Translations under genes and position numbers: made by a program
The notes under the pieces: model-generated
Seen by the model: the letters and a program-made list of their open reading frames with translations, nothing else
What the model was told of the DNA's origin: nothing
Database searches by the model: none
Assembly (NCBI GenBank): GCA_016223105.1
Contig: JACRPR010000083.1
Location: 32,724-96,723 of the forward strand
Length of the DNA stretch: 64,000 bases
Direction of reading: 5' to 3'
Origin: Chloroflexota bacterium
Lineage (GTDB): Bacteria; Chloroflexota; Anaerolineae; UBA4142
Shown: positions 1 through 64,000 of the stretch, one piece after another
How the letters are laid out: each line of letters begins with the position of its first letter
How positions within the stretch are numbered: the first letter of the stretch is position 1

Positions 1-1290
1 TTAAAAAGCGGCGTAACCTTTCACGACGGCACACCGTTCAACGCCGACGCGGTGCAATTCACATTCAAACGTTTCAAAGAATCGGGAACAAAATCGCCGA
101 TTTACGGTTCGATTCAACAAATTGCCGGAATCGAGGTCGTGGATGATTTGACTGTGCGCTTTACGTTCAAAGAACCGGCGGCGAATTTTTGGAGCACGCT
201 CGCGATGCCGTATGCCGGGATCATCAGTCCCGAATCCGCGCGCAAGAGTGGCGGACAACTCGCGGGCACCGGCGCGTTCATTCTCGACGAGTGGCGCGCG
301 GGACAAGCGATCACACTCAAACGTAACCCCGCGTACAAATGGGGGAGCGCGGTTACGCAAAATCGCGCCGCGCCGCATCTCGACAAACTTGTGTTCAAAG
401 TGATTCCCGACGCGACAACGCAACTCGCCGCGCTCGAAACCGGCGAAGTGGATGTGTTGTTCATCAATCAACCGGAGCATCGCGCGAAACTCGAAAAGAA
501 TTCGAACGTGCGACTCGAAGAAACCGAGTTGAACAGTTTGATCTATCTGGGTTTCAATTGCAATAAACCGCCGTTCAACGATGCGCGCGTACGCCGCGCG
601 CTGTCGCACGCGATCAACAAAAATGAAATCGTGAACATCGCGCTCGGCGGCATTGGCAAGGTCGCGTCCGCGCCGCTCGCGCCGACGATCCCAGGTTTCG
701 ATCCGTCGCTCAAACAATTCGAACTCGGCTACGCCGCGAAAAAATCGCAGGCGTTACTCCGCGAAGCCGGGTTTACACAAGCGAACGACGGCGCGTGGTC
801 GCGCGACGGGCAAACGCTCAAAGGTGTTTTGCTCACGTCGAATCGCGCGCCAAACGACGCCATCGCGACGCTCGTGCAAAGTCAACTTAAAGCGATTGGC
901 GTGCCGGTCGAAATTCAACAACTCGACAGCAAAGCGGTGATGGACGCGTCGAGCGCGGGCAAATTCGATTTGCTTGTGTGGCGGTACGATTGGAACGATC
1001 CCGACGCGCTCAACATTTATCTCGGCTCGGATCGCATCGGCTCGACGAATCGCGTTGCGTACAAAAACGCGGAGGTGGATCAGTTGTTCGCGCAAGGCGC
1101 GCGTGAACTCGGCGAAGCGAAACGCGTGCAGTTGTACATCGCCGCGCAAAAAATAATTTTGCAGGACGCGCCCTGGCAACCGCTTTACATCCCGACTGAT
1201 GTGATGGCGATCCACAAACGCGTGGACGGCGTTCGCATCGGGTATATGGGGCGAATGTTGGTGAACGACGCGGTGGTGGTGGCGAAATAG
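1..1290 (+). CDS. ABC transporter substrate-binding protein, peptide/nickel (family 5) type; 5' end cut by window edge
   Basis: Frame 1 is open from nt 1 (LKSGVTFHDGTPFNADAVQF...), so the listed 52..1290 ORF is only part of the gene. The sequence looks like a family-5 SBP. DppB/DppC-like permeases follow. Confidence 0.85.
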   Translation, partial: LKSGVTFHDGTPFNADAVQFTFKRFKESGTKSPIYGSIQQIAGIEVVDDLTVRFTFKEPAANFWSTLAMPYAGIISPESARKSGGQLAGTGAFILDEWRAGQAITLKRNPAYKWGSAVTQNRAAPHLDKLVFKVIPDATTQLAALETGEVDVLFINQPEHRAKLEKNSNVRLEETELNSLIYLGFNCNKPPFNDARVRRALSHAINKNEIVNIALGGIGKVASAPLAPTIPGFDPSLKQFELGYAAKKSQALLREAGFTQANDGAWSRDGQTLKGVLLTSNRAPNDAIATLVQSQLKAIGVPVEIQQLDSKAVMDASSAGKFDLLVWRYDWNDPDALNIYLGSDRIGSTNRVAYKNAEVDQLFAQGARELGEAKRVQLYIAAQKIILQDAPWQPLYIPTDVMAIHKRVDGVRIGYMGRMLVNDAVVVAK

Positions 1291-1291
1291 A

Positions 1292-1391
1292 AATTGGGAA
1301 TTGGAAGTTCGAGATTGGAAGTTGGAATTTGGAAACGTATCGCATCCAACCTCCAATTTCCAACTTCTAACTTCCAACTTCCAACTTCCAA
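1292..1391. repeat. Long imperfect hairpin built from tandem GGAAGTT-like units (left arm) and TTCCAAC-like units (right arm)
   Basis: The left arm aattgggaattggaagttcgagattggaagttggaatttggaa pairs with the right arm tccaacctccaatttccaacttctaacttccaacttccaacttccaa. It fills the SBP-permease intergenic gap. Confidence 0.85.
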
Positions 1392-1394
1392 AAG

Positions 1395-2324
1395 ATGCCT
1401 CGACATTTGGCGCGCCGGCTTGCCGGCACATTGATCACGTTGATCGTCGTCGGGTTCGTCACGTTCGTCGCGCTCGATGCGACGCCGGGCGACGCCGCAA
1501 GCGCGCTCATCGGCGAAAGCGCGTCGCAAGCGCAATTGCAAGTTTTGCGCGCGCAGATGGGACTCGATCAACCACTCGTCGCGCGTTACGCGACGTTTCT
1601 CACAAACCTGGTTTCGCGCGGCAACCTGGGACAATCGCTCGTCAATTCACGCGCGGTCAGTGGCTTGTTGATCGAGCGTTTGCCGTACACGCTGATTCTC
1701 GCGTTCACCGCGACCACGCTCGCGGTTTCGATCGGCTTGACGCTCGGAATGATCGCGGCGACGCGCGCGGGTTCACGGCTCGACACCGCGTTGATGAGCG
1801 GCGCGGCAGTGTCGCTCGCCGTGCCGACATTTTGGAGCGCGCTGGTGTTGCTGTTGATCTTTTCGGTCAACTTGCGTTGGTTGCCGGTTGTCGGCGCGGA
1901 ATCGCCGCGCCATTTTATTTTGCCGGTGATCACGCTCGCGTTGCCGACCTCCGCGATCATCGCGCGAATGATCCGCGCGAGTCTGCTCGATGTGTTCGGC
2001 GCGGATTACGTTCGCACCGCGCATGCGAAAGGCGTCGCGCCGCGCCCGGTGTTGACGCGCCACATTTTACGCAACAGTTTGATCCCGGTGGTTACGATGC
2101 TCGGTTTGCATCTCGGTCATCTCTTGGGCGGCGCGTTTATCGTCGAAACGATTTTCGGATTGCCGGGGCTGGGACGCTTGATCGTGCAAGCGATTTTTGA
2201 TCGCGATGAGCCGGTCGTGCTCGGCGCGACGTTGTTGATCGCGGCGATGTATCTCGCGATCAATTTGCTTGTGGATGTCGCGCATGGCTGGCTCGATCCG
2301 CAAGTCGCGCACGAGGCGGTGTGA
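1395..2324 (+). CDS. ABC transporter permease (DppB/OppB-like)
   Basis: 309 aa, polytopic. It has a typical peptide-permease core (SLLDVFGADYVRTAHAKG...) and lies in an operon with the SBP. Confidence 0.85.
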   Translation: MPRHLARRLAGTLITLIVVGFVTFVALDATPGDAASALIGESASQAQLQVLRAQMGLDQPLVARYATFLTNLVSRGNLGQSLVNSRAVSGLLIERLPYTLILAFTATTLAVSIGLTLGMIAATRAGSRLDTALMSGAAVSLAVPTFWSALVLLLIFSVNLRWLPVVGAESPRHFILPVITLALPTSAIIARMIRASLLDVFGADYVRTAHAKGVAPRPVLTRHILRNSLIPVVTMLGLHLGHLLGGAFIVETIFGLPGLGRLIVQAIFDRDEPVVLGATLLIAAMYLAINLLVDVAHGWLDPQVAHEAV

Positions 2325-3241
2325 TGTTGGTGGAAGTTGGAGGTTGGAAATTGGAAATTGGAAATTGGATTCAACGCTTTAGCGGGTTGCGTATTTTTGA
2401 AAAACCGCGTAAACTCGCGAATCCAATTTCAACAAATTTGTGGATCGGCGGCACAATTTTGATCGCGATTTTTTTTGCCGCGATCTTTGCGCCTCTGCTC
2501 GCGCCGCATCCGCCCGACCTGGTTTTGGCGGGCGCCAAATTGAGCGCGCCGAGTTTCGCGCATCCGTTCGGCACGGACAACCTGGGACGCGATGTGTTGA
2601 GCCGCGTGTTGTTCGGCGCGCGCATCGCGATTGGGATCGCGCTCGTCGGTGTCGCGATTTCGGCGGGACTGGGCATTCCGCTCGGATTGATCGCAGGCTA
2701 TCGCGGCGGCTGGCTCGATCAAGGGATCGCGCGCGCGATGGATGTGTGGCTCGCCTTCCCCGGTTTATTGCTCGCGCTCGTGATCGTCGCGCGTTTGGGA
2801 CCATCGCTCGAAAACACAATCGTCGCGCTCGGCGTAATGACCGCGCCCGGTTTTTTTCGCATCACGCGGAGCGCGACGATTTCCGCGCGACGCGCGATGT
2901 ACGTTCAAGCCGCGCAAGCCGTCGGCGCGAGTGAACTGCGAATTATGGCGCGCCACATTTTGCCGAACCTGGCTTCCGCGTTGATCGTGCTGGCGACTCT
3001 GCGCGCCAGCACAATGGTTCTTGCCGCGGGCGGTTTGAGTTTTATCGGACTCGGCGCGCAACCGCCTCTGCCGGAATGGGGCGCGTTACTTGCGAGTGGA
3101 CGCGGTTATCTCGACACCGCGCCCTGGCTCGCGATTTTTCCCGGCGCGTGCATCACACTCACGAGCGCGGGATTGAATTTGCTCGGTGATGGCTTGCGCG
3201 ATTATTTTGATCCGCAACAAATGAAAAAACCAGGTTTCTAA
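2321..3241 (+). CDS. ABC transporter permease (DppC/OppC-like); true start probably downstream (e.g. TTG 2438)
   Basis: Contains HPFGTDNLGRDVLSRVLFGARIAI and a polytopic core. The first ~40 codons of the listed ORF only translate an intergenic repeat (WKLEIGNW), so the N-terminus is doubtful. Confidence 0.8.
   Translation: MMLVEVGGWKLEIGNWIQRFSGLRIFEKPRKLANPISTNLWIGGTILIAIFFAAIFAPLLAPHPPDLVLAGAKLSAPSFAHPFGTDNLGRDVLSRVLFGARIAIGIALVGVAISAGLGIPLGLIAGYRGGWLDQGIARAMDVWLAFPGLLLALVIVARLGPSLENTIVALGVMTAPGFFRITRSATISARRAMYVQAAQAVGASELRIMARHILPNLASALIVLATLRASTMVLAAGGLSFIGLGAQPPLPEWGALLASGRGYLDTAPWLAIFPGACITLTSAGLNLLGDGLRDYFDPQQMKKPGF
2326..2430. repeat. Composite repeat: a GGAARTT heptamer run followed by a GGATTC..GCTTTAGCGGGTTG palindromic element
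   Basis: The run is ggaagtt ggaggtt ggaaatt ggaaatt ggaaatt. It is followed by ggattcaacgctttagcgggttg...aaccgcgtaaactcgcgaatcc, the same family as 52619-52683 and 55379-55469. Confidence 0.75.
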
Positions 3242-3259
3242 AAGAAACCTGGTTTTTCG
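3225..3259 (+). terminator. Rho-independent terminator candidate
   Basis: A perfect stem (aaaaaccaggtttc / gaaacctggttttt) has a taaaa loop and is followed by a T-run. It overlaps the permease stop codon. Confidence 0.6.
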
Positions 3260-3268
3260 TTATGCGGT

Positions 3269-3296
3269 TTGACGCCACGACAATACGCGTTATAAT
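3269..3296 (+). promoter_or_regulatory. Sigma-70-like promoter candidate (TTGACG-16 nt-TATAAT)
   Basis: The -35 is at 3269-3274 and the -10 at 3291-3296, 18 nt upstream of the ATG at 3314. Confidence 0.45.
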
Positions 3297-3313
3297 CAGG
3301 CGGGGAGAAAAAT

Positions 3314-4690
3314 ATGGGGACTGGGCTCATCGATCATCTGCCGCGCCAACCCCGCACGGTCGCGGAAACCGGGTTGAGTTTAAGTTTGCTCGCCGAACTT
3401 ACGCTCAAAAACATTCATTTTCAAAGTGTCTTGAGCGCGCAAGAAATCGCGGACGCGCTCAAATTGCCGTTGGGGAATGTGATTCGCGAGACGTTGGATC
3501 ATTTACAACGCGAACGCCTGGTGGATCTGCGAGCATCCGAAGGCGCCGCGCCGGTCGCGCGCCTGTACAGCGTTTCGCATATCGGACAACGCCGGATTCG
3601 CGAAATGTTGGATCACAGCCGGTACGTCGGACCTGCGCCGGTGGAACTCGAACAGTACGTCCAAATGGTGCACGCGCAATCGTTCGCGAGCGAAGCCGTC
3701 ACGCCAGCGGCGATCCGCGCCGCGCTCGCGCATCTCGTGCTCAACGACGATATCCTCGCGCACTTGGGTCCCGCAATTACCGGCGGCAAATCGGTTTTTC
3801 TATTTGGCAATACCGGGAATGGCAAAACTTCGATTGGTCTGGGACTGGGCACGTTATTGACCGGCGCGATTTGGATTCCGTACGCGATTGAAGTGCAAGG
3901 GCAAATCATCAAGGTCTTTGATCCGTTGCGGCATCGGATCGTGCCGCAACAAACCGAAAGCGAGAGCGCGATCCTGCGCCGCAAAGGTTTGCTCAATCAA
4001 CTCGCGCGTGGTCAAGTGGAGCTCGAGGCGACGTTCATTCTCCCGGCGAATCAACCGTATGATCAACGCTGGATTCCGATTCGGCGTCCGTTGATTGTCG
4101 GCGGCGGCGAGTTGACGCTGGCGAATCTTGATCTCATCTTTGATCCCGCCACGCGCTATTATGAAGCGCCGCAACAAATGAAAGCGAACGGTGGAATGTT
4201 TCTGCTCGACGACCTGGGACGCCAAGCCGCCGCGCCGCGCGAAATTCTCAATCGGTGGATCGTGCCGCTCGACCGGCGCGTGGATTATTTGCAACTCGCC
4301 TCCGGGCATCGCTTTCAAACGCCGTTCGACGTGGCGGTTGTTTTCGCGACCAATCTCACCCCCAGCGATCTCGTGGAAGAATCGTTTCTGCGGCGCATTC
4401 GTTCCAAACTGTATATTCCCGATCCGACCTGGGATCAGTTTCGCGAGATTTTTATTCACGAGGCGGCGCATCACGGCGTCGCGTACTCGGAGCAAAATTT
4501 ACAGTATTTGATCAGCGAGTACTATCACAAGCCGAACCGCGCGCCGCGCGGCGCGCACCCGCGCGATCTGCTCGACGCGTTAGTGGATATTGCCAAATTC
4601 CAAAACTGCGCGCCGACGATGTCCAAGCCGCTCGTAGACGCGGCGTGTCAATTTTATTTGATGAATGAGCATCCGGCGACGAGCGCGTAA
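3314..4690 (+). CDS. AAA+ family ATPase with an N-terminal winged-helix-like region (function unknown)
   Basis: Walker A is FLFGNTGNGKTS and Walker B-like is MFLLDDLGR. The C-terminal region reads FATNLTPSDLVEESFLRRIRSKLYIPDP. The gene has its own promoter-like and terminator-like flanks. Confidence 0.6.
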   Translation: MGTGLIDHLPRQPRTVAETGLSLSLLAELTLKNIHFQSVLSAQEIADALKLPLGNVIRETLDHLQRERLVDLRASEGAAPVARLYSVSHIGQRRIREMLDHSRYVGPAPVELEQYVQMVHAQSFASEAVTPAAIRAALAHLVLNDDILAHLGPAITGGKSVFLFGNTGNGKTSIGLGLGTLLTGAIWIPYAIEVQGQIIKVFDPLRHRIVPQQTESESAILRRKGLLNQLARGQVELEATFILPANQPYDQRWIPIRRPLIVGGGELTLANLDLIFDPATRYYEAPQQMKANGGMFLLDDLGRQAAAPREILNRWIVPLDRRVDYLQLASGHRFQTPFDVAVVFATNLTPSDLVEESFLRRIRSKLYIPDPTWDQFREIFIHEAAHHGVAYSEQNLQYLISEYYHKPNRAPRGAHPRDLLDALVDIAKFQNCAPTMSKPLVDAACQFYLMNEHPATSA

Positions 4691-4769
4691 AAAATCCGCT
4701 CAAGTCAAACCACAGATTGCACAGATGATTTATTTCTGTGAAATCAGTGTGATCAAGACGAAAAAATAA

Positions 4770-4825
4770 AACGCGGACGAACGCGGAAAAGTTTTCCGCG
4801 TTCGTCCGCGTTTGTCTGCGTCCAA
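4770..4825. repeat. Palindromic element of the CGCGGACAAACGCGGA / TCCGCGTTTGTCCGCGTCCAA family
   Basis: The sequence is aacgcggacgaacgcggaaaagttttccgcgttcgtccgcgtttgtctgcgtccaa. Related copies lie at 28780-28856, 55315-55348 and 55489-55506. Confidence 0.8.
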
Positions 4826-4829
4826 TTAT

Positions 4830-5729
4830 TTACTGCCGCGCTAGAAAAATTTCCACTTGCGCGCGCGTCGGCAACGAAGGTTGCGCGCCGAAACGCGTTA
4901 CGCTCAACGCGCCGACCGCGCAGGCGTACCGCACCGCGCCCGGTAAATCCTCGCCGCGCGCGAGCGCGACAGCCAACCCGCCGTTGAACGCATCGCCGGC
5001 GGCGGTCGTGTCCACCGCTTGCACGCGAAATCCTTCGATCACGCGCGACTCGTCCGGCGTCGCGAGCAACGCGCCGCGCGCGCCGAGCGTCATCACGACC
5101 GCGCGCGCGCCGAGCGCGAGCAAACGCGTCGCGGCGCGGGCGGGATCATCTTCGCCAGTGAGATGCGCGGCTTCGGTTTCGTTCGGCGTGAGCAAAACAT
5201 CGCGATACAATTCGCTCGGCAATTCGCGCGCGGGCGCGGGATTGAGAATGACGCGCGCGTTCGATTGACGCGCGAGATCAATCGCGGCGATCACGGTGTC
5301 GAGCGGAATTTCCAATTGCGCGAGCAAAACATCCGCCGCGCGGATCGCCGGTTCCGCGCGCGCAACATCGGCAGGCGTGAGTGTCGCGTTCGCGCCAGGC
5401 GCGACGCCGATCAAATTTTCCGCGCGCGCGTCCACCATAATCAACGCGACGCCGGACGCGGCGCGTTCATCGCGCGTGAGGTACGCGCAATCAATTCCGG
5501 CGGCGCGATAATTTTGCTCCGCCTGATCGCCCATCCAATCGCGACCGAGTCGCGCGACGAACGTAACCTCCGCGCCAAGTCGCGCCGCGGCGACGGCTTG
5601 GTTCGCGCCTTTGCCGCCCGCGGCAATCGCGAACTCGCCGCCGAGAATCGTTTCGCCGGCGCGCGGCAAACGTTCGCATTTCAAAATCATATCGGTATTC
5701 GCGCTACCGACGACGATGATGTTGTTCAT
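4830..5729 (-). CDS. rbsK: Ribokinase
   Basis: VVGSANTDM..GGKGANQAVAAARLG..DTTAAGDAFNGGLAVALA are classic PfkB/ribokinase motifs. Confidence 0.85.
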   Translation of the reverse strand: MNNIIVVGSANTDMILKCERLPRAGETILGGEFAIAAGGKGANQAVAAARLGAEVTFVARLGRDWMGDQAEQNYRAAGIDCAYLTRDERAASGVALIMVDARAENLIGVAPGANATLTPADVARAEPAIRAADVLLAQLEIPLDTVIAAIDLARQSNARVILNPAPARELPSELYRDVLLTPNETEAAHLTGEDDPARAATRLLALGARAVVMTLGARGALLATPDESRVIEGFRVQAVDTTAAGDAFNGGLAVALARGEDLPGAVRYACAVGALSVTRFGAQPSLPTRAQVEIFLARQ

Positions 5730-7264
5730 CGCGGCACCTCTTCGCCGAACGCGGGCGCGAGCATTTGATCCACCGGCGCGTACTGATCAGTGAGCGTTAC
5801 GCGGCGCACGTCCGCGAACATCGCGCGCAGATCGTCCTCGTTTACGATCAAGCGCGCGAGCAACGCGTCGCCATCGCCGCCGTCCGCGCGCGCGAGCGCG
5901 CTCAAATCCACCGGCACTTTCGATGCAAAGATCGTAAAGAAACTGCGCGGCTGTCTGCGCCAATCGCGATTGCCCATTCCCAAATACACGTACGGAAATG
6001 TTTGGCGCATCGTGTTGTAAAACGCGTTCACAAATTCGCCTTGCGGTCCGTCAATCAAATTCGCGATGTACATTCCATCGTCTTCAAGCCACGCGAACAC
6101 GCGGTCGTTAAATTCTTTCGTCGTCAAATGATACGGCACGGAATAGTGATTGATCGCATCGCCGCAAATCAAATCGTACCGCGTTGTCGGCGCGCGCACG
6201 AAAAATAATCGCGCGTCTTCGTTGTACGAAACGATCCTGGTATCGCGCTTGAGCGCGAGATGCTCGAACGTAAATTCGGTCAAGCCCGGATCAATCTCGA
6301 CGACGTGCGTCGCAATGTTGGGATAGACCGTTTCCAGATAACGCGGAAACGCGTAACCGCCGCCGCCGATGACCATCACGCGATTCAAGCGGTTGAAAAA
6401 TTGATCGCGATAGTCCGCGACTTCGGCAAATACTTTTTCTTGCGGATACTCGAGCAGTTTCGGATTCGCCGGCGAAATGTAACTGTGGACGAGATGATCG
6501 AGAACGACCGCGATCACTTGATCGCCGTTGCGTTCTTCGGTGAAAACTTTGATGCAAAAATAATTCGTCTCGCGCGCACACGGACCGCGCAACCAGCCCT
6601 GGTTTGAAATGGACGTCCACGCGCCAACGATCAACACGAGCGATAGCACCGCGGCGTACCAGCGCGCGCCCAGTACGAAAAACACGCCCATCAGCATCAA
6701 CGCGAGCGCGACCGCGAGAACAACAGTGAACGAGCCGAACCACGAGATCAGAAAAAAGCCGGTGGCGAACGTGCCGAGGATACTGCCGAACGCGCCCGCG
6801 GCATAAATTTTTCCGACCGTGCTTCCGGTTTTCGCGAGATCGCTCACCGCGAGTTTCGCGACGATGGGCGAAATCATTCCCAGGATCGTGCACGGTAGAA
6901 AAAATAATCCAAACGTGAGGATGACCAGTTTCGTTACAATCGGCAAATCGCGCGGAATCATTTGGTTGATCGGCTCCACCGCGAGAATCGTGAGACACGC
7001 AAGCGCGGAAAGCAAATAGATCGCGCCGAGAAAACGGAGCGATGCCCACTTGTCCGCGAGCCATCCACCCAAATAATTGCCGAGCATAATCCCGGCAAGC
7101 ACGATGCCGATAATGCTCGTCCAAGTGTAGAGCGATGTGCCGACGAGCGGCGCGATGATGCGGCTCGCGACGAGTTCGAGCACCATAATGCACGCGGACG
7201 AGATAAAAACAATCGCGTTCGGTTGCCACAGAATCGAACGCGCGGTGGAGGGCTGAGCGGACAT
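5726..7264 (-). CDS. Fused MFS-like membrane domain / spermidine-synthase-like methyltransferase-fold protein
   Basis: The N-terminal part has ~8 TM segments. The C-terminal part reads VMVIGGGGYAFPRYLETVYPNIATHVVEIDP. I chose the ATG at 7264, which has a GAGGAG RBS upstream, rather than the listed start at 7336. Confidence 0.7.
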   Translation of the reverse strand: MSAQPSTARSILWQPNAIVFISSACIMVLELVASRIIAPLVGTSLYTWTSIIGIVLAGIMLGNYLGGWLADKWASLRFLGAIYLLSALACLTILAVEPINQMIPRDLPIVTKLVILTFGLFFLPCTILGMISPIVAKLAVSDLAKTGSTVGKIYAAGAFGSILGTFATGFFLISWFGSFTVVLAVALALMLMGVFFVLGARWYAAVLSLVLIVGAWTSISNQGWLRGPCARETNYFCIKVFTEERNGDQVIAVVLDHLVHSYISPANPKLLEYPQEKVFAEVADYRDQFFNRLNRVMVIGGGGYAFPRYLETVYPNIATHVVEIDPGLTEFTFEHLALKRDTRIVSYNEDARLFFVRAPTTRYDLICGDAINHYSVPYHLTTKEFNDRVFAWLEDDGMYIANLIDGPQGEFVNAFYNTMRQTFPYVYLGMGNRDWRRQPRSFFTIFASKVPVDLSALARADGGDGDALLARLIVNEDDLRAMFADVRRVTLTDQYAPVDQMLAPAFGEEVPR

Positions 7265-7334
7265 TGCAAATTTTCTCCTCAAATGATTTTGGCGCGCTCC
7301 GATTATAACTATCGCGAGTTTGTTGGCAAGTGGC

Positions 7335-7373
7335 AAAAAGAAACCCGCAGGGTCTTGCAGACCCTGCGGGTTT
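7335..7373 (-). terminator. Rho-independent terminator candidate for the exosortase operon
   Basis: The minus strand has a perfect stem (aaacccgcagggtct gca agaccctgcgggttt) followed by tttcttttt. Confidence 0.6.
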
Positions 7374-7377
7374 GCGA

Positions 7378-7875
7378 TTAGATTTGCTCGACGCGAATTC
7401 TAGCGACCACGCGCAGAACTTCCGCAATCGGCACGAGTTTGCCGACGGTCGTGTACCGCGCGTCGCCGACCGGCGTGGTCGTCGCGCGTTCTTGGAACCG
7501 ATCACAGTTTTGCAAAAACCATTCGCGCGTTTCACGCACCGGCAAAATGTACAGCGTGCGCGGCGCGACGAAATAGTAAAACAACCAATCGGCTTGCGTG
7601 TACAGAAAACAGCCCGGCGTGTTGCGTTCGCGATTGCTCGCCGTCTCAAAGAAAAAGTTGCCGGTGCGATGATACCGATCCGCTTTGATTTCGATCTGGC
7701 GCGCGCCCTCGCGCGTGACCCAGATCAGATCAACATCCATTTTTTGATAACGCGGATCGGCTTCGACGTTTTCGACGCGAATCGTTTCCGCGCGATTCGT
7801 GAGCCACGCGATTATTTCGCGCGTCGCGTTGGCGGCGACGGCGTTCGTCGCGTCCATCGTGTACGCGCGCGGCAT
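7378..7875 (-). CDS. Hypothetical protein with a possible PD-(D/E)XK-like motif
   Basis: The ATG at 7873-7875 overlaps the TGA of the upstream gene (ATGA coupling). DVDLIWV...QIEIKAD resembles a nuclease-fold D..(D/E)xK signature, but this is weak. Confidence 0.45.
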   Translation of the reverse strand: MPRAYTMDATNAVAANATREIIAWLTNRAETIRVENVEADPRYQKMDVDLIWVTREGARQIEIKADRYHRTGNFFFETASNRERNTPGCFLYTQADWLFYYFVAPRTLYILPVRETREWFLQNCDRFQERATTTPVGDARYTTVGKLVPIAEVLRVVARIRVEQI

Positions 7876-10754
7876 CACGCGACTCCGCGCGCGGCAACGC
7901 GCGTTTTGTAGATGTACCCTAACGCAACCAACGCGAGCGCGATCAACAACCATTCGTGCGGTTCCGGCACCGCGGTTACATCGAGCGCGTTTTGTCCAAG
8001 CGTCTCGCCCACCTGTTCCACTTCGCGATCAAAGCGATCACCCTGTTGCTCAAGTTGTTTCAACAATTGGAGTTGTTGCGCGTTAACCAGGACGAGCATC
8101 GAAGAGAATGGCGTTACGATGCTGTGCTTGATCGCGATCGCGTGCAATTGATCGAGCGTCGTCAGCTGGCGCAGGTTGGCGCGATTGCGATACATCGCGT
8201 CGAGGATCACGCGGCGCGCGGCGAACGGCGCGAAATCATCATTCGTGATCGCACTTGACGATTTCACCCCGGAGGACGCGCCGGTGATCGTGAACCACGC
8301 GTAACCGTCCACCCAATCCACCGTCGCGTTTGCCGGGATGTCGCTCGACGCGATCGCTTTCGCGTTCAACGCGACCGCGACGCGATTGAGCGCGTCCTCG
8401 ACACTCGTCGTTACGCCGCCGCCACTCGCTTGAATCGCTTCGAGCGTCGCGTCATCGTAACCGAGCGGCAACGCGCCGCCGAGATGAATCATCCACACCG
8501 GCGCGTTCGGAATCGGCACCTTGACCGGACTCTCGCCGAGTTCGTAACCCGATCCATCGGTTACGACAAAAATCGCGTCGTACGAATCGTTCGCGCGCAA
8601 CGCGTCGAATTGCGCGAGCAGTTCGCCCGCGTGTTGTCCGCCGAGATATTCGATCCGATCCAGGTTGAGCGCATCCAACTTTGCGCGCGATGCTGGCTCG
8701 CCGCGATACTGGGACGCGGTGAGATACACATCCGCGTTGGCGAATTGGTCAAGTCGCGCCACAGTTGTCTTTACATCCGCCGCGAATTTTTGCATACTGA
8801 GCGAACGATCCAACACGACCGCGACGCGCAGATTGTCGCGCAACGCGGGCAGATTCAGCGCGGACAATGGACGCGCGATCACGGTTTCGCCGGTCACAAA
8901 TTCGATCTGATGCGCGACCTGGGTCGGCGGCGAGGTCGCGGGGATAGACGCGGGCAACCACGCGTCGGTTTGCAGTGCTTTGCCATTGAGGACGCGCGTC
9001 GTCGTCGCGTCCCAGTACACATTCCGTTTTTCCGCGAGACGCGGCAATGCCCACGCGTTATCGCGCGCCAGAACGCGATAGGTCAGCCACATGTGCATTC
9101 GCGCGGCGTCGGTGATCGTCGAGCGAAACGCGTTGGGATCGCGTCGAAACAAACGCGGCTCAATCGGAAAAATTCGCAGACGATATTGGCGCGGTCCGAT
9201 TTGCTCGACGAGCGCGGGGTCCACATTGCGGCGCACTTCGTTGCGATACACGGCTTGCGCCGCGCCGCGCGGCGCGACACGATACGCAAAGCGCGCGTTG
9301 CGATCATCGCTCGCGCCGAGCCACACGCCGGTAACGACCGCGGATTCCGGCAGTGAAAAATAGTACACCACTTCCTGGCGTTGCGTCGTTTGATTTTGAT
9401 AGACCTCATGCAATTCAACGTCCGCCCAATCACCGCGCTCGCTGATCGTGATCGCTTGATGCGTCAACAAAATTTCGTGATCATCCACCGCTTGCAGAGC
9501 GGCTTCGGCTTGCGATGCCGACCAGGTCGCGCGCACCGTGTTCGCGATGATTGTGCGCTCGCCGTCGAGGATGCGTTCATCGAACACGGCTTTGTACATT
9601 TTCGCGGCTTGCTCCGGTTCCTGACGTAACGCGCGACCATCTTCGCGATTGTCCGGCTTGGCAGGATTGATCGGTTCGTACAACAACGGACTTGCAACGG
9701 TTTCGTACAACGCTTGCACTTGGAGCGCGTCTGCGAGCGATAATTTCATTGACCACTTGTACATTTCGCCGATGTGTTTCACTTCACCGACCGCGCTGAT
9801 GTACCGGAATTGCGCGAGGTACGTGTTGAGCAATCCCGCGCGCAACGTGTCCGCTTGGCGCATCAGCGCGCGCCCGGCGTCCAATGTCGCGGGCGGAGTT
9901 TGCAAACGCGCGAACGCCTCGCGTTGCGGTTGTTGATTCGCGATGATGACCGCCGTAATCGAAATGAGTATCACCGACGCGACGAGCGCGTACGCGGGCA
10001 CTGCGCGCGTGCGATTGATCAACGCGCGCACGCCGCGCCACCACGCGCGCATCGCGAGAATCGGTACGGCGATTGGAGTGATCGCGAGCAATGTCGCGCT
10101 GTAACCGAACAAGAGACCGCTCAAAATCGAAAATGGCACTGCCCAGGTCAACGTCCAGAGCGCGCGCCAATCGAACGTCGTGATGAATCGCCAGAACGCG
10201 TTCGGCAATTCGATCACCACATTCACGATTTGCGCGGCGAGCGGCACCGCGTAAAACGCGATCCACGCGGAAGCGTACAAATAGGTGAGCAGGAGAAACG
10301 TCAAACCAATCGCGCGCGCCATCGCGAACGGCGCGCCGCGCTCATCAATTTTCGGATCGAGCAGTTGCCACATTAGCGTCGCCATTCCGATCAGCGCGAG
10401 CGTCATAATCAGCGCGACCGCCGGGTTTGCATCGCGAAACAAAAAGAAGCGCAAGCCGAGCATAAACATTAGGGGCCACTCGATGCCGTACGCGAGCGCG
10501 AATAATTTTTCCGGCGCGCGGCGCAGTGGAAAGATCGCGAGAAGGATCGCGGCGACCGGGATCAGCGTCAACGTGATGCCGGCTACGAGAAAGAGCGGCG
10601 GGACGATGTTCGTGGTAACGCCGGCGATCAAATCGGGAAGCATTTGCGGCGCGAATCCCAGGAGCATAAACGCGACAAAGATGAGATTCCACGTCCAGAA
10701 CAATCCGTACGCCCACACGCGCGGATCGAAAATAAATCGCAATACTTGTTTCAT
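7875..10754 (-). CDS. PEP-CTERM integral membrane protein with VIT-like and vWA domains
   Basis: The N-terminal ~340 aa are polytopic. A VIT-like segment follows (VVYYFSLPESAVVTGVWLG...DPALVEQIGPRQYRLRIFPIEP), then a vWA MIDAS motif (VAVVLDRSLSM). The C-terminus reads VPEPHEWLLIALALVALGYIYKTR, i.e. PEP + TM + basic. Confidence 0.75.
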   Translation of the reverse strand: MKQVLRFIFDPRVWAYGLFWTWNLIFVAFMLLGFAPQMLPDLIAGVTTNIVPPLFLVAGITLTLIPVAAILLAIFPLRRAPEKLFALAYGIEWPLMFMLGLRFFLFRDANPAVALIMTLALIGMATLMWQLLDPKIDERGAPFAMARAIGLTFLLLTYLYASAWIAFYAVPLAAQIVNVVIELPNAFWRFITTFDWRALWTLTWAVPFSILSGLLFGYSATLLAITPIAVPILAMRAWWRGVRALINRTRAVPAYALVASVILISITAVIIANQQPQREAFARLQTPPATLDAGRALMRQADTLRAGLLNTYLAQFRYISAVGEVKHIGEMYKWSMKLSLADALQVQALYETVASPLLYEPINPAKPDNREDGRALRQEPEQAAKMYKAVFDERILDGERTIIANTVRATWSASQAEAALQAVDDHEILLTHQAITISERGDWADVELHEVYQNQTTQRQEVVYYFSLPESAVVTGVWLGASDDRNARFAYRVAPRGAAQAVYRNEVRRNVDPALVEQIGPRQYRLRIFPIEPRLFRRDPNAFRSTITDAARMHMWLTYRVLARDNAWALPRLAEKRNVYWDATTTRVLNGKALQTDAWLPASIPATSPPTQVAHQIEFVTGETVIARPLSALNLPALRDNLRVAVVLDRSLSMQKFAADVKTTVARLDQFANADVYLTASQYRGEPASRAKLDALNLDRIEYLGGQHAGELLAQFDALRANDSYDAIFVVTDGSGYELGESPVKVPIPNAPVWMIHLGGALPLGYDDATLEAIQASGGGVTTSVEDALNRVAVALNAKAIASSDIPANATVDWVDGYAWFTITGASSGVKSSSAITNDDFAPFAARRVILDAMYRNRANLRQLTTLDQLHAIAIKHSIVTPFSSMLVLVNAQQLQLLKQLEQQGDRFDREVEQVGETLGQNALDVTAVPEPHEWLLIALALVALGYIYKTRVAARGVA

Positions 10755-10771
10755 CGTGCCTCCTTTGCACT

Positions 10772-10865
10772 GTCATTGCGAGGAGCATCGTGAGCGGAGT
10801 CGAACGATACGACGAAGCAATCTCCGATCTGAAAGTGGGGATTGCTTCGCTTTGCTCGCAATGAC
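10772..10865. repeat. MITE-like palindromic element (GTCATTGCGAG...CTCGCAATGAC family)
   Basis: The terminal inverted repeats are gtcattgcgag / ctcgcaatgac, with an internal gaagcaatc...gattgcttc pair. It sits between the exosortase stop and the start of its target gene. Confidence 0.8.
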
Positions 10866-10867
10866 AT

Positions 10868-12370
10868 TCATTTTTTGTTCAGATTGCGCGCAACCGCATC
10901 GCGCACCGCGCGGAAAAATGTTTGCAGTTCCAGCGTGTTCGGATCGCGCGCGTCGTTGAACAAAATCGAAACCAAGACCCAGCGTTTGGGCTGGAGCGTT
11001 ACATCATCCCAAATGCGCGTGCCGTAATCATCGGTTACGCGCTCCGCCGATTGAAACCAGTACGCCGCCGACCAGGTTTGTTGTTTGCGCGCATCGCCGA
11101 GCGCGACGCGAAGAACAGAAAAATCGGGCGCGACGAGAAAGGCGCGCGAGTCATTGATCGCGAGCCCGTACACTTCAAAGCATCGTTCGGGGCGATGATG
11201 CGCGCGCCAGGTCGCGCTCGTAACGAGAATCATCGAGCCGGACAGATCGCGCCAGGTGAAACGAAAGCGGTCGGCGCCTTCAGCATTATCGCGCATCAAC
11301 CAACGCAGTTCGTCCGGCTTGAGCGGCGCGGACTGCGCGATGATGTCGGCGGGAAACGTCCACGCAATTGTCGCCTGCGTCAACCCGGTTTGCGGGCGCG
11401 GCGTGTAGAGTAAACCCATCCCGAAAATTGCAACTATGAGAATCGCGCCAAGCCATGCGGAGTTGGAATTGAGATTGGAGATTGGAGCTTCGAGATTGAG
11501 CGATTGCGTCGGCAAGAGTCGCAACAACGCGACGGCGGCGGCGCACGCGATCACAAATCCCAAGACGCCGAGCGGAACGTGAATCATTTCCGCCGCGAGC
11601 CGCGCGTTCAACACTTGCCCGACGACGACCAGGATCGCGACGCGCGCGAGGTTCGTGATGAAAAGTAAAAGCGCAAACGCGATTGCGATCACGCACCAGC
11701 GCGCGTTGAGTGGTCGTCGTTCGATCCAGGTCGCGGCGATCAGAAACAGCGCGCCCGTCCACAAACTTTTGACGCCACTGCACGGCAGATCAATTTGCGA
11801 CACGCCATTTTCGAGAATCAAAATCGTGTCCACGCCAATCGAACCGATGCCCGCGAGCGCGAGCCCATCGCGCACGATGGACGCGGTGAGGATCCGCATG
11901 GGATAGCCGATGAACGTTTGCATATGTTCGCCGAACGGCAGAACGCCGACGATCAACAGTGCGGCGGGCAAACCCGCGCGCCAACGTTGCGGCGCGATCC
12001 ACAAACCGAGCAAGCCATAACTCGCGAGAAAAAAGATACTCGCGGAAATTGTGTTGATGTCGAGCCAGCGTTCGACGATGAGATACAAAATCGAACCGGC
12101 AAAAACCAGGATGAGCGCGGAGAGATGCCATCGAGGAAGCGCGTCGAATTTAAGCGACCATTTTTCTTTGCGCGCTTGCAACGCGATCAGAACGATCACG
12201 CCGACGAGGACGATTTGATTCGTGCGAAAATCTTCGTACGTGAAAATGATCGCGAGATAGGCGAACACGGCGCGATACAACCACAGCCACAATGCGAGGA
12301 TGAGCGCGTTCGCGGTGATGTGAGTTGCGCGAATCGAATTGGTTGGTGCGGAAGTTTCAAGCATTGCCAT
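10868..12370 (-). CDS. Exosortase fused to a C-terminal EpsI-like domain
   Basis: The polytopic N-terminal part carries an exosortase-type Cys motif (DLPCSGVKSLW). The C-terminal ~170 aa carry an EpsI-like HRPERCFEVYG motif. Confidence 0.75.
   Translation of the reverse strand: MAMLETSAPTNSIRATHITANALILALWLWLYRAVFAYLAIIFTYEDFRTNQIVLVGVIVLIALQARKEKWSLKFDALPRWHLSALILVFAGSILYLIVERWLDINTISASIFFLASYGLLGLWIAPQRWRAGLPAALLIVGVLPFGEHMQTFIGYPMRILTASIVRDGLALAGIGSIGVDTILILENGVSQIDLPCSGVKSLWTGALFLIAATWIERRPLNARWCVIAIAFALLLFITNLARVAILVVVGQVLNARLAAEMIHVPLGVLGFVIACAAAVALLRLLPTQSLNLEAPISNLNSNSAWLGAILIVAIFGMGLLYTPRPQTGLTQATIAWTFPADIIAQSAPLKPDELRWLMRDNAEGADRFRFTWRDLSGSMILVTSATWRAHHRPERCFEVYGLAINDSRAFLVAPDFSVLRVALGDARKQQTWSAAYWFQSAERVTDDYGTRIWDDVTLQPKRWVLVSILFNDARDPNTLELQTFFRAVRDAVARNLNKK
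11459..11500. repeat. AGATTGG-type heptamer run lying inside the exosortase CDS (linker)
   Basis: The run ggagttggaattgagattggagattggagcttcgagattgag is translated on the minus strand as LNLEAPISNLNSNS, between the exosortase and EpsI-like parts. Confidence 0.7.
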
Positions 12371-12423
12371 TTTCGATCATTATGCTAACGCTTTTGCGCG
12401 CACAAGTCAAGCACTCGGGTGCG

Positions 12424-12465
12424 AAAAAAAGAGACCTGGAAGGTTTGGAAAACCTTCCAGGTCTT
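12424..12465 (-). terminator. Rho-independent terminator candidate after the YCII-like gene
   Basis: The minus strand has a 14-bp perfect stem (agacctggaaggtt / aaccttccaggtct) followed by ttttttt. Confidence 0.65.
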
Positions 12466-12491
12466 GACATCGAAATCCAGCGGATACCACT

Positions 12492-12812
12492 TTACATCGC
12501 GTTGAATGTTTCGTACACAGTAATTTTTGCGCCGCCCAGAAAAACCGGGCAACTTTTGGCGAATTCAATCGCCGCGTTGAGCGAATCGGCTTTGATGACC
12601 GAGTATCCAGTTGCCATCGTGCCGACCGGACCGTCACTGACTTTGCCCTCTGCTGTGATGGTCTTGGCAGTTTGCGTAAACGGATTGCCTCCATCCACCA
12701 AATTGCTACCCAGTTTGCCCATCCACGCGCCCCAGTCTTGCATCACTTTATCTTTTTCCGCTTGGTTCGCGGGCATTCCACCACCGCTATAGAGTAACAC
12801 AAAATTTGCCAT
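12492..12812 (-). CDS. YCII-related (DGPF) domain protein
   Basis: MANFVLLYSGGG...GGNPF...GYSVIKADSLNAAIEFAKSCP. I chose the ATG at 12812 because it has a GGAGAA RBS. The listed 28-codon upstream extension is unsupported. Confidence 0.7.
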   Translation of the reverse strand: MANFVLLYSGGGMPANQAEKDKVMQDWGAWMGKLGSNLVDGGNPFTQTAKTITAEGKVSDGPVGTMATGYSVIKADSLNAAIEFAKSCPVFLGGAKITVYETFNAM

Positions 12813-13026
12813 CGTTTGTTCTCCTTCCAAAGTTTCTTGGAGTTGAGAAATCTTGACGCGCTCAAGAATCTGATCCAAGTGAATTGAGCATATCACAAAA
12901 GTTTCAATTTTGTATTAGAGCCAACCCTGCCAAGTATCAATTCTTTATTTGAAAATTCGCGTTGGTTTCGACACGAAAAGTTGTGCGGAAAAAAAGACGG
13001 CAGTCAACTTAATGACTGCCGTTGGA

Positions 13027-13040
13027 TGTGTCGGGGCGAG
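13027..13040. repeat. Degenerate third copy of the tRNA-Pro att core
   Basis: tgtg--tcggggcgag compares with the att core tgtgagtcggggcgag. It lies at the left edge of the low-G+C tract. Confidence 0.3.
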
Positions 13041-13149
13041 CTGATCTGGATTTGATAGTTTGCTGATCATGGTTTGTGAGATATTGAGTTAGCTCCAGTT
13101 GGGACAAATGGACTTGAAGATACCTCACTGGTATTCCTCGATCAAGCAT

Positions 13150-14076
13150 TTAGAAAGGGACGTCTTCGTCGATTTTGGAAGGTTGGGGTGGGGCAAATTC
13201 AATATTGATCCGAAATCGGTAATCATGGTATCGCGTTGGAGTATGCAGTCGCAATCGATACTGCAAGCCGCCATCAAACCAGCCTTCTTGAAATTCAAAA
13301 TGGATCTTGGCAAACTCAACAGCACTAGGAGGGAGACTGGGGACTTTGATTTCCAACCGATACTGTCTCACCAAACCATCTTCCGCATCAATTGCACTTG
13401 CCTTGAAGGATTCGATATTTCCCATAGGTCCTGAATGTATCGGGATATAAAGCGCATCTTCTGAAGTGAAAAGATACACATGGGTTATTCCACCTGCTAC
13501 TTCCAGGCTATCGTTCCTTATATGAATGGGCAAAACGAACCGTTTCGTCTTTATCGTTCCAGTTATTGTGGGATTTTCCCCTTCGGAGCCGATCTCTGGT
13601 ATCGCTTTCTCTAGGATCGTCACTGACAAGTGTTCGGAGGTTAGTGCCACTTTTCGGGCACGCGATTCTTCAATCGCCCATTGCAAAGTTGTAGCCAGTT
13701 CTTTTCTAAGTGTCTCTATCTTTCCAGCATAAACTGTGTGTTGTCTATGTTTCAGGTCAAATGGAATGTCATCAGCATTCTGCGTCAGAAGGAGAACGAG
13801 TTTTCCCAGCGCGTGAGCGTAACCAACCTCATAGAACACATTGGGATTCCTACCCGTCATATCAGCTACAATAACATCGGCTTTGTTGATCTGATTGAAT
13901 ATTCTGTCTAGTATTCCTTCAGAGAACTTTTGCTCATCTACGCGTTCCGCATATGCTCCAACATCATCCGCTGCGCCTTTGATGCCAAACTGGTAGATGT
14001 CGTTAAACTTAGAGTCAAATGGCATCAGTACGAAAACGATAGGTTTAGGACGAGTAGATTTCGAAATGTCAGCCAT
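13150..14076 (-). CDS. Nucleoside 2-deoxyribosyltransferase-like / TIR-like Rossmannoid domain protein with an unknown beta-rich C-terminal domain
   Basis: The N-terminal part reads IVFVLMPFDSKFNDIY...ADVIVADMTGRNPNVFYEVGYAHALGKLVLLL, i.e. an MPF..., NxNV.YE.G.A.A.GK pattern. The C-terminal ~160 aa have no motif I recognise. The gene is low in G+C. Confidence 0.45.
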   Translation of the reverse strand: MADISKSTRPKPIVFVLMPFDSKFNDIYQFGIKGAADDVGAYAERVDEQKFSEGILDRIFNQINKADVIVADMTGRNPNVFYEVGYAHALGKLVLLLTQNADDIPFDLKHRQHTVYAGKIETLRKELATTLQWAIEESRARKVALTSEHLSVTILEKAIPEIGSEGENPTITGTIKTKRFVLPIHIRNDSLEVAGGITHVYLFTSEDALYIPIHSGPMGNIESFKASAIDAEDGLVRQYRLEIKVPSLPPSAVEFAKIHFEFQEGWFDGGLQYRLRLHTPTRYHDYRFRINIEFAPPQPSKIDEDVPF

Positions 14077-14318
14077 TGTAGTGCCTTTTCAAATTGAGCA
14101 TCTGAGTTGTTTGATTCATCATGATTGACACGTAAATTTGCAGATGGACCCTGTGCTGATGAAAAACACGCTGATCACACCAATACCATTTTTTATTTGT
14201 CTTCCCACTTTCGCGAGTAAGTGTGTTCCAATCTATTTCTTGTTCCCGATTTTCTTTTAACCGCAGACTCTACATTGCAGAAAACCCGCAGAATCTTTGC
14301 GTCTGATTCTACGGGTAT

Positions 14319-14344
14319 TGTGAGTCGGGGCGAGAGGACTTGAA
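14319..14344. repeat. att site (left), a 26-bp direct repeat of the tRNA-Pro 3' end
   Basis: tgtgagtcggggcgagaggacttgaa is identical to 24450-24475. Confidence 0.9.
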
Positions 14345-14426
14345 AAAGGTCTTTTTTTTGGATGACCCATTTTGAACCAGGTCGAGTCAACGGTAAGGAA
14401 TGACATCTGTTTTGGTTGACCTCGTA

Positions 14427-15308
14427 TCATTCACCTGGCATGTTGTCCAAAAACGAAAGTTGCTTGTAGGTTTGTCGGATTCGCTCGAGCGACGTGGACA
14501 CGTAAATCATTGTGGTTGTGATATCTTCGTGACCCAGGAGCGTTTGCAAGTCGTGAATGTTTCCACCACGATCAAGATAGTTTGTTGCGAAGGTGTGCCG
14601 AAGCGCGTGAGTGCTGACATTTACGCCGGCGGTTTTTGCGACACGCTTGATGATTTTGTAGATCGCGGGTGCGTTCATTGGCTTGCCGTGTCGTGATGTG
14701 AATAGGGCTGTTACTCCTGGTTGTGCTCTTCGTTCGTTTATCCACTTTTCAAGTTCCTTGGTTGTCTTCTTCGCGAAAATCACCCATCTCTCTTTATCAC
14801 CCTTTCCGTGTTTGACGTGTGCCATTCCTCGCACAAGGTCTAGGTCATCAATTTCGAGTTGTGCGACTTCTCCGCGTCTCATTCCAGAGTCTAGGATGAG
14901 AAAAATGATTGCGCGATCGCGTGTAGCGGTTTCTGCCGAAATGAGTTTGTGAATTTGGTCGGGTGGTAAGCATTTCGGTAGTTTGTGTGGCTTCTTGGGG
15001 ATAATAAATCCAATGTTGGGATTGTCGGTGACGATTCCTGTTTCGTGAATCCATCGTGCGAAGGTTCTGATCGTCTTGGCTCTCTGCCGTATCGTTGTTG
15101 GCGAGAGTTTTTTTTCGCAATCGCGCAGGTGACTGACATATTCATTCAAGATTTTTGATGTGACGATCTCGATGTTGGTACTGTGATGTTTTTCAAGCCA
15201 TCGAGCGAGTAGTGAAAGTTGGCGTGAGTAGGTTTTGATCGCGTTAGGGTTGCATTCGCGTTTTTCTCGATTGTTCAAAAAGTTTTGAATGACGGCGAAG
15301 ATTTCCAA
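14427..15308 (-). CDS. Tyrosine recombinase / phage integrase
   Basis: Has an N-terminal SAM-like core-binding region. The catalytic motifs are ...DSGMRRGE..., HALRHTFATNYL and LLGHEDITTTMIY. The start is TTG with a GAGGA RBS. Confidence 0.9.
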   Translation of the reverse strand: MEIFAVIQNFLNNREKRECNPNAIKTYSRQLSLLARWLEKHHSTNIEIVTSKILNEYVSHLRDCEKKLSPTTIRQRAKTIRTFARWIHETGIVTDNPNIGFIIPKKPHKLPKCLPPDQIHKLISAETATRDRAIIFLILDSGMRRGEVAQLEIDDLDLVRGMAHVKHGKGDKERWVIFAKKTTKELEKWINERRAQPGVTALFTSRHGKPMNAPAIYKIIKRVAKTAGVNVSTHALRHTFATNYLDRGGNIHDLQTLLGHEDITTTMIYVSTSLERIRQTYKQLSFLDNMPGE

Positions 15309-15374
15309 GTGTGATCCTCGATTGAATGATGGGTGATTGTGCCCACATTATATCAAATTTCTGGAGGTGGTTCG

Positions 15375-15686
15375 ATGCAAGTGTCGGGTTTGATTATGAA
15401 GAGTCGCTCGTCTGCGTACCCAAACAAAAAGACTGGTGAGTTGATCCACATGGTCTATTTTGATTTGTATGACGACACGGCGGGTCTGATTCAGTGTGAA
15501 ATTAAGGCGAATGGCGCGGAGCCGCCGGATGGTTCGAAGGTTGTCGGCGATGTGCAGTTCCTGCGCAAGATCGCGTTTGGTCAAGGTGTGTCGGTCGCGC
15601 TCAAGTCGTTTCGTGTGCTCGATGTCAAATCGGATGCGCCGGGTTGGGTGCCGCCGCTTCCGCCGGGTGTGGGTCCGAAAAAGTAG
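15375..15686 (+). CDS. Hypothetical 103-aa protein (ssDNA-binding protein by position only)
   Basis: ATG with a GGAGGTG RBS. It is the first gene of the plus-strand module and is small, soluble and beta-rich in appearance, with a Pro-rich tail. I recognised no motif. Confidence 0.4.
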   Translation: MQVSGLIMKSRSSAYPNKKTGELIHMVYFDLYDDTAGLIQCEIKANGAEPPDGSKVVGDVQFLRKIAFGQGVSVALKSFRVLDVKSDAPGWVPPLPPGVGPKK

Positions 15687-15689
15687 AAA

Positions 15690-16004
15690 ATGTTTCCAAG
15701 TTCTGTGCTGACCGGGACACTTGTAAGCGCGTTGGGTGATCAATCATCTTTTGCGCTTTACTATACGGTCCCGACGAGCGGTTTGCTTGCGGCAACGTTG
15801 GGTATGTTGCTCATTCTCACGTTGTTCATTATTGCGAATCGTTTGCAAATGTGGGCAATTCTGTATTCGATTATCTTGGCGATGTTCTTCGTTCCGTTTG
15901 CGACAACGGCGTATGCGCCTTCTGTGGTGGTTATGTGTTTGATCGCGCTGGTTGTTGTCCTGGTTGGTCGGTTCTTCGTCAAGGTGCTGGGCTGGGGGAC
16001 GTGA
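15690..16004 (+). CDS. Small integral membrane protein (3-4 TM)
   Basis: 104 aa, very hydrophobic, tightly packed with its neighbours. Confidence 0.5.
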   Translation: MFPSSVLTGTLVSALGDQSSFALYYTVPTSGLLAATLGMLLILTLFIIANRLQMWAILYSIILAMFFVPFATTAYAPSVVVMCLIALVVVLVGRFFVKVLGWGT

Positions 16005-16159
16005 TGACGCTTCCAAATTGGACGTTTAACGAAGTGATGATTGAAGTCACGAACTTTTTGCAAAATTCGGTTGTGGCTGGTTTGGTGATGACATCGCTTG
16101 CGTTGTCGGTCGTCAGTTTGCTCGTTTCGACTTTGCAAAACATTTTTCGGCGTCAGTAG
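16004..16159 (+). CDS. Small single-TM protein (51 aa), coat-protein-like layout
   Basis: The ATG overlaps the upstream TGA (GTGATGA). The sequence is MTLPNWTFNEVMIEVTNFLQNSVVAGLVMTSLALSVVSLLVSTLQNIFRRQ: an acidic N-terminus, a hydrophobic core and a basic C-terminus. It is below the ORF-track cutoff as a separate ORF. Confidence 0.45.
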   Translation: MTLPNWTFNEVMIEVTNFLQNSVVAGLVMTSLALSVVSLLVSTLQNIFRRQ

Positions 16160-16213
16160 TTGGCGGGTTCGTGCCGCTTTCTATAAATCTGATATCGAAG
16201 GGAGGTGAGAACA

Positions 16214-16378
16214 ATGTTTGGTACCGGCTTTTCGCTCGGATTCACGATTTCGGATATTCAAACTCAAGTTTCGATGTTGCTCGCGAATGCGGTCGTGCTT
16301 GGTCTGGTCGCTGGTTCGTTGGCGCTGACGATCACTCCACGGATTATCGGTGTTGTGAAGGGCATGTGGCGGCACTAG
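16214..16378 (+). CDS. Small single-TM protein (54 aa), major-coat-protein-like layout
   Basis: Not in the ORF track (<60 aa). It has a strong RBS (GGGAGGTGAGAACA-ATG). The sequence is MFGTGFSLGFTISDIQTQVSMLLANAVVLGLVAGSLALTITPRIIGVVKGMWRH. Confidence 0.5.
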   Translation: MFGTGFSLGFTISDIQTQVSMLLANAVVLGLVAGSLALTITPRIIGVVKGMWRH

Positions 16379-16449
16379 GCGCGATTCGCGCGATTTTCTG
16401 ATTGTCTGGGGGTTCGTTGTTTGAATCCCCAGATTTACGAGGTGTAGAC

Positions 16450-16605
16450 GTGGCGGCTCCCACTCTTCCCAGTTTGTGGACTGATGTTTTGACCCAACTG
16501 AATACGTTCCTGGCTTGGGATGTCGTCAAGGGTTATATCGTGTTATCTCTTGGCATGTCGTTTGGTGCTTTGGCTCTCCGCATGCTGGGTCGCGCGGTTC
16601 GGTAA
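16450..16605 (+). CDS. Small single-TM protein (51 aa), paralog of 16651-16836
   Basis: GTG start with a GAGGTG RBS. It shares the FLAWDVVKGYIVLSLG...RMLGRAVR pattern with the next gene. Confidence 0.45.
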   Translation: MAAPTLPSLWTDVLTQLNTFLAWDVVKGYIVLSLGMSFGALALRMLGRAVR

Positions 16606-16650
16606 TTTGTGGGGCGGTCTTTGATCGCCCTACATTTGTTGAGGTGATAG

Positions 16651-16836
16651 ATGATTCCATTTCAAGGTTTGTTTGGTGCAGGTGCGTTTCAGTGGGAAGC
16701 TGGTTATGGATTATCTGGTGTGTTTAACATGCTTTCCGCTATTTTGGCATGGGATGTTGTGCGTGGTTCGTTGGTTTTTATTCTCACGCTGGCGTTGGTT
16801 GGTCAGGTGATTTCGATGATGCGAGGTGTTAGATGA
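16651..16836 (+). CDS. Small single-TM protein (61 aa), paralog of 16450-16605
   Basis: ATG with a GAGGTG RBS. It contains ILAWDVVRGSLVFILTLALVGQVISMMRGVR. Confidence 0.5.
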   Translation: MIPFQGLFGAGAFQWEAGYGLSGVFNMLSAILAWDVVRGSLVFILTLALVGQVISMMRGVR

Positions 16837-17081
16837 ATTGGAATGCAATGCTGTTTGATCCAACTGTTTTTACTGATCATCTCAAGACCTGGTTTGCCGC
16901 GTTGTTGGGTGTCTATAATGCCGGTGGTAATGGTATGTTGACACCTTATATTTTGTTTTCTATCGCCTTGATGATTGCTGGCTCGATCCTGGTTACATTT
17001 CGTCGAGCAACTTCTGGCAAATCGGATTTGGCTCAACCGCAACAGCAACAGCAAAAACAGAATCAATGGCGAGGTGATTGA
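16833..17081 (+). CDS. Small membrane protein with a Q-rich C-terminus
   Basis: 82 aa. Its start overlaps the upstream stop (ATGA). It has one or two TM segments and a QPQQQQQKQNQ tail. Confidence 0.5.
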   Translation: MNWNAMLFDPTVFTDHLKTWFAALLGVYNAGGNGMLTPYILFSIALMIAGSILVTFRRATSGKSDLAQPQQQQQKQNQWRGD

Positions 17082-18223
17082 TGCGGATCGCACTATTTTC
17101 GTGTCTAGTTTGCCTGGTGCTCGCGGTGGTGTGGTTTGCTGTGCCTGGTGTTGGGGCACAAGGTATTTATCCGTTCAATGGCGAGTTTGATTATGGTTTG
17201 TCTGGTTGGACCACTTACAGTTCTACTCTGACTTCATCTTATTGTTATACGGGGCAGTGCGTATACTTTCCTCAGTTGTATTCTTCATTGTTTTCAAATC
17301 CGTTTATTGTTGGCAATGGTAGTCTTGTTTTGTGGGGTCGTGCTGTTTCATCGACACTCAATGTTCATATTTATGCAATTGATTTTTCAAATTCTGCGTT
17401 GCCTCAATATTACATAACTACTACAGTTTTCAGTTCCTCTGGATTGGTTAAGGCAATTCCTGTTCCGTCGGCGATTGTTGATCACGCGATTCAATTGCTC
17501 TTTGTGATTTATGATTCTTCATCTGGTGCTGGTTCGTTGGATCATATTTATTTGACGTCTGCAATTGGGTATGGTTTTCCCTATGGCGCAAATACTCCAA
17601 TTCCGATCAATTGGTCTGGCTATCCTACTCCTGTCCCTTATCCGACATTTCCTGCATTCCCAACCGCGATTTCAAATGTCAACAACACGACGAATAACAC
17701 GACGAACAACACGACGAACAATAACACGTACGGTGGTATCTCCGGCGCGACGATCAACGTGACTGGTGGTCTCACGTTGAATATGACACCTTTTCCGTAC
17801 GGTGCTGGTACTCCAATGCCGATCTACGATGCGTCCACGCGGACGCCAACGCCTACGCCGGTGTCGCAAGCTCAAGCGGCTCAACGTTTGGCATGGTCGT
17901 CTGCTCCTGGCACTCCTCAATTCTATATTAATCCGTCTTCGCCGGCGTCTGCGGGTGATTTGTCGTTGGGTGCTGGGACAAATTCGGCGAGTCCGTTTGA
18001 CTTGGTGATGACTGAAGAACTTTTGAATTATGATTTCAAGTTTTCTGATTTGGGTTACCCTTACACCACGATCACCTTTGGCTTACCTGATTGGCATTTC
18101 ATTGTTCATTACAAGTATCCGACAAAATTTATTTTTGCGGGTGAAGATTTGTTGAATCAGGTTTATGCGATTATGGGTTTGTTCTACTTCGCGACGTGCT
18201 TGACGGTTATTCGTAAAGGATGA
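17078..18223 (+). CDS. Secreted, C-terminally anchored protein with a low-complexity NNTT linker (pIII/adsorption-protein-like architecture)
   Basis: Signal peptide: MMRIALFSCLVCLVLAVVWFAVPGVGAQG. Linker: NVNNTTNNTTNNTTNNNT. C-terminal hydrophobic anchor: VYAIMGLFYFATCLTVIRKG. Confidence 0.55.
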   Translation: MMRIALFSCLVCLVLAVVWFAVPGVGAQGIYPFNGEFDYGLSGWTTYSSTLTSSYCYTGQCVYFPQLYSSLFSNPFIVGNGSLVLWGRAVSSTLNVHIYAIDFSNSALPQYYITTTVFSSSGLVKAIPVPSAIVDHAIQLLFVIYDSSSGAGSLDHIYLTSAIGYGFPYGANTPIPINWSGYPTPVPYPTFPAFPTAISNVNNTTNNTTNNTTNNNTYGGISGATINVTGGLTLNMTPFPYGAGTPMPIYDASTRTPTPTPVSQAQAAQRLAWSSAPGTPQFYINPSSPASAGDLSLGAGTNSASPFDLVMTEELLNYDFKFSDLGYPYTTITFGLPDWHFIVHYKYPTKFIFAGEDLLNQVYAIMGLFYFATCLTVIRKG

Positions 18224-18227
18224 TTCG

Positions 18228-18365
18228 ATGACTCCTCTCGAGATCACAGTTTACTTTCCTGCTCCGCCGAATGTGTTTTACGCATTTGTCCTTTTGACTT
18301 CGGTGATGACGATTGTCTGGGTTGCCAAATTTGTGATTCGTCTTGTAACCGGCTTTTCCTCATGA
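18228..18365 (+). CDS. Small TM protein (45 aa)
   Basis: Not in the ORF track. The sequence is MTPLEITVYFPAPPNVFYAFVLLTSVMTIVWVAKFVIRLVTGFSS. It lies 5 nt after the upstream stop. Confidence 0.35.
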   Translation: MTPLEITVYFPAPPNVFYAFVLLTSVMTIVWVAKFVIRLVTGFSS

Positions 18366-18481
18366 ACTCGCCCGGCTTTTTCTATTCTAATCTCATAGCA
18401 AGTGGGATTGTTGGTATGTTCTGTTTTCTGATTTGTTTCAATATTGTCGAGGTGATCTCAAACGATGTTCCTCGCCGCTGA
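18362..18481 (+). CDS. Small TM protein (39 aa)
   Basis: Not in the ORF track. The sequence is MNSPGFFYSNLIASGIVGMFCFLICFNIVEVISNDVPRR. It overlaps both neighbours by a few nt. Confidence 0.3.
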   Translation: MNSPGFFYSNLIASGIVGMFCFLICFNIVEVISNDVPRR

Positions 18482-19259
18482 TAAATTTTTCCAAGAGTTG
18501 ATGGGGATTCGATCCTGCGCGCTGACTGGGCATGTTGGTTCTGGAAAAACTCTCGGTGCGATTGCGATTGCGTGTGAGTTACTGCGGCGGCAATTCGTCT
18601 CTGGTGTGTGGGGCAATCTGAATCATTCGTTACCTCATTCTGAATCGCTCGAGCGGTCCTGCATTATTTTGGATGAAGCATCCATTGTGATGGACTCGCG
18701 CTGGTCATCGGTCTGCTTCGATCTCTACGGTTCGTTTGTCCGCAAGTACAAGGGTGTCTATCTTTATCCGTCTGTGCACCAGGTTGACAAGCGCGCGCGC
18801 AATCTCGAAGTGATGCGTTTGGTAGATATTGACACGATTCCTTTTTTGCGAACCTGGGTTTATCGCTGGGAATCTACATCGGGGGCAAAGGGCACTTTTT
18901 TTCTTCTTCGTCCTCAAGAATATTTCGACTATTACGATCACGAATTTGTTCCGACTAGTGACGGTGGGACGCTCGAGGCGTTGTGCTCGATGTATCCTGA
19001 AACGGTCAATGAGATTTTAGAATCTCGGTCGGGTAAACGATTGCAGAGGTTGATGGGTTATGACACTGGATCACGTTCTGGCGGTTCGCGTTCTGTATCT
19101 GGTAGTGTGGTTTCTGGTCTTTCGGAGCGTGTGGAACGACTTGAAGCAGAGTTAGAAAATGTAAGGATGATGGTTTATGGACTCACCGGTAACATTGAGT
19201 CAACGTCTAATGGCGCAAGCCAAGGCGAAGCAACAGCAATTGAGCGATGGCGCGCCTAA
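18465..19259 (+). CDS. P-loop NTPase, Zot / inovirus pI-like assembly ATPase candidate
   Basis: Walker A (LTGHVGSGKT) lies near the N-terminus and Walker B is SCIILDEAS. ATG with a GAGGTG RBS. The position after the pIII-like gene and small TM genes matches inovirus order. The call is by motif and position only. Confidence 0.55.
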   Translation: MFLAADKFFQELMGIRSCALTGHVGSGKTLGAIAIACELLRRQFVSGVWGNLNHSLPHSESLERSCIILDEASIVMDSRWSSVCFDLYGSFVRKYKGVYLYPSVHQVDKRARNLEVMRLVDIDTIPFLRTWVYRWESTSGAKGTFFLLRPQEYFDYYDHEFVPTSDGGTLEALCSMYPETVNEILESRSGKRLQRLMGYDTGSRSGGSRSVSGSVVSGLSERVERLEAELENVRMMVYGLTGNIESTSNGASQGEATAIERWRA

Positions 19260-20052
19260 GCAATTGAAAGAGTACGGTACTGTCAATGATGATTCGGCGA
19301 AAGGTCGCCGATGGCAGATGCTTTTTTTCGTTGTGATTCCGCTGATTTGTGTTTGTATCGCGGTCTGGTTCGGTTTTGGTGGTGGATCCCAAGCCGCGGT
19401 AGATGCCAGTAAGCCAGTAGGTGCTTCAACAATTGCGCCGGCAAATCTCGATTCAATTGTGCAAGGTAGTCAGTTTGCTTTTGCCTCGCCGCCGGCGCAG
19501 AAAGTTGCTCAAGCAGTTACACCCGATTCGCGGATTCGTTGTTATGCGATTCGCGATACGGTTTCGATCTCGAATGTAATTATTTACAAAGAAGGTTTGT
19601 TCTTGGCTGATCGTTGGTCCCGTGTGAACGGTGGTTTGCTTGGTTCGAAGACTGCCGGCTGGTTTCCTGCAACTGATTTTGGGTGCCAAGGTGATCTTAC
19701 TTCTCTCGAAGTTGAATATATGATGCCTGTGCCTTCTCCGACTGCAACAAAGCGTGTGGTTGTGATTGTTCCGACGAAAATACCGACATCATTTCCGACT
19801 GCAACTTTATCGCCGACATTAGCGAATGGAATTCTTCGCCTCGATGCAAGTGGTTGTGATGTGTCCTGGTTGGTCTGGAATGCTCAAGCGGTTTGGATTG
19901 AGTATGCCGGTAAGCGTGAAGGTGTTGCCGGTGATTCTGCTGGCAAGCCGATTTTTCGTTCGATGTGTCCATATACCGGCACAGTCAAGCTTGATGCTTG
20001 GATGAAAGATGGCACGCGTCAAAATCGTTCGGTTTCGCTTGGAGGTCAGTGA
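19177..20052 (+). CDS. Single-pass membrane protein with an extracytoplasmic domain
   Basis: The TM segment is WQMLFFVVIPLICVCIAVWFGFGG. The gene overlaps the 3' end of the ATPase gene by 83 nt in another frame. Confidence 0.5.
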   Translation: MDSPVTLSQRLMAQAKAKQQQLSDGAPKQLKEYGTVNDDSAKGRRWQMLFFVVIPLICVCIAVWFGFGGGSQAAVDASKPVGASTIAPANLDSIVQGSQFAFASPPAQKVAQAVTPDSRIRCYAIRDTVSISNVIIYKEGLFLADRWSRVNGGLLGSKTAGWFPATDFGCQGDLTSLEVEYMMPVPSPTATKRVVVIVPTKIPTSFPTATLSPTLANGILRLDASGCDVSWLVWNAQAVWIEYAGKREGVAGDSAGKPIFRSMCPYTGTVKLDAWMKDGTRQNRSVSLGGQ

Positions 20053-20056
20053 TCGT

Positions 20057-20112
20057 GGGGGCGGCGGTCGGCGGGCGGGGACCCCTCTGGGGTGCCCGAC
20101 GACCGCGCCCCC
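20057..20112 (+). other. GC-rich imperfect hairpin in the intergenic region upstream of rep (packaging signal / origin / terminator candidate)
   Basis: The arms gggggcggcggtcggcgggc...gcccgacgaccgcgccccc enclose a ggggacccctctggggt tip. A second 10-bp-stem hairpin lies at 20156-20188. Confidence 0.5.
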
Positions 20113-20202
20113 TTGGTACTATATGCGAAATTTGCGTCCACTTTGGTCAGTGCTTTTTTCGTGTCTTCGGTCGAGGATGACACGAAAATAGTCTAATCGA
20201 AG

Positions 20203-21282
20203 TTGTGGGGGGGGGTAGTGGATGATCGGCTAAGGCGGGTTCAAAGATGGATTCTCCAAAGTGCCGCTAGAGAGCTGATGCCGAAAGAATTAGTGTTCAA
20301 GTGTTTACGGTGGTGGATTCCGAAATCTGTTTTCATTGATGTGCTCTACTCTGCGCGAGTGCAACGCGCACATTACAAAAATCTGATGGTGTGTGCGTCG
20401 GTCTGGATGTGTCCGATTTGCTCTGCAAAAATCAGTGAGCGTCGGCGAGTAGAGTTGGCCGGGGCGATTGATGCGAATGCGGATGAATTACAAGTTGCGT
20501 TGGTGTCGTTCACTCTGCATCATTCTGCGAAAGATAGTTTGAAAGTCATGTTGAATCGTCTGCTTGAATCGTATCGCGAATTGAAATCGGGGCGAACCTG
20601 GAAAGATTTCTCGCAAGAATCTCTTCTGGTTGGTTCTATTCGTTCGCTTGAAACGACGTACGGCGTGAATGGTTGGCATCCGCATTTGCATGTTCTGATG
20701 TTCTTTTGTAAGGGTGCAAATCTTGATGCTGTTGAGGAGTTTCTTAAAACGCGTTGGCTTTATGTGCTTGATCGTAATGGCGCAACGGCCTCGTATCGTC
20801 GCGGTGTGGACTTTCGGACGGCTGATCGTGATGTTGCAGAATATGTCGCCAAGTTTGGTCACGAGCCGGTGAATCTCAAGCGTCCTGGTAAGTGGACTAT
20901 GGAACACGAATTGACAAAAGGTGTTGCCAAGATCGCGCGTGGTGCAAAAGGAAAATCGCCGACTCAACTGCTTGCTGATTTTGTGGATGGTGATCGAGCA
21001 TCTGCGATGTTGTGGCAAGAGTACGCGCGTGCGTTCAAGGGCAAGCGTCAATTGGTGTGGTCCCGAGGTTTGCGGACTAAACTCGGGTTGGGTTACGAAG
21101 AAACAGATGAAGCGATCGCCAAGCGTGAAGATGAACAAGCGGTTCGATTATTGTCGCTGACGTTGCGACAATGGCGGACCGTGCTCGGTAATGATGCTCG
21201 CGGCGAAGTGTTGGAGATTGCAAGTTCTGGAGATCGTGACCAGGTCTTGGAGTTTCTCGAAAGGATTGGCGCATGCGATTGA
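20203..21282 (+). CDS. Rolling-circle replication initiator, HUH superfamily (pC194/phiX174-like Rep)
   Basis: Motif 1-like is LVSFTLHH. The HUH motif is [13 protein letters not shown]. The Tyr motif is VAEYVAKFG. An N-terminal CPIC zinc-finger-like pair is present. The start is uncertain (TTG 20203 to ATG 20278). Confidence 0.8.
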
Positions 21283-21611
21283 ATGTTGCGGATCGCTTTT
21301 GGGCGAAGGTGACCAGGTCTGCCGATTGTTGGTTGTGGCAATCAGAACGCGACGAAAAGGGCTATGGTCGGTTTCTGTATCTTGGTCGCAAAATGAATGC
21401 ACATCGGGTTGCGTGGTTGGTCACATTCGGCGAGATTAAACCTGGTTTGCAAGTGTGCCACAAGTGCGACAATTCATCGTGTGTAAATCCAGCGCATCTT
21501 TTTCTCGGCACGGTGCAAGACAATTTCAATGATGCGGTCCTTAAGCATCGGCGGTATTCACGATACCTGGTTGGAGTGATGCCAGGTCAAATCAGAATGG
21601 AGGGCTTATGA
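21273..21611 (+). CDS. HNH endonuclease (HNH_3-type)
   Basis: Contains GYGRF...AHRVAW...[24 protein letters not shown]. Confidence 0.75.
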
Positions 21612-21772
21612 AGTGGAGATGAAAAAAATATCGCGGTCGAGTTGGCTACTCGCCGCGACAAATTCCAACGGGTGAGCGTTGGAACTGTGGAGATTATATC
21701 ACGGTTTCATTCGCGCACCAAGTGGCGCGTTTTTTATTTCGTGTTTTCGACGATTCACAATGGAGGTGTGAA

Positions 21773-21991
21773 ATGTCTGTTCGTGTTCTTGATCCGATTG
21801 CGGAATTACGTTGGGTGTGCAAGATTTTGGATATGGTTTGTAATTGTGCTTTTCCGCAGGATCGTGAAGCGCTGAAAGATTTCCAGGTTATTTTGATTCA
21901 AGCGTCCTGGAAAGTTGGCGTGTTGCTTGAGCGTGTTGATAGCGAATTGAACCCGGTTTCCGAGTCTTCGGATGATGAACTCCCGTTCTAG
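21773..21991 (+). CDS. Hypothetical protein (72 aa)
   Basis: ATG with a GGAGGTG RBS and an acidic C-terminus. No motif recognised. Confidence 0.35.
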   Translation: MSVRVLDPIAELRWVCKILDMVCNCAFPQDREALKDFQVILIQASWKVGVLLERVDSELNPVSESSDDELPF

Positions 21992-22041
21992 TCGGCGAGC
22001 GTCTACAGCGTTTCTGCGGGGCAAAACGGTTTTCGAGTCCT

Positions 22042-22686
22042 GTGATACCTGGGGCGAAAAATCGCTTTTCTCGACGCACAACAAAACGCAACAAAACGGG
22101 CGGAAAATGTCAATTTTGGGTTTCCGACGGAAAGTTGAAATTGAGCATTGAGTGGGGTAGGGCAAGCGTGAAATTTCAGTCAAAAAACCAACTTGCGGCA
22201 AAGTTAAAATGGTCTCTCGGCGAGGTGCGTGCGTTTCAAAAAACCTTGCGCGATTTTCGGCGAATGTTGAATTACGACAATCGCGACCTGGCTCAAGCGT
22301 TGGACTATTCGACGGCGTATGTGCGAATGATGCAAGGGCATTGGAATTGCACGCGACAACCGTCCCAGGAATTTGTAATTCGCTTCAATGCGTTTCGTTC
22401 AACCTCGCCGAAGGCAAAACCAGGTTTCGCGTCTGTTGCGGTTTATGATCCCAATGAACATTCGATCCCGATGTCGCGGATTCTCGCCGCGTTCAAACAA
22501 TGTCCCGAATGTGTTTGGGAAATGCACAAGGGGTATCGCGATGAACGTGAGACCTGGTGGGCAATGCGGGTCCCGCAACAGCGATATCACTCAAAGGATC
22601 ATCGGCACGCGGCGGCATTGCGTCGGCGAAGGAAACGACAAAAGCAACAAAGGGAGAATCGCAAAAAACCAGGACGAAAAAAATAG
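22042..22686 (+). CDS. Hypothetical protein with an HTH-like middle region, a CPEC pair and a highly basic tail
   Basis: The HTH-like region is NRDLAQALDYSTAYVRMMQG. It also has QCPECVW and a C-terminal RRRRKRQKQQRENRKKPGRKK. The start is uncertain. Confidence 0.4.
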   Translation: MIPGAKNRFSRRTTKRNKTGGKCQFWVSDGKLKLSIEWGRASVKFQSKNQLAAKLKWSLGEVRAFQKTLRDFRRMLNYDNRDLAQALDYSTAYVRMMQGHWNCTRQPSQEFVIRFNAFRSTSPKAKPGFASVAVYDPNEHSIPMSRILAAFKQCPECVWEMHKGYRDERETWWAMRVPQQRYHSKDHRHAAALRRRRKRQKQQRENRKKPGRKK

Positions 22687-22796
22687 TTCGTCGTCGAGAG
22701 TTGCGATCTTGACGACGAACGTCCAACTTTGCGCGGTGTGGGAGGGGACTCCGATCCGCGCGAAATGATTCTACCACAAATTTAAAAGGGGACAAA

Positions 22797-23024
22797 ATGT
22801 CGAACAAGAAAAAATCACGCAAGGGGTTTGCGAGTGATGCGGTCGTTTACCGTGTGTCTGCAGTTGCTGGTAAACATCGTGTTCGGTGTGTGGAATGTAA
22901 TGCAGTGATTCCGGAGGGACAACCGTTTGAACGTTTTGGGACTCGTGATCCCGATTCTGGCGGTGTTGAATACTGGGTTAACGTGTGCCTGGCATCGGTT
23001 AACAAAGTGCTGGGGAGGGCGTAG
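22797..23024 (+). CDS. Hypothetical small protein
   Basis: 75 aa, with a CVECN motif and an RBS-like AAAGGGGA upstream. Confidence 0.35.
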   Translation: MSNKKKSRKGFASDAVVYRVSAVAGKHRVRCVECNAVIPEGQPFERFGTRDPDSGGVEYWVNVCLASVNKVLGRA

Positions 23025-23025
23025 T

Positions 23026-23250
23026 ATGGCAACTGTTCGGAGTGGTGTACGGTTCGACATGTTCGGGAAAAATGTTTGTGATATGTGTTCGAACCTGGTC
23101 AAGCAAAGCGGCGGTCGCGGGCGTGTGCGTCGCTATTGCTCGAATCGTTGCAAAATGCGGGCGCGTAATCAGCGCGTTGCTCAAGAACGTTTGGAACGTC
23201 ATCGTGCTCGGTATGCCGCGTTTCGTCGTCGAGAGGATGCACGCAAATAA
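23026..23250 (+). CDS. Small zinc-ribbon-like basic protein
   Basis: ATG at 23026 with a GGGGAGGG RBS. It contains CDMC...RRYCSNRCKMRARN. Confidence 0.4.
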   Translation: MATVRSGVRFDMFGKNVCDMCSNLVKQSGGRGRVRRYCSNRCKMRARNQRVAQERLERHRARYAAFRRREDARK

Positions 23251-23336
23251 AGTGTTTATCGCCGGCGAATGACACGCTTTAACGTAGATCGGGATGGGTG
23301 TTGTGCCTGTCCCGGTTTTATTTTCTCAATCTCTCT

Positions 23337-23354
23337 TTCTTCTTTTCTTGATTT
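23337..23354 (+). promoter_or_regulatory. Candidate RCR double-strand-origin nick motif (TTCTTCTTTTCTTGATTT)
   Basis: A CTTGAT core (23347-23352) sits in a polypyrimidine tract within the ~400-nt non-coding gap of the element. It resembles the CTTG/ATA nick core of pC194/pUB110/phiX174-type origins (recalled from the literature, not searched). Confidence 0.35.
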
Positions 23355-23658
23355 GCTCCTTTTCTTTTCTCTTAAAAAATTAAAATAAAAAAAATACCTT
23401 ATTCTCCACCGGTTTAGATTTCAACGGTTGTGCTTATTGTCTATGAATGGATCAGGTTGACCACGCGATTTTTGATTCTGTAAAATGGATGTATCGAGAG
23501 CGGTTTACGTCCCGATAATTTCTCTCAGATGGTGTGCCCACATTCTGGGTAAGGGATAGTGCATCAACCGTGAGTCAAACAATGTCTGTGCTGGTTTGGT
23601 GTTGTGCTCTAAATGATTTCTGGGGTTGTTACTTTCTCGAGATAGCCTATACGGTCTT

Positions 23659-24054
23659 TCATTGGTGGATGAGTGTTAGGATTACTATTAGGATGGTTGT
23701 ATAGATTGCCAGGACTCCTAGGGCAAGGATTTCAAGGACAATGATTTGTTGTATGGTGAGAGGAAACTTAAAGGTGGATACTGTTGGTGCCGTGTAGGTG
23801 ATTGATGCTGGTCGCGGCGCGTGTTGCTCGCGCTCGGCGAGCATGTGTGGATGCTTTTCTGCGTGGCAATTCTCACAAAGAGTTTGGAGATTGTTGGGGT
23901 GATTTGTTCCACCGCGCGAGAGAGGAATGATGTGATGCGCGTGTAGAACCTCGTCGGTTGCTCCACACTCAACACAACGCATCCCATCGCGACGTTTGAC
24001 GAACCACGCGAGTCGCGTCCAATTTTCGGGATATGCCGAAAATTCGTGTGGCAT
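23659..24054 (-). CDS. HNH endonuclease with a C-terminal hydrophobic segment
   Basis: Contains CVECGATDEVLHAHHIIPLSRGGTNHPNNLQTLCENCHAEKH. The C-terminal segment is IIVLEILALGVLAIYTTILIVILTLI. It has a strong AAGGAG RBS. Confidence 0.75.
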   Translation of the reverse strand: MPHEFSAYPENWTRLAWFVKRRDGMRCVECGATDEVLHAHHIIPLSRGGTNHPNNLQTLCENCHAEKHPHMLAEREQHAPRPASITYTAPTVSTFKFPLTIQQIIVLEILALGVLAIYTTILIVILTLIHQ

Positions 24055-24107
24055 TTTTGCTCCTTGACAACTGTGGTGATCTGGGTATAATTTGACTGCA
24101 TAAGAAT

Positions 24108-24314
24108 TTATGCAGTCTTTTTTGGACCGTGTGCTGGGCGAACTTTGATTTTCTTCAATTCCAAAGGTGGGATGATGTATAGGTTGCCTTTTAACTCGGC
24201 AAGAATTTCTCCTCGCCGAATCTGTCTTCGGACCGTGTCGGTGTGTATTCCTCGCAATTCCGCGGCTTCACGGATTGTATATCCCATTGTTACGTTCTTT
24301 CTAGTTGGCGGCAT
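24108..24314 (-). CDS. Excisionase-like MerR/HTH_17 DNA-binding protein
   Basis: YTIREAAELRGIHTDTVRRQIRRGEI. It lies adjacent to the tRNA-side att. The start is at 24314 (RBS GAAGG) or 24287. Confidence 0.6.
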   Translation of the reverse strand: MPPTRKNVTMGYTIREAAELRGIHTDTVRRQIRRGEILAELKGNLYIIPPLELKKIKVRPAHGPKKTA

Positions 24315-24449
24315 GATGCGCCTTCTTTCGGTTCTCAATTGTAACATTTTGATTTGCTCCCTGCAAGGGGTGTAAAAATAGGCATAAGACGTTTGCGGCG
24401 TCTTATGCCTTTGTGCTTTGTGCGCCGATCCTTACCAAACGAATACGGC

Positions 24450-24475
24450 TGTGAGTCGGGGCGAGAGGACTTGAA
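24450..24475. repeat. att site (right), a 26-bp direct repeat overlapping the tRNA-Pro 3' end
   Basis: Identical to 14319-14344. It covers the last 20 nt of the tRNA plus 6 nt downstream. Confidence 0.9.
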
Positions 24476-24528
24476 CCTCCGACCTCAGCGTCCCGAACGC
24501 TGCGCGCTACCAACTGCGCTACGCCCCG
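24456..24528 (-). tRNA. tRNA-Pro (anticodon CGG)
   Basis: Manual cloverleaf, 73 nt: CGGGGCG-TA-GCGC-AGTTGGTA-GCGC-G-CAGCG-TTCGGGA-CGCTG-AGGTC-GGAGG-TTCAAGT-CCTCT-CGCCCCG-A. CCA is not encoded. Confidence 0.9.
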
Positions 24529-24592
24529 ATTGCGGGCGCATTATATCGCGAATCACTATTTTTGCAAACTATCCAACTTTCCAACTAACCAA

Positions 24593-25297
24593 CTATTCAA
24601 CATTGCGAAGCAACGCGCCCACCTCGCGCAGAGTGCCGCGCCAATCCGCCGGCACATCGGTCGGGAAAAAACCAACATCGGTGATCCAAAATGTTTTCAT
24701 TCCAATTTTGCGCGCGGGCAAAATATCCATCTGCACATCGTTACCGATCATCAAACATTCTGCCGGCGCGACATTCAACCGCGCCGCGATCTCGCGATAG
24801 TATGCCGCGTGCGGTTTGCACGCGTGCATATTTTCGTAGCTGGTTACGAACGCGTAAGAAAAATTTGCGAGCCCGCCCCACTCCAAACGTTGCTGGAGCG
24901 CGGTGAGTGGAAAAAATGGACCGGTCGCGATCACGACCTGTCGGTTCGCTTCAAACGCGCGCGCGATCACCGCGCGCGCGCCCTCGACCGGGCGCGTGAA
25001 CACGCGCAGATCGCGATACTCGCGCGCGTAGAAATCTTCAAACACCGGTTCGAGTTGCGCGCGCGGCACGCCGACTTGCGGATAAAAATCGGCGGCGAAC
25101 ACCTCCGCGAGCGTGCGCGTCGCGTCGCGATTGTGCATCATCACTTGCGTTGACGCGCGCAATTGCGCGATCAATTTTTCCGGCGCGACCAGATGCGCCA
25201 TTTTTTTCGAGAGCGCGGCAAAGTACGGCGGCAAAAATGTTTCCATCGAATTTTCGATCAGCGTGCCGTCCATATCGAACAAGATCGCTTTGAGCAT
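24593..25297 (-). CDS. HAD-superfamily hydrolase
   Basis: Motif I is MLKAILFDMDGTL, starting at the ATG at 25297. The listed 50-codon upstream extension only translates a repeat hairpin. Confidence 0.8.
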   Translation of the reverse strand: MLKAILFDMDGTLIENSMETFLPPYFAALSKKMAHLVAPEKLIAQLRASTQVMMHNRDATRTLAEVFAADFYPQVGVPRAQLEPVFEDFYAREYRDLRVFTRPVEGARAVIARAFEANRQVVIATGPFFPLTALQQRLEWGGLANFSYAFVTSYENMHACKPHAAYYREIAARLNVAPAECLMIGNDVQMDILPARKIGMKTFWITDVGFFPTDVPADWRGTLREVGALLRNVE

Positions 25298-25307
25298 GGG
25301 GTCCTCG

Positions 25308-25443
25308 AAGATCAGAAGGGATAAGAAGGGCAGAGAAGGCGTGCGCGGGCGGAGAGGGCGCAGAAGTGATGGAGGACGTGCTTCCTCTTCTCCGCCCTCT
25401 TTGCCTTCTCTGCCCTCGCCTTCCCTCTTTACCCTTCTTCTAT
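25308..25443. repeat. Long purine-rich/pyrimidine-rich hairpin (GAAGGG-type units)
   Basis: gaagatcagaagggataagaagggcagagaaggcg... pairs with ...cgccttccctctttacccttcttc. Confidence 0.75.
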
Positions 25444-27383
25444 TCAAACACGATCACACCTCGCGCGACATTCCCCGATTCCATACCCGCGAACGCGGTT
25501 GCGATGTCACCGAGCGCGTACCGTTTCGTGACGAGTTCATCGAGCGGCAAACGGCGCGCGCGATACAACTCGACCAGGTGTGGCAAATCCACTTGCGGGC
25601 GAATCGAACCGACGAACGAACCGAGCAGTTTTTTATTTTGGAAAATCAGCGCGCCCGCCGGGATCGGCACATCTTGTTTCGCGGCGTGCATTCCAATAAT
25701 GACTGCCGTGCCGCCCGGGCGCGCACTCTGCAACGCTTGCGCGATCGTGATCGGCGAACCGACCGAATCGAAAACGTAATCGGTGCCGCCGCGCGAAAAT
25801 GATTTGATCGTGCTGGGAATGTCGCACTGCAGAGGATTGAATGTTTCGGTCGCGCCGAGTTGTTTCGCAAACTCCAATTTATTTTCAAGAACGTCCACCG
25901 CGAAAATCGGATAACACCCGGCGAGCTGGCATCCCAGGAGCGCGCTCAACCCGACGCCGCCGCAACCGATCACGGTGGCGGAACTGCCCGGCTCGATGCG
26001 CGCGGTGTTCAACACCGCGCCGACGCCGGTCGCGACCGCGCAACCGATGATCGCCGCGATCTCGAACGGCACATCGTCGGGAAACGGAATCGCGCTCGCT
26101 TGATCGATCACGATCCATTCGCTCATCGTCGCCGCGCTGAGATAATGTTTGAGCGCGATGCCATCGCGCGTTTTCAAGCGCGAGGTACCGTCCGGCAAAA
26201 ATCCGGCGAACGTCGTTTTCGGAAAACGTTCGCACAAGTTCGGTTGCCCGCGCAAACACGCGGGGCAGGTCTCATCGGCAGGCAACCAATTGACCAGGAC
26301 GCGATCACCGGGTTTAATGCGCGTTACATTCGCGCCGACCGATTCGACAACCCCCGCGCCTTCGTGTCCCAGGACGAGCGGCGGCGGCGTGCGAAGTTCG
26401 CCGCGCAGAGTATGCAAATCGGAATGGCACACGCCCGCGGCGCGCACGCGCACCAGCACCTCGTTCGCGCGCGGCGGATCGAGTTCAATCGTTTCAACCG
26501 TGAGACAATTTAATTCGCGCACCACTACGGCCAACATCGTTTGCACTTGGACGTTGCCGAAATAATCGTGCGCCGCCGGCATCGTCGGCGCGATCTCCAT
26601 GAAGATGTCGTGAATGTGACACGCATCCGAAAAACAAAACGCGCTGATCGCGTCCGCGACAAAATCGTTTGTGTCGTACAGATTATGCCAGCGCGCAACA
26701 TTCGTCGGCGCGATTACTCCCAGGTTGCCATCGCGCACACGCGTCTTGATCAGTTTGCCCAGCGGACAACCGAGCGTGAACCATTGCGCGATTTTGTAGC
26801 GGGACGCGAATTTTTTCAACACGTCGAACGAAACAACCGTGCCGAGCGAATGGCTAACCAGGACGATTTCGTCGAAATCGTGCGCGGCTTGATCGAGCGC
26901 GTTGACGAGGCGCTCCTGCACTTGCGCCGCGGCATTCGCGTCGAACAAATACCCGGCGACTTCTTTGATCGCTTCCGTGAGCCCGGGATCAATTCCGAGA
27001 AAACCCATCGCGACCATTCCGCGCGCGGGATGATCTTCTTGCGCGCGCGCGTGCGCGAGCCGTAATTGTTTTTCGTACTCGGCCTTGAATTTTGCAACCT
27101 CCGGCGATTCGACCGCCGCCGCGATGCCCATTGCCGGCTTGGTCATCACGTCGGAATAGTACGCGGAGATGAACGCGAGCGGCTTGGGCAATTGCGCGTT
27201 GATCGCTTGCACCAAACTTTCGTAATAATCTTCGGGAATCGCGCCGCCGCCGTGAACGAACACCATCACGCGGCGCGGCGTTTTCGGCGCGGGCGGTTTC
27301 TTTGCCGCTTTGCTAGTGATACCCAGCGCGCGTTTCGCGCGTGGTCGTGCATTTAAATTCTTTTTCAATTTCTTGTGCGCCAT
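25440..27383 (-). CDS. Fusion protein: N-terminal alpha/beta-hydrolase-like domain + C-terminal zinc-dependent alcohol dehydrogenase
   Basis: ATG at 27383 with a GGAGGA RBS. The N-terminal part has VMVFVHGGG and LVSHSLGT. The C-terminal 365 aa have GVCHSDLH, GHEGAGVV and GCGGVGLS. There is no stop between the two parts. Confidence 0.7.
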   Translation of the reverse strand: MAHKKLKKNLNARPRAKRALGITSKAAKKPPAPKTPRRVMVFVHGGGAIPEDYYESLVQAINAQLPKPLAFISAYYSDVMTKPAMGIAAAVESPEVAKFKAEYEKQLRLAHARAQEDHPARGMVAMGFLGIDPGLTEAIKEVAGYLFDANAAAQVQERLVNALDQAAHDFDEIVLVSHSLGTVVSFDVLKKFASRYKIAQWFTLGCPLGKLIKTRVRDGNLGVIAPTNVARWHNLYDTNDFVADAISAFCFSDACHIHDIFMEIAPTMPAAHDYFGNVQVQTMLAVVVRELNCLTVETIELDPPRANEVLVRVRAAGVCHSDLHTLRGELRTPPPLVLGHEGAGVVESVGANVTRIKPGDRVLVNWLPADETCPACLRGQPNLCERFPKTTFAGFLPDGTSRLKTRDGIALKHYLSAATMSEWIVIDQASAIPFPDDVPFEIAAIIGCAVATGVGAVLNTARIEPGSSATVIGCGGVGLSALLGCQLAGCYPIFAVDVLENKLEFAKQLGATETFNPLQCDIPSTIKSFSRGGTDYVFDSVGSPITIAQALQSARPGGTAVIIGMHAAKQDVPIPAGALIFQNKKLLGSFVGSIRPQVDLPHLVELYRARRLPLDELVTKRYALGDIATAFAGMESGNVARGVIVFE

Positions 27384-27399
27384 TTTTTCCTCCTTCAAT

Positions 27400-27450
27400 G
27401 TGGCGCGGGCTTTCCAGCCCGCAATGCGGCGAACTAAAAGTCCGCGCCAC
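27400..27450. repeat. Palindromic element GTGGCGCGG...CCGCGCCAC with an inner GGGCTTTCCAGCCC hairpin
   Basis: Inverted repeats at 27400-27408 and 27442-27450. It is intergenic. Confidence 0.6.
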
Positions 27451-27456
27451 GCTTGT

Positions 27457-28836
27457 TCACGGTGCGCGCGTCGCGGTCGGCGCGAGCGCGGTGAACGTTG
27501 CCGCCGAAATCGGGACCGCGCGAAAATCAATTCCGCGCGGCGTGTTGAGATAACCCTGCGCTTTGCCGGTGATTGCTTGCGCGCCATATTGCCACACGAT
27601 GCGCCCGGCGCGATTCACGATCACGACGCGATGATTATAGTCATCGCTGAACGCAAAATTTCCGTTCGGCAATTCGATGACGTGCGACGGACGATCCAGC
27701 CAATCGTTTTCCGCGCGCGGAAAAAATTCCCAGACGACGCGCCCGTTCCACGCGAGTTCGATGATGCGACCTGGTTTTTCGTACGCCGCGAGCAGAACAT
27801 TGCCGGCGCGCGTGATTTGCGCTTCGGACGGATACGCGAGATTCGGCAGAGCGACCGAACGATACACCTTGCCTTGCAAATCCATTTCGCTCACGCGACG
27901 ATTCCCGGCTTCGGTGATGAGCAAGCGTCCATTCGCGAGCGGCGTCGCGCCAATCGGTTGATCGAGCAAACCAGGTTCGCCGCCGCACTGCGCGGTCTTG
28001 CCGATCTGCGCGACGACGCGCTTGTCCGGCGCGATGACGACGACGCGACAGTTGCGCGTGTCCGCGACAATCGTTGATCCGTCGGACAAACGTCGCGCGC
28101 TCGCGGGCGTGTTGAGATGCGCGTCATCCGGCGCGGCGACACCAGCTTCGCCGAACGACCACAACATTTTGCGCGATGCGATTTCGATCTCGACGACGCG
28201 ATTGTAGCGCGCGTGATTTGTGATGATCGAATTGCCGGTCGGCGCGAGCGTCGCATCGTCCGGCGCGTCGGTCGCGATTTCCCAGATCACGCGTTTGTCG
28301 TTTGTAACTTCGATCACGCGATTGTTGCCGGTGTCCGCGATGATGAGCGTGCCGGGCAGTGGCAAGCGATCACCCGCGGGAACGAGCGGCGTGATGCTGG
28401 GCGTTGATGTTACGCGCGGCGTCGCGCTGGGCGTCGCGGTGAACAGTAATGTCGGCGCGCGCGTCGGCAACGCGGCGACTGCGCGCAGAACGACAAGCCG
28501 TTGCGCGAGAAATGTCTCGCGATTTGTCGCGCGTCCTTCGATGCGAACCAGGTCGCCGTCTTTCAAATCGAGCAAACTGATTGGCTGTTGATCCGCGCCG
28601 ATGATCTCCGCGCCTTCGCTCAAAGTGATTTTCTGAAACGGTTCCGCGCGTTGATCGAGAATGAGCGCGCGTTCGTCGAACAAAATCGCGGCGATGCCGG
28701 CTTGGATCGCGAGCGGCGGTGTCGGCGATGGCATTGGCGTTGCAACACTTGTACACGCGACCAACAAAAACAAAACCAATTGGGACGCGGACAAACGCGG
28801 ACGCACGCGGATTTTTATTTTTCTCTCCGCGTTCAT
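27457..28836 (-). CDS. Secreted beta-propeller repeat lipoprotein (NHL/YncE-like repeats)
   Basis: The lipobox is LFLLVAC. A repeated blade motif recurs: DTGNNRVIEV, NRVVEIE, TRNCRVVVI, AGNRRVSEM, NHRVVIV. The start is uncertain (28836 or 28866). Confidence 0.6.
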   Translation of the reverse strand: MNAERKIKIRVRPRLSASQLVLFLLVACTSVATPMPSPTPPLAIQAGIAAILFDERALILDQRAEPFQKITLSEGAEIIGADQQPISLLDLKDGDLVRIEGRATNRETFLAQRLVVLRAVAALPTRAPTLLFTATPSATPRVTSTPSITPLVPAGDRLPLPGTLIIADTGNNRVIEVTNDKRVIWEIATDAPDDATLAPTGNSIITNHARYNRVVEIEIASRKMLWSFGEAGVAAPDDAHLNTPASARRLSDGSTIVADTRNCRVVVIAPDKRVVAQIGKTAQCGGEPGLLDQPIGATPLANGRLLITEAGNRRVSEMDLQGKVYRSVALPNLAYPSEAQITRAGNVLLAAYEKPGRIIELAWNGRVVWEFFPRAENDWLDRPSHVIELPNGNFAFSDDYNHRVVIVNRAGRIVWQYGAQAITGKAQGYLNTPRGIDFRAVPISAATFTALAPTATRAP

Positions 28837-28856
28837 CTGCGTTTGTCCGCGTCCAA
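28780..28856. repeat. Palindromic element of the TTGGACGCGGACAAACGC family
   Basis: ttgggacgcggacaaacgcggacgcacgcggattttt...ccgcgttcatctgcgtttgtccgcgtccaa. It contains the lipoprotein's candidate ATG. Confidence 0.8.
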
Positions 28857-28858
28857 TT

Positions 28859-31192
28859 TTATTCATATCGCAAAACCTGACCGACGCGCAAACGCGCGGC
28901 GGCAAGCGCGGGCGCGAGACTCGCGAGGATCGCGAGCGCGAGCGCGAACACCAAACTCGCAAGCACCATCGCGGGTGTCACCAGGTAATCAATGTGAAAC
29001 AAAACCGCTTGCATCAAATTCAACAACAATTGTCCGAGCGGATACCCAATCGCCAAACCGCCGAGCCAACCGACGAGACCCATCGTGATCCCTTCGGTGA
29101 GAAAAACTTGCACCAGGTTCGCGTCGAGCGCGCCCATCGCGCGCAAGATGCCGATCTCGCGACGACGTTCGAGGACGTTGAGCGTGAGCGTGTTCAACAC
29201 ACCGAGCGCGCCCATCGCGCCGATGAGCAGAGACATCGCGTACAACGCGAACGACAAAATGCGCGATTGTTCTTTCGCCGCGCGCACTTCGCGATACGCC
29301 GCGCCACCGCCCATCTGATATTTTTTGAAACGCGCGGCGAGTTCGCCCAAGCGTTTTTCGACCGTCGCCGGATCGCTTGCGTCGAAACCGAGCGCGAAAA
29401 AGGTCGTCCATCCTTCGCGGTTCTGCATTTTTTCGACAACCTCTTCCGGCAAAAACACTTTGCCCGCGACGCGACTGCCGAGAAAAATCGAATTGTCAAT
29501 CGTGATGCCAACGACGCGAAACGCGCGGCGCGTGTCACTTAATTCAATTTCGATTGAATCACCGACGCGCAGATTGCGTTCTTGCGCGAGATCGGTTGAA
29601 ACGATCACCGCGTCCGTTTCGCCGATTTGCAACCAACGTCCCGCGATCAAGCGCGGCGCGTACATTTTCGTGTCTTCCGGCAAACCCCACACGCGCACGC
29701 GACTCGCCTCGACCCAGCCATCGGTCAGCGTCCAGACTTCGGCGGCGCGCACGCCTTCGACCGCGCGAAAATTCGCGACGAAATTCGAGCCGACCCATTG
29801 ATCGAACCAGACCCAGGCATCGGTGTGAAATGTTTGGAACAAACCGTCAATCGCCGCGTCCACCGACGCGCTCGTGCTTTGCGCGGCAAGCGAAGTCGCG
29901 ACCGCGATCGCGATCACCGTCGTCGTGATGAGCGAACGCGTTTTTCGGCGCGCGAGATTGCGTAACGACATCGCGGCAAGCGGCGGCAACGCGATCATTT
30001 TTTGCGCGACGCGATCCATCCAGCCACGTCCGTACGTCGAAGTGATCCCGTACGCTTCGAGCGCATCTTTCACGCGAATCCCGGTCGCCGCGAACGATGG
30101 AATCAATCCCGCGAAAATCGTTACGCCGATGCCGACACTCGCGCCGAGCGCGAGCGCTTCCGGCGAAATGCTCAAACTCGAATCGAGATTGAGCAAGCCG
30201 CCGATGTACGCGAGCAATTGCCAACTCGCGAACGCGCCGAGCGCGATCCCGGCGAGCGTGCCGAAAATTCCGTACAGTGTGGACGCGATCAAATAAATCG
30301 CGAGCACTTGTACGCGCGTGCCGCCGACCGCTTTCACCGTGCCGATCTCGCCGACTTGTTCTGCCGTCATCGCCGCGAGCGTGTTCGCGACGAGAAAGCC
30401 GCTCGTTACAAGACCGACGATTGAAAAAACCGTGAGCAAAACAAACAGCGCGTCGAGTTCGCGCTTGCCGAGATAATTCAACGGATCGCGAATCGTCGGC
30501 GCGCCGCGCGGGATGCCGCGCCGATCCAATAATTTCGCGGCGGCATCCGCGGTTTCGCGCGCTTGCAAAATATCGTCAACTTTGATCAATGCCTGGTTCG
30601 CGCCGCCGATGCCGAGCAAGCGTTGCACATCGGACGCGTTCGCGTACACAGTCGCGAAATCGAGAATCGTCGCGGTCGGATAATTCGGGCTCTGTGCAAA
30701 GCCGGCGAGCGTGAGCGCACGAAACGAGCCATCGCTCGCGCGGCATTGAATCGTTTCGCCGGGTTGCGTCGAAAATAATTCGCGCACCGTAACTTCGGCG
30801 ACGAATTCGCCGGCGTTCGGCGCGCGATTCAACATGCGGATTTGATTGACGCGCGCGCCATCAAAACTTTGCAAGCCGAAAAAATTAACTTCGCGAAAAA
30901 CGCCGTTCCATTTGCATTTGGTGAAATAATTATTGCGGAGTTCGGCTTGCGCGATGTTCGGAATGTCAGCGAGCGCGCGTTCGGTCGCGAGCGGCGCGTC
31001 CCAGACCCAAAATGAAATGTCGGCTTGCGACGCGTTGAGGTACGCGGCGGCTTGCGCGCGCGTGAGGTTTTGCGCGGTCGAAACAATCGCGACAATACCC
31101 GCGACGCCGATGGCGATCGCGCCAATCGTGAGGAGCGAACGCAAGCGGCGTTTGGTGAGATCGCGATATGCTTTGCGGAAAAGTGCGCGCAT
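28859..31192 (-). CDS. ABC transporter permease, FtsX/MacB-like with two FtsX domains
   Basis: 777 aa. The N-terminus reads MRALFRKAYRDLTKRRLRSLLT. It has two 4-TM FtsX-type modules with large extracytoplasmic loops. No ATPase gene is adjacent. Confidence 0.8.
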   Translation of the reverse strand: MRALFRKAYRDLTKRRLRSLLTIGAIAIGVAGIVAIVSTAQNLTRAQAAAYLNASQADISFWVWDAPLATERALADIPNIAQAELRNNYFTKCKWNGVFREVNFFGLQSFDGARVNQIRMLNRAPNAGEFVAEVTVRELFSTQPGETIQCRASDGSFRALTLAGFAQSPNYPTATILDFATVYANASDVQRLLGIGGANQALIKVDDILQARETADAAAKLLDRRGIPRGAPTIRDPLNYLGKRELDALFVLLTVFSIVGLVTSGFLVANTLAAMTAEQVGEIGTVKAVGGTRVQVLAIYLIASTLYGIFGTLAGIALGAFASWQLLAYIGGLLNLDSSLSISPEALALGASVGIGVTIFAGLIPSFAATGIRVKDALEAYGITSTYGRGWMDRVAQKMIALPPLAAMSLRNLARRKTRSLITTTVIAIAVATSLAAQSTSASVDAAIDGLFQTFHTDAWVWFDQWVGSNFVANFRAVEGVRAAEVWTLTDGWVEASRVRVWGLPEDTKMYAPRLIAGRWLQIGETDAVIVSTDLAQERNLRVGDSIEIELSDTRRAFRVVGITIDNSIFLGSRVAGKVFLPEEVVEKMQNREGWTTFFALGFDASDPATVEKRLGELAARFKKYQMGGGAAYREVRAAKEQSRILSFALYAMSLLIGAMGALGVLNTLTLNVLERRREIGILRAMGALDANLVQVFLTEGITMGLVGWLGGLAIGYPLGQLLLNLMQAVLFHIDYLVTPAMVLASLVFALALAILASLAPALAAARLRVGQVLRYE

Positions 31193-31202
31193 AGTTGGTG
31201 GA

Positions 31203-31237
31203 ATAAACCCGAAGGGTCTTGAAGACTCTTCGGGTTT
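31203..31237 (-). terminator. Rho-independent terminator candidate after the DsbA-like cluster
   Basis: The minus strand has the stem aaacccgaagagtcttcaagacccttcgggttt followed by a T-rich tract. Confidence 0.5.
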
Positions 31238-31844
31238 TCATTTTTTCAAAAAGATGTTGATGACGCGTTCGAATTGTTCGTACGGTTGCGCGCCGACAAT
31301 TTTTTGTCCGTTGATGAAAAAGGTCGGGGTGGAGGTAACGCCTTTTTCGGTGTTGGCGCGCGTTTCCGCGCGCACGAGTTCGAGGTGTTTATCGGTGTCG
31401 AGGCAATAATTGAACGTTGGCGCATCCACGCCCAGTTCGAGCGCGAATCGTTTCAAGTTGGCTTGGTTGAACGGCACATTGCCCTGGTTCTCGAACAACT
31501 TGTTATAGTACTCCGCACTCTGCCGCCGCCGCCGCGAGTTCGGATTCCGGTCCCAGGATCGCGTAATGCCGATACGTCATTTTGATCTTGCCGGTCGCGA
31601 CAAAGTTCGCATCAATTCGACGACCCGCGTCGAGGGCAAAACGCCGACAGTACGGTCACTGGAAATCGGACAGTTCGATCATTTCGACAGACGCGCTCGC
31701 GTTGCCTTTCGTTTTGCCGGGCGCGCGCGTATCGAACTCACCGCGCTTGCGCCCGGTGAGTTGACTGAAATCGAACGTGAACACGCCGAACACCAACACC
31801 GCGAATGCCGCGATGCCGACGACGAGCGGCAAATTTTTTTTCAT
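31238..31844 (-). pseudogene. DsbA-like paralog a: in-frame TGA at the CxxC position plus a frameshift/deletion (probably decayed)
   Basis: SDFQ-TGA-PYC at 31656-31658. Relative to paralogs b and c, ~8 codons (ANEQ..FW) are missing near 31505-31522 and the frame shifts (...AAAAAECGVL* versus EYYNKLFENQG...). There is no convincing RBS. Confidence 0.6.
31616..31634 (-). promoter_or_regulatory. SECIS-like hairpin, paralog a
   Basis: RNA: UCGACG-CGGGU-CGUCGA, starting ~21 nt 3' of the UGA. Confidence 0.45.
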
Positions 31845-31869
31845 TGGGAAATCATTTTTGATGCTACCA

Positions 31870-31933
31870 TCATTCTGAGCGAAGCGAAGAATCTTGGTCG
31901 GAACCGGAGACCCTTCGCTACGCTCAGGGTGAC
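31870..31933. repeat. MITE-like palindrome (CATTCTGAGCGAAGCGAAGAATC...CGCTCAGGGTGAC)
   Basis: Inverted termini flank a short core. It lies between DsbA paralogs a and b. Confidence 0.7.
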
Positions 31934-31948
31934 ATTGCGTAACGTCAA

Positions 31949-32632
31949 TTATTTTCCGAGCGCATCGAACGCACGCGCGAATTCAGCATAGTCGAGTGCG
32001 CGCGGGCGAAACGGCGCGTTGTTGATGAAAAACGACGGGGTCGAGTTAATGCCCAGACGCGTGCCTTCGGCGATGTCGGCTTGAATCGTGGACGCGAATT
32101 TCAGCGTGTCCGCGCAGGTATTGAATTTATTCGCATCCAAGCCCAACTCGGTCGCGTATTTTTTCAAATTCGTTTGATTGAACACACTGCGCCCGGCGAT
32201 CGCTTCCGCGACCAGGCGGTCGTGATAGTCCCAGAACCGGGCTTGCTCGTTCGCGCACTCGCTCGCGTTCGCCGCCCACAACGATTCGCCGCTGGGGTCA
32301 ACGACGAGAAAATGTTTGTAGGTGAATTTAACTTTGCCGGTCTTGACGTACGTTTCTGCAATCTGACGCGCCGCGCCAGCTCCAAATTGGATGCAGTAAA
32401 TTCACTTGAAATCGCCAAACTCGATAAACGCAATCGGCGCATCGGCGTTCCCTTTCGTTTTGCCGGACGTGAGCACATTCGATGACGCGGGCGCGGGCGC
32501 GCTCGGTGTTTGCAAAACAAACAACACCGCCGCCGCGATCACGACGAGCACACCGAGACCGATCGCGATTGCCCACATCGGCAATCCGTTTTTTTGCGAT
32601 TCCTTTAGCGGAATCGCTCTACGTGGAGACAT
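31949..32632 (-). CDS. Membrane-anchored DsbA-family thiol:disulfide oxidoreductase, candidate selenoprotein (U-I-Y-C; TGA 32402-32404 read as Sec)
   Basis: The two listed ORFs (32402..32632 and 31949..32281) are in the same frame, joined through a single TGA at the first-Cys position. It has an N-terminal TM anchor, an AAAGGA RBS, and a DsbA-like C-terminal half (AANASECANEQARFWDYHD...STPSFFIN). Confidence 0.6.
32363..32379 (-). promoter_or_regulatory. SECIS-like hairpin, paralog b
   Basis: RNA: CUGGCG-CGGCG-CGUCAG (6 bp including one G-U), starting 22 nt 3' of the UGA. Confidence 0.45.
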
Positions 32633-32650
32633 GCATAATCCTTTCGTTTT

Positions 32651-33325
32651 TTATTTTGGCAGTAATGAATTGATGATCTGCGCGAACTGTTCGTACGGCA
32701 GTGCGCCTTCCAAAAATTTTCCGTTGATGAAAAATGACGGCGTGGAGCGCACGCCCATCTGTTGCGCTTTGGCAGTATCCGCGCGCACCTTCGCCAAATA
32801 CTTGTCCTGGTCAAGACACGGATCGAATTTCGCGCTGTCGAGTCCGATTTCTTTCGCGAACCGTTTCAACACCGGCTTGGCATACGCGCCCTTGTTTTCG
32901 CCGCCCTGGTTTTCGAATACCTTGTCGTGATATTCCCAAAACTTGCCTTGCTCGTTCGCGCACTCGGTCGCGTTCGCCGCCCATTCGGATTCGTTGCCGA
33001 TGAACGCCATATGCAAGTACACGAATTTTACTTTGCCGGTTTTGACAAAATTCTGATCGATTCGACGTCCCGCGTCGAACGCAAATGTTTTGCAATACGG
33101 TCACTGAAAATCGGAAACTTCGATGATCTCGACCGGCGCGTTGGCTTCGCCTTTCATATTCCCGGCTTTAGCGACATCCACCGTCGGCGCGACGGCGGGA
33201 GTTTGCACGACAAACAACACGCCCGCCGCGATGACGACGAGCGCGCTAATGCCCACGACGATTGCCCACGTCGGCAATCCCGATTGTTTTTCTTGTTTTT
33301 TGAGAGCAGATCTACGCGGTGACAT
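32651..33325 (-). CDS. Membrane-anchored DsbA-family thiol:disulfide oxidoreductase, candidate selenoprotein (U-P-Y-C; TGA 33101-33103 read as Sec)
   Basis: The listed ORFs 33101..33406 and 32651..33022 are in-frame across one TGA. I chose the start MSPRRSALKK at 33325 (AAAGGA RBS) by homology to paralog b. The C-terminal half reads AANATECANEQGKFWEYHD...STPSFFING. Confidence 0.6.
33061..33080 (-). promoter_or_regulatory. SECIS-like hairpin, paralog c
   Basis: RNA: UUCGACG-CGGGA-CGUCGAA (7 bp perfect), starting ~21 nt 3' of the UGA. Confidence 0.45.
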
Positions 33326-33400
33326 TATCGTCCTTTCTGAATTGAGATGCGTGTCCATTATCCGAAAAACGCGTATAAATGTCAAACGCAAAAAAACAAT

Positions 33401-33460
33401 TCCCACGGATACACAAGAACACGGATAATTTTTTATCTGCGTTCCTGTGTGCCCGTGGGA
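33401..33460. repeat. Palindromic element TCCCACGGATACACAAGAACACGGATAA...
   Basis: Near-perfect inverted repeat, related to 54411-54479. Confidence 0.7.
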
Positions 33461-33475
33461 AAAATTGGAGAAACG

Positions 33476-34483
33476 TTACCACGCGCCAGCGGTTTTGCCC
33501 GGCTCGATGATGCCGCCGCCCGCGCGATAAATTTCGTCCATCAATTCGAGCGCGCGCCGCGCGTCCGTGATCGTAACTTGCGGCGCGATTTTTTCGCGCA
33601 CGACCGCGCAAAAATGGATCAACTCGTACGCGTACCCGGTCAACATCACCGACGCGTTTTGCGCCGACGGCACGGTTGGATTCGGTTCCCAAATTTCGCC
33701 CGCGCCGTCCGGCGGATGATACTCGTAGCGAATTACATTGTCCACGCGCGCAAAGTGTCCCTGCCCGGTGATCTCGACAAACTCGTTGTGCTTACGCCAC
33801 GATTGCGTGTTTGCGAGATGCAACATTCCGAGCGCGCCATTCGCAAACCGAAACGTAACCGCGTACGACCAACGCCTGTCGCCCCAATCCGTTTTTTCAA
33901 CCGATACGCGTTCGACCTCGCCCATAAAAAATCGCGCGAGATCAACCAGGTGAATCGGATTGTCCACGAGGTACGTGTACTCGTCGGGATACAATCCCGC
34001 GCCAACGACGAACTTGCCAACGAACGCGGTCGGCGCACCGAAATTTTCTTTCGCCATCGCTTGCTTTGCCATTCGATATGCCGGCGCAAAGCGTTTCATA
34101 AATCCGACCTGGATCGGCTTGCCGGCGCGGTGCGCGCGTTGTTCGATTTCAATCGCTTGCGCGACCGAACCCGCGCCCGGTTTTTCGCAAAAAATCGGCA
34201 AGCCCGCGTCGAGCACGCCGGTCAAAACGTGAAAATAATCCGGCGGCTTGACCGCGACGATGCACGCGTCGAGTTTTTCTTGCGCCAGCATTTCTTCAAA
34301 GCCGCCGACGTAAAATTTCGGCGCGCCAAAATTGCGCGCGGCAATCTGCGCTTCCTCTTCGCCCAACGCGGCAACCGCGACGAGGTCGATTGGCGCGTAG
34401 CGCAACGACGGATACAAAATGTTCGACGCGTGCCGTCCCGCGCCGATGAAACCGATCCGAACTTTGTCCATTGTTTGCTCCAC
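33476..34483 (-). CDS. Gfo/Idh/MocA family oxidoreductase
   Basis: Has an N-terminal Rossmann motif (VRIGFIGAGRHA) and the typical family length. Confidence 0.85.
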   Translation of the reverse strand: MEQTMDKVRIGFIGAGRHASNILYPSLRYAPIDLVAVAALGEEEAQIAARNFGAPKFYVGGFEEMLAQEKLDACIVAVKPPDYFHVLTGVLDAGLPIFCEKPGAGSVAQAIEIEQRAHRAGKPIQVGFMKRFAPAYRMAKQAMAKENFGAPTAFVGKFVVGAGLYPDEYTYLVDNPIHLVDLARFFMGEVERVSVEKTDWGDRRWSYAVTFRFANGALGMLHLANTQSWRKHNEFVEITGQGHFARVDNVIRYEYHPPDGAGEIWEPNPTVPSAQNASVMLTGYAYELIHFCAVVREKIAPQVTITDARRALELMDEIYRAGGGIIEPGKTAGAW

Positions 34484-34489
34484 TTGATT

Positions 34490-35512
34490 TTAGGGTTCGA
34501 CTAAAATTTTGATGCCCTCACCGCGCCGCATTGTTTCGATTGCGCTTGCCGCGTCGTTCAAAGCAAAACGATGCGTGATCAGTTTTGCGAGCGGTAAGGT
34601 TCCGCTTTCGATGAGTTGAACGGCGCGCGGGAAGGAATGTTTTGCGATGTAACTGCCGTGGATCGCGATCTCGCCGCGCGTGATGATGCTCTGCGAAATT
34701 TTTGGCGCGGCGTGCGAATTGAATCCGAATAACAAAATTCGTCCGCCGCGCCGAACCGCTTGCACCGCGACATCGAACAACGCGCCGACCGCGTCTACAA
34801 CCACGTCCGCGCCGATGCCGGTCTCGCGCTTGACCAGCGCGACCAGGTCTTGCGTTTGCGGATTGACGACAAGATGCGCGCCATTGTCGCGCGCTATCTG
34901 CGCGCGCGCGTCGGAAATTTCGGAAACGATGATTTGCGCCGCGCCCGCCGCGCGAAAAAATTGCGCGAACAGCAAACCGATCGGACCCGCGCCGAGAATG
35001 AGTGCCGCTTCGCCGGGCTGAACGTGAATTTTTTCCGCGCCATTAATCACGCACGCCAGCGGCTCGGCGAGCGCGGCTAAATGCGCGGGCACCTCCGCGC
35101 GAATTTTGTGCAAGGCGCGCGCCGGCGCGATGTTGAATTCCGCGAGTCCGCCATCGCGCGTAACGCCCAGCGTCGCAATCGCGAGACAACAATTCAACAA
35201 CCCGCGCCGACAATACTCGCACACGCCGCATGTGATGCTGGGATCAACGACGACACAATCGCCAGGCTGGGACTGCGAAACACGCGCGCCGACTTGAACG
35301 ACGGACGCGGTGTACTCGTGTCCCAGGATCGAACCGGGTTGAACAGGAATGGGCGAAGGATTGGCGAGGATGTGAACATCGGTGCCGCAAATTCCACACG
35401 CGCGAACGCGGAGCAAAACGTCGTCGTCGTTTTGCAGAGCTGGCGTCGCGCGCTCGCGCAATGCAAACACGCCGGGCGATTCAAACACTCCTGCCAACAT
35501 CGCGCGGCTCAC
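34490..35512 (-). CDS. Zinc-dependent alcohol/polyol dehydrogenase (MDR family)
   Basis: Contains CGICGTDVHIL, GHEYTA and GAGPIGLL. Confidence 0.85.
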   Translation of the reverse strand: MSRAMLAGVFESPGVFALRERATPALQNDDDVLLRVRACGICGTDVHILANPSPIPVQPGSILGHEYTASVVQVGARVSQSQPGDCVVVDPSITCGVCEYCRRGLLNCCLAIATLGVTRDGGLAEFNIAPARALHKIRAEVPAHLAALAEPLACVINGAEKIHVQPGEAALILGAGPIGLLFAQFFRAAGAAQIIVSEISDARAQIARDNGAHLVVNPQTQDLVALVKRETGIGADVVVDAVGALFDVAVQAVRRGGRILLFGFNSHAAPKISQSIITRGEIAIHGSYIAKHSFPRAVQLIESGTLPLAKLITHRFALNDAASAIETMRRGEGIKILVEP

Positions 35513-36324
35513 CCTTGCGCGAGACGCGGGCGCAGATGTTCGGCGGCGCGCTCAAGTTGCTCGCGATTGTACGCGGCGGTCGAGTCGCGATACTCAAGTT
35601 CCAAACTATAGTCGCCGCGATAACCGCGCGCCTGGATCGCTTTGAAAAAACCGGCAAAATCACATTCGCCGTCGCCCGGCGTGGTGAGGATACTGCCGTC
35701 TTTGAAATCGCGAACGTGAACGTGGCACACGCGGTCGCCGTATGTTTTCACCGCCGTTGCTAAATTCGATCCGCCGTTGTGAATGTGGCTCGTGTCGAGC
35801 GCGACGCCGACCAGGTCGGGATCGATCATTTCGAGAAATTCCAACGCTTGCGAAAATGTTTCGGCGAGCGTGCCTTTGTGCGGCGCTTCGACCGCGAGTC
35901 GCACACCCAGGTCGCGCGCAAACTTGCCGAGTTCGTTGACGTGATGCGCGACCAAGCGCGCTTGCGCGAGCCATTCCGTTTCGGCTTTGCGCCCGGGTTG
36001 CATCGAGAGCGCGTAACCGCCGAGCGCGGATGCGAGTTGCAGAGACGCGCGTACCCACGCGATCTCTTCGTCGGGACCTTCGGGGCGATTGAGCGCGGTG
36101 AGCGACCACGCGTTGATTGACGATACGCGCAAACCGCGTTCGCCGATTTCGTCCGCGATCCGTTTGTGATCGTCGCGCGTCGTTTTCGTCGGATCAACGT
36201 GCGGGCAAAATTTCGCAATCACACCCAGGTCAATCGTTTTGAATCCGTCCGCCGCGATCCAATCGAGCGCGGTGTTGAGATCAAGCATCCGAAAAGTGAG
36301 AGTCGAACAACCGAGTTGATTCAT
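35509..36324 (-). CDS. Sugar phosphate isomerase/epimerase (xylose isomerase-like TIM barrel)
   Basis: 271 aa, AP-endonuclease-2/TIM-barrel-like sequence. It lies in the operon with the dehydrogenases and is 4-nt coupled. Confidence 0.8.
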   Translation of the reverse strand: MNQLGCSTLTFRMLDLNTALDWIAADGFKTIDLGVIAKFCPHVDPTKTTRDDHKRIADEIGERGLRVSSINAWSLTALNRPEGPDEEIAWVRASLQLASALGGYALSMQPGRKAETEWLAQARLVAHHVNELGKFARDLGVRLAVEAPHKGTLAETFSQALEFLEMIDPDLVGVALDTSHIHNGGSNLATAVKTYGDRVCHVHVRDFKDGSILTTPGDGECDFAGFFKAIQARGYRGDYSLELEYRDSTAAYNREQLERAAEHLRPRLAQG

Positions 36325-36373
36325 TTTGATTTCCTATCGCATCGAAGTGGAATTATCATTTGCCAATTACAAA

Positions 36374-37201
36374 TTACCCTTTCAGCGCGCCCGCGGTAAT
36401 CCCCGCGACAAACGTTCGCATCGAAACCAGGAATAAAATCACCATCGGGATCGCGGCGATGACTGCCGCCGCCATTCCCGCGCCGGGTTCGGGGCGAAAC
36501 ATTCCATCGTTGAAAAAAATCACTGCGGCGACAGCCGTGCGCGCTTCGGGCGCGTTCGCGACGAGCGAGGGCCAGGCGTAATCGTTCCAAATCCACCAGA
36601 TTTGAAAGATCGCCATCGCACTCATCACCGGCAAAGAGAGCGGAATCGCGATGCGCGTGAACAATTGCCACACGCCCGCGCCATCCACTTTTGCGGCATC
36701 GAACATTTCGGAAGGCAGTTCCGCGAAAAATGATCGCAGGACGACGATGATCAAACTTTGATGCGCGGCGTACGGTAGAATCAACGACCACAAGGTATTT
36801 TGCAAACTGAATTGAATGATCAGTTGATAGGTCGGCACGAACAACACGGTGCTGGGCACGAGCAGGATAAGCATCAGCGCGCCAAACAACCAGTTGCGAC
36901 CTGGGAATTCAAATCGCGCAAAGACGAATGCCGTCGCCGCCGCCATTGCAATGCTCGCGGTGATCGAAACGATGCCGACGATGATATTGTGCAACAGCGG
37001 GTCTTGCATAAATCGCCACGCGAGCGCGTAATTCTCAAACGTGAGCGGCGACGCGGGCCCCATCGGGTCCACGTTGAATTGATACGGGTCTTTGAACGAA
37101 AGATTGACGAGCGTGATCAGCGGAATGGCGGTAAAGATCGCGAGAATGAGGAGGATCGCGTGAATCGCGTACTGACCCAGGTGGCGGCGGAAATGAGCCA
37201 T
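36374..37201 (-). CDS. Carbohydrate ABC transporter permease (MalG-like)
   Basis: 6 TM, with an EAA-loop-like FDAAKVDGAG. Confidence 0.85.
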   Translation of the reverse strand: MAHFRRHLGQYAIHAILLILAIFTAIPLITLVNLSFKDPYQFNVDPMGPASPLTFENYALAWRFMQDPLLHNIIVGIVSITASIAMAAATAFVFARFEFPGRNWLFGALMLILLVPSTVLFVPTYQLIIQFSLQNTLWSLILPYAAHQSLIIVVLRSFFAELPSEMFDAAKVDGAGVWQLFTRIAIPLSLPVMSAMAIFQIWWIWNDYAWPSLVANAPEARTAVAAVIFFNDGMFRPEPGAGMAAAVIAAIPMVILFLVSMRTFVAGITAGALKG

Positions 37202-37246
37202 TAGGTTCTCCCAAGCAGTAGGGCAAACGCTTCGCGTAAATTTGCC

Positions 37247-38203
37247 TTACGCATCACTTTTCTGTCGGCGACTGATCAATTGATTGATCAGCATCAAGCC
37301 GAGCGTAACCACGAACAGCACCGTGCCAATCGCGGAACCGTAACCCAGGTCGAGATCATCGCGCACGGCGCGATACATTTGCAAACCGGGGACGAGCGTG
37401 CCCGCCATTCCCGGTCCGCCGTTCGTCATAATCAACGGCGCGTCAAACGAGCGCAAGTAAAAAATAAACGTCAGCACGATGAGCACCATCATTTGATTGC
37501 GAATGAGCGGCAGTTCGATTTGAAAAAATCGGCGGAACGCGCTCGCGCCATCCACGCGCGCGGCGTCGAGCAATTCTTCCGGGATCGATTGCAACGCCGC
37601 AAGGTAAATTAAAAAGTTGAGCCCCGCGACCCAGGGAAACCCTGTGCCGATAATCGCCCACAATGCGGTGGCATTTTCACCGAGCCAGAGATGCGTCAGT
37701 GCGCCCAAGCCGAGCGCGCGCAGAATCGTGTTCAATCCGCCGTCGCCGCCGTAGAACCAGCGCCACACAAACACGACGACGGTCGCGGGCACGACAATCG
37801 GCATCACGAACATCATGCGCCAACCGTACTGCGCGAGCCCCGGGCGCAGATGCGCGACCAACGCCGCGCCGAGCAAAGGTGTCGTCATCACGATCACGAG
37901 TTGCGAAACCAGGATCGTGAGCATATTGCGCCACGCCGCGAGCGCGACCGGATCATCGAACATCCGCTGATAATTTTCGAAACCGATCCAAATCGTGCGC
38001 TTGATGTCCCAATAGGTGAACGAGTGATAAATGCCGGATGCCATCGGGTAATAATAAAACGCGATGGAAAATAAAAATGTCGGGAGAATCAAAACGTACA
38101 ACAACCAATTACGCCGCACGCCCTCGACGAGCGTGGCGACGCGCTGGCTTGATTTTGCGCGCGGGATCGGTTTCGCTATCGTGAGTTCTTGACTCATCAT
38201 CAC
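37247..38203 (-). CDS. Carbohydrate ABC transporter permease (MalF-like)
   Basis: 6 TM, with the EAA loop LLDAARVDGAS. Confidence 0.85.
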   Translation of the reverse strand: MMMSQELTIAKPIPRAKSSQRVATLVEGVRRNWLLYVLILPTFLFSIAFYYYPMASGIYHSFTYWDIKRTIWIGFENYQRMFDDPVALAAWRNMLTILVSQLVIVMTTPLLGAALVAHLRPGLAQYGWRMMFVMPIVVPATVVVFVWRWFYGGDGGLNTILRALGLGALTHLWLGENATALWAIIGTGFPWVAGLNFLIYLAALQSIPEELLDAARVDGASAFRRFFQIELPLIRNQMMVLIVLTFIFYLRSFDAPLIMTNGGPGMAGTLVPGLQMYRAVRDDLDLGYGSAIGTVLFVVTLGLMLINQLISRRQKSDA

Positions 38204-38211
38204 ACCGTCAT

Positions 38212-38301
38212 CGTGAAACGTAATGCGTGATGCGTGAACGCTTCGCGCGCATCACGCATCACGCATTACCACTTACCATTTACTACTTACCAGTTTACCA
38301 C
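38212..38301. repeat. Heptamer-unit hairpin (GCGTGAT / ATCACGC) followed by a TTACCAN tandem run
   Basis: A hairpin (gtaatgcgtgatgcgtgaacgc...gcgcatcacgcatcacgcattac) is followed by cacttac catttac tacttac cagttta ccac. Confidence 0.8.
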
Positions 38302-39938
38302 TTGTCCGCGTTCCACTCGGGATGTTGGCGAATCGCCGTATCCGCGAGTTGATCGAGCAAACGTTGATACGCGGTGAGCGCCTGATCGAGCGTCATCGCG
38401 CCGCTGAGATAATCCTGGAAAATTTTCGTCTCATTCGTCGTGCTGGCTTGACCGTAGGTATTGTTAATGTCCAAGCCGCGCACGCGATTATCCACCGCGG
38501 GCGGTTCGATGAAACCGCGATAGCGTTCTTGCATCACCGCGTTGCCCGGGAACACTTTCTCAATGCCAGAGCCAGGTTGATAGCACGGCACGGTTTGTAG
38601 CGTGCACCAGTACTCGATGCTCTTGGGCGCGGTAACGTACTGCAACAGATCGAGCGCGAGATCGAGTTTGCCCTTATCCTGGGTCGTCTTGGGGATGAAC
38701 ATGTACTGCGAGCCGGAACCCGCGCCCGCGTTGCCGACGCGACGCGCTTGCCCCTGCAACGGCGGCAGGTAGAACGAACCCCATTTGAATTTCACGTTCG
38801 GATCGTTTTCGACGAACGGCATGTTGATGCGGACGATTGAACGAAACGCGACCTTGCCTTGAATGAACGGATCGCCCGCGGGCGGCGGCGCTTGATAACC
38901 CTCGTGCCAATACGCCGACCACTTTTTCATTTCTTCAAAAAGCTTGGTGGTGCCGAGATGCTTGGAGCTCAATTTTGCTTTCTTGATGCACCACGAGATT
39001 TCCATTTGGGAAATGCGATTATCTTTCTTGTCACCCGCCGCGCCATCACATTCTTTGATCGCGTCATCATAAAGTTGATCGGCGAGAATGTTCACGTACC
39101 ACGTAAAGATGTACGCTTCGTTGCCCGCCATCGGCATATACCAGGGTTGCGCGCCGGCGGTTTTGAGTTTCGCCATCGCATCGTAAAACTCCGCCCAGGT
39201 CTTGGGCAAAGTTTTGATGCCGGCTTTGTCGAGCCATTCCTGGTTGTAGAGAATTGCGGTGTCGCCCAGGTCGCCGACGTACGTCGTGCCGACCATCAAC
39301 ACCTTGTCTTTGACGGTAACATCGTTCAGCGCGACCGCGCTCAATGGAAAATCTTCTTTCCAGGTTTTGTTCGCGCTGTACGGATTTTGTTTCGCGAGGT
39401 CTGCGCTAAAATCATATTGCAAATCGGGATCGAGTTGTGCGGGCGAGGGGAACACTTGCATCACGCCGTCCGCCAAAGTTTTCGAGCGCAGGTTCGTCGT
39501 GATGTAACCGAAAATTTCGACGACGGTGCCGAGCATCGGTTGATATTTGATCGTTACGCCCGGATGATTTTTTTGCCACTCTTGAAACAAGAGATACAAT
39601 GTGTAATTGGGATGTTTGGGATCCGCGCCAATGTCGCGCCAGGTGTTCATCACGAGTTCGCCTTTGAGATTCGCGCGACTCGCGGCGGTCGCGACCGGCG
39701 CGGCTGGTTTCGCGGCAGTGGTTGGCGCGGGTGGTTTCGTCGCTTCCGGCGGTTTCGTGGCGGCGGGCTGTGGCGCAGTTGTCGCCGGCGGTTTCGTCGC
39801 TTCCGGCGCTTTTGTTGGCGCAGGCGCGGCGGTTGGCGGCGCGGATGTTGGCGCGGCAGTCGGTGCCGCGCATGCGACGACGAGCATCAACAACAGCGCC
39901 AGCGCGAGCCAGATCGGAATTTTTCGTAAAGCAAACAT
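38295..39938 (-). CDS. Extracellular solute-binding lipoprotein (carbohydrate ABC transporter) with a long Pro/Thr/Ala-rich tether
   Basis: The lipobox is LMLVVAC. There is a ~70-aa PT/A-rich linker and an SBP family-1-like body. The RBS is GGAGGAGGAG. Confidence 0.8.
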   Translation of the reverse strand: MFALRKIPIWLALALLLMLVVACAAPTAAPTSAPPTAAPAPTKAPEATKPPATTAPQPAATKPPEATKPPAPTTAAKPAAPVATAASRANLKGELVMNTWRDIGADPKHPNYTLYLLFQEWQKNHPGVTIKYQPMLGTVVEIFGYITTNLRSKTLADGVMQVFPSPAQLDPDLQYDFSADLAKQNPYSANKTWKEDFPLSAVALNDVTVKDKVLMVGTTYVGDLGDTAILYNQEWLDKAGIKTLPKTWAEFYDAMAKLKTAGAQPWYMPMAGNEAYIFTWYVNILADQLYDDAIKECDGAAGDKKDNRISQMEISWCIKKAKLSSKHLGTTKLFEEMKKWSAYWHEGYQAPPPAGDPFIQGKVAFRSIVRINMPFVENDPNVKFKWGSFYLPPLQGQARRVGNAGAGSGSQYMFIPKTTQDKGKLDLALDLLQYVTAPKSIEYWCTLQTVPCYQPGSGIEKVFPGNAVMQERYRGFIEPPAVDNRVRGLDINNTYGQASTTNETKIFQDYLSGAMTLDQALTAYQRLLDQLADTAIRQHPEWNADKW

Positions 39939-39968
39939 TTCTCTCCTCCTCCTGTAGAATCTTTCGGA

Positions 39969-39997
39969 ATTTTATCATAATTTTTCGATAGTGTCAA
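39969..39997 (-). promoter_or_regulatory. Sigma-70-like promoter for the sugar ABC operon (TTGACA-17-TAAAAT on the minus strand)
   Basis: The -35 is the reverse complement of 39992-39997 and the -10 the reverse complement of 39969-39974. Confidence 0.5.
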
Positions 39998-40020
39998 TAT
40001 CCGAAAATAATCGAAAGATA

Positions 40021-40049
40021 TTGACAATTTATCGAAAGCGAAATATAAT
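40021..40049 (+). promoter_or_regulatory. Consensus sigma-70 promoter for the DeoR regulator (TTGACA-17-TATAAT)
   Basis: The -35 is at 40021-40026 and the -10 at 40044-40049. ATCGAAA(G) repeats are interleaved with it. Confidence 0.55.
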
Positions 40050-40055
40050 CTTGAT

Positions 40056-40098
40056 GTCATTGCGAGCGGAGCGAAGCATTCCCCGGTTTTGCAATGAC
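40056..40098. repeat. Short MITE-like hairpin (GTCATTGCGAGCGGAGCGAAGCATT...GCAATGAC) in the deoR 5' leader
   Basis: Same family as 10772-10865 and 63041-63114. Confidence 0.75.
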
Positions 40099-40119
40099 CG
40101 AATCCAAGGAGATGCGATT

Positions 40120-40890
40120 ATGCTTGCCGTTGCCAGGCGCGACAAAATTCTCGCCGTGCTTCAAACCAAACACCGCGCGAGCGTTGGCGAATTGAGTAAA
40201 GCGTGCAAAGTGTCCGAAGTAACGATTCGCACCGATCTCAATCAAATGGCGCGCGATGGTTTGCTCGCGCGCACACGCGGCGGCGCGACGCTCACCGACC
40301 GCGCGAATCGCGAATTGAATTTTTCCGCGCGCGATCATTTGAACGCGGACGCGAAACAACGCATCGGCGCGCTGTCCGCGACGCTCGTCAATTCCGGCGA
40401 TTCGATCATCGTGGACGCGAGCACGACTGCGCTCTACGTCATCCGCGCGATTATGCGCCGCGCGGAATTGCATGATCTCACGATCATCACGAACGGGATC
40501 CAGACCGCGCTCGAGCTCGTCAATCGTCCCGACATTACCACGATGCTGACCGGCGGAATTTTGCGAATGACTTCGATCTCGCTCGTCGGCGCGATTGGCT
40601 GGGAAGTACTCGGCAAGATCAACGCGAACAAGGGTTTCTTTGGCACGCGCGGGATCAGCATCGAAGCCGGGTTGACCGACGTGAACATGCTCGAAGCGAA
40701 CACCAAAAAAGCGATGGTCGAACGATGCCAGGAAGTGATCGCGGTTGCGGACGCGTCCAAGTTCGGCGAAACGTCGCTCGTCTCGTTCGCGCCGATTGAT
40801 AAAGTGACGCGCATTATCACCGACAATTCCGCGCCGCGCGCCGCGCTTGATCCTCTGCGCGCGCGCGGGATTCAAGTGATGTTGGCGTAA
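40120..40890 (+). CDS. DeoR-family transcriptional regulator (candidate regulator of the rhamnose/fucose locus)
   Basis: The ATG at 40120 has an AAGGAG RBS. The N-terminal HTH is ASVGELSKACKVSEVTIRTDLNQM, and a DeoR C-terminal sensor domain follows. Confidence 0.85.
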   Translation: MLAVARRDKILAVLQTKHRASVGELSKACKVSEVTIRTDLNQMARDGLLARTRGGATLTDRANRELNFSARDHLNADAKQRIGALSATLVNSGDSIIVDASTTALYVIRAIMRRAELHDLTIITNGIQTALELVNRPDITTMLTGGILRMTSISLVGAIGWEVLGKINANKGFFGTRGISIEAGLTDVNMLEANTKKAMVERCQEVIAVADASKFGETSLVSFAPIDKVTRIITDNSAPRAALDPLRARGIQVMLA

Positions 40891-40920
40891 ACATTTTACG
40901 CATTACGTTTTTCGAGTTAC

Positions 40921-42207
40921 GTGATCGGGAGGAAAACTTTGGCTCACGAGACCTGGTTTCGCGACGCGCGCTATGGCGCGATGATTCATTTCGGCACGTA
41001 TGCGCTCACCGGTTGGGAAGCCGCGTGGTCACTGCAATGGGGCGCGATGTCGTATCGCGATTACGATGCACTCGCGGATCGCTTCAATCCACAAAAATAC
41101 GATCCGCGCGCATGGGCGCAATTGATGATCGAGTCCGGGATCAAGTACGTTGTCTTTACCGCGAAACATCACGACGGCTTTGCGTTGTGGGATACGCAAC
41201 TCTCCGATTACTCTGCGCCGAAACGCGCCGCGCAACGCGACCTGGTGCGTCCGTATGTTGAAGCATTTCGCGCGGCAGGATTGCGCGTCGGACTTTACCT
41301 CACGCTTCCCGATTGGCATCACCCCGATTATCCGGCGGGCATCATCAATCCATTGCCGCGCCGCGTGCGTCCCGCGTCCGCGTTGCCGCCGAATGTTCCG
41401 GCGAGTATCGCCGACGCGCCAGAACGCTGGGAGCGCTACATCGCGTTTCTGCACGGTCAAGTCCGCGAACTCTTGACGATGTTTGGCAAAATTGATCTCT
41501 TTTGGTTCGATGGTCACTGGGAACACACCGCCGATGAATGGCGCGGACGCGAGCTCGTCGCGCTGATGCGCGAACTGCAACCTGGGATCGTGATCAATGA
41601 TCGTTTGGGCGAACCTGGGATTGGCGATTACGGCACGCCGGAACAATTCATTCCCATCGAACCACTGCAAGGCGATTGGGAAACATGTATGACCGTGAAC
41701 GAGACCTGGTCGTTCAGCCCAACCGATATGGCGTTCAAATCCGGCGCGGAATTGATCGCGACGCTCGCGGATGTTGTCGCGCGCGGCGGGAATCTTTTGC
41801 TCGGCATTGGCGCAACAGCGGACGGCGAGATTCCGCCGGAATTTTCATCGCGCCTGCGCGTGGTCGGCAAATGGCTCGAACGCAACGGCGAATCTATTTA
41901 CGGCGCGGGACGCGGCTTGCCGCTCGGCGTGTGTCATTATCCGACGACCGCGCGCGACAATGCGATTTACATTCACGTCCTGGGTCGTCCCGCCGGCGAT
42001 GTCGTGCGCGTGCTTGTGTTGGATCGCCGCGTGCGCGATGCGCGCGTGCTCGCGACCGGCGAACCGCTCGCACTCGATCCGGATCGCGCGCATCCGCGCG
42101 ATGTGATTCGCAATCCGCCGCACGTTTCGCCATTGCGAATTCATTTGCCGTCCGAGTTGCTCGATCCATACGACACGGTGATCAAATTAGAATTGAGTGA
42201 CCAGTAA
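40921..42207 (+). CDS. Alpha-L-fucosidase (GH29)
   Basis: Contains YGAMIHFGTYAL...VVFTAKHHDGFALWDT. The start could be the TTG at 40939, which follows GGGAGG. Confidence 0.8.
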   Translation: MIGRKTLAHETWFRDARYGAMIHFGTYALTGWEAAWSLQWGAMSYRDYDALADRFNPQKYDPRAWAQLMIESGIKYVVFTAKHHDGFALWDTQLSDYSAPKRAAQRDLVRPYVEAFRAAGLRVGLYLTLPDWHHPDYPAGIINPLPRRVRPASALPPNVPASIADAPERWERYIAFLHGQVRELLTMFGKIDLFWFDGHWEHTADEWRGRELVALMRELQPGIVINDRLGEPGIGDYGTPEQFIPIEPLQGDWETCMTVNETWSFSPTDMAFKSGAELIATLADVVARGGNLLLGIGATADGEIPPEFSSRLRVVGKWLERNGESIYGAGRGLPLGVCHYPTTARDNAIYIHVLGRPAGDVVRVLVLDRRVRDARVLATGEPLALDPDRAHPRDVIRNPPHVSPLRIHLPSELLDPYDTVIKLELSDQ

Positions 42208-42261
42208 ACAGTTGACTGTTCACTGTTCACTGTTCACTGCTCACTGTTTACTGCACACTGC
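42202..42261. repeat. Tandem GTTCACT heptamers flanked by a 10-bp inverted repeat
   Basis: cagtaaacag ... ctgttca ctgttca ctgttca ctgctca ... ctgtttactg. Confidence 0.8.
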
Positions 42262-42276
42262 TACCAGGAGTTTCAA

Positions 42277-43452
42277 ATGGCGAACGAGATCAAGCCCGCG
42301 CTCAAAGCGCTCCGCATCGAACTCCCCTCGTGGGGCTTTGGCAATTCCGGCACGCGGTTCAAAGTTTTTCCGCAAGCCGGCGCGCCGCGCACGCTGTACG
42401 AAAAACTCGAAGACGCCGCGCTGGTGAACCAACTGACCGGCACTTGTCCCTCGGTCGCGATTCATATTCCCTGGGATCGTGTGGACGATTGGTCGAAGAC
42501 GATCGCGTACGCGCGCGAACGCGGTCTCGCGATTGGCGCGGTCAATCCGAATGTGTTTCAAGATGAAGAGTACAAATTCGGAAGTGTGTGTCATCGCGAT
42601 CCTGGGATTCGCCGCCGCGCGATTGATCATATGCTCGAATGTGTCGCGATTGCAAAACAGATTGGCTCGACCGTGTTGAGTTTGTGGTTCGCGGACGGCA
42701 CGAATTACGCCGGGCAAGACGACATTCGCGCGCGCAAAGCGCGGATGGCGGATGCGCTCGCGGAGGTCTACGCCGCGATGCCGGACGCGATGCGAATGTT
42801 GATCGAGTATAAATTTTTTGAGCCGGCGTTTTATCACACCGATCTCGCGGATTGGGGAATGTCATTCTGGCACGCAACGCGGCTGGGATCGCGCGCGCAG
42901 GTGCTGGTGGATACCGGGCATCACGCGCAAGGCACGAACATCGAACACATCGTCGCGTTTCTGATTGACGAAGGCAAACTCGGCGGCTTTCATTTCAACA
43001 ATCGCAAGTACGCCGACGACGATCTCATGGTCGGCTCGGTCAATCCGTACGAACTTTTTTTGATCTTTCACGAAATCATCAGCGCGGGACGCGACCCGCG
43101 TTGCGCGACGACCGTGCAAAATATCGCGTATATGTTGGACCAATCGCACAACATCGAACCGAAAGTCGAAGCGACGATTCAATCGGTGTTGAATGTGCAA
43201 TCGGCGTACGCGAAAGCATTGCTCGTCGATCGCGACGCGCTCGTCGACGCGCAAGCGCGCGACGATGTGCTGGGCGCGAATCGCGTTTTGCAAAACGCGT
43301 TTGAAACCGATGTGCGTCCCTTGCTCGCGGACGTGCGCCAAGAACTCGGCGCGGCGCGCGATCCAATCGCGACATATCGCGCGAGTGGTTACGCCGAACG
43401 CGTCGCGCGCGAACGCGGGCGGGCGAAATCTGGCGGCGGTTATACGGGGTAA
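42277..43452 (+). CDS. rhaI: L-rhamnose isomerase, actinobacterial/Gram-positive subtype (xylose isomerase-like TIM barrel)
   Basis: ~390 aa, with an N-terminal [16 protein letters not shown]. The gene context includes rhaB, rhaEW and GH78. Confidence 0.7.
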
Positions 43453-43488
43453 ATCGTAATTGGTAATTACCAATCAAAAAGGATTTAG

Positions 43489-44283
43489 ATGAAATATATT
43501 TCTTCCGATGGCTTGAACATCGCGGTCGAAGAATTTGGACAGGGGCAACCGCTCATTTTCGCGCACGGACTGACCGGCAATCGGCACGGCAGTCGCGATC
43601 AATTGTTGCCGCTCGCCGACAAGTATCGCGTGATCATTTACGATCAGCGCGGACATTGCGATTCGACGCCGGTGATTGATCCGGCGTTCTACGATCCGGA
43701 TCGAATGGCGGAAGATATGACGGCGGTGCTGGACGCGCTCGGAATTGAACGCGCGATTGTCGGCGGCGAATCAATGGGTTCGACGACGACACTCAAATTC
43801 GCGCTCGCGCATCCGGATCGCGTCGAAAAAATCGTGTTGACCGCGCCCGCGTTCGGTGATCGTGAAAATCCCGAACGCCAACGCTTGAGCGATATGGGCA
43901 AGGTGATCAGAGAGATCGGTTTGGAAAAATTTTTGGATGCCGCCGCAATCCGCCAACGCGATGAACTTGGTTGGTCGCCGCAAGTGATCGCGTACGTGCG
44001 TGCAAATTTCGCGTCACACAAGGCGGAGAGTCTTGCGACCGCGTTGCAAACCGTGGTCGGGTGGCGACCATTTCCCGATCTCGATGTCTTTGCGCGTCTC
44101 ACCTGCCCAGTGTACATTCTCGCCTGGGACGGCGATACTCTGCATCCGTATGAACTCGCGCAACGCATCGCCAACATTTTTCCACACGCGCAGTTGGAAA
44201 AAATTCCAACACTCCCGGCGATTTTTGAAAATCCACCGATGGTCGGCGAAGCGTATCGGCGCTTTCTCGAAAGCGGTCAATGA
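43489..44283 (+). CDS. Alpha/beta-fold hydrolase
   Basis: The HG box is LIFAHGLTGN and the nucleophile elbow is GESMGS. Confidence 0.8.
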   Translation: MKYISSDGLNIAVEEFGQGQPLIFAHGLTGNRHGSRDQLLPLADKYRVIIYDQRGHCDSTPVIDPAFYDPDRMAEDMTAVLDALGIERAIVGGESMGSTTTLKFALAHPDRVEKIVLTAPAFGDRENPERQRLSDMGKVIREIGLEKFLDAAAIRQRDELGWSPQVIAYVRANFASHKAESLATALQTVVGWRPFPDLDVFARLTCPVYILAWDGDTLHPYELAQRIANIFPHAQLEKIPTLPAIFENPPMVGEAYRRFLESGQ

Positions 44284-45266
44284 ACTCTAGACAACGCGTG
44301 CTCGCCGCGATCCAACATCAAGAACCGGATCGCGTGCCGCTCGGCATTTGGTTGTATCAAAAAATTTTTGGCAGTGAAAAACTCAAAGCCGAGATCGAAT
44401 TCAAGTACGGCAGTTTGGAAAAATTTTACGCCGCGTTTGGAATTGATCTACTGCTCTACGTGATGCCGTTCCCGTACAAAAATTACGTCCCAGGATTGGG
44501 CGGCACATTTCAAACCGGCTTGGGCGGCGTTGCGCTTGAAGCAATCACCGCCGATCATTTTCGCGATCCCGATGATGACGCGTTGTACACCGGCATCGAA
44601 CAATTCATTGCGACGCATCCCGCGCAAGCCATCGCCGCGCATGTGTGGGGCGTTGTCGAAGCCGCGTACAGTTTTATGGGCGTCGAAGCGACGTTGATGA
44701 ATATGGTCGCGCAACCGGAGTTGATAGCGCGTTTATTTTTTCAACTCGGGCAATGGTCGGCGCGAATGGCGGAGAACGCGATCACGCGCGGCGCGGACCT
44801 TGTGCAGATTTCGGCGGACGCCGGCGCGAGCAACGGAATGTTGTTCAGCCCCAAGCAATGGTGGTCGCTGGTTTTCCCGAATGACAAATTAATCGCGGAC
44901 GCGATTAAAGCGCGCGGCAAACCGGTCGCGATGCACAACGACGGCAACATCTGGCAAATTATGGATGGCATTGTTGCAATGGGCGTAGATGTTCTGCATC
45001 CGCTTCAAACTTCGGCAGGAATGGATTTGATCGCGGTGAAGCAAAAATACGGCGACCGCTTGACGATCAACGGCGGCTTGGACATTACGCGCGGGCTCGC
45101 CGAAACAACCGATGCCGAACTCATCGCGACGATTCGCGAGTATATGCGCGCGCTCAAACCGCGCGGCGGTTTCATTGTGAACACGGAACATTTTATTCCC
45201 GAAACGATTCCGCTCGCGCGCATTGAACTGGCGTACCAGACGGCATTACGCGAGGGCTGGTATTGA
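44280..45266 (+). CDS. Uroporphyrinogen decarboxylase (URO-D)-like family protein
   Basis: The N-terminus reads RVLAAIQHQEPDRVPLG. It is of URO-D/MtaA-like length and is 4-nt coupled to the upstream gene. Confidence 0.7.
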   Translation: MNSRQRVLAAIQHQEPDRVPLGIWLYQKIFGSEKLKAEIEFKYGSLEKFYAAFGIDLLLYVMPFPYKNYVPGLGGTFQTGLGGVALEAITADHFRDPDDDALYTGIEQFIATHPAQAIAAHVWGVVEAAYSFMGVEATLMNMVAQPELIARLFFQLGQWSARMAENAITRGADLVQISADAGASNGMLFSPKQWWSLVFPNDKLIADAIKARGKPVAMHNDGNIWQIMDGIVAMGVDVLHPLQTSAGMDLIAVKQKYGDRLTINGGLDITRGLAETTDAELIATIREYMRALKPRGGFIVNTEHFIPETIPLARIELAYQTALREGWY

Positions 45267-45285
45267 TGATTAAAAAGGATAAATA

Positions 45286-47391
45286 ATGCCAACGAATTTT
45301 TGGAATGACGCGCACACCGCGCAATTAGATGAACTCGGTTTGCTCACGCATCGCTCGAATTTGCTCGGACACGATCGCTCGGTCGCGAACTGGGGCGGCG
45401 GCAATACTTCGATGAAAACGCTCGAACACGATTTTCGCGGGCGCGCGACGCGCGTGCTGTGGGTGAAAGGAAGCGGATCCGATCTCGCGACGATCACGCG
45501 CAAAGGATTTACCGCGTTGCGTTTGGACGACACCCTGCCCTTGATCGAACGCGCCACGATGAGCGACGACGAGATGGTGAATTATCTCGCGCACTGCGCG
45601 TTTACACCGGGACATCCGCGCGCGTCCATCGAAACGTTGATGCAGGAGTTCATTCCGGCGGCGCATGTGGATCACACGCACGCCGACGCGGTGATCGCGT
45701 TTTGTTGCGCGGTGAATAGCGAAGCGCTTACGCGCGAGGTCTTTGGCGACGATGTGATCTGGTTGCCGTACATTCGACCTGGTTTTCCGCTCGCCAAATT
45801 GATCGCGCAGGCGGTCGCGCAACGCCCGCACGCGCGTGCGGTGTTTATGGCGAAACACGGTCTCGTAACCTGGGGCGATTCCGCGCGCGCGAGTTATCAC
45901 AACACGCTCGCGATCATTCAACGCGCGGAAGATTACATCGCGCAACGCGCGCAAGGCAAGTCCGCGCTCGGCGGCGCGCGATTCGACGCGTTGCCGGAAG
46001 CGGAACGCCGCGCGCTGTTCGTGCAGATCGCGCCGATTGCGCGCGGCGCGGTCAGTCAACGCCGCCACACGCTTTTGCATTTCGACGATAGCGCGACGAC
46101 ACTCGCGTTCATCAATGCAGTCGAAGCGAAATCGCTCGCGTTGAGCGGCGCGGCGTGCCCCGACCATCTCGTTCACACGAAACCGACGCCGCTCTGGATT
46201 GATTGGACATCGCCGGACGATCTCGAAACAAATTTGCGCGCGGGGTTGGAATCATTCGCGCAATCGTACCGCGAATACTACGAAGCCGAAACACGCGCGC
46301 AAAATCTGAAATCTGAAATTCAAAATTTGAAATCAATTGCGATGGATGATCCGCACCCGCGCATCATTTTGATTCCGCGCGTCGGTTTGATCGCGACCGG
46401 CAAGGACGCGGCGACCGCGCAAATCAGCGCGGAGATTTATCAGCGCGCGATTGCGGTGATGCGCGGTTCGCACGCGCTCGGCGGATTTGTGCCGCTCACG
46501 CCAACCGAAGATTACGGTGTCGAGTATTGGCCCCTCGAACGCTACAAACTGACGCTCGCACCGCCGCCGCGCGAACTTGCCGGCAAGATCGCGTTCGTTA
46601 CCGGCAGCGCGAGCGGGATCGGTCGCGCGATTGCTCTGCGTCTCGCGCAGGAAGGCGCGCACGTTGTGATCGCGGATCTCAATCGCGCGGGCGCGCACGC
46701 GGTCGCGCAAACGATCGCGGAAAAATTTGGCGCGGGACGCGCGCTCGCGATGCAATGCGATGTAACGTGCGAAGACCAGGTCGTCGCCGCGTTCGATCAA
46801 ACCATCGCGCGGTACGGCGGACTCGACATCCTGGTTGCGAACGCCGGGCACGCGAGCGCGCATCCGATTGATCAAACCTCGCTCGCGGAGTGGAATCGCA
46901 TCCACGCGGTGCTTGCGACCGGCTATTTTCTCACCGCGCGCGAAGCGTTCAAAACGATGAAAGCACAGGCGCGCGGCGGACAAACTGCAAGTCCCTTTGG
47001 GATCATTTTTATTGCGTCGAAAAACGCGATCGCGCCGGGCAATGGCGCGGCGGCGTACAGCGCGGCGAAAGCGAGTGAACTACATCTCGCGCGTTGTCTC
47101 GCGGAAGAAGGCGGTGCGTTCGGCATTCGCGTCAACAGCGTTTGCCCCGACGCTGTGCTCGAAGGTTCGACGATCTGGAACAGCGAATGGCGCGCGCAAC
47201 GCGCGCGCGAGTACGGCATCGCGCCGGAGCAACTCGAAGAATTTTATCGCAAACGCAACACGCTCAAAGTAAACGTGTACGCGGAAGATGTCGCGGAAGC
47301 CGTTCTATTTCTGGTATCCGCGCGTTCCGCGAAAACGACCGGCGCGGTGTTGAACGTGGACGGCGGCGTGCCGGGAGCGTACGTGCGGTGA
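45286..47391 (+). CDS. rhaEW: Bifunctional rhamnulose-1-phosphate aldolase / short-chain dehydrogenase (RhaEW-type)
   Basis: The N-terminal class II aldolase-like part reads YRSNLLG..NWGGGNTSMK. The C-terminal SDR part has TGSASGIGRA and a YSAAK catalytic motif. 701 aa. Confidence 0.8.
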   Translation: MPTNFWNDAHTAQLDELGLLTHRSNLLGHDRSVANWGGGNTSMKTLEHDFRGRATRVLWVKGSGSDLATITRKGFTALRLDDTLPLIERATMSDDEMVNYLAHCAFTPGHPRASIETLMQEFIPAAHVDHTHADAVIAFCCAVNSEALTREVFGDDVIWLPYIRPGFPLAKLIAQAVAQRPHARAVFMAKHGLVTWGDSARASYHNTLAIIQRAEDYIAQRAQGKSALGGARFDALPEAERRALFVQIAPIARGAVSQRRHTLLHFDDSATTLAFINAVEAKSLALSGAACPDHLVHTKPTPLWIDWTSPDDLETNLRAGLESFAQSYREYYEAETRAQNLKSEIQNLKSIAMDDPHPRIILIPRVGLIATGKDAATAQISAEIYQRAIAVMRGSHALGGFVPLTPTEDYGVEYWPLERYKLTLAPPPRELAGKIAFVTGSASGIGRAIALRLAQEGAHVVIADLNRAGAHAVAQTIAEKFGAGRALAMQCDVTCEDQVVAAFDQTIARYGGLDILVANAGHASAHPIDQTSLAEWNRIHAVLATGYFLTAREAFKTMKAQARGGQTASPFGIIFIASKNAIAPGNGAAAYSAAKASELHLARCLAEEGGAFGIRVNSVCPDAVLEGSTIWNSEWRAQRAREYGIAPEQLEEFYRKRNTLKVNVYAEDVAEAVLFLVSARSAKTTGAVLNVDGGVPGAYVR
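46301..46337. repeat. AAATCTG-type heptamer run inside the rhaEW CDS
   Basis: aaaatctg aaatctg aaattca aaatttg aaatcaa is translated as QNLKSEIQNLKSI in the inter-domain region. Confidence 0.7.
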
Positions 47392-47392
47392 G

Positions 47393-47466
47393 TTCCTTTA
47401 TTTCCCTTATTTCCCTCATTTCCTTTGGGGCGAGGGAAATAAAGGAAATGATGGAAATCTGGGAAT
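47393..47466. repeat. Hairpin of TTTCCCT/AGGGAAA-type units
   Basis: ttcctttatttcccttatttccctcatttcc pairs with gggaaataaaggaaatgatggaaat. Confidence 0.8.
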
Positions 47467-47470
47467 TGTG

Positions 47471-48940
47471 ATGTCACTAAACTTGCTCGCGCTCGATCTC
47501 GGCGCGGAAAGCGGGCGCGCGATCCTGGGTCGGTTCGACGGTGCGCGGATCACGCTCGAAGAAATTCATCGCTTTGCAAACGAAGGTGTGCGCGTGAATG
47601 ATTCACTGCACTGGGACACGGCGCGCTTGTGGAGCGAAATCAAACACGCGCTCGCGTGCGCGCCGCGCGATGTCGCGAGCATCGGTCTCGATACCTGGGG
47701 CGTGGATTTCGGATTGCTCGATCAGAACGATCAATTGATCGACGCGCCGTTTCATTATCGCGATGCGCGCACCGATGGAATGATGGACGCCGCATTGCGC
47801 GTCACGTCGCGCGAAGAAATTTTTGAACAGACCGGCATTCAGTTTATGCCGATCAACACGCTCTATCAATTGCTCGCGATGCGCCGCGCGAACGCGCCCG
47901 CGCTCGCATCGGCGCAAACATTTTTGATGATGCCCGACCTGTTCAACTTTTGGTTGACCGGGCGCAAAGCATCCGAGTTCACGATTGCCAGCACGTCGCA
48001 ATGTTATGATCCACGCGCGCACCGTTGGGCAACGCCACTCCTCGAACGTTTGGAAATTCCAACGCGCATTTTCCCCGACATCATTCCGCCCGCGACGATC
48101 CTGGGATCACTCGCGCCATCGGTCGCAGATGAAACCGGCTTGCGCGACGCGCGCGTGATCGCGCCGGCGTGCCACGATACCGCGGCGGCGGTCGCGGCAG
48201 TGCCGGTATCGCAAGATGATTTTGTGTATCTCAGTTCCGGCACTTGGTCGTTGATGGGCGTCGAGACGCGCGCGCCGATCATCACGCCCGCGTCGCTCGC
48301 GAATAATTTTACGAACGAAGGCGGCGTCGCCGGGACGTTTCGCTTTTTGAAAAACATTATGGGCTTGTGGTTGATTCAAGAATGTCGCCGCGCCTGGGCG
48401 CGCGCCGGGCAAACGTTTTCGTACGACGATCTCACTCAACTCGCGGCAATCGCGCCGCGTTTCGTCGCGCTGATCGATCCGGACGACACGCGTTTTTTGC
48501 ATCCCGCCGATATGCCCGCGCAAATTCAAGCGTACTGCGCGGACACGCGTCAGACAATTCCACAAACACACGGCGAAATCGCGCGGTGCATTTTTGAGGG
48601 ACTCGCATTGAAATATCGGTGGACGCTGGAACGCATCGAGGAAATGACCGGGCAACACGCGAACGCGATTCACATTGTCGGCGGCGGCGCGCAAAATAAA
48701 ATGCTGTGCCAATTCACCGCCGATGCGACCGCACGCCCGGTGATCGCCGGACCAATCGAAGCGACCGCGAGCGGCAACGTGCTGATGCAAGCGCTCGCGC
48801 TCGGACACCTGGGATCCATCGCGGACGCGCGCCAGGTCGTGCGCGCGTCGTTTCCGCTTGCGACGTACGAACCGCGCGAGACGCCGGTGTGGGATGAGGC
48901 GTACGCGCGGTTTAGGAAAATCGCGTCAACGAACAAGTAA
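47471..48940 (+). CDS. rhaB: Rhamnulokinase (FGGY family)
   Basis: Has LALDLGAESGR and FGGY C-terminal motifs. A GTG at 47468 is an alternative start. Confidence 0.8.
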   Translation: MSLNLLALDLGAESGRAILGRFDGARITLEEIHRFANEGVRVNDSLHWDTARLWSEIKHALACAPRDVASIGLDTWGVDFGLLDQNDQLIDAPFHYRDARTDGMMDAALRVTSREEIFEQTGIQFMPINTLYQLLAMRRANAPALASAQTFLMMPDLFNFWLTGRKASEFTIASTSQCYDPRAHRWATPLLERLEIPTRIFPDIIPPATILGSLAPSVADETGLRDARVIAPACHDTAAAVAAVPVSQDDFVYLSSGTWSLMGVETRAPIITPASLANNFTNEGGVAGTFRFLKNIMGLWLIQECRRAWARAGQTFSYDDLTQLAAIAPRFVALIDPDDTRFLHPADMPAQIQAYCADTRQTIPQTHGEIARCIFEGLALKYRWTLERIEEMTGQHANAIHIVGGGAQNKMLCQFTADATARPVIAGPIEATASGNVLMQALALGHLGSIADARQVVRASFPLATYEPRETPVWDEAYARFRKIASTNK

Positions 48941-48993
48941 CGAATAAACGAATGGCATCACTCATTCGTTTATTCGTTTCCATTCGTTGACGC
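48923..48993. repeat. Hairpin of CGAATAA/TTATTCG-type units overlapping the rhaB stop
   Basis: gcgtcaacgaacaagtaacgaataaacgaatgg...ccattcgtttattcgtttccattcgttgacgc. Confidence 0.75.
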
Positions 48994-48998
48994 GGTTC

Positions 48999-49475
48999 CT
49001 AATTCATTTCCGTAACTTGGGCAGTCAAATAGCGCAATTCGTTTGAGAGGAAATTCCAACGGAGAAAAATCGGATTGGGCTGGGCGCGCGTTTCTTGCAA
49101 CGCGAGCGGACTGCGCGCGACGCGATCAAAGAAGGGTTCGATGTGGGCGCGTGGCGCGCACGCCGCGATCAGTTGATCGAAAAAGGGATGCGCGCGACGC
49201 TGGCGCGCGGCATCACACAAAACACCCAGCACAGCGCTATCGCCTTGCGCGCGCGTCGCGGCTAATAATTTTTCCGGGTTAATCCGATCAATCTCGCGCA
49301 CGAGCCAATCAAGCACAACCCAGGTCAAGCGACCCGATTCGCGACAATGCGCGGTGCTTTCAGCAATCACAATTTCCGGCGCGCGCGCGTGGATGGCTGG
49401 TTCGATACGGGCGAGCAACACCGCACCGCCAAGCCGATGCCATTCTTGAAAAAGATATTCTAGTCGCTCCACCAC
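48999..49475 (-). CDS. Hypothetical protein, partner of the upstream nucleotidyltransferase-like gene
   Basis: A candidate GTG start overlaps the upstream stop. No motif was recognised. The start is uncertain (49472-49514). Confidence 0.35.
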   Translation of the reverse strand: MVERLEYLFQEWHRLGGAVLLARIEPAIHARAPEIVIAESTAHCRESGRLTWVVLDWLVREIDRINPEKLLAATRAQGDSAVLGVLCDAARQRRAHPFFDQLIAACAPRAHIEPFFDRVARSPLALQETRAQPNPIFLRWNFLSNELRYLTAQVTEMN

Positions 49476-49984
49476 CCTTGCTCCTGCATAAAGTACTGTA
49501 ATTTCTGCGCCCAATCTTGGCGAAAGCGCGCGACGTGATGCGCGATTTGGATCAAGACCTGTTTTTCGGATTCGGACATTTGCGGCAACAAGATTTCCAA
49601 ATCTTCCAGGTCTTGTTCGCGCAGTGCGATAATTTTCATTGCGGCTTGCTCGGGACGACCGAGAAAATAAATTCGCAAATGCTTCAATCCAAAGTCAAAC
49701 GACGACAGTCGCGTTTGAAAGTCTGATGGTAAAATGCCCGCAAATCCTTTTGCCGCGTCACTCAGCCAATTTTCCGGCAAGCCGCGCGCGTGCGCGACAA
49801 ATTGGATCGCGCGGCGCAATTCCGCAATATCGCCTTGAAGTACGAGCGCGTCAATATCGCGCGTCGCGCGCGGCGCGGCGAAATGCAAAATCATTGCCGC
49901 GCCACCGATGACGATCAGATCGAAAGGCGATGTGACCTGCGAGTCCAAATCGCGCAGGGCTTGAATCAATTCATTGCGATCCAT
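49460..49984 (-). CDS. Nucleotidyltransferase-fold-like protein (DUF6036-like)
   Basis: DLIVIGGAAMILHFAAPRATRDIDAL resembles the minimal NTase G[GS]..D.D pattern. It is a small two-gene cassette on the strand opposite to the rhamnose genes. Confidence 0.45.
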   Translation of the reverse strand: MDRNELIQALRDLDSQVTSPFDLIVIGGAAMILHFAAPRATRDIDALVLQGDIAELRRAIQFVAHARGLPENWLSDAAKGFAGILPSDFQTRLSSFDFGLKHLRIYFLGRPEQAAMKIIALREQDLEDLEILLPQMSESEKQVLIQIAHHVARFRQDWAQKLQYFMQEQGWWSD

Positions 49985-50070
49985 TGTTTTATCCCGATGC
50001 GAAACACACTAACCATTTCGCGAAATCAGTATACTCTAAAGTTATAACGGTTGGCAAGTGGTTCGGCTTG

Positions 50071-50124
50071 CGTGATTCACGCATCACGCCTCACGTTTCA
50101 CCCAATTACAAATAACCAATAACC
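50071..50124. repeat. Tandem CACGCNT / TAACCAA heptamer-like run upstream of GH78
   Basis: cgtgatt cacgcat cacgcct cacgttt caccc aattaca aataacc aataacc. Confidence 0.7.
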
Positions 50125-52611
50125 ATGAACCATTTTTTCCGTCGCGCCGAATTTATTTGGCGACCGCGCGATCTAACGCGCGTAACATTTTCGACCGCCG
50201 CGCCGCGTGTGCCGGCAGAAACGAATCGCTTTGTGTACTTTCGTCGCGTGATCGAAATCGCGGACGCGATTCAATCTGCGCCGGTGATGGTTACGGCGGA
50301 TGGACGCTACCAACTTTTCGTCAACGGCGTCCTAGTTGGACGCGGACCCGCACGCAGTAGCGCGGCGTATCGCTACGCCGATCCGTACGATCTCGCGCCG
50401 TACTTGAAACCGGGACGCAACGTGATCGCCGCGCTCGCGCACTCGTACGGACGTAATACCGCGTGGTACGAATTGCCGGGTTGGGATTACGCGCGCGCGT
50501 TTGGATGCGGCGGATTTTTTCTGCAAGGCGAAGTTGTAACCGCGCGCGATGTGGTGCAACTCGACACCGACGCGTCGTGGCGATGTTTGACCGCCGACGT
50601 GTGGCAACGCGATGTGCCATCGAACAGTCTCGGTTTTTCCGAAGTGTACGACGCGCGCCGCGCGCCGGAAAACTGGAACGCGCTCGCGTTCGATGACACA
50701 AGTTGGGAGCACGCGGAAATTTTGCGCGTGCCCGGACGCAATTACACCGGCGATGTGATCCCGTTTCAATTTCTCGCCGTGCGCGATATTCCCGCGCAAC
50801 GCGAAGGTCCGCTCGCGTTTGGCGCGGTGTTGTCGTGCAATGAAATCGCTAACGCGCCGACGTCAAACGATCTCGCCGCGCAAATGGATCAAGAAATCTT
50901 TTTGCCGTTGACGCATTGCCGCGTGATTAATGTCATTGCGAGCGAAGCGAAGCACTCCCCGACTACTGAAATCACCACGACCGACGCGCACAGCGTTTCC
51001 ATCGTGTACGATTTCGGGCAAGTCGTCGCCGGTTATATTCGATTTGAACTCGAAGGCGCGGCGGGCGCGCTTGTGGATTTTTATCCCGGCGAACAACTCT
51101 TGCCCGATGGACGCGTGCGAATCTTCGATGGCATTCCTGGTTTCGACGCGCCAATCGCGCATCGCTACATTTTGTGCGACGGCGCGCAAACCTGGGAACG
51201 CTTCGAGTGGAACGGTTTGCGCTATCTCCAGGTTACGTATCGCAACTGCGCGCAACCTCTGCATGTGCGCGCGGTCGCAGTCAATCAAACCGGGTATCCG
51301 GTTCAAGCGCGCGGACAATTCGAATGTTCCGACGACACGCTCAATCGCATCTGGCACGCCGGCGCGCGCACATTGCAACTGTGTATGCACGACGCGTTTG
51401 TGGATTGCCCTTCGCGCGAGCAACGTCAATGGATGGATGCGTATCTCGACACGCGCATCAATTACGCCGCGTTCGGCGACGCGCAACTCGCCGCGCGAAT
51501 GATGCGGCAGATCGCGCTCTCCCAACGTCCCGAAGGTCTCACGATGATGGCGGCGCCCGGTGATTTCTCAGTCCTGGGTTTCACGAACATCCCCGATTTT
51601 TGTTTGTACTGGATAATGACGATTGGCGATTACATTCAATTCACCGGCGAAACAAAAATCGTGGACGAGTTGTATTCGTCCGTCGTTAAAGCGATTCAAT
51701 GGTTCGAACGCCAACTCAACGCCGAAAATTTATTGACCGATGTGCCGCACTGGGTTTTCGTCGAGTGGGCGGAGACGGATAAAAAAGGTCAGGTCGCCGC
51801 GCTCAACGCGCAATTTGTCGCGGCATTGTGCGTTGCCGCGCAGATCGCGCGCATTGCCGAACATTCGCGCGCCGCGATTTATTTCGATGCACTCGCAACG
51901 CGCGTGCGCGACGCGCTCAACGAATTATTGTGGGATGAATCGCGCGGCGTGTACGCCGATGCGCGACGCGACGGAAAGTTGAGTCGCCGCATCAGCCAGC
52001 AGAGCAACGCGGCGATGATCGCGTTCGACATCGCGCCGCGCGAACGCTGGGATCGAATGTTCGAAACGATCCTCGATGAATCGCGACTCGTGCTCACGCA
52101 CGCACTCGGACACGACGGCGAAGTTACGCCGTTCGATGAAGAAAAAAATGTCGTGCAAGCGCAACCGTTCTATTCACATTTTTTGCACCGGGCATTGCGT
52201 CAAGCCGGAAAATTTGATAATATCATCGCCAACATTCGCGCGCGCTGGAGCGCGATGATCGCGAATGGCGAAAGCACGTTCCGCGAAACGTGGCAGTTGG
52301 AACCGATCACGAGCAAATGTCACGCGTGGTCGGCGACACCGACCTTCGATCTCTCGACCGACATCCTGGGCATCGCGCCGCTCGAACCTGGTTTCGCGCG
52401 ATTCCGCGTCGCGCCGCAAATCGAAAATCTCGCTTGGGCACGCGGCGCGTTCCCAACGCCGCGCGGCGATATTCAAGTCGCGTGGCGTCGCGACGCCAAT
52501 CGTTTTGAATTGTCGCTGACCGTCCCGGAAAATACGCAAGCCGAAATCGTTTTGCCCGCGCGCGAGATAATGATCGTCGGCGCGGGAACACATCGCGTTG
52601 TGGTCGAGTGA
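50125..52611 (+). CDS. Alpha-L-rhamnosidase (GH78)
   Basis: The N-terminal domain reads VTADGRYQLFVNGVLVGRGP. The catalytic (alpha/alpha)6 region has DAFVDCPSREQRQWMDAY. 828 aa. Confidence 0.8.
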   Translation: MNHFFRRAEFIWRPRDLTRVTFSTAAPRVPAETNRFVYFRRVIEIADAIQSAPVMVTADGRYQLFVNGVLVGRGPARSSAAYRYADPYDLAPYLKPGRNVIAALAHSYGRNTAWYELPGWDYARAFGCGGFFLQGEVVTARDVVQLDTDASWRCLTADVWQRDVPSNSLGFSEVYDARRAPENWNALAFDDTSWEHAEILRVPGRNYTGDVIPFQFLAVRDIPAQREGPLAFGAVLSCNEIANAPTSNDLAAQMDQEIFLPLTHCRVINVIASEAKHSPTTEITTTDAHSVSIVYDFGQVVAGYIRFELEGAAGALVDFYPGEQLLPDGRVRIFDGIPGFDAPIAHRYILCDGAQTWERFEWNGLRYLQVTYRNCAQPLHVRAVAVNQTGYPVQARGQFECSDDTLNRIWHAGARTLQLCMHDAFVDCPSREQRQWMDAYLDTRINYAAFGDAQLAARMMRQIALSQRPEGLTMMAAPGDFSVLGFTNIPDFCLYWIMTIGDYIQFTGETKIVDELYSSVVKAIQWFERQLNAENLLTDVPHWVFVEWAETDKKGQVAALNAQFVAALCVAAQIARIAEHSRAAIYFDALATRVRDALNELLWDESRGVYADARRDGKLSRRISQQSNAAMIAFDIAPRERWDRMFETILDESRLVLTHALGHDGEVTPFDEEKNVVQAQPFYSHFLHRALRQAGKFDNIIANIRARWSAMIANGESTFRETWQLEPITSKCHAWSATPTFDLSTDILGIAPLEPGFARFRVAPQIENLAWARGAFPTPRGDIQVAWRRDANRFELSLTVPENTQAEIVLPAREIMIVGAGTHRVVVE
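50932..50960. repeat. Half MITE (GTCATTGCGAGCGAAGCGAAGCACTCCCC) inside the GH78 CDS
   Basis: Translated in-frame as VIASEAKHSP. Confidence 0.7.
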
Positions 52612-52618
52612 AACAATT

Positions 52619-52683
52619 GGATTCGACGCTTTAGCGGGTTGTTGGTCGAGCAATTCACAACAACCCGCTAAAGCGTCGAGTCC
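52619..52683. repeat. Palindromic element GGATTCGACGCTTTAGCGGGTTG...CAACCCGCTAAAGCGTCGAGTCC
   Basis: Near-perfect 27-bp arms immediately after the GH78 stop. Confidence 0.85.
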
Positions 52684-52721
52684 GGGAAAATTTCCAAAAT
52701 AATTTTCAAAAGGAGGCAACG

Positions 52722-54347
52722 ATGCAAGGTTTGATGATGGACTATCAATTGACGTTGACGCCGCTGATGGAACGCGCGCGGCGACTCTTTCCGAAGAAAG
52801 AGATCGTTACCAAAGCCGGTCCGGGTTTGGAGCGGTACACGTACGCGCAAATGACCGAACGCGTTGCGCGGCTCGCGAACGCGCTCGAAAAGTTGGGCGT
52901 CAAGCGCGGCGATCGCGTCGCGACGTTCGCGTGGAACAATGCGCGCCATCTCGAATTGTATTGGGCAGTGCCGTGTATGGGCGCGGTTCTGCATCCGCTC
53001 AATCTGCGTTTGCCCGGCGATCAACTCGCGTACATCGTCGCGCACGCGGACGATCAAATTTTATTTGTTGACCCATCGCTTTTGCCGGCAGTCGAAAAAC
53101 TCGCGCCGCATTTGAAATCGGTGAAACATTTTGTCGTGATGGGCGACAAGGTTCCCGAAGGCACGACGCTCAGCCCGGTTTCGGCGTACGAAGATTTGTT
53201 GAAAAATGCCAGCCCCGAATATCCGTGGCCCAATTTGCACGAGAACGACGCGGCGGCGATGTGTTACACATCGGGAACGACCGGGAATCCGAAAGGCGTC
53301 GTGTATTCGCATCGCGCGATTTATTTGCACTCGCTCGGGATCAGTATGGGCGATTCGTTTGGCTTGTCGGAACGCGACGCGCTGATGCCGGTCGTGCCAA
53401 TGTTTCATGTGCTCGCGTGGGGCACACCGTTTGCGTGCACAATGCTCGGCGCGAAAATCGTTTTTCCCGGACCGCATCTGCAACCGCGCGATCTCGCGGA
53501 ATTGATCCAAGCCGAAAAAGTTACGCTCACTGCCGGCGTGCCGACCTTGTGGATGGGCTTGCTCCACTTGCTCGAAACCGAACGCTACGATCTGTCGAGT
53601 CTGCGCGGCATGATCGTCGGCGGCGCGGCGGCACCGCGATCGATGATCGAAGCGTACGAGAAGAAACATGGTTTGACCGTGATGCACGCGTGGGGCATGA
53701 CCGAGATGACGCCGCTCGGCACCGTGAGCCGGCTCAAAAGTTATCAACTCGATTTGCCGGAAGCGGAACGCTTTGCGATTCGCGCCAAGCAAGGCACAGC
53801 TGTTCCTGGTGTTGAAATTCGCGCGATGGATGAAAGCGGCAAAGAAATTTCCTGGGACGGTAAAGCGTTCGGCGAATTGCAAGTGCGCGGTCCGTGGATC
53901 GCGAGCAGTTATTACAACGACGAACGTTCCGCCGATTCGTTCAAGGATGGTTGGTTCCGCACCGGCGATGTCGTAACGATTGATTCCGAAGGGTTCATTA
54001 TGATCGTGGATCGATCCAAGGATGTGATCAAGAGCGGCGGCGAATGGATTTCGAGCCAGGATTTGGAAAACGCGATTATGGCGCATCCGCAAGTGTTGGA
54101 AGCCGCGGTGATCGCGGTCGCGCATCCGAAATGGCAAGAGCGACCGCTTGCGTGCGTCGTGCCGAAACCGGATTTCAAAGCGACGCTGACGAAAGAAGAC
54201 ATCCTCAAGCACTTGAGTGCGCGCTTTACCAAGATGTATCTGCCGGACGATGTGGTGTTCATCGAAGCCGTGCCGAAAACGAGCGTCGGCAAGTTCGACA
54301 AAAAAGTTTTGCGCGCGCAGTTCAAAGATTACAAATTACCAGAGTAG
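52722..54347 (+). CDS. Fatty-acid/acyl-CoA ligase (AMP-dependent synthetase)
   Basis: The AMP-binding motif is YTSGTTGNPKGVVYSH, with a downstream GWFRTGD. Confidence 0.85.
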   Translation: MQGLMMDYQLTLTPLMERARRLFPKKEIVTKAGPGLERYTYAQMTERVARLANALEKLGVKRGDRVATFAWNNARHLELYWAVPCMGAVLHPLNLRLPGDQLAYIVAHADDQILFVDPSLLPAVEKLAPHLKSVKHFVVMGDKVPEGTTLSPVSAYEDLLKNASPEYPWPNLHENDAAAMCYTSGTTGNPKGVVYSHRAIYLHSLGISMGDSFGLSERDALMPVVPMFHVLAWGTPFACTMLGAKIVFPGPHLQPRDLAELIQAEKVTLTAGVPTLWMGLLHLLETERYDLSSLRGMIVGGAAAPRSMIEAYEKKHGLTVMHAWGMTEMTPLGTVSRLKSYQLDLPEAERFAIRAKQGTAVPGVEIRAMDESGKEISWDGKAFGELQVRGPWIASSYYNDERSADSFKDGWFRTGDVVTIDSEGFIMIVDRSKDVIKSGGEWISSQDLENAIMAHPQVLEAAVIAVAHPKWQERPLACVVPKPDFKATLTKEDILKHLSARFTKMYLPDDVVFIEAVPKTSVGKFDKKVLRAQFKDYKLPE

Positions 54348-54410
54348 GACAAACGCTTTGCGTAAATTTGTCCCAATGACAATGCCTTTGCCAAACGGTC
54401 AGATACTTTT

Positions 54411-54479
54411 TCCCACTGACGGAAAAGAACACGGACGATCAAAAATATAAAATGTCCGTGTTCCCTTCCGTCAGTGGGA
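54411..54479. repeat. Palindromic element TCCCACTGACGGAAAAGAACACGGAC...
   Basis: Inverted arms around an A/T-rich loop, related to 33401-33460. Confidence 0.7.
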
Positions 54480-54516
54480 AAAACGATTGGGGGCTTGGCG
54501 GGGTATTCGATGCGAG

Positions 54517-54945
54517 ATGATAAAGATGATTGATCGCGCACAAGTCGAAACGATGTTTGCAAAATTCGCCGCGAAAGATTTGAACGCGGTGATGGCAATG
54601 TTCGCGGAGGATGCGGTCGTCTTCGATCCGCATTATCCGATCCCGGAAATGAAAGGTAAAGCCGCGATTCAACGCGGGTTTGAGTGGGGCTTGGGCAATA
54701 TCGAAAAACCAGGTTTCAAGTTCCGCAATTTTTGGGCGGACGGCGACAAAGCCGTCGTGGAAGTGGATACGCATCACGTTTTCAAAGGCGGAATGGAATT
54801 GAAATTTCCACAAGTGTTTGTGATCGAAACGCGCGACGGGCGCGTCACGCGTTTGCAAGCGTACGTGCCGTATCCGCCGCCCGGCATCGGCGGTTTGCTC
54901 GCCGGGTTGACGCGCGTAATTTGGAAATTACAGGGGAAACGATGA
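54517..54945 (+). CDS. SnoaL-like / NTF2-fold protein
   Basis: Contains MFAKFAAKDLNAVMAMFAEDAVVFDP. I chose the start at 54517, but it is uncertain. Confidence 0.6.
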   Translation: MIKMIDRAQVETMFAKFAAKDLNAVMAMFAEDAVVFDPHYPIPEMKGKAAIQRGFEWGLGNIEKPGFKFRNFWADGDKAVVEVDTHHVFKGGMELKFPQVFVIETRDGRVTRLQAYVPYPPPGIGGLLAGLTRVIWKLQGKR

Positions 54946-55313
54946 AACAAGTGATTCGAACAAACGATGCGCCCGCGCCGAAAGGTCCGTACTCGCAAGC
55001 GATTCGCGCGAACGGATTTATTTTCGTCGCGGGGCAAATTCCGATTGACGCGCGCGGCAATCTCGCGCCCGGCGAAATCGAAGATCAAACGCGTGTCGTG
55101 CTGAACAACCTGCGCGCGATTTTGCAATCTGCCGGGAGCGATCTGAACAAGGTCGTCAAAACGACCGTGTTCATCGCCGACCTGGGTTTGTTCGCGCGGA
55201 TGAACGCGGTGTACGCGGAATTTTTCGCGACCGACGCGCCCGCGCGCTCAACCGTCCAGGTTGGCTTGCCGCCGGGAATGTTGCTCGAAATCGAGTGCAT
55301 CGCGACAGAATGA
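54942..55313 (+). CDS. RidA family (YjgF/TdcF) enamine/imine deaminase
   Basis: Contains APAPKGPYSQAI...GFIFVAGQIP...ARSTVQV..LP....EIE. It shows ATGA coupling with the upstream gene. Confidence 0.85.
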   Translation: MKQVIRTNDAPAPKGPYSQAIRANGFIFVAGQIPIDARGNLAPGEIEDQTRVVLNNLRAILQSAGSDLNKVVKTTVFIADLGLFARMNAVYAEFFATDAPARSTVQVGLPPGMLLEIECIATE

Positions 55314-55314
55314 A

Positions 55315-55506
55315 TTGGACGCGGACAAACGCAGATGAACGCGGATAATTTTTTTCACATTGCGGTCTGGCGACACCTGGATTCGACCCCTTCGGCTTCG
55401 CTCAGGGCAATTGGCTTTAGCGGGTTGTTTGTCCGGTCCGCGAAGCGAACCGCGTAAACGCTCGAATCCCAAAGTGCGATCAGTGCCAGCGTTCGTCCGC
55501 GTCCAA
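55315..55506. repeat. Nested repeats: a GGATTCGAC..GCTTTAGCGGGTTG element (55379-55469) inside a split TTGGACGCGGACAAACGC element
   Basis: The left half (55315-55348) and right half (55489-55506) of one family flank a copy of a second family. Confidence 0.7.
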
Positions 55507-55525
55507 ATTTTTCAAGGAGATTTCA

Positions 55526-56491
55526 ATGGCTGATCTACATCGCGACAGCATAATCATTGATGGTTTGAACGCGAGCAATTTTTACGCGCCGCGCGTGTTT
55601 GATCGTTTGCGCGCGGGCGGCGTAACCGCGGCGAACGTAACGCTTGCCGCGTGGCACGATTTACAGGAAACGATGAAGATTATCGCGGACATGCTTCACC
55701 TGATCGAAGCGCGCGACGATCTGATCCAGGTGCGCGACGCGGACGACATTACGCGCGCCAAAGCCGCGAACAAACTTGGGATCATTTTCGGTTTTCAAGA
55801 CACCGCGCCGATTGGCGATAATTTGAAAATGCTCGCGGTGTATCGCGCGCTCGGCGTGCGAATCATTCAGTTGACTTACAATCACACGAACCGGGTCGGG
55901 AGCGGCAACTTGATCCCAGACGATCCCGGCTTGACCCAGTTCGGGCGCAACGTGATCGCGGAGATGAATCGGCTTGGCATCCTGGTTGATCTCTCGCACT
56001 GCGGCGTTCGCACAACCTGGGACGCGATTGAAGCGTCAACTAAACCGGTCGCGTTCACGCACGCGAATCCGTTCGCGCTCTGTCCGCATCCGCGCAACAA
56101 ATCGGACGACGCGCTCAAAGCGGTCGCGGCAAAAGGCGGCGTCGTCGGCGGCGTCGTCTTTGCGCCGATGTTGACCGGCGCGGCAACCGCGACGCTCGAC
56201 GAATACCTGCAACGCGTGGATTATCTCGTCAACTTGATCGGCGTTGATCACGTCGGCATCGGTCCCGATTTTATGGAGGAGATGACCGAGGAAGTTTCGG
56301 CGCGCGCGTTAAGTGGGATGCCGCCCGAGGTCGCCGCGAAATTTCGCGCGGTGCAACCGACCCAGGGTTTTGAATCGATCGCGGCGTGCGCGAATGTTAC
56401 GGCAGGTTTAAGCGCGCGCGGTTATCGCGACGCAGATGTGAAAAAAATTATGGGCGAAAATTGGTTGAGATTGTATCGCGCGGTGTGGTAG
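55526..56491 (+). CDS. Membrane dipeptidase (peptidase M19 family)
   Basis: Contains IIDGLN, VDLSHCG and FTHANP. Confidence 0.85.
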   Translation: MADLHRDSIIIDGLNASNFYAPRVFDRLRAGGVTAANVTLAAWHDLQETMKIIADMLHLIEARDDLIQVRDADDITRAKAANKLGIIFGFQDTAPIGDNLKMLAVYRALGVRIIQLTYNHTNRVGSGNLIPDDPGLTQFGRNVIAEMNRLGILVDLSHCGVRTTWDAIEASTKPVAFTHANPFALCPHPRNKSDDALKAVAAKGGVVGGVVFAPMLTGAATATLDEYLQRVDYLVNLIGVDHVGIGPDFMEEMTEEVSARALSGMPPEVAAKFRAVQPTQGFESIAACANVTAGLSARGYRDADVKKIMGENWLRLYRAVW

Positions 56492-56534
56492 GGCAAATTT
56501 CCAATTTGCCCCGTTCGCAAATTGGAAATTTGCG
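56491..56534. repeat. Double hairpin GGGCAAATTTCCAATTTGCCC / GCAAATTGGAAATTTGC
   Basis: Same family as 60914-60960. Confidence 0.8.
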
Positions 56535-57404
56535 TTACGGCATTCCTTCAATCGCGATCTCGCCGCAATAGACCGGCGAGAGGTTGCCCTGCGCGTCGCG
56601 GTATTGCGCGTGCAGTTTGAACGTTTGCCAATTGATCGCGACGCGCACGGGATAAATTTTTTCAGCAACAAAATTTTCCCAGGGCGCGTCGCTCATTTCT
56701 TCGGGCGTTAAACAACGTCCGACCGGACTAGAATTGACGCGCATCTCTTTGATCGCCGCGCGCGGGCTCGTCGCCTCGAATTTGACTTTGATGTCGAGCG
56801 CGCTTCCGGCTTTGCCGCCGACAATCGGTCGCTCACCCACCTCAATTTTTCCACTGATCGGAAACGCCATGCGCGCGTTCGCAATGATCGTTTGCAACGC
56901 GGGCGGTTGCGCGGCGACCGGCGTGCGCTCATCCAGCGCGCCGGTGATTGGCATCCAATTGCTTGCGCGTTCCGCGAAATTATTTCCCGCCGGAATAATC
57001 CCGCCGCGCGCGTCGCGAAATTGCGCGGTCACGCCGTACTCGCGCAAGCCGATCCAATCCACGTTCACTTGCGCGCGCACAGAATTCGCGAACGGCATCC
57101 ACTGCGCCGGCAAATCACACGCGCGCCCCGCGCCGACGCAGTAACGCATTTCCGCGATGTTGTGATCTTTCCAATCGGTTTCGCTCGTTGCATCCATTTG
57201 TTTGAACGGTCGAAACGCGATCGTGATCGTGATCGAATTACCGATGCCGGTCGTGATCGCGCCCGCGCCACCTTCGCCAAAAATCGCGAGGACGACGTGA
57301 CCTTTGATCACGGTAGTTGGCGATGGCACGGGTGTGGGCGTGAGCGGCGCGGCGCATCCCATCGCGCAAACCAGGATCGCGATCCACAGACTCGGAATTT
57401 TCAT
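56535..57404 (-). CDS. Lipoprotein with two copies of an uncharacterised ~95-aa domain
   Basis: The ATG at 57404 has a GGAGG RBS and the lipobox is VCAMGC. The internal repeat pattern is I.EMR..C...W..F...V.V.W....AQ.RDA.G..P. Confidence 0.5.
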   Translation of the reverse strand: MKIPSLWIAILVCAMGCAAPLTPTPVPSPTTVIKGHVVLAIFGEGGAGAITTGIGNSITITIAFRPFKQMDATSETDWKDHNIAEMRYCVGAGRACDLPAQWMPFANSVRAQVNVDWIGLREYGVTAQFRDARGGIIPAGNNFAERASNWMPITGALDERTPVAAQPPALQTIIANARMAFPISGKIEVGERPIVGGKAGSALDIKVKFEATSPRAAIKEMRVNSSPVGRCLTPEEMSDAPWENFVAEKIYPVRVAINWQTFKLHAQYRDAQGNLSPVYCGEIAIEGMP

Positions 57405-57480
57405 TTCGCCTCCGCCGATAGTATAACACAAATCGGCGGGGGAGGCGGACGCGGCGGGCAAGGCGGGCGAGCCGCCCGCG

Positions 57481-59151
57481 CTACTTGGACGCCATCGGCA
57501 AAAAGAGCGCGTGCGCGGTCAGCGCGGCAGTGTACGCGCCGGCGGTGCTGGGCGATGCGCGCACACTGCCCGCGCGATCGCGCGGGATCGCGTTGCTCAA
57601 ATTGCCGGCGGGCACAACCGGCGCAGTCGGCGCGTCGCTCCAACTAAAATCAGGAATCGCGAATGTCGTCGCGCTAAACACATTGCCGCCCGGCGTCGGA
57701 CGAAAATTCCCGGTCGCGGGACTGAGAAACTGCGGTTCAATCGTGTTGATTGAATTGTCCGCGCGCAGTTGCGTCGCGTTGCACGTCGCGTTCGAGGGCT
57801 GGCAACCCTGGGATGAATCTTCAATGCCGAGCGGCATCCCGGTTGAACCGTTCCAAATAATGTTGCCGCGAATTTGCAGATTAACATCCACGCGTGATGG
57901 ATTCGGAATGTTGCGCGTGTGCGCGGGCGGCGTGATCGCGCCGGGAATGTAGAAATGACTGTAGAGCGTTTGCAGAGGCGCGGGGTTGTAAAAAATGTTG
58001 TTGTAGACAAACACACTGCGATTCGGAATCCACTCGCCGCCGTACGCGTATCCTTCGGAAGCCGTGCCCCAGCCGCCCGCGTTCAAAAATCCGTTGCAAA
58101 TCGCGAACGCATTGCCAACGCCGTTCTCGGAAAAATCAATACACCCGCGTCCGCCGCGCGTCGCGTGAACAAGCGAATAGCCGACGCTTGCATCGGTCGC
58201 AACGCGATAGAGTGTGTTGTGCGCGAACAAAATATTGTAACCGCCCGCCGCGCGCAATCCCAGCCCCACGATGTCGCGCAAAATGTTGTTGACGAATTTG
58301 ATGTCGTATGCTTCGTAATGCAACCAGGGCGATTGCATCACTTCGAAATTCGAACCCTCGCCGGCGGAAAATCCAAAACGACAATCGAACAACTCGTTGC
58401 CCTCGACGCGCAGGTACGCTGAGCCGCCTTTCACGTACATACACCACTCGCCCGAATTGTGGAAACGACTGTTGAGAATGTGTCCACTGCGAACCGCGAA
58501 ATAGTCCAACACGGTTTGGTACGTGCCGGACAGATCGCTGTTTTCGAGATAGAGGTAATCGGATTGATTCGCTTTGAACACTTCTTGAAAATCGCCGGGC
58601 GTCAAGCCGGTGATCGTAAGCCCGCGCAGTAAAACGTGATCGCACTGGTCGCAGTGCAAAACATTATTCGCGAACGCGCCCGCCGCGCCGCCGGCTTGAA
58701 TCGTCAAATCGTACAGATAAAGATAATCTACGCTCGCGAGGTTGAGTCCGCCTTGAAGCGTTACCGTGCCCGCGCCGTTCATCGCGCGAATAATCAATGG
58801 ATGCGCGTATGTGCCGTGCCGATTGTCGAAATAGTTGATGCAATCGCCGTAGCACGGAATCGCGCCGGGCAAAATGTTGATGCGATACGCGTGCGTCGTC
58901 AACGAAACCGGGACGAGATTCCACGCGGCGAATAAACCGCGCACCGCGCGATTGCTCGCCAAGCCGTCGTTGCCGTCATCGCCATTCACTGGGTCAACCC
59001 AGAGTTCGATGATGGGACTGGGATTGCCTGGATCGTAATCACGCGGGGCGCGCGTTTGGCTCTGCGCGGACACGGGTGAAAGCAAAAACACAAAACCAAT
59101 CACAACGATCAAAGCCAGCATAGTTGGATTGCACGCGTCACTGTTTTTCAA
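57481..59151 (-). CDS. Secreted right-handed parallel beta-helix repeat protein (polysaccharide lyase/hydrolase-like)
   Basis: It has a signal peptide and beta-helix-type repeats (NNVLHCDQCDHVLLRGLTITG, NILFAHNTLYR and others). Confidence 0.55.
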   Translation of the reverse strand: MKNSDACNPTMLALIVVIGFVFLLSPVSAQSQTRAPRDYDPGNPSPIIELWVDPVNGDDGNDGLASNRAVRGLFAAWNLVPVSLTTHAYRINILPGAIPCYGDCINYFDNRHGTYAHPLIIRAMNGAGTVTLQGGLNLASVDYLYLYDLTIQAGGAAGAFANNVLHCDQCDHVLLRGLTITGLTPGDFQEVFKANQSDYLYLENSDLSGTYQTVLDYFAVRSGHILNSRFHNSGEWCMYVKGGSAYLRVEGNELFDCRFGFSAGEGSNFEVMQSPWLHYEAYDIKFVNNILRDIVGLGLRAAGGYNILFAHNTLYRVATDASVGYSLVHATRGGRGCIDFSENGVGNAFAICNGFLNAGGWGTASEGYAYGGEWIPNRSVFVYNNIFYNPAPLQTLYSHFYIPGAITPPAHTRNIPNPSRVDVNLQIRGNIIWNGSTGMPLGIEDSSQGCQPSNATCNATQLRADNSINTIEPQFLSPATGNFRPTPGGNVFSATTFAIPDFSWSDAPTAPVVPAGNLSNAIPRDRAGSVRASPSTAGAYTAALTAHALFLPMASK

Positions 59152-59281
59152 TCTAATCCTCCCCAGAAAATCAACTTTGATTATACGGTTACGCCAGATT
59201 ATAACAACAGGAAATTGTGGGGATAGGCGAACAAAAAACCTTGCGAATGGCTTTGAACTTTCGCAAGGTTTTGTTTCACAT

Positions 59282-60895
59282 TTACTTTTCCGTTTCGCGT
59301 TGGCGCAACTTGAACCGTTGAATTTTTCCCGTCGCGGTTTTGGGCAGTTCGCTCACAAATTCGATCCAGCGCGGATATTTGTACGGCGCGATTTTATCTT
59401 TGACAAATGATTTTAATTCGGCTTCCAATTCCGGCGACGACGCGAATCCTTGTTTCAACACGACGAACGCTTTCGGCTTGAGGAGTTCGTCCTTGTCCAT
59501 CAATCCGATCACCGCGCACTCGAACACCGCCGCGTGCAACATCAACGTCGCTTCGACTTCGACCGGCGAAACCCAGATGCCGCCGGCTTTGAGCATATCG
59601 TCCGAGCGACCTTGGTACCAAAAATATCCGTCCGCATCAATCGAGTACTTGTCGCCGGTGCGAATCCATTCGCCGACAATCGTCTCTTTGGTTTTCGTGT
59701 GCTTGTTCCAGTACAGCGCGCAGATTGAATCGCCGCGAATCAACAAATTGCCGACTTCGCCTTGCGGCAATTCCTGATCGTTCTCGTCCGCGATTTTTGC
59801 ATCGTAACCGGGGACGAGTTTGCCGGACGAACCAGGTCGCGCCTGGTTTGCGCGATTCGAAATGAAAATGTGCAAAATTTCGGTCGAGCCGATGCCGTCC
59901 AAAATTTCGACGTTCCATTTCGCAAGCCACTTGTCGTACAACGCTTTCGGCAATGCTTCGCCCGCGCTGATGCACTGGCGCACCGAACTCAAATCGTACG
60001 CGGACGTGTCGTCGAGCGCGAGCAAACCGGCGTACGCGGTCGGCACGCAAAAGAACAAGGTGGGTTTCGTTTTAGTGATTGTTTCGTAAATTGCTTTTGG
60101 TTCGGGACGACCCGGATACAAGATTGTCGTCGCACCGACGTAGAAGGGAAAATACAATGCGTTGCCGAGACCGTACGCGAAAAATAATTTTGCGACCGAG
60201 AACGTGCGATCGTTTTCGTTCATGTTCAACACGCCGCGCGCGTAATTTTCCGCGCAGTAAATCATATCGTGTTGCAAATGCACCGCGCCTTTGGGAAAAC
60301 CGGTTGTGCCGGAACTGTAAAGCCAAAAACACGCGTCATCGCGCGCGGTGTCCGCCGGCGCGAGCTTGGGCGATTCGTGCGCGATCCAATCCGCAAAATT
60401 GATCGTGCCGGGAGGATTCGCGCTGAGCGAAGTCGAAGCGTTGAGCGAAGTCGAAGCACTGAGCGAAGTCGAAGCGCGGACAACGATGATGTGCTTGAGC
60501 CATTTGAGATTCGCGCGCACCGGCTCGATACTCGCGTAGAGCGGCTCGCTCACGATCAACACGGTCGCGCGCGAATCGTTGAGAAAGTATTCGTAATCGG
60601 CGGGCTTTAACAATGTGTTCGTCGGGATCGGAAGCGCGCCGATGCGGATCGCGCCGAAAAAACTCGCGACAAATTCCGGCGAATCGAGCAAGAGACACAT
60701 CACGCGTTGTTCCATCTGCACGCCCAGTTTCAACAGCGCGTTGCCGGTGCGATTGACCATTGCGGCGACATCGTTGTAGGTGAACGATTGATCGCCGTAC
60801 ACAATCGCGGTTTTCGATCCGCGCCCGGCTTGCAGATTCGCGTCAATAAATGTGGTCGAAGCGTTGTACCGATCCGGCAGTACTGGCACAGTCAT
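59282..60895 (-). CDS. Benzoate-CoA ligase family aryl-CoA ligase
   Basis: The ATG at 60895 has a GGGAGG RBS. It contains YNASTTFIDANL, YSSGTTGFPKGAVH and the C-terminal GKIQRFKLR. Confidence 0.8.
   Translation of the reverse strand: MTVPVLPDRYNASTTFIDANLQAGRGSKTAIVYGDQSFTYNDVAAMVNRTGNALLKLGVQMEQRVMCLLLDSPEFVASFFGAIRIGALPIPTNTLLKPADYEYFLNDSRATVLIVSEPLYASIEPVRANLKWLKHIIVVRASTSLSASTSLNASTSLSANPPGTINFADWIAHESPKLAPADTARDDACFWLYSSGTTGFPKGAVHLQHDMIYCAENYARGVLNMNENDRTFSVAKLFFAYGLGNALYFPFYVGATTILYPGRPEPKAIYETITKTKPTLFFCVPTAYAGLLALDDTSAYDLSSVRQCISAGEALPKALYDKWLAKWNVEILDGIGSTEILHIFISNRANQARPGSSGKLVPGYDAKIADENDQELPQGEVGNLLIRGDSICALYWNKHTKTKETIVGEWIRTGDKYSIDADGYFWYQGRSDDMLKAGGIWVSPVEVEATLMLHAAVFECAVIGLMDKDELLKPKAFVVLKQGFASSPELEAELKSFVKDKIAPYKYPRWIEFVSELPKTATGKIQRFKLRQRETEK
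60422..60475. repeat. 3 x 18-bp tandem repeat inside the aryl-CoA ligase CDS
   Basis: (c/t)tgagcgaagtcgaagc(g/a) repeated three times. On the minus strand it is translated as ASTSLS ASTSLN ASTSLS. Confidence 0.85.
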
Positions 60896-60913
60896 TGTGT
60901 CCTCCCAAATGTT

Positions 60914-60960
60914 GGGCAAATTTCTAATTTGCCCCTGAATGGCAAATTGGAAATTTGCCC
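60914..60960. repeat. Double hairpin GGGCAAATTTCTAATTTGCCC / GGCAAATTGGAAATTTGCC
   Basis: Lies between the amidohydrolase stop and the CoA ligase start. Same family as 56491-56534. Confidence 0.8.
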
Positions 60961-61811
60961 TACGCAAAAACTTTTAACGCGGTGTCGCGCAAAATTTTTC
61001 GTTGCGCTTGATCAGAAATCGGAAGCGTTTTGAATTTTTCAATGTTCGCGCCAATGTCTTTGACAAACGGTCCGGGCCAATCCGATCCAAACATCGTTTG
61101 GTCCGCGATCTGTTCGAGGCGCGGAAAATATTCCAACAGGTTTTGCGGCGGGATGTTGGAAATTTCGAGAAAGACATTTTTGCTCCGCCGCACGAGAAAG
61201 AATGCTTCGTCCATCCAGAGCGGACGACCGCCATGCGCGAGGATTATACGCAGTTTCGGAAAATCTACAATTAAATCGTCCGCGTAAATCGGTTGCGCGT
61301 ATTTGTTGCGCGCGCGCGGAAACACCGACGTGCCGGTGTGAATCATCACCGGCAAACCCAGGTCTTGCGCGCGTTCGTACAGTTTGGCTTGTTGCGGCAA
61401 ATTGTCGCGATATTGATTCGGGTAAATTAATTGATGCGCGGGATGCACCTTGAGCAATTTGATGCCCAGGTTTGCGAGCCGTTCCACTTCCGCCGCGCAA
61501 TCTTGTGTGAAGCGCGGATGCACCGAGCCGCACGCGATCAAACGATCGGGCGCGGCTTGCACATAGCGCGCGACCCAGTCGTTTGTCTCCGCGGTAAAGC
61601 CCATCACGTCCGGCGCGACGTAATTGATCAGCACCGCTTTTTCGACGCCGACACGATCGAGGTACGCGAGCAGTTTTGCCGGGTCGCGCATCATCGCGAC
61701 CACCTCGTCGAAATTCGCGAGATGCGCGCCGAACGCTTTGAATGTTTCCGGGTTCAACATTTCGAGCGGTTGGATGTGGATGTGAACGTCAATGGCAAGG
61801 TAATTGTTCAT
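60960..61811 (-). CDS. Amidohydrolase-2 family metal-dependent hydrolase
   Basis: Has an N-terminal IDVHIHI and a TIM-barrel hydrolase pattern. Confidence 0.8.
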   Translation of the reverse strand: MNNYLAIDVHIHIQPLEMLNPETFKAFGAHLANFDEVVAMMRDPAKLLAYLDRVGVEKAVLINYVAPDVMGFTAETNDWVARYVQAAPDRLIACGSVHPRFTQDCAAEVERLANLGIKLLKVHPAHQLIYPNQYRDNLPQQAKLYERAQDLGLPVMIHTGTSVFPRARNKYAQPIYADDLIVDFPKLRIILAHGGRPLWMDEAFFLVRRSKNVFLEISNIPPQNLLEYFPRLEQIADQTMFGSDWPGPFVKDIGANIEKFKTLPISDQAQRKILRDTALKVFA

Positions 61812-61846
61812 AGATGATCCAAGACCCTAAAGGTTTTCAAAAACCT

Positions 61847-62422
61847 TTAGGGTCTGCGCGCGGCTTGCGCCTGGCGCACAATGTCCGCGAGTTGATTGAG
61901 ATGATCGTTGTCGTGTTTCAAGCCGAACACAAAACGCGTGATCGCGTTGAGCGGTTCGAAACCAGGACGGCTCTCGTACGCGTTTTGCAAATCCGGTTTT
62001 GGGGGCCATGCATCGAGCAGTGCCAATCTCATTCGCCGCGATTCTTCCAACCGTTCGCGACATTGCGCGATGGTTGTGATCGTATCCCAGGGAATTTCGT
62101 ACCGCGACCGTCCGCCGCGATGCGGCACGCCACGCGCGAGTTCGGCGGCGATGAACGCGGATTCTTCCGCGGACGCGGTAACGTGGGCGATGACGTGTCC
62201 CAGCGTCCACGCGAGATGCACCAGGTCGGGATCGTCGGCGAATGAATCGTACGCGTTCGCGTCTTTGGGGACGAACGTAACATCCTCATCCGCGCAGTTC
62301 GCGATCAGGTTTTGCATCGTGTCAAGCATTTCGTTTGTGAGCGCGCGCAAATCATTCGGCGTAAGATTCTCCGTGAGTTGGCGCATCTTGATGCCTTTGC
62401 CGAGCGCAGTGAAATCGAGCAT
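61847..62422 (-). CDS. DinB-family protein
   Basis: The ATG at 62422 has an AAGGAG RBS. It shows a four-helix DinB His pattern (HVIAH..., HDNDHLNQL). The listed N-terminal extension only translates a repeat. Confidence 0.7.
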   Translation of the reverse strand: MLDFTALGKGIKMRQLTENLTPNDLRALTNEMLDTMQNLIANCADEDVTFVPKDANAYDSFADDPDLVHLAWTLGHVIAHVTASAEESAFIAAELARGVPHRGGRSRYEIPWDTITTIAQCRERLEESRRMRLALLDAWPPKPDLQNAYESRPGFEPLNAITRFVFGLKHDNDHLNQLADIVRQAQAARRP

Positions 62423-62432
62423 AGTCTCCTTG

Positions 62433-62503
62433 ATGTTGGAAGTTGGATGTTGGAAATTGGAAAGTGGAATCCAACATCCAACTTCTAACTTCCAACTTCC
62501 AAC
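62433..62503. repeat. Hairpin of GGAAGTT/AACTTCC units (same family as 1292-1391)
   Basis: atgttggaagttggatgttggaaattggaaagtggaatccaacatccaacttctaacttccaacttccaac. Confidence 0.85.
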
Positions 62504-64000
62504 GCACCTTTCAGCCACTCTTTATTCGCCGGCAGATTATAACACCGAATCCCGGTCGCGTTAAATATCGCATTGATGATCGCGGGCGCGGTCGGGATCG
62601 ACGCGAGTTCGCCGACGCCTTTCGCGCCATAGGGGCCGTCTTTTGTTTCGTCTTCGACAAAAAATGCGGTGATCTCCGGCGTTTGATCAATCGTCGGCAG
62701 ATTGCATTTGTGAAGCGAATCGGTTTGCACGTAACCATCCTTCATCACAAAATTTTCTTGCAATGCCATTCCGAGCCCCATCGAAATACTGCCTTCGACT
62801 TGACCGAGCAGAGCGAGCGGATTCATCACGCGCCCAACATCGCACGCGGCGATCACTTGCAAAACCTGGGTCGCGCCGGTTTTCACATCCACTTCCACAA
62901 GCGCGGCTTGCGCGCCGAATCCAAACGCGACGTGTTGATATTTTTCAGTGTGCGGCGCGACGTACTGATAACTGATTTTCGGAATGCGACCTTCGCGGCG
63001 CGCGGCTTGTACGACATCGTTCAACGCGACGCGACGATCTGTCATTGCGAGCGGTTTCTGCGAAGCAATCTCCAAATCGCGATCTGGAGATTGCTTCCCT
63101 TCGCTCGCAATGACATACCCATCCACAAACACCAAACTTTCCGGCGACGCATCCAACATCTCCGCCGCGACCTGGCTGAGCAACGCGCGTGCTTCGCGAC
63201 ACGCGTGGCGCGCCGCGTTGCCGGTGACGTACGTTTGGCGCGACGCGGTTGTCGCAAAACCATCGAGTGTTAAATCGGTGTCCGCGACCAACACATCAAC
63301 TTGCTCATACGGCACGCCGAGTTCTTCCGTAACGATTTGCGCGAGCACACCGACGAGTCCTTGTCCGATTTCTGCCGCGCCCGCGCGAATCGCCGCGCGA
63401 CCGTCCGCGAATAATTCAACTTCCGCGCCAGCCGCATCGTACGCGCCACTGCCAAAGCCGGTATTTTTGTACGCGCACGCGACGCCCCACGCGCGGCGTT
63501 TGTCGCCTTCGACCGCGACGACCTGGTGTTTGTTCATCGCGGCGATCACTTTTTCCAAACACTCGTCAAGTCCGCAACTTTCGGTCATCACTTGCCCGGC
63601 GAGCGTGCGCTTGCCGTACTTTAAAATGTTTTTGCGGCGAATTTCAATCGGCGAAATGGTGAGCGCGCGCGCGAGTTCGTCCATCTGGCTTTCCATCGCG
63701 AACGCAGACTGCGTAACGCCGAATCCGCGAAACGCGCCGGACGGCACATTGTTCGTGTACATCGCGAACGTGTTGACGCGCACATTTTCGACCTGGTATG
63801 GTCCCGCGGCGTGTGTCGTCGAGCGCAACATCACATGATTGCTGAGCGATGCGTACGCGCCACCGTCGCCATAAATTTCAACTTCGTGCGCGACGAGCGT
63901 GCCATCCTTGCGCGCGCCGGTTTTCATTTTGATTTGCGTCGCGTGGCGTTTCGGATGGACGAGCAGAGATTCTTTGCGTGTGAAGACCAATTTGACCGGG
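62485..64000 (-). CDS. Xanthine dehydrogenase/aldehyde oxidase family molybdopterin-binding subunit; 5' part lies beyond the window
   Basis: The frame is open to nt 64000. It contains GFGVTQSAFAMESQMD, GQGLVGVLAQIV and PYGAKGVGE. Confidence 0.8.
   Translation of the reverse strand, partial: PVKLVFTRKESLLVHPKRHATQIKMKTGARKDGTLVAHEVEIYGDGGAYASLSNHVMLRSTTHAAGPYQVENVRVNTFAMYTNNVPSGAFRGFGVTQSAFAMESQMDELARALTISPIEIRRKNILKYGKRTLAGQVMTESCGLDECLEKVIAAMNKHQVVAVEGDKRRAWGVACAYKNTGFGSGAYDAAGAEVELFADGRAAIRAGAAEIGQGLVGVLAQIVTEELGVPYEQVDVLVADTDLTLDGFATTASRQTYVTGNAARHACREARALLSQVAAEMLDASPESLVFVDGYVIASEGKQSPDRDLEIASQKPLAMTDRRVALNDVVQAARREGRIPKISYQYVAPHTEKYQHVAFGFGAQAALVEVDVKTGATQVLQVIAACDVGRVMNPLALLGQVEGSISMGLGMALQENFVMKDGYVQTDSLHKCNLPTIDQTPEITAFFVEDETKDGPYGAKGVGELASIPTAPAIINAIFNATGIRCYNLPANKEWLKGALEVGS
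63041..63114. repeat. Complete MITE-like palindrome inserted in-frame in the molybdoenzyme CDS
   Basis: gtcattgcgagcg...gaagcaatctcc...ggagattgcttc...cgctcgcaatgac is translated as VIASEGKQSPDRDLEIASQKPLAMT. Confidence 0.8.

Follow-up and report, generated by a model that had tools for sequence, protein, structure and literature searches.

Coexisting families of small palindromic repeats in the intergenic spacers of an uncultured Chloroflexota bacterium

The intergenic DNA of an uncultured Chloroflexota bacterium (Anaerolineae-like) raises the question of whether the hairpins of short tandem units that crowd it arose locus by locus or belong to families that have spread. The host sequence examined consists of a 64 kb stretch (the window) and about 70 kb from relatives, so that copy numbers for the whole genome are extrapolations. 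We hold it moderately probable that the host spacers are almost wholly taken up by several coexisting families of small dispersed palindromic repeats that spread as selfish or near-neutral DNA. About half of the elements are "periodic palindromes", i.e. inverted pairs, and sometimes single runs, of tandem arrays with units of 7-10 nt; the remaining ones are hairpins of two other kinds, GTAG-tagged REP/REPIN-like and MITE-like, and some gaps hold plain terminators.

Arrays and hairpins in the window

All the loci listed by a first-pass annotation are present, in place or within a few bases. At a score of at least 40, TRF reports 34 non-redundant arrays in the window, 9 of them with a period of 7 or 14, whereas 30 dinucleotide shuffles yield 3.3 ± 1.7 arrays, none of them with period 7. 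The period-7/14 arrays lie at 1290-1335, 1345-1391, 2331-2369, 38266-38303, 42211-42262 and 62432-62503, and weaker ones at 38219-38266, 47393-47458 (period 9), 48962-48988 and 50076-50125. The hairpin geometry proposed for these loci is real for most of them. Long-hairpin folds with z values of -4.4 to -11.9 against shuffles are found at 1288-1392, 25308-25441, 38212-38266, 47393-47466, 48918-48998, 56489-56536, 60912-60962 and 62431-62505, whereas 2326-2370, 42202-42261 and 50071-50124 have little or no partner arm and are direct runs (z 0 to -3). A fold z below -3 is reached in 18 of 30 host intergenic gaps versus 2 of 90 length-matched coding segments. The statement that almost every gap is so occupied holds if every hairpin type is counted, but short-unit arrays occupy only about 14 of the 30 host gaps, as judged by eye from the gap sequences. 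Similarly, the strand asymmetry ascribed to the arms, with only three letters in each, is present in GGAAGTT, TTTCCCT, TTACCAN, TAACCAA and AACTATCC and in part in GAAGGG, but absent from GCGTGAT, GTTCACT, CGAATAA and ACGCGGAC. In the list of host gaps, most elements have co-directional or convergent genes on their two sides. Elements overlap the upstream stop codon or begin 0-5 nt past it; others are in frame within genes, and some families sit inside others.

The GGAAGTT unit is found at three window loci (1290, 2326 and 62432). The hairpin at 1290..1391 (arms 1290-1337 and 1343-1391, about 7 heptamers each; z -8.8/-8.3; here and below, elements cited without a strand have none assigned) takes up the whole spacer from an SBP_bac_5 gene (stop TAG 1288-1290) to a permease gene (ATG 1395), and one arm ends in three perfect adjoining copies of CTTCCAA (1371-1391). 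The copy at 2326..2370 (plus strand), at a permease/permease junction, is a direct array that lacks a good partner arm (z 0.3) and may be translated into the N-terminal end of an OppC-like permease. Inside this array lies a GGATTCRACGCTTTAGCGGGTTG...GAATCC element (2366..2425). The third locus, 62432..62505, flanked by two minus-strand genes, is a hairpin whose arms comprise about 5 units each (z -8.6/-9.9). A six-unit GGAGATT array (11459..11498, plus strand), in frame in an exosortase ORF just past the EpsH domain, reads as a putative GGAAGTT relative, a family search having given no match.

The ACGCGGACNA unit, a 10-mer, also occurs three times (4768, 28780 and 55310). At 4768..4826, where two genes converge, it forms a perfect stem of 22 bp (z -6.9/-8.2), just downstream of a degenerate TTCCCAC-like hairpin (4715-4765), and a hairpin with termini TTGGGACGCGGAC...GTCCGCGTCCAA at 28780..28858 (z -10.3), while in the copy at 55310..55510 a GGATTC-family element (55376-55470) separates the parts 55310-55345 and 55487-55510. 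GGATTC elements are nested in one GGAAGTT array and in one loop of the ACGCGGAC family, whose termini are defined. A composite at 38212..38303, made of a GCGTGAT/ATCACGC hairpin (38217-38272) and a direct run of five TTACCAN units (z -7.5/-6.2), lies between an SBP_bac_1 gene, whose stop codon it overlaps, and a permease gene; a second GCGTGAT + (T)TAACCA composite (50066..50135, plus strand) occupies a divergent gap and reaches into a rhamnosidase start codon (50125). A palindrome CGCGTCAACGAA..AACGAATAAACGAATG, the CGAATAA locus (48918..48998; z -11.9/-10.1), overlaps a kinase stop codon in a convergent gap, and a direct array of 6-7 GTTCACT units with a vestigial left arm (42202..42262, plus strand) begins at a fucosidase stop codon. 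A hairpin with GAAGGG/CCCTTC purine/pyrimidine arms (25309..25441; z -4.4/-5.0) fills a co-directional gap from the upstream stop codon, and a period-9 TTTCCCTNA hairpin (47390..47466; z -5.0/-4.8) lies between an aldolase/dehydrogenase gene and an FGGY kinase gene. Smaller elements are a GGTAAAT/ACCAATC mini-hairpin (43453..43480), a direct array of 4.4 AACTATCC units without a hairpin (24567..24601, plus strand) between a tRNA (24456-24528) and a HAD hydrolase gene, and 4.7 AAATCTG units (46302..46334, plus strand) that insert 11 aa in frame into the product of the aldolase/dehydrogenase gene.

GTAG tags were found at 56488, 60963 (as the reverse complement), 37218 and 54344. A REP-like palindrome GTAGGGCAAACGCTTCGCGTAAATTTGCC lies at 37215..37250 (z -4.5), and REPIN-like inverted doublets of the tagged palindrome GGCAAATTTCCAATTTGCC lie at 56488..56538 (z -6.0) and 60911..60963 (z -7.8), with tags overlapping the stop codons of an M19 peptidase and an amidohydrolase gene, respectively. 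At 54343..54486 (z -8.1), a GTAG palindrome (54343-54378) is followed by a hairpin of the TTCCCAC family (54400-54486), a MITE-like family with the layout TTCCCAC..GAACACGGA..GTGGGAA at 33400..33462. A GGATTCGACGCTTTAGCGGGTTG...GAGTCC hairpin is present as a stand-alone copy at 52612..52690 (z -8.6). The loci first given as 56491-56534 and 60914-60960 are real hairpins but not tandem-unit elements: this class was rejected for GGGCAAATTTCCAATTTGCCC (56489 and 60912), which is an inverted doublet of a small GTAG-tagged palindrome. Elements that the first list had passed over lie at 4768-4826, 28780-28858, 55310-55510, 33400-33462, 54343-54486, 52612-52690, 37215-37250, 43453-43480, 24567-24601, 11459-11498 and 46302-46334.

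Relatives and unit turnover

The repeats had been taken for a trait of the host, which was confirmed at the level of its lineage. The same kinds of elements are present in the relatives L002, L003, L004, L005 and L009 (the last with 88% amino acid identity), and none are found in the unrelated controls L006 and L007; L001 holds one 10-nt array. The elements are DNA-level multi-copy families common to related species. Contrary to the idea that units differ from locus to locus, most recur at other window loci or at non-orthologous loci of a relative. In particular, the two-module GCGTGAT + TTACCA composite stands at two unrelated window loci (38212 and 50066), the GTTCACT unit builds a hairpin at a non-orthologous L009 locus, and the CGAATAA element recurs at another such locus with arms 97% identical over 38 nt. 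Orthologues aside, TTTCCCT, GAAGGG, GGTAAAT and AACTATCC are single-locus units, for which an origin in situ is possible. Presence and absence also differ between relatives, as the GGATTC element within the 2326 array is a 48-nt insertion in the window that is absent from L009, and a 145-nt insertion with a TTCCAC-type hairpin is present in L009 and absent from the window.

Comparison with sister genomes, proposed as a check on unit turnover, revealed that both unit counts and unit sequences differ at orthologous gaps. The 1290..1391 hairpin has about 7 units per arm versus about 4 in its L009 orthologue, and the GGTAAAT mini-hairpin has arms of about 3 + 1 units in the window versus about 4 + 3 in L005. 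The 47390..47466 hairpin is kept in the orthologous gap of L003, and in L004 it follows the orthologue of the aldolase gene. At one orthologous gap, three relatives carry CACTGTT (period 7), TACTTGTC (period 8) and TGACACGG (period 8), and a coding array reads GAAATCN versus GCAATTC, homogenised through all units. Orthologous arrays thus differ by unit-sized steps, with concerted evolution within each array. These comparisons support the slippage-type gain and loss of units that had been suggested, and replication slippage is the likely cause; no unit-number polymorphism was found between strains at 99.3% identity, so that slippage would be slow and is shown only indirectly.

Comparison with known repeat systems

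The intergenic repeats are a further example of repeat types known in Xanthomonas, cyanobacteria and REP-bearing bacteria, and the phenomenon itself is not new. In Xanthomonas, GGGAATC heptamer arrays are dispersed in intergenic DNA (Rehm et al. 2015, PMC4692102), many of them as two close arrays on opposite strands, capable of forming stem-loops near or over stop codons, and related species differ in the length of an array but not in its type, single or inverted pair (PMC4692102). All these features are shared by the elements described here, and the placement of inverted heptamer-array pairs beside stop codons is accordingly not new (PMC4692102). However, the Xanthomonas arrays belong to a single unit family, which is G-rich and forms quadruplexes, whereas here, in a different phylum, one genome carries many families of 7-10 nt units, mostly not G4-capable, side by side and nested with REP- and MITE-like elements.

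The noted resemblance to the STRR repeats of cyanobacteria holds, as in both cases heptanucleotides are repeated in tandem at scattered non-coding sites. In the Nostoc trnL intron, heptamer motifs (TDNGATT or NNTGAGT) build the P6b hairpin stem, either side of which varies by indels of 7 and 14 nt (PMC4476775), and heptamer-built stems with unit-sized changes on both sides are found here as well. Nonetheless, the host lies outside the cyanobacteria, its units are unrelated in sequence, and most arrays are paired as palindromes that fill whole intergenic gaps; the TRF output for the window contains no STRR-type unit.

GTAG REPs are known from Chloroflexi (PMC3733652). With REPs and REPINs (PMC3733652, PMC3116915), the elements share small imperfect palindromes with a GTAG tag at one end, inverted doublets, and positions between co-directional or convergent genes, downstream of ORFs and at times within genes. 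The match is limited to the GGGCAAATTTCC and GGRCAAACGC families, whereas the periodic hairpins lack the GTAG tag, and tandem units make up their far longer stems. In the same phylum, the (GATAGRA)n satellites of Chloroflexus aurantiacus are heptamer-derived tandem repeats (PMC6749651), and heptanucleotides are the commonest long SSR unit class in bacteria according to Mrazek 2007, as summarised in PMC4679880. Both are described as direct, one-unit repeats, and the accounts in these sources do not report palindromic pairing or multiple families.

Origin and role of the elements

Spread of the GTAG families may have relied on a RAYT/IS200-605-type transposase that recognises hairpins; the periodic elements would have spread too, and elements would persist wherever a transcribed stem-loop is tolerated. 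Taken as a whole, this explanation by dispersed selfish or near-neutral repeats of many families is the one that we lean towards. Against it, transposases of every kind are missing from the host part of the window, a RAYT gene was likewise not seen, and no target-site duplications were defined for the elements. Hairpins follow binding-protein genes at 1290, at 38212 and in the L009 orthologue, and L013 has a GTAG palindrome at another binding-protein gene junction. By analogy with E. coli REPs, those between binding-protein and permease genes of an operon would probably hold up 3' exonucleases or terminate transcription in part, which would set the relative expression of the neighbours as a secondary effect.

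The same features could mean that the stem-loops are themselves selected, as U-tract-less terminators or 3'-end stabilisers whose long stems mutation would reach most readily by way of repeats. This tentative reading, the least improbable of the alternatives, fits the start of elements at or just past stop codons, the prevalence of co-directional and convergent gaps, the position between binding-protein and permease genes, where REPs likewise sit between malE and malF, and the retention of a hairpin at orthologous gaps though its sequence drifts. The two arms of a hairpin also stay similar in length, a balance that selfish spread alone does not explain and a hint of selection or arm-to-arm copying. 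On the other hand, mismatches show no RNA-strand wobble bias (22 sense-compatible and 20 antisense-compatible, plus 30 transversions), fold energies do not favour the sense strand, and arrays are also present in a divergent gap (50066) and within coding sequence. The terminator role first suggested is unsupported in its canonical intrinsic form, since the periodic hairpins have no canonical T-tract and a terminator scan yields 43 sites versus 41 expected, without enrichment.

Genesis in situ, the view put forward with the first-pass annotation, by local slippage and intrastrand template switching in an error-prone replication or repair background, would account for unit counts changed in both arms between relatives, for the perfect CTTCCAA copies at one arm end, for units that drift yet homogenise at orthologous sites and for the single-locus units. 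It predicts locus-specific units and no dispersal, and is unlikely given that unrelated loci share units and even two-module composites, that near-identical CGAATAA and GTTCACT elements stand at non-orthologous loci of another species, that the ACGCGGAC termini are defined, and that nested insertions and presence/absence differences occur. Collapsed or chimeric low-complexity reads, against which the first-pass annotation had cautioned, are the least credible source of all. Hairpins do break short-read contigs, as both ends of L008 lie within them, but this independent Logan assembly is 99.94% identical to the window over 1362-4786, array 2326-2425 included, four independent metagenome assemblies of one relative have identical hairpins, and five further contigs have hairpins at orthologous gaps; sequences so reproduced are not artefacts. 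Integron attC-like recombination sites after each gene cassette are scarcely more plausible: imperfect palindromes directly 3' of ORFs, varying by locus, would suit them, but the flanking genes are syntenic metabolic operons kept across relatives and of mixed orientation, the elements form recurring families of tandem-unit or REP-like type, and there is no integron integrase, the sole integrase lying in a low-GC island. This tract, previously described as a prophage devoid of the repeats, indeed holds none of the 13 window arrays with a period that is not a multiple of 3; as its genes encode a tyrosine integrase, a Rep_1 protein and an HNH endonuclease and a tRNA adjoins it, it is an integrated mobile element and, as a prophage, only a putative one.

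Reality and density of the repeats

The repeats of this region are real, strikingly dense and of kinds already known in bacteria. Every locus listed by the first-pass annotation was found in the window sequence, and TRF (score of at least 40) detected 34 non-redundant arrays, including nine of period 7 or 14, against 3.3 +/- 1.7 arrays in 30 dinucleotide-preserving shuffles of the window, all of which were devoid of period-7 arrays. TRF places arrays of period 7 or 14 at 1290, 1345, 2331, 11459, 38266, 42215, 62432 and 62470; the remaining array families have periods of 8-10, and arrays with periods divisible by three lie mostly in coding DNA, as expected. In parallel, 10 elements form long hairpins, with z from -4.4 to -11.9 on both strands. 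Among host intergenic gaps, 18 of 30 fold at z < -3 and 15 at z < -4, the corresponding figures for length-matched coding controls being 2 and 1 of 90.

When every one of these 30 gaps was read, about 14 were found to contain short-unit arrays, about eight other palindromic repeats, three plain terminator-like hairpins (12430, 31200 and 59235) and three nothing notable. The claim that almost every gap carries a hairpin or tandem run of short units thus holds for hairpins of all types but not for heptamer hairpins. Folding showed that the loci at 2326-2370, 42202-42261 and 50071-50124 are essentially one-armed runs, and the GGGCAAATTTCCAATTTGCCC loci are not tandem arrays but inverted doublets of a small GTAG-tagged palindrome, which is the architecture of REPINs. 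On a composition check, the absence of C from one arm and of G from the other was borne out in some families but not in the rest.

An assembly artefact was ruled out, as L008, an independent Logan short-read contig (SRR12113407), matches window 1362-4786 at 99.94% identity and identical hairpins are present in four independent assemblies of a relative. Both ends of L008 lie inside hairpins, the contig starting in a GGAAGTT right arm and finishing in an ACGCGGAC hairpin; short-read assemblies of this lineage fragment at these repeats.

Recurring families, gene ends and insertions

The first-pass annotation held that the unit differs from locus to locus, a view overturned by the families that recur when every element is searched with blastn-short against the window and its relatives. 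In particular, GGAAGTT is found at 1290-1391, 2326-2370 and 62432-62505, with a related GGAGATT array, read from the sequence, at 11459-11498; a 10-mer hairpin bounded by TTGGACGCGGAC...GTCCGCGTCCAA at 4768-4826, 28780-28858 and 55310-55510; and a composite of a GCGTGAT hairpin and a (T)TACCA run at 38212-38303 and 50066-50135. GTTCACT units also build a hairpin, at a non-orthologous position, in L009, a relative whose permease is only 88% identical in protein to that of the window, and the 'CGAATAA' palindrome has a copy at another non-orthologous L009 locus, with arms 97% identical over 38 nt. Families that had escaped the first reading are TTCCCAC..GAACACGGA..GTGGGAA at 33400 and 54400, with blastn-short matches in L009 at ~4640 and 13420-13483 and a related TTTCCAC..GTGGAAA element, read from the sequence, at 11840-11915 of L009; GGATTCRACGCTTTAGCGGGTTG..GAATCC at 2366, 52612 and 55376; and GTAGGRCAAACGCTTYGCGTAAATTTGYCC at 37215 and 54343. 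The families have 2-4 loci each within 64 kb, in addition to L009 copies, which by extrapolation implies many copies genome-wide.

Arrays paired on opposite strands lie at 1290-1391, 62432-62505, 47390-47466 and 25309-25441 of the window, at 9923-9996 and 20163-20234 of L009 and at 9325-9408 of L002, another relative with similar elements. GTAG-tagged palindromes are present at 56488 (GTAGGGCAAATTTCC...), 60963 (reverse complement), 37218 and 54344, and inverted doublets build larger hairpins at 56488-56538 and 60911-60963, GGGCAAATTTCC being the candidate REPIN units.

Where neighbouring genes are co-directional or convergent, the element in the gap nearly always begins 0-5 nt past the upstream stop codon or overlaps it; stop codons of upstream ORFs at or overlapping arrays were read from the sequence at 1288-1290, 25441-25443, 42205-42207, 47389-47391, 48938-48940 and 38295-38297. 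For each of the window's four GTAG elements, the upstream gene ends on the tag's own TAG or TAA, which suggests insertion at, or capture of, stop codons. Hairpins also separate binding-protein and permease genes at 1290, at 38212 and in L009, and in L013, a 75% relative, a GTAG palindrome occupies a different junction of this kind.

Several comparisons point to mobility. With respect to L009, the window has a clean insertion of 48 nt, a GGATTC element placed within a GGAAGTT array, and a second GGATTC copy divides the loop of an ACGCGGAC hairpin. L009 in turn carries a 145-nt insertion with a TTCCAC-type hairpin that is absent from the window. Both insertions show the presence/absence between related genomes and the defined ends of MITEs; no target-site duplication can be assigned to them because their boundaries fall within repetitive flanks. 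At another gap, the window and L009 have strongly diverged copies of one element. A Pfam scan found no RAYT (IS200/IS605-type) gene among the window ORFs, nor was a parent transposase for the MITE-like insertions seen.

A separate hairpin element, GTCATTGCGAGCG..GAAGCAATCTCC..GGAGATTGCTTC..GCTCGCAATGAC, whose motif is widespread across phyla, occurs four times (10772-10866, 63041-63117, 50931-50960 and 40055-40100). One full copy lies in a MoCoBD (molybdopterin-binding) ORF at 62485-63990, where it keeps the frame open, one partial copy lies within a rhamnosidase ORF, and a related copy is found at 8280-8393 of L013. L013 also contains, at 5640-5691 and 645-715, an CGCGGATGAACGCGGA hairpin, akin by appearance to the ACGCGGAC family, and a GTAGGGGCGAGCC..GGCTCGCCCC palindrome, the latter after a binding-protein gene. 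Since L013 has related REP-like elements and its 21 kb are free of heptamer arrays, the REP-like families may be older than the periodic ones.

Unit turnover and arrays within genes

Unit sequences at one gap differ between genomes: that between the fucosidase and the next gene carries, in three relatives, CACTGTT (period 7), TACTTGTC (period 8, left arm present) and TGACACGG (period 8, hairpin). Arrays also change by whole units. At the binding-protein/permease junction each arm has ~7 GGAAGTT units in the window and ~4 in L009, with outer and inner units alignable and perfect adjacent copies at one arm end, and L013 has no gap whatever at this junction. Similarly, a GGTAAAT mini-hairpin has ~3 + 1 units in the window and ~4 + 3 in the relative L005. 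Other elements are conserved, such as the period-9 TTTCCCTNA hairpin, which is kept in three genomes: the window and L003 share it in the orthologous aldolase/kinase gap, and in L004 it follows the orthologous aldolase gene. Gain and loss of units is not a fast process, as no change in unit number was found over ~14 kb among strains at 99.2-99.4% identity. The lone repeat-element indel in that comparison of L009 with L010-L012 is 20 nt long and falls between two GGAAATTTT direct repeats at L009 13483, where a TTCCCAC element meets an ACGCGGAC hairpin.

Gene callers extend ORFs into the elements (for example at 2321, 28806, 50125 and 62518), and several arrays end up read as protein. An 11-residue insertion (LKSEIQNLKSI, 46302-46334) in an aldolase/dehydrogenase has no counterpart in the Thermoflexus and Parageobacillus homologues; the array at 11459-11498 lies in frame directly past the EpsH domain of an exosortase ORF; and 2324-2440 is an open frame that runs into an OppC-like permease, L009 having a matching array in the matching frame, minus the 48-nt insert. 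In one coding array, three genomes have GAAATCN in every unit and a fourth has GCAATTC throughout, a homogenisation that represents concerted evolution. At 28780-28858 an ACGCGGAC hairpin overlaps the 5' end of a minus-strand ORF (27457-28962) for an NHL/PQQ-like beta-propeller. An ATG in its loop was read by eye as opening MNAERKIKIRVRPRLSASQLVLFLLVAC, a plausible lipoprotein signal peptide, and the repeat may contribute coding sequence, or the real start may lie downstream.

Wider searches brought little. Of the genome and metagenome scans with the aldolase/dehydrogenase protein, one gave an unrelated alphaproteobacterial locus, the other a 4.6-kb relative and two loci that are unrelated. 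Among viral contigs, three GGAAGTT units in a row hit single direct arrays at three unrelated places, while the ACGCGGAC terminus matched nothing, both uninformative.

Kinship, function and genomic setting

Among the long SSRs of bacteria, those with heptanucleotide units are the most frequent (summarised in PMC4679880), and (GATAGRA)n satellites are known from Chloroflexus aurantiacus (PMC6749651). The closest match is offered by Xanthomonas, where ~185 GGGAATC arrays, 70-75 pairs of which lie close together on opposite strands, show a strong stop-codon bias and vary in length between species while keeping their type (PMC4692102). Opposite-strand pairing and position at stop codons are both seen in the window; however, the Xanthomonas unit is G-rich and G-quadruplex-capable, whereas no run of three G occurs in GGAAGTT, GTTCACT, TTACCAN or TTTCCCT, GGG being present in GAAGGG only. 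In Nostoc, the P6b hairpin of the trnL intron has a stem of heptamer motifs that varies by 7- and 14-nt indels (PMC4476775). GTAG-tagged REPs are on record in Chloroflexi (PMC3733652), and the inverted doublets at 56488-56538 and 60911-60963 match REP/REPIN structures; an unpaired GTAG tag is limited to four elements of the window, the periodic hairpins (inverted pairs of short tandem arrays with 7-10-nt units) being untagged. The STRR repeats of heterocystous cyanobacteria, proposed as a parallel by the first-pass annotation, use a few consensus units (CCCCAGT, TTGGTCA, CAACAGT). Tandem heptanucleotide units are common to STRR and the window, but none of these consensus units is in the TRF list of the window, whose closest protein relatives are Chloroflexi/Anaerolineae MAGs.

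The architecture, already documented in Xanthomonas and partly in Nostoc, is no new category, and the window is distinctive in the number of co-existing unit families, in their nesting with REP- and MITE-like elements and in the near-complete occupation of intergenic space. On balance we favour the reading of the elements as families of dispersed palindromic repeats, with slippage-prone tandem arrays for arms. It is unlikely that the periodic palindromes are instead a distinct self-propagating class, produced by a lineage-specific process (for example, nicking at stop-codon-like tags followed by hairpin-templated copying), and not ordinary slippage-prone SSRs riding on REP-like biology. If they were, a self-propagating process would build tandem units, balance the arms, disperse the product and write in-frame insertions into proteins. 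With many families of periodic palindromes in one genome, next to REPIN-like and MITE-like hairpins and with nesting among them, the elements offer a compact natural system for the origin, balance and spread of tandem-unit hairpins, one that could show whether they punctuate operons in a phylum whose terminators and mRNA decay have received little study. Integron attC sites were rejected (syntenic operons, mixed orientation, intI absent), and CRISPR-like arrays were considered and provisionally set aside.

We are less sure of the function of the elements than of their nature. The suggestion that they act as terminators finds no support for canonical intrinsic ones, since the periodic hairpins are not followed by T-tracts and a scan across 44-64 kb found no excess of terminators (43 sites vs 41 expected), the CGAATAA element being the sole periodic hairpin listed. 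T-rich tails belong to the ACGCGGAC family and to the plain hairpins at 12430, 31200 and 59235. For 15 hairpins of the window and its relatives, the left arm was aligned to the reverse complement of the right; mismatches comprised 22 transitions that would be G.U in the sense RNA, 20 that would be G.U in the antisense only and 30 transversions, and fold energies showed no preference for the sense strand between plus and minus. The balance of 22 and 20 wobble mismatches and the unbiased energies thus give, in this small sample, no sign that selection acts on the RNA of one strand. Effects on mRNA, if any, are likely secondary, and, judged by position alone, a REP-like role in operons is plausible. 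In Rfam the tRNA alone was matched, the rest being sub-threshold, chance matches to miRNA hairpins.

There is nothing unusual about the host genes (two ABC transporter operons, a fucose/rhamnose utilisation cluster, dehydrogenases, acyl-CoA ligases and the exosortase), and G+C is ~57% except for a tract of 47-50% at roughly 12.4-24.5 kb. The low-GC island (about 12900-24450) adjoins a minus-strand tRNA (24456-24528) and has genes for a tyrosine integrase (14427-15308), a Rep_1 rolling-circle replication protein (20203-21282) and an HNH endonuclease (23659-24054), features that identify an integrated mobile element. No structural phage genes were identified in the island, which was described earlier as a prophage and looks like an integrated plasmid-like or phage-like element. 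One window protein is 100% identical to a protein of a Chloroflexi MAG, and others are 75-88% identical to those of Anaerolineae/Chloroflexi MAGs and metagenome contigs.

In L003 the rhamnosidase gene follows the FGGY kinase gene by 24 nt, and this spacer (5136-5159) is a GTAG palindrome. The window has 1.2 kb more between the same genes (48941-50124), with two minus-strand ORFs, one of them for a DUF6036/AbiEii-like nucleotidyltransferase (49460-49984). With the CGAATAA palindrome at one flank of this segment and the GCGTGAT/TAACCA composite at the other, the insertion of a toxin-antitoxin-like module with repeat borders is possible.

Follow-up and report, generated by a model that had tools for sequence, protein, structure and literature searches.

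A probable dedicated exosortase O and TIGR02921 enzyme-target cassette in a Chloroflexota bacterium

On the minus strand of the 64-kb stretch of Chloroflexota DNA analysed here (the window, meaning that whole stretch) an exosortase gene is followed by a gene for a large membrane protein with a PEP-CTERM-like tail and by a short third gene. This arrangement raises the question of whether the genes form a dedicated sorting system, which of the three belong to it, and whether such a system is already known. The original prediction had described three minus-strand ORFs, and we found all of them at their given positions together with every motif quoted for them. Our answer, which we hold at a probability of roughly 0.88, is that the locus is a two-gene XrtO/TIGR02921 cassette of Chloroflexota (Anaerolineae-type), a dedicated enzyme-target pair already curated by NCBIfam/TIGRFAMs. 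The parts of the locus, in the direction of reading, are as follows.

12382..12410, minus strand: promoter-like site (TTGACT, 17 nt, TAGCAT) 5' of the exosortase gene; 9/12 in a consensus scan, a consensus match only
10868..12370, minus strand: exosortase O (XrtO), 500 aa; 392 bits with NCBIfam TIGR04489 (cutoff 250)
10771..10866, minus strand: palindromic repeat element that takes up the 113-nt spacer separating enzyme and target genes; folds as RNA at -48.7 kcal/mol (z = -4.8)
7875..10754, minus strand: TIGR02921 family PEP-CTERM integral membrane protein (the target), 959 aa; 673 bits with the NCBIfam model (cutoff 200)
7378..7878, minus strand: gene 3, predicted PD-(D/E)xK nuclease-fold protein, 165/166 aa; AlphaFold model and Foldseek
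7341..7373, minus strand: intrinsic terminator hairpin after gene 3, 15-bp stem with 9 GC pairs, then CTTTTTGCC; ends the transcription unit

The exosortase identity proposed for the first gene is borne out by HMM searches. The TIGR04489 alignment spans the full model length (XrtO residues 29-478 against profile positions 2-451 of 451), and the second-best exosortase model, XrtT, reaches 65 bits, with a weak match to XrtN at 48 bits. The broader exosortase/archaeosortase signature TIGR04178 matches residues 192-287 with 44.2 bits (cutoff 23), and Pfam Exosortase_EpsH (PF09721) matches with an E value of 8e-25. Two domains can be delimited in the protein.

11516..12298, minus strand: exosortase catalytic membrane core, residues 25-285; extent of the PF09721 match
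10910..11401, minus strand: EpsI-like C-terminal extracytoplasmic domain, residues ~324-487; family-level homology

The motif DLPCSGVKSLW in the core includes Cys197 (codon 11780-11782). Among 40 members of the XrtO family C197, R243 and H264 never vary and at least 90% keep R284, and from sequence conservation and analogy we infer that Cys197, Arg243, His264 and Arg284 are candidate catalytic residues. An extra membrane helix (residues 305-323) precedes the C-terminal domain, which contains the motif HRPERCFEVYG at residues 392-402. When searched directly, the window XrtO gave a weak match to the NCBIfam model EpsI_type_V (E 0.017) and no match to Pfam EpsI models at E <= 10. Its relatives are more telling, with PF11984/DUF3485 matched by 21 of the 40 family members and, from the HRPERC motif onward, by P0164, a protein 62% identical to the window XrtO over its full length that scores 26.4 against a gathering score of 26.1. 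The fusion to an EpsI-like domain that had been predicted is thus probable, by transitive homology through these relatives.

The gene downstream of the spacer has a ribosome-binding site read from the sequence (AAGGAGG, 6 nt 5' of the ATG) and encodes a protein that covers positions 9-918 of the 922 positions of the TIGR02921 profile. Scores as high as those of the XrtO and TIGR02921 models lie far outside what chance would give. NCBI nr already holds the identical protein (P0241) under the name 'TIGR02921 family PEP-CTERM protein'. Its AlphaFold model (pLDDT 83.5), the profile searches and hydropathy together divide it into four parts.

9939..10754, minus strand: polytopic membrane domain with seven helices at the N-terminus, residues 1-272; AlphaFold model and agreeing hydropathy scan
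8865..9473, minus strand: VIT-type beta-sandwich domain, residues ~428-630; Pfam VIT, E 1.3e-10 at 436-534
8055..8831, minus strand: divergent vWA-like alpha/beta domain, residues ~642-900; predicted structure
7878..7970, minus strand: PEP-CTERM sorting signal, VPEP at 929-932, helix 936-954 and tail KTRVAARGVA; motif and hydropathy

The modelled N-terminal helices lie at residues 11-47, 53-74, 81-105, 111-132, 141-193, 205-249 and 251-272. A transmembrane part of ~340 aa had been proposed; the N-terminus is polytopic as stated, but its size comes down to about 272 aa, and residues 277-424 are helical without being hydrophobic in both the model and the hydropathy scan. Because the loops 75-82 and 233-253 are rich in Arg and Lys and the N-terminus is basic, the positive-inside rule suggests that the N-terminus lies inside and the ectodomain outside.

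Within the ectodomain the VIT domain is well supported, being matched in all 45 of the target relatives examined and modelled with beta strands from residue 428 to 629. The vWA call required structure prediction, because sequence searches gave no vWA match: Pfam and NCBIfam models run on the last 375 aa (E <= 10) returned no vWA in the target itself, and the PDB returned none either by phmmer with the target or through the family profile. Foldseek ranks inter-alpha-inhibitor heavy chain 1 (6fpy; E 8e-12 over ~630 columns) first among the structural matches to the model, and VWA_2 was matched weakly in 9 of the 45 relatives. The MIDAS-like DRSLS occupies residues 649-653 (8796-8810) and is the sole DxSxS in the protein; D649, S651, S653, T732 and D733 are invariant in 45 target sequences. 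The structural model places in the ectodomain a probable divergent vWA domain with a putative MIDAS-type metal site, and of the VIT and vWA pairing originally proposed around DRSLS the first half stands by Pfam and the second is made likely by predicted structure and the weak matches of relatives, but not by models applied to the protein's own sequence.

The proposed VPEP-TM-KTR sorting signal is present as described. Several NCBIfam PEP-CTERM family models match the target tail with E values from 2e-5 to 0.02, and V929, P930, E931, P932, E934, W935, L936 and L937 are invariant in the 45 sequences, while the linker at 914-934 is modelled with low confidence or as disordered. The generic Pfam PEP-CTERM model PF07589 had no match on the target at E <= 1 and matched 3 of the 45 relatives; such poor reach of the general Pfam model is common for so short a motif.

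Given these assignments, the locus does not differ in any essential respect from the exosortase O (TIGR04489) and TIGR02921 'PEP_integral' system, with which it shares both families, the gene order and the adjacency. The exosortase O family description pairs XrtO with the adjacent TIGR02921 protein. The pairing is already known, being catalogued and named in public databases, and the remark in the original prediction that integral-membrane PEP-CTERM families paired with specific exosortases had been catalogued proves apt for this very locus. An integral-membrane PEP-CTERM family, an exception among PEP-CTERM proteins, and EpsH-EpsI fusions were noted by Haft et al. 2006 (PMC1569441).

The pair is also kept together outside the window. 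The XrtO and target genes adjoin in each of the nine distinct related loci examined in Chloroflexota, with XrtO immediately 5' of the target in L001-L006, L010/L011 and L012/L013 and present as a remnant in L009, and at least 20 XrtO/target pairs across both homologue lists agree in the length of their longest contig, so that the two members very likely lie on the same contigs. The closest relative, L012, aligns with the window by blastn in a single stretch of 4558 nt at 89.5% identity (window 12424-7872); the homology comprises exactly the two genes and ends at the target stop codon, with unrelated flanks. Since one enzyme gene and one target gene adjoin in nine contexts whose flanks are otherwise unrelated, these observations support a conserved cassette of the kind that a dedicated system would show, in keeping with the dedicated type of arrangement that had been proposed from the enzyme's position next to an integral-membrane target. 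Chloroflexota, where the system occurs here, lies beyond the classical Gram-negative setting of PEP-CTERM proteins. L009, which comes from an Anaerolineae assembly of 4.87 Mb, has an intact target and an adjoining XrtO reduced to residues 258-498, a remnant that lacks the catalytic Cys region; a target can thus be kept where no intact enzyme gene adjoins it, provided that no further copy exists elsewhere in the genome.

Several other systems resemble this one in part. The XrtN system with its VIT-domain target (TIGR04476/TIGR04477) and the MSEP-CTERM protein of Bacteroidota (TIGR04286) have target models that share the VIT region with the window target, and TIGR04477 also shares its C-terminal part; these partial matches have E values of 1.8e-13 and 5e-5. 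However, the window scores far below the cutoffs of both families (49.6 against 250 and 21 against 150), and their sorting motifs and lineages differ. The Gram-negative sortase TIGR03784 likewise lies beside its only target, the 'marine proteobacterial sortase target' TIGR03788 with VIT and vWA domains (PMC3237569), which matches the window target weakly in the VIT region (E 3.7e-7). That pair differs in having a sortase fold rather than an exosortase and LPXTG rather than PEP-CTERM, and the TIGR03788 model, at 629 positions, is far shorter than the target. TIGR03788 members are not known to have a polytopic N-terminal domain. More broadly, dedicated sorting systems have been described, and VIT/vWA proteins recur as targets of sortase, rhombosortase and exosortase (PMC3237569; bioRxiv 10.1101/2023.06.07.544157).

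For the chemistry, the best experimental model of what XrtO may do is ArtA of Haloferax volcanii, which acts on PGF-CTERM substrates, belongs to a homologous superfamily (shared TIGR04178) and reads a similar tripartite signal. Mutagenesis showed Cys173, Arg214 and Arg253 of ArtA to be critical (PMC9263693), a Cys/Arg/Arg spacing that the XrtO residues resemble, and ArtA cleavage is coupled to lipid attachment (PMC9263693; bioRxiv 10.1101/2023.06.07.544157). The analogy has its bounds, in that ArtA is archaeal, has many substrates and another motif and carries no EpsI-like domain, and any lipid attachment of exosortase O targets would be an extrapolation from it.

A full-text literature search on the two families, by name and by model identifier, returned irrelevant matches and no paper on the system. 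Cleavage, cleavage site, acceptor and biological role are therefore inferred, with analogy to ArtA and XrtA as the guide to cleavage and transfer. On this basis, the target would insert through its seven N-terminal helices and one C-terminal helix, with an ectodomain of ~660 residues (helical region, VIT and vWA with MIDAS) held outside the membrane at both ends. XrtO would be a polytopic cysteine protease/transpeptidase, with Cys197, Arg243 and either Arg284 or His264 as candidates and the EpsI-like domain on the extracytoplasmic side, that recognises the VPEP, helix and basic tail, cuts at or near VPEP and removes the C-terminal helix. It may then move the new target C-terminus to an acceptor such as a lipid, the wall or an exopolymer. 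Because the N-terminal membrane domain remains, processing would mature or re-tether the target rather than release it.

The same retained domain leaves room for a different account, in which the PEP-CTERM-like tail is a second anchor that is never cleaved and XrtO and the target form a stable membrane complex, for example in polymer export or adhesion. Seven helices would keep the target membrane-bound whether it is cleaved or not, the case for cleavage is one of analogy, and L009 has an intact target next to an enzyme remnant devoid of the Cys region. We nevertheless regard this account as quite improbable: the invariance of VPEP and of E-W-L-L across 45 sequences, behind a linker that is variable and disordered, is a typical pattern of protease recognition, and the invariant Cys, Arg and His of XrtO argue for retained catalysis.

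In another account, XrtO would be a general exosortase for many PEP-CTERM proteins and the adjacent polytopic protein one substrate among them or an accessory membrane component. XrtA, XrtB and many others do act on tens of targets (PMC1569441; PMC3237569), and the genome data used here comprise 64 kb, with other PEP-CTERM genes possible elsewhere. Against this, strict one enzyme/one target adjacency in nine independent contexts is the signature of dedicated systems, a regex scan of the 64-kb window finds one PEP-CTERM-like tail, and the homologue searches return similar counts for the two families, with 1017 matches for XrtO (many already named 'exosortase O') and 1295 for the TIGR02921 target. 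We therefore consider a general exosortase very unlikely and retain the dedicated pair.

The YCII-like gene upstream ends in a strong terminator hairpin (12464-12432), just downstream of which lies the promoter-like site of the exosortase gene. Beyond the terminator that follows gene 3, the next gene has a strong promoter-like site of its own (7329-7302) that matches at 11/12 positions. No comparably strong terminator-like hairpin was found inside the three-gene unit, where internal stems have 5-6 pairs against the 15-pair stems on both flanks. Given a promoter-like site at the 5' end, strong flanking terminators and no comparable hairpin between the genes, the three genes look like one transcription unit as judged from sequence signals. 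The MFS/spermidine synthase gene at 5726-7336 was considered as a fourth component and rejected, since it lies beyond the strong terminator, has its own promoter-like site and is missing from all related loci.

Two features set the window apart from related exosortase O loci, namely the palindromic repeat in the spacer and the nuclease-fold gene added at the 3' end of the transcription unit. The repeat arm GTCATTGCGAG recurs in the window at 40056, at 50932 and, in two copies inverted to each other, at 63041/63104, and in relatives the enzyme-target junction is a 4-nt overlap, a 10-nt gap or a different spacer. A role for the repeat as a system-specific regulatory RNA is unlikely, because the arm recurs elsewhere in the window and the spacer of the closest relative differs.

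Gene 3 has a maximal ORF of 7378-7953 on the minus strand (191 aa), with the real start lower. The junction with the target gene reads GTGATG. Translation from the GTG would give 166 aa and share 4 nt (GTGA) with the target gene, and translation from the ATG would give 165 aa and share 1 nt; the NCBI product has 159 aa. Of the translationally coupled 166-aa gene in the original prediction, the overlap of stop and start remains, and so does the length if GTG is the start, but ATGA gives way to GTGATG. Sequence models say little of the product: no Pfam, NCBIfam or PADLOC match was obtained, the family profile found none in the PDB, and the one PHROG match, to phrog_13596, is weak and has no assigned function. 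A DUF4365 label carried by one UniRef record for a homologue was set aside, as Pfam does not confirm it for that protein. The AlphaFold model (pLDDT 91) is more informative, with I-Ssp6803I (E 4.9e-4), PrfA/RecU, DpnI and Hjc as top Foldseek matches at TM-scores of 0.3-0.5. The residues D47, D49, E62 and K64 are invariant in the family, and neither a signal peptide nor a membrane helix was found. The product is accordingly modelled as a PD-(D/E)xK nuclease-fold protein, predicted to be of cytoplasmic type.

A three-component system, with the 165-aa gene 3 protein as regulator or accessory factor of XrtO and its target in this lineage, is highly improbable despite the overlapping start and stop, the lack of a terminator before gene 3 and the strong one after it, and a GC content (0.578) that matches the neighbours. 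Gene 3 is missing from each of the eight related loci in which sequence 3' of the target is retained; in L012, where homology stops at the target stop codon, a toxin-antitoxin pair takes its place. Homologues number about 400 at 55-65% identity, many of them in cyanobacteria, where the family is widespread, and their contexts are unrelated; the closest (65% identity) stands alone, with a metallo-beta-lactamase-fold gene on one side and an unknown gene on the other. The predicted nuclease fold, with neither export signal nor membrane helix, points to a cytoplasmic, DNA-directed activity. Because it is missing from related loci, has homologues in unrelated contexts elsewhere and adopts a fold of cytoplasmic type, gene 3 is an unrelated neighbour and no part of the exosortase system, predicted co-transcription notwithstanding. 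It sits in a variable region 3' of the cassette and would share the transcript in this genome only, and the 'third gene' of the original prediction should not be carried forward as a component of the exosortase O system.

Returning to the two-gene cassette, the structural match of its target ectodomain suggests a further, bolder idea. ITIH1 has the same order of VIT then vWA, and ITIH heavy chains undergo a cut close to the C-terminus and form an ester bond with glycosaminoglycan. ITIH1 (PDB 6fpy) is the best structural match, yet at ~10% identity and TM-scores of 0.24-0.35, and it is eukaryotic and soluble, and the enzyme that processes it is unrelated, which makes any functional analogy to the target speculative. 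An ITIH1-like ectodomain, the invariant VPEP and catalytic residues and the retained N-terminal anchor are compatible with a covalent transfer by XrtO of the new C-terminus of the VIT-vWA ectodomain onto an envelope polymer or lipid, a tentative and rather unlikely reading that draws on this analogy and on the lipidation of ArtA substrates. If it were true, the target would be a membrane-to-envelope tether in Chloroflexota, fixed in the membrane by its seven helices and bound at its far end to wall, sheath or exopolymer.

Collectively, the locus is a well-delimited example of a catalogued system and no new discovery. Exosortase chemistry could conveniently be studied on a single substrate in such a system, given the predicted polytopic VIT-vWA protein with its two anchors and a cysteine transpeptidase-like enzyme of its own.

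The three minus-strand ORFs described in the original prediction are all present, and every motif it quoted was found in the encoded proteins. ORF calls, together with a consensus scan for promoters, gave the following layout:

12464-12432: terminator hairpin (15 bp) belonging to the upstream gene
12410-12382, minus strand: promoter-like site before the exosortase gene (consensus scan)
10868-12370, minus strand: ORF of the 500-aa enzyme, exosortase O (XrtO)
7875-10754, minus strand: ORF of the 959-aa target protein
ending at 7378, minus strand: small ORF, gene 3
7373-7341: terminator directly 3' of gene 3, as strong as the upstream one

Given the promoter-like site and flanking terminators, between which we observed no terminator-like hairpin of comparable strength, XrtO, the target and gene 3 probably form one transcription unit. 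The predicted ATGA coupling was not borne out; the junction between target and gene 3 instead reads GTC GCG TGA TG, which leaves gene 3 two candidate starts: a GTG, giving a 4-nt GTGA overlap and 166 aa, or an ATG that has one base in common with the target stop codon, giving 165 aa.

The 500-aa protein is exosortase O, scoring 392 bits end to end against NCBIfam TIGR04489 (curated cutoff 250), with all other NCBIfam exosortase subtype models at or below 65 bits; the protein also matched Pfam Exosortase_EpsH and the exosortase/archaeosortase signature model. When aligning 40 family members, we observed that Cys197 (in DLPCSG), Arg243 and His264 are invariant and that Arg284 is conserved in at least 90%. 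The Cys-Arg-Arg spacing is similar to that of Cys173/Arg214/Arg253 in archaeosortase ArtA, residues found critical by mutagenesis (PMC9263693), and the suspected triad of the superfamily is Cys, Arg and His (bioRxiv 10.1101/2023.06.07.544157).

After residue 324, the window XrtO showed no Pfam match even at E <= 10, and its sole NCBIfam signal was a weak EpsI_type_V match (E 0.017). PF11984/DUF3485, annotated as a domain of unknown function and here taken to be the EpsI family model, was matched by 21 of the 40 XrtO family members. The homologue P0164, 62% identical to the window XrtO over its full length, exceeded the PF11984 gathering score (26.4 vs 26.1) with a match starting exactly at the HRPERC motif; the proposed EpsI fusion is thus supported by transitive homology. 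The EpsI-like domain is a fixed part of the XrtO model and not peculiar to this locus, and EpsH-EpsI fusions were already described in 2006 (PMC1569441).

The 959-aa target matched the NCBIfam 'PEP_integral' family TIGR02921 at 673 bits (cutoff 200), with partial, sub-threshold matches to other sorted VIT proteins (XrtN target, MSEP-CTERM and marine sortase target). An identical sequence in nr is named 'TIGR02921 family PEP-CTERM protein [Chloroflexi bacterium]' (118.5-kb contig), and homologues carry the JGI name 'putative PEP-CTERM system integral membrane protein'. An AlphaFold model built with 45 homologues as input (pLDDT 83.5, pTM 0.79) predicted the following regions:

residues 1-272: seven membrane helices
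residues 277-424: helical region
residues 428-630: beta-sandwich enclosing the Pfam VIT match
residues 642-900: alpha/beta domain
residues 914-934: disordered linker bearing VPEP
residues 932-958: final helix

The basic N-terminus and basic loops 75-82 and 233-253 fit a topology in which the N-terminus would lie inside and the ectodomain outside. The model's best structural match was inter-alpha-inhibitor heavy chain 1 (E 8e-12, about 630 columns), itself a VIT-vWA protein. The family alignment shows no variation at D649, S651, S653, T732 and D733 or in the V929-P-E-P and E934-W-L-L segments. The vWA domain claimed earlier is supported by the predicted fold and the DxSxS motif but not by sequence models, none of which detects such a domain in the target itself; VWA_2 matches among its relatives were weak and confined to 9 of 45. 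The vWA call therefore rests on modelled fold and motif.

We then compared related loci: scanning a single genome for each species gave six relatives, all Chloroflexota/Anaerolineae MAGs, and further homologue look-ups added five more loci. Every one of them has XrtO immediately 5' of the target, except that XrtO is incomplete in L009. At several junctions the two genes overlap by 4 nt or stand about 10 nt apart; nothing beyond these two genes was conserved across the neighbourhoods compared. The sharpest evidence for the pair as a conserved unit is the closest relative, L012, whose XrtO is 89% identical to that of the window. Blastn returned one 4558-nt alignment at 89.5% identity (window 12424-7872), which begins 54 nt before the XrtO start and ends at the target stop codon, with unrelated flanks on both sides. 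This confinement, together with the recurrent adjacency, supports a dedicated enzyme-target pair. In L009 (CP070818.1, Anaerolineae, 4.87 Mb), an XrtO remnant at 7245-8004 adjoins an intact TIGR02921 gene; its 252-aa ORF retains residues 258-498 (last helices and EpsI-like domain), while an opposite-strand PLD-like gene replaces the catalytic Cys region. Two readings fit L009: a system in decay, or a split arrangement reminiscent of stand-alone EpsI.

Gene 3, by contrast, was absent from every related XrtO locus compared, and its nearest homologue (65% identity) occurs on its own among unrelated genes. We therefore reject it as a system component, and with it the three-gene system originally proposed, and conclude that gene 3 is a passenger occupying a variable position 3' of the cassette. 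Different small accessory genes follow TIGR02921 in L012 (MNT/HEPN-type toxin-antitoxin pair, 12662-13514), L010 (SHOCT-domain gene directly 3', 11166-11543) and the window (gene 3), suggesting that the cassette's 3' end is a recurrent insertion spot. Gene 3 had no Pfam, NCBIfam or PADLOC match and one weak PHROG match of unknown function. Its roughly 400 homologues (55-65% identity) include Chloroflexota and many cyanobacterial proteins (Phormidium, Moorena, Laspinema, a Nostoc plasmid), with invariant residues including D47, D49, E62, K64, N73, E77, S80, N81 and C89. That these proteins are so well conserved between phyla and occur in varied contexts suggests a mobile gene that stands alone. 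The AlphaFold model (pLDDT 91) predicts a PD-(D/E)xK nuclease fold, with homing endonuclease I-Ssp6803I, the PrfA/RecU and Hjc resolvases, and DpnI as best structural matches.

The surroundings contain further features:

12400-24500: low-GC island directly upstream of the XrtO promoter (GC 0.477 vs about 0.58 in the flanks)
13150-14076: TIR / nucleoside-deoxyribosyltransferase-like protein (PADLOC TIR effector, E 2.9e-11)
14427-15308: tyrosine integrase
20203-21282: Rep_1 / phrog_11698 replication protein
10771-10866: palindromic repeat in the XrtO-target spacer, arms GTCATTGCGAG...CTCGCAATGAC
5726-7336: fused MFS-like membrane domain / spermidine synthase-like gene (NF037959, E 6e-114)

The island, which has strong positive GC skew, negative AT skew and several ORFs without family match, is probably an integrated mobile element with a defence-type gene. 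The spacer repeat is predicted to fold into a highly stable hairpin (-48.7 kcal/mol, z -4.8) and recurs as a full inverted pair at 63041-63114 and as lone arms at 40056 and 50932, with one arm also in L012 (351-379); it resembles a small dispersed element of the REP/MITE type. The MFS/spermidine synthase gene, immediately downstream of gene 3, lies behind the 7373-7341 terminator with its own promoter-like site (7329-7302, 11/12 positions matched) and had no counterpart near XrtO in the relatives compared.

By every feature testable, the window locus belongs to the XrtO/TIGR02921 pairing, a system already catalogued in NCBIfam, and a regex scan of the 64-kb window found no PEP-CTERM-like tail besides that of the target. 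Dedicated one-to-one sorting systems are a published concept, and VIT/vWA proteins recur as targets of dedicated sortase, rhombosortase and exosortase (both PMC3237569; bioRxiv 10.1101/2023.06.07.544157). By analogy with ArtA and XrtA, from which we infer the mechanism for this family, XrtO would recognise the target's VPEP-helix-basic tail, cleave it via Cys197 and may transfer the resulting C-terminus to another acceptor. The predicted MIDAS site suggests metal-dependent ligand binding. Because the seven-helix N-terminal domain would remain in the membrane after tail cleavage, such processing would leave the VIT-vWA ectodomain matured or re-tethered, not secreted.

Follow-up and report, generated by a model that had tools for sequence, protein, structure and literature searches.

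A growing theme, from bacteria to humans, is the single-protein immune switch that depletes NAD+ or nucleotides; TIR, SIR2/DSR, Swarozyc and retron NDT effectors are examples. In Swarozyc, a DUF4062 TIR-like NADase is joined to an auxiliary domain and is activated by the phage portal (bioRxiv 10.64898/2026.05.01.722283). The type II-A retron effectors (Ec86/Eco1 and Sen2 RcaT) combine an NDT-like N-lobe with a second lobe, are oligomeric and deplete nucleotides in abortive infection; in Ec86 it is adenine derivatives that the NDT-like effector, with its catalytic Glu, depletes (bioRxiv 10.1101/2023.08.16.553469). NDT, DNPH1 (Rcl) and MilB-BcmB (PF05014, clan Nribosyltransf) are stand-alone proteins of about 120-170 aa that belong to salvage, sanitation or antibiotic pathways. 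PifA (T7 exclusion by the F plasmid; a KAP NTPase) and PD-T4-6 (a Ser/Thr kinase) are single-protein defences, while SIR2-HerA and DUF4297-HerA are laid out as two genes.

The gene considered here lies in a window of 64,000 nucleotides from a Chloroflexota bacterium, this being the whole stretch that was analysed. In the ORF listing it is a single, intact ORF of 308 aa with an ATG start (13150..14076, minus strand), and both strings quoted in the original prediction, IVFVLMPFDSKFNDIY and INKADVIVADMTGRNPNVFYEVGYAHALGKLVLLL, are present in its translation. The homologue search returned an identical protein, P0001, from a Chloroflexi MAG, and an independent assembly repeats the gene arrangement around the locus. 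The ORF listing, P0001 and an AlphaFold2 (AF2) model together describe a two-domain protein, with an NDT/TIR-like head (aa 10-145; 13642..14049, minus strand) followed by an Ig-like β-sandwich tail of an unnamed family (aa 146-294; 13195..13641, minus strand). The original prediction had seen an orphan TIR/NDT-like protein in a tRNA-linked tract beside a prophage and a candidate defence effector. Its domain and context claims held up, but it is no orphan, as more than 4200 relatives, with full-length homologues in the thousands, were found in many phyla, and the functional role is one that we infer. We propose, at a probability of roughly one half, that the gene encodes a self-contained, single-polypeptide conflict protein, acting in anti-phage abortive infection or exclusion, and that a decayed integrative islet at tRNA-Pro carries it as putative cargo.

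The head matches PF05014 at 31.5 bits, where the gathering cut-off is 28.8; the match is marginal and covers aa 44-104, the central half of the domain, and the same family is matched by all 88 diverse relatives at E<=1 (best 5.2e-8). Its best PADLOC match is the CBASS 'Effector TIR' model PDLC00733 (2.9e-11). A Pfam TIR match was not found for the window protein at E<=10, nor any match in NCBIfam, and 9 of the 88 relatives have faint matches to PF10137 (>=0.013). The AF2 model gives a topology of b1-a1-b2-a2-b3-a3(E83)-b4-b5, with a five-strand core (aa 13-115) and then a long linker helix (aa 120-145). Structural neighbours of the head in the PDB (Foldseek, TM 0.55-0.67) include NDT 8qc0, DNPH1, BcmB, 4jen, SPARTA TIR-APAZ (0.65-0.67) and the plant RPS4/RRS1 TIR (0.64), and the top viral structural match (BFVD) is annotated as a CAP12/Pycsar-type TIR protein. 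The modelled fold is about as close to the TIR structures as to the NDT, DNPH1 and BcmB structures, and cannot separate TIR from NDT; likewise, NAD+ is indistinguishable from dNMP, NMP or ATP as substrate by sequence or fold.

The conserved acidic residue in YE.G that had been pointed out is Glu83 (codon GAG, 13828..13830, minus strand), the predicted nucleophile. It is invariant in the 88 relatives and lies at the catalytic position within N79-V-F-Y-E-V-G85; a phmmer search of the PDB pairs its FYEVGY with GYELG, the catalytic motif of DNPH1/Rcl. Across these 88 sequences from many phyla Y28, R45, D47, N79-G85, H88, D107 and Y116 are all invariant, and the window protein retains every one of them. 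D47, and D72 (kept in at least 90% of sequences), are by their place in the topology candidate counterparts of the acidic residues that bind the sugar in NDT, which follow strands 2 and 3 (D72 and D92 in the L. leichmannii enzyme). The loop after strand 1 reads M-P-F-D/E-x-x-F across the family and the DNPH1-type phosphate loop, G-S-I-R-G-G, which binds the 5'-phosphate in DNPH1/Rcl, is absent. By sequence and model the head is an NDT/TIR-class Rossmannoid domain with an acidic residue at the catalytic position, and the invariance of this Glu and of the acidic and aromatic residues near it argues for catalysis.

The best sequence and structure matches of the head are with NDT, DNPH1 and MilB-BcmB, with which it shares the fold, the Glu in (Y/F)-E-x-G at the start of helix 3 and, as far as the topology indicates, acidic residues following strands 2 and 3. 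It differs from them in an identity below 25%, in its first loop, in the addition of a 160-aa β-sandwich and in a mobile or accessory context. Like Swarozyc, it is the product of a single gene with an N-terminal TIR/NDT-superfamily Rossmannoid domain and a Glu, essential in Swarozyc and predicted to be so here; it also shares a patchy horizontal spread, often near other defence genes. In Swarozyc a helical stalk leads to a C-terminal auxiliary domain on which function depends, and the architecture in the AF2 model is analogous, although the tail here, unlike that auxiliary domain, is an all-β sandwich. Membership of Swarozyc/DUF4062 was rejected: PF13271 has no match in the window protein (E<=10) or among the 25 families listed, out of 40, for the 88 relatives (E<=1), and by sequence the head groups with PF05014. 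Retron effectors require a reverse transcriptase and msDNA, whereas neither a reverse transcriptase nor a retron ncRNA was found near the gene; Rfam returned only tRNA in the window, with no retron or other ncRNA, and the PADLOC retron-effector models do not match the protein. The CBASS Cap12 and Pycsar PycTIR effectors supply the best PADLOC model, the faint PF10137 matches and the top BFVD match. However, the tail has no recognizable SAVED, STING or cNMP-binding domain, and a cyclase (CD-NTase/Pycsar) is neither a conserved neighbour nor among the 25 most frequent neighbour families listed per Pfam scan.

The tail had been described as about 160 aa, β-rich and matching no nameable motif, and this description stands. 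It is all-β in the AF2 model, at high confidence (strands within 150-294; mean pLDDT of the whole protein 89.3), its structural neighbours in the PDB are generic β-sandwiches, and it has no match in Pfam, NCBIfam or PADLOC. Structure prediction of both halves, one of the checks proposed at the outset, returned an NDT/TIR-class head and a β-sandwich tail (AF2 and Foldseek). Among 1.84 billion proteins, a profile of the tail matches just 166 cluster representatives. There are three classes of tail, which are still homologous to one another (hhalign probability 92-95.5%). Taking the three classes together, only N188, L248/P250, R276 and D285 are conserved in some two-thirds or more of the sequences, and the classes have no conserved polar pocket in common; as there is no family-wide ligand pocket, a tail that binds small molecules or is catalytic was no longer considered. 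The two domains have diverged at different rates, with average identities of 81% for the head and 42% for the tail among close relatives, and of 64% and 18% across the wider family. This pattern would fit a modular protein with a conserved effector and a diverging sensor, and we propose a sensor role for the tail.

The tail domain is also found at the C-terminus of two other kinds of protein: one that matches the whole PifA model (4.9e-87) and is encoded on an integrative conjugative element, and a PD-T4-6-like kinase. Both end in the class-A β-sandwich domain of the present family (hhalign probability 98%), with the motifs I-T/S-H-L-Y and H-D-F-x-F-R-L in common. In the PifA-like protein the model covers positions 9-713 of 720 and stops before the tail domain, which is therefore an add-on; it was found in only two 50%-identity clusters. 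The enzymatic parts are unrelated, being a P-loop NTPase or a kinase as against the predicted N-glycosidase of the present family.

Locally, the gene sits between an exact attL and degenerate tRNA-Pro fragments, just beyond the att site of an inovirus-like prophage. The integration target is tRNA-Pro (CGG) (24455..24528, minus strand; ARAGORN, Rfam 67.7 bits). An exact 26-nt copy of its 3' end (14319..14344, 100% identical to 24450-24475) forms the prophage att site and the upper boundary of the islet. A degenerate 3' fragment (13025..13050; 18/26, with the 11-mer core GTCGGGGCGAG) marks its older lower boundary, and a second att-like fragment lies beside it (13093..13118; 17/26, with GGACTTGAA). 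In the whole window, on both strands, matches of at least 17/26 to the repeat occur at these two sites and one other (49739). The tRNA-linked accessory tract that had been predicted is borne out by these repeats, and the adjacency to a prophage holds in that the gene lies beside it and not inside it. Indeed, the gene ends at 14076, outside the repeats at 14319-14344 and 24450-24475, and the islet has a G+C content of 43.5% compared with 48.2% for the prophage, so the gene is not part of the neighbouring prophage or its cargo. The islet is older than the prophage and differs from it in composition. The call of a filamentous (inovirus-like) prophage is based on its Rep protein and genome organization; a Zot-like label for its P-loop ATPase (18465-19259) is unsupported, because this protein has no match in Pfam, phage genomes or IMG/VR. 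Linkage to tRNA was rejected as a trait of the family, the signal being weak: of 60 loci, 11 have a tRNA within about 8 kb, and only at L037, L038 and L058 is it no more than 1 kb away.

The ORF has a G+C content of 44.7% (GC3 42%) compared with 57-59% (GC3 67-72%) for flanking host genes, a difference of 13 points that agrees with the low G+C originally noted. Next to it are an integrase gene and a YCII-like gene. A separate transcription unit, as originally suggested, is plausible: 243 nt separate the gene from the upstream att site and integrase, and a terminator-like hairpin followed by a T-run (12997..13022, minus strand) lies about 130 nt 3' of the gene, downstream of the degenerate tRNA fragment. 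A simple scan upstream of the gene did not find a sigma-70-like promoter.

Relatives, all with the two-domain plan, occur in 277 of 185 579 species genomes, in bacteria and archaea including Methanosarcina and Methanoperedens. Relatives were also found on 105 plasmids. The distribution is patchy and horizontally spread. All-against-all BLAST of 2221 neighbouring ORFs from 96 loci gave no conserved operon partner. The largest recurring clusters of neighbours span only four loci each, and the HerA gene alone has a fixed adjacent position. Of the 96 loci in which the family gene was located, four (L001, L022, L023 and L057, the last with a gene in between) have a co-directional HerA ATPase gene upstream of it. 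The gap is 61 nt in three of these, and the HerA proteins match PADLOC HerA models down to 5e-50. The layout resembles that of SIR2-HerA and DUF4297-HerA, with an NDT/TIR-like partner instead of SIR2 or DUF4297; the window gene, like most members of the family, has no adjacent HerA. Other neighbours of relatives include integrases, transposases, GmrSD-HNH, type I restriction, Gabija, TIR, HigB and DUF4145 proteins. Defence-type proteins make up about 7-9% of scanned neighbours, a raw and only semi-quantitative share. Around half of the inspected loci lack any neighbour of mobile-element or defence type; in such loci the gene is found between gyrA and a radical-SAM gene, beside mraZ or amid hypothetical genes. 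None of the systems in PADLOC v2 is based on the two-domain family, and we found no paper on it in the literature. The HerA pairing and the tail in PifA-like and PD-T4-6-like proteins (links based on four loci and two protein clusters), together with mobile-element, restriction and toxin-antitoxin neighbours and carriage on prophages and plasmids, are several independent lines of context that point to a role in defence or conflict. The candidate defence effector of the original prediction is in line with this context; defence itself, and NADase as opposed to other N-glycosidase chemistry, belong to the interpretation that follows.

In the mechanism that we infer, which covers catalysis, substrate, trigger, autoinhibition and defence phenotype, the head would be an N-glycosidase with Glu83 as nucleophile, assisted by Asp47, Asp72 and Tyr28/Tyr82. 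The helix at aa 120-145 and the fast-evolving β-sandwich would hold the enzyme off until the tail or helix binds an invader-derived protein, probably through an altered oligomeric state. Once on, the head would cut the base-ribose bond of an abundant essential nucleotide, most likely NAD+ or alternatively adenine nucleotides, and so starve the phage together with the cell that it has infected. A minority of relatives may have an extra partner in a HerA ATPase of the defence type.

An alternative that we consider unlikely is that the protein serves a phage or mobile element, and not host defence, by manipulating nucleotide or NAD-derived pools. It could destroy immune signalling nucleotides, bias dNMP pools for modified DNA or exclude competitors in lytic growth, and the β-sandwich would tether it to virion or packaging components. 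Relatives are indeed present in 17 IMG/VR loci and match PHROG families (best phrog_3634, 4e-23). In phage contigs L090 and L091 the gene lies between those for a gpA-type large terminase and the portal, co-directional and with a 10-nt gap or 16-nt overlap, and in L083 it is directly upstream of the portal gene. Some phages are reported to encode an NDT that shifts the dA pool (bioRxiv 10.1101/2025.10.22.683976), and NAD/ADPr-processing domains have been tied to terminase-portal genes (PMC9503650). The placement in L090 and L091 suggests late lytic expression that would benefit the phage, and as some phage copies are in a terminase-portal block, there is room for such a role. However, most copies, including that in the window, are chromosomal singletons whose islet has no phage genes, and at most viral loci the gene runs opposite to those around it in the manner of a moron. 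Distant relatives of the head domain in streptococcal prophages lie in lysogeny modules and share the orientation of the integrase and repressor genes rather than that of the lytic genes. The tail in PifA-like and PD-T4-6-like exclusion proteins and the pairing with HerA, as in host defence operons, also favour a conflict protein, and excluding rival elements would in practice be the mechanism that we propose.

Another possibility, more improbable still, is that the head is a housekeeping or stress N-glycosidase that sanitizes or salvages nucleotides, in the manner of DNPH1, MilB/BcmB or a true NDT, with the tail as an add-on for oligomerization or localization. Both Pfam and NCBI label the protein a nucleoside 2-deoxyribosyltransferase, and among solved sequences and structures DNPH1/Rcl, NDT and BcmB come closest to it. 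Several loci are amid housekeeping genes. Conservation of the head is very strong, which is unusual for an immune effector and could instead be a sign of a conserved metabolic substrate. Against this reading stand the presence in so few genomes, scattered over phyla and both prokaryotic domains, MPFD in place of the DNPH1 phosphate-binding loop, the foreign local G+C of an att-bounded islet and a tail common to Abi-type proteins. Homologues in salvage operons, named beforehand as evidence against the original prediction, were looked for and not found: neither the clustering of the 2221 ORFs nor Pfam scans of 213 neighbouring proteins gave a conserved salvage or nucleotide-metabolism neighbour, and with the homologues outside such operons this objection therefore falls. 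Least probable, and in our judgement very unlikely, is a non-catalytic head that senses nucleotides, as in some TIR, DrHyd and SLOG domains, or an addiction toxin that stabilizes the islet and has no anti-phage role. The TIR-DrHyd-SLOG class does have inactive, ligand-binding members (PMC9503650), and the gene is carried by integrative elements and plasmids; however, the residues at and around the catalytic position are invariant, there is no conserved small, antitoxin-like gene adjacent to it, and the protein has no other effector domain for a sensor to control.

If the single-polypeptide conflict protein is the right reading, the family would add to the known immune switches an NDT-derived effector whose identity stays at 60-80% between Chloroflexi and methanogenic archaea, a recognition domain that is new and apparently exchangeable between effector types, and a possible NDT-HerA system. 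It would also illustrate how the database label 'nucleoside 2-deoxyribosyltransferase' can mask conflict genes. As the protein is small (about 300 aa), stand-alone and abundant in metagenomes, testing it would cost little, and an active one would help to find the conserved phage feature read by such sensors. More tentatively, and with the odds somewhat against it, the window protein may be the first example of an unrecognized, cross-domain family of one-protein immune switches, in which a β-sandwich 'sensor cassette' has been swapped among NDT/TIR-like, PifA-type KAP NTPase and PD-T4-6-type kinase chassis, with the N-glycosidase chassis also coupled to HerA in parallel with SIR2-HerA. Were this true, the cassette would define an invader signal shared by these defences, and the near-invariant head would constitute a new class of NDT-derived effector in both bacteria and archaea.

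The gene corresponds to a single ORF (13150..14076, minus strand) that begins with ATG, encodes 308 amino acids and contains both peptide strings of the original prediction; the start codon is preceded, a few bases upstream, by the purine-rich sequence GAAAAGG. An identical protein (P0001) from a Chloroflexi MAG bears the NCBI name 'nucleoside 2-deoxyribosyltransferase', and the integrase-gene layout of the window was the same in an assembly from an independent read set. The protein had been called an orphan, which did not hold: when 5.8 billion proteins were searched through a word index, 4,214 matched, the best 120 of which (P0001 aside) are 51-61% identical to it over 89-99% of the length, measure approximately 285-365 amino acids and come from Chloroflexota, Nitrospiria, Phycisphaerae, Bdellovibrionota and even Helarchaeota. 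With one genome taken per species, a relative was present in 277 of 185,579 species, including Methanosarcina, Methanoperedens, Planctomycetota, Acidobacteriota, Bacteroidota and Proteobacteria, so the family is rare and spread patchily across domains. Nearly all members have 270-340 amino acids, with the head (residues ~10-145 in the window protein) first and the tail (~146-294) second; on phage contigs the head is also found at the C-terminus of other proteins. In a single case, from a Clostridia MAG (L051, 7986-9671, 561 amino acids), the head is fused to a 2H phosphoesterase of the DUF1045/2'-5' RNA-ligase superfamily, a fusion that may point to a ribose-phosphate or ADPR-type product being processed.

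From an alignment of 71 sequences, AlphaFold2 built a confident two-domain model (mean pLDDT 89.3). Its residues 13-115 make up an alpha/beta Rossmannoid with five strands (b1 13-17, a1 22-38, b2 42-45, a2 55-65, b3 68-72, a3 78-89, b4 93-98, b5 113-115), followed by a long helix at 120-145. The description of this domain as TIR/NDT-like (NDT, nucleoside 2-deoxyribosyltransferase) is correct because sequence and structure matches were obtained to both groups. Pfam PF05014 scored the head at 31.5 bits against a cut-off of 28.8, making it, as judged by sequence, a marginal member; PADLOC gave a match at 2.9e-11 to a CBASS effector model that carries the label TIR, and PDB sequence searches aligned it to the catalytic GYELG segment of DNPH1/Rcl. 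N-glycosidases (NDT 8qc0, DNPH1 and BcmB) and NADase TIRs, among them SPARTA TIR-APAZ and the plant RPS4/RRS1 pair, were equally near to a head-only model (pLDDT 82.8; TM 0.55-0.67). Among viral structure models the best match was annotated as a CAP12/Pycsar-type TIR protein and the third as a 'CMP/hydroxymethyl-CMP hydrolase', with phage NDTs following. The fold alone cannot separate NDT from TIR chemistry. Y28, R45, D47, I63, N79-V-F-Y-E83-V-G85, A87, H88, P105, D107 and Y116 are invariant in 88 of 88 relatives from many phyla, at least 90% of which also keep D26, D67, D72, N77 and H113, and every family-invariant head residue is present in the window protein. The acidic residue of YE.G, already suspected to be conserved, is the invariant Glu83, placed at the start of helix 3 where NDT and DNPH1 have their nucleophile and TIR domains their catalytic Glu. 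The loop after strand 1 reads MPFD, which we take to be unlike the phosphate loop of DNPH1. The head is an intact domain of the N-glycosidase class, with predicted activity.

The two halves of the protein have evolved very differently. Identity to the window protein is 81% in the head and 42% in the tail among relatives of its own tail class, and 64% and 18% respectively in the whole sample. The C-terminal half was expected to be beta-rich and to lack a nameable motif, and so it proved: residues 150-294 are modelled as an all-beta domain, searches of Pfam, NCBIfam and PADLOC gave no match, and the structural neighbours are generic Ig-like sandwiches only (a GH3 FnIII-like domain, integrin thigh/calf, RhoGDI and AvmM). 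We treat the tail as an unnamed domain. BLAST divides it into classes A (18 loci, with the window protein), B (37 loci) and C (26 loci), which profile-profile comparison still finds homologous (probability 92-95.5%). At least about two-thirds of sequences across the classes keep only N188, L248/P250, R276 and D285, which argues against a family-wide small-molecule pocket or second active site; such sparse conservation fits a protein-recognition or regulatory module. A tail profile matched only 166 proteins among 1.84 billion cluster representatives, nearly all with the same head-tail architecture or fragments of it. The two exceptions match models of single-protein phage-exclusion systems. One (P0226, 882 amino acids) is a PifA-like KAP NTPase that matches the whole PADLOC PifA model (4.9e-87, model positions 9-713 of 720) and carries the tail directly thereafter, at residues 719-880; its gene (L100, 3417-6065) lies on an integrative conjugative element beside an integrase, a Ymh-family gene and VirB/TraG type IV secretion genes. 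The other (P0239, 846 amino acids) is a PD-T4-6-like Ser/Thr kinase with the tail at its C-terminal end.

At 96 loci, the 2,221 ORFs lying no more than 4 kb from the family gene, called by a simple greedy rule, were compared all against all; no conserved partner gene emerged. The only recurrent neighbour with a fixed adjacent position was a DUF87/HerA ATPase, at four loci spanning tail classes A and B. It lies directly upstream on the same strand with a 61-nt gap in three (L001, 5936-9029; L022, 6233-8837; L023, 6179-8831) and is separated by one gene in the fourth (L057, 399-3654). The PADLOC models that these defence-type ATPases match are those for HerA, at best with 5e-50, and a two-gene 'HerA + NDT/TIR-like' cassette is possible. 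Other neighbours include housekeeping genes (gyrA, SHMT, EPSP synthase, lepA and the mraZ cluster), mobility genes (transposases, integrases and one integrase fragment) and defence or conflict genes (type I restriction, GmrSD-HNH, Gabija, TIR_2, PD-T4-6, PDC candidates, HigB-HTH and DUF4145); approximately 7-9% of scanned neighbours match defence models, as a raw share. At three loci a tRNA lies ~0.2-0.4 kb or less from the family gene (tRNA-Leu in L037 and L038, tRNA-Asn in L058), which recalls the position of the window gene near a tRNA; of 60 loci, no more than 11 have a tRNA inside ~8 kb. Relatives occur on 17 IMG/VR contigs, head relatives on 105 plasmids, 49 of them predicted to be conjugative, and distant head relatives (25-35% identity) in 56 records of cultured-phage genomes. 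We note that a VIT/VWA protein lies within ~5 kb upstream of one family gene (L103, 1-1969), and that a host gene pair in the window (7875-12370, minus strand) encodes a polytopic, VIT-domain membrane protein (959 amino acids) and an exosortase of the EpsH family (500 amino acids); this is probably coincidence.

In the window, the 3' 26 nt (24450-24475) of a minus-strand tRNA-Pro(CGG) at 24455-24528 are repeated exactly at 14319-14344, and the repeats enclose a 10.1-kb element (14319-24475). It encodes a tyrosine integrase on the minus strand (14427-15308, Pfam 1.6e-40) and a rolling-circle initiator of the Rep_1 type (20203-21282). Across ~87% of its length the latter shares 24-36% identity with the Rep proteins of filamentous phages, among them Propionibacterium phage B5/Bifilivirus and Pseudomonas phage PMBT54. 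The other long ORFs are on the plus strand, except one HNH ORF, and the element is rich in T, with a strongly positive GC skew; it resembles a prophage of the inovirus type, carried here by a Chloroflexi MAG. The gene was said to lie next to a prophage, and it does adjoin this element, but its end at 14076 places it outside the exact repeats. Just past its 3' end are two decayed copies of this tRNA-Pro fragment, at 13025-13050 (18/26, with an 11-mer core) and 13093-13118 (17/26); only one other site on either strand of the whole window reaches 17/26. Exact and decayed repeats around the gene bear out its assignment to a tRNA-linked accessory tract, as does its composition that to low G+C (44.7%, GC3 42%, against 57-59% and 67-72% for host neighbour genes). 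The 1.27-kb interval between the repeats has 43.5% G+C, against 48.2% for the prophage and 57.1% for the chromosome, and a terminator-like hairpin beyond the decayed copies (13022-12997) may be the displaced original tRNA terminator. We propose that an older integrative element entered tRNA-Pro and decayed to a one-gene islet with the gene intact, the filamentous prophage joining later.

Several further ORFs were noted here. Four tandem small ORFs at 15851-16836 (~57-102 amino acids), whose C-termini by eye are basic (NIFRRQ, KGMWRH, LGRAVR and MMRGVR) and follow a hydrophobic helix, resemble duplicated major-coat-like proteins of filamentous phages. A 381-amino-acid ORF (17078-18223) with a hydrophobic, by eye signal-like N-terminus and a 12-nt tandem repeat (17681-17728) encoding NNTT units had no Pfam match and may be an adsorption or minor-coat-like protein. 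A 264-amino-acid ORF (18465-19259) has a Walker-A motif, GHVGSGKT, at the site expected for a Zot/pI-like assembly ATPase; Pfam gave no match for it, and neither phage genomes nor IMG/VR contained a relative. Two ORFs, one per strand (21273-21611 and 23659-24054), look HNH-endonuclease-like by eye, one containing HHIIPLSRGGTNHPNNLQTLCENCH. On the other side of the gene, a small YCII-like ORF (12492-12896; 19.3 bits, below the Pfam cut-off) of intermediate G+C (49%) has its own strong terminator-like hairpin (12464-12432) and could be chromosomal or belong to a still older section of the island.

We propose, at a probability of about 0.5, that the window protein is an abortive-infection or exclusion switch in a single polypeptide. 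Glu83 would cut the bond between ribose and the base, nicotinamide in NAD+ or adenine in adenine nucleotides, NAD+ being the likelier of the two but, taken by itself, less likely than not; the tail and linker helix would keep the enzyme off until binding of an invader protein altered its oligomeric state and turned it on. The evidence is an intact head of the N-glycosidase class, a stand-alone, horizontally spreading gene found repeatedly beside mobility and defence genes, a conserved effector joined to a diverging tail, and the HerA, PifA-like and PD-T4-6-like links, of which there are few examples. Another possibility is that the protein serves the phage or element, by counter-defence, pool manipulation or exclusion of competitors in lytic growth, which PHROG matches and a terminase-portal placement support. 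On two IMG/VR phage contigs (L090, 6204-8855; L091, 28-1676) a full two-domain member lies co-directionally between a gpA-type large terminase and a lambda-type portal, spaced by 10 nt or overlapping by 16 nt; on a third (L083, 7977-10336) it is immediately upstream of the portal gene. A cos- or portal-proximal position is also a known defence hotspot of P2-like prophages, yet so close a linkage to the terminase gene points to late expression in the phages concerned. We consider a phage-serving role rather improbable, however, given that singletons occur on chromosomes and given the gene's orientation in lysogeny modules: in SM1 and Javan37, the two streptococcal prophages that were looked at, the gene for the distant head relative is inside the module, oriented like the integrase and repressor and opposite to cro and the antirepressor.

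The database name and strong head conservation would suit a housekeeping, DNPH1/NDT-like sanitising enzyme, but this is unlikely in view of the rarity of the family, the foreign G+C of the gene, the PifA-like and PD-T4-6-like partners of the tail and the neighbourhoods of relatives, where a check for nucleotide-salvage operons found no salvage genes among 213 neighbouring proteins scanned with Pfam. A non-catalytic sensor or addiction toxin is very unlikely because the catalytic constellation is invariant and there is no adjacent antitoxin.

An immune switch of the kind we propose would have precedents. Swarozyc combines a DUF4062 TIR-like NADase with an auxiliary domain and is activated by the phage portal (bioRxiv 10.64898/2026.05.01.722283), and the NDT-like effector of retron Ec86, with catalytic E106, depletes adenine derivatives (bioRxiv 10.1101/2023.08.16.553469). 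Further precedents are SIR2-HerA and SpbK, a TIR NADase reported to bind or otherwise contact YonE of SPbeta. The window protein is not a DUF4062/Swarozyc protein and is a component of no retron, CBASS or Pycsar system; unlike HerA-coupled systems, its gene stands without HerA, a pairing confined to a few relatives. Our search of the literature found no paper on this family; the family is not categorically new. Single-protein immunity through depletion of nucleotides or NAD+ is known; what would be new is the recognition module and a possible HerA-coupled sub-type.
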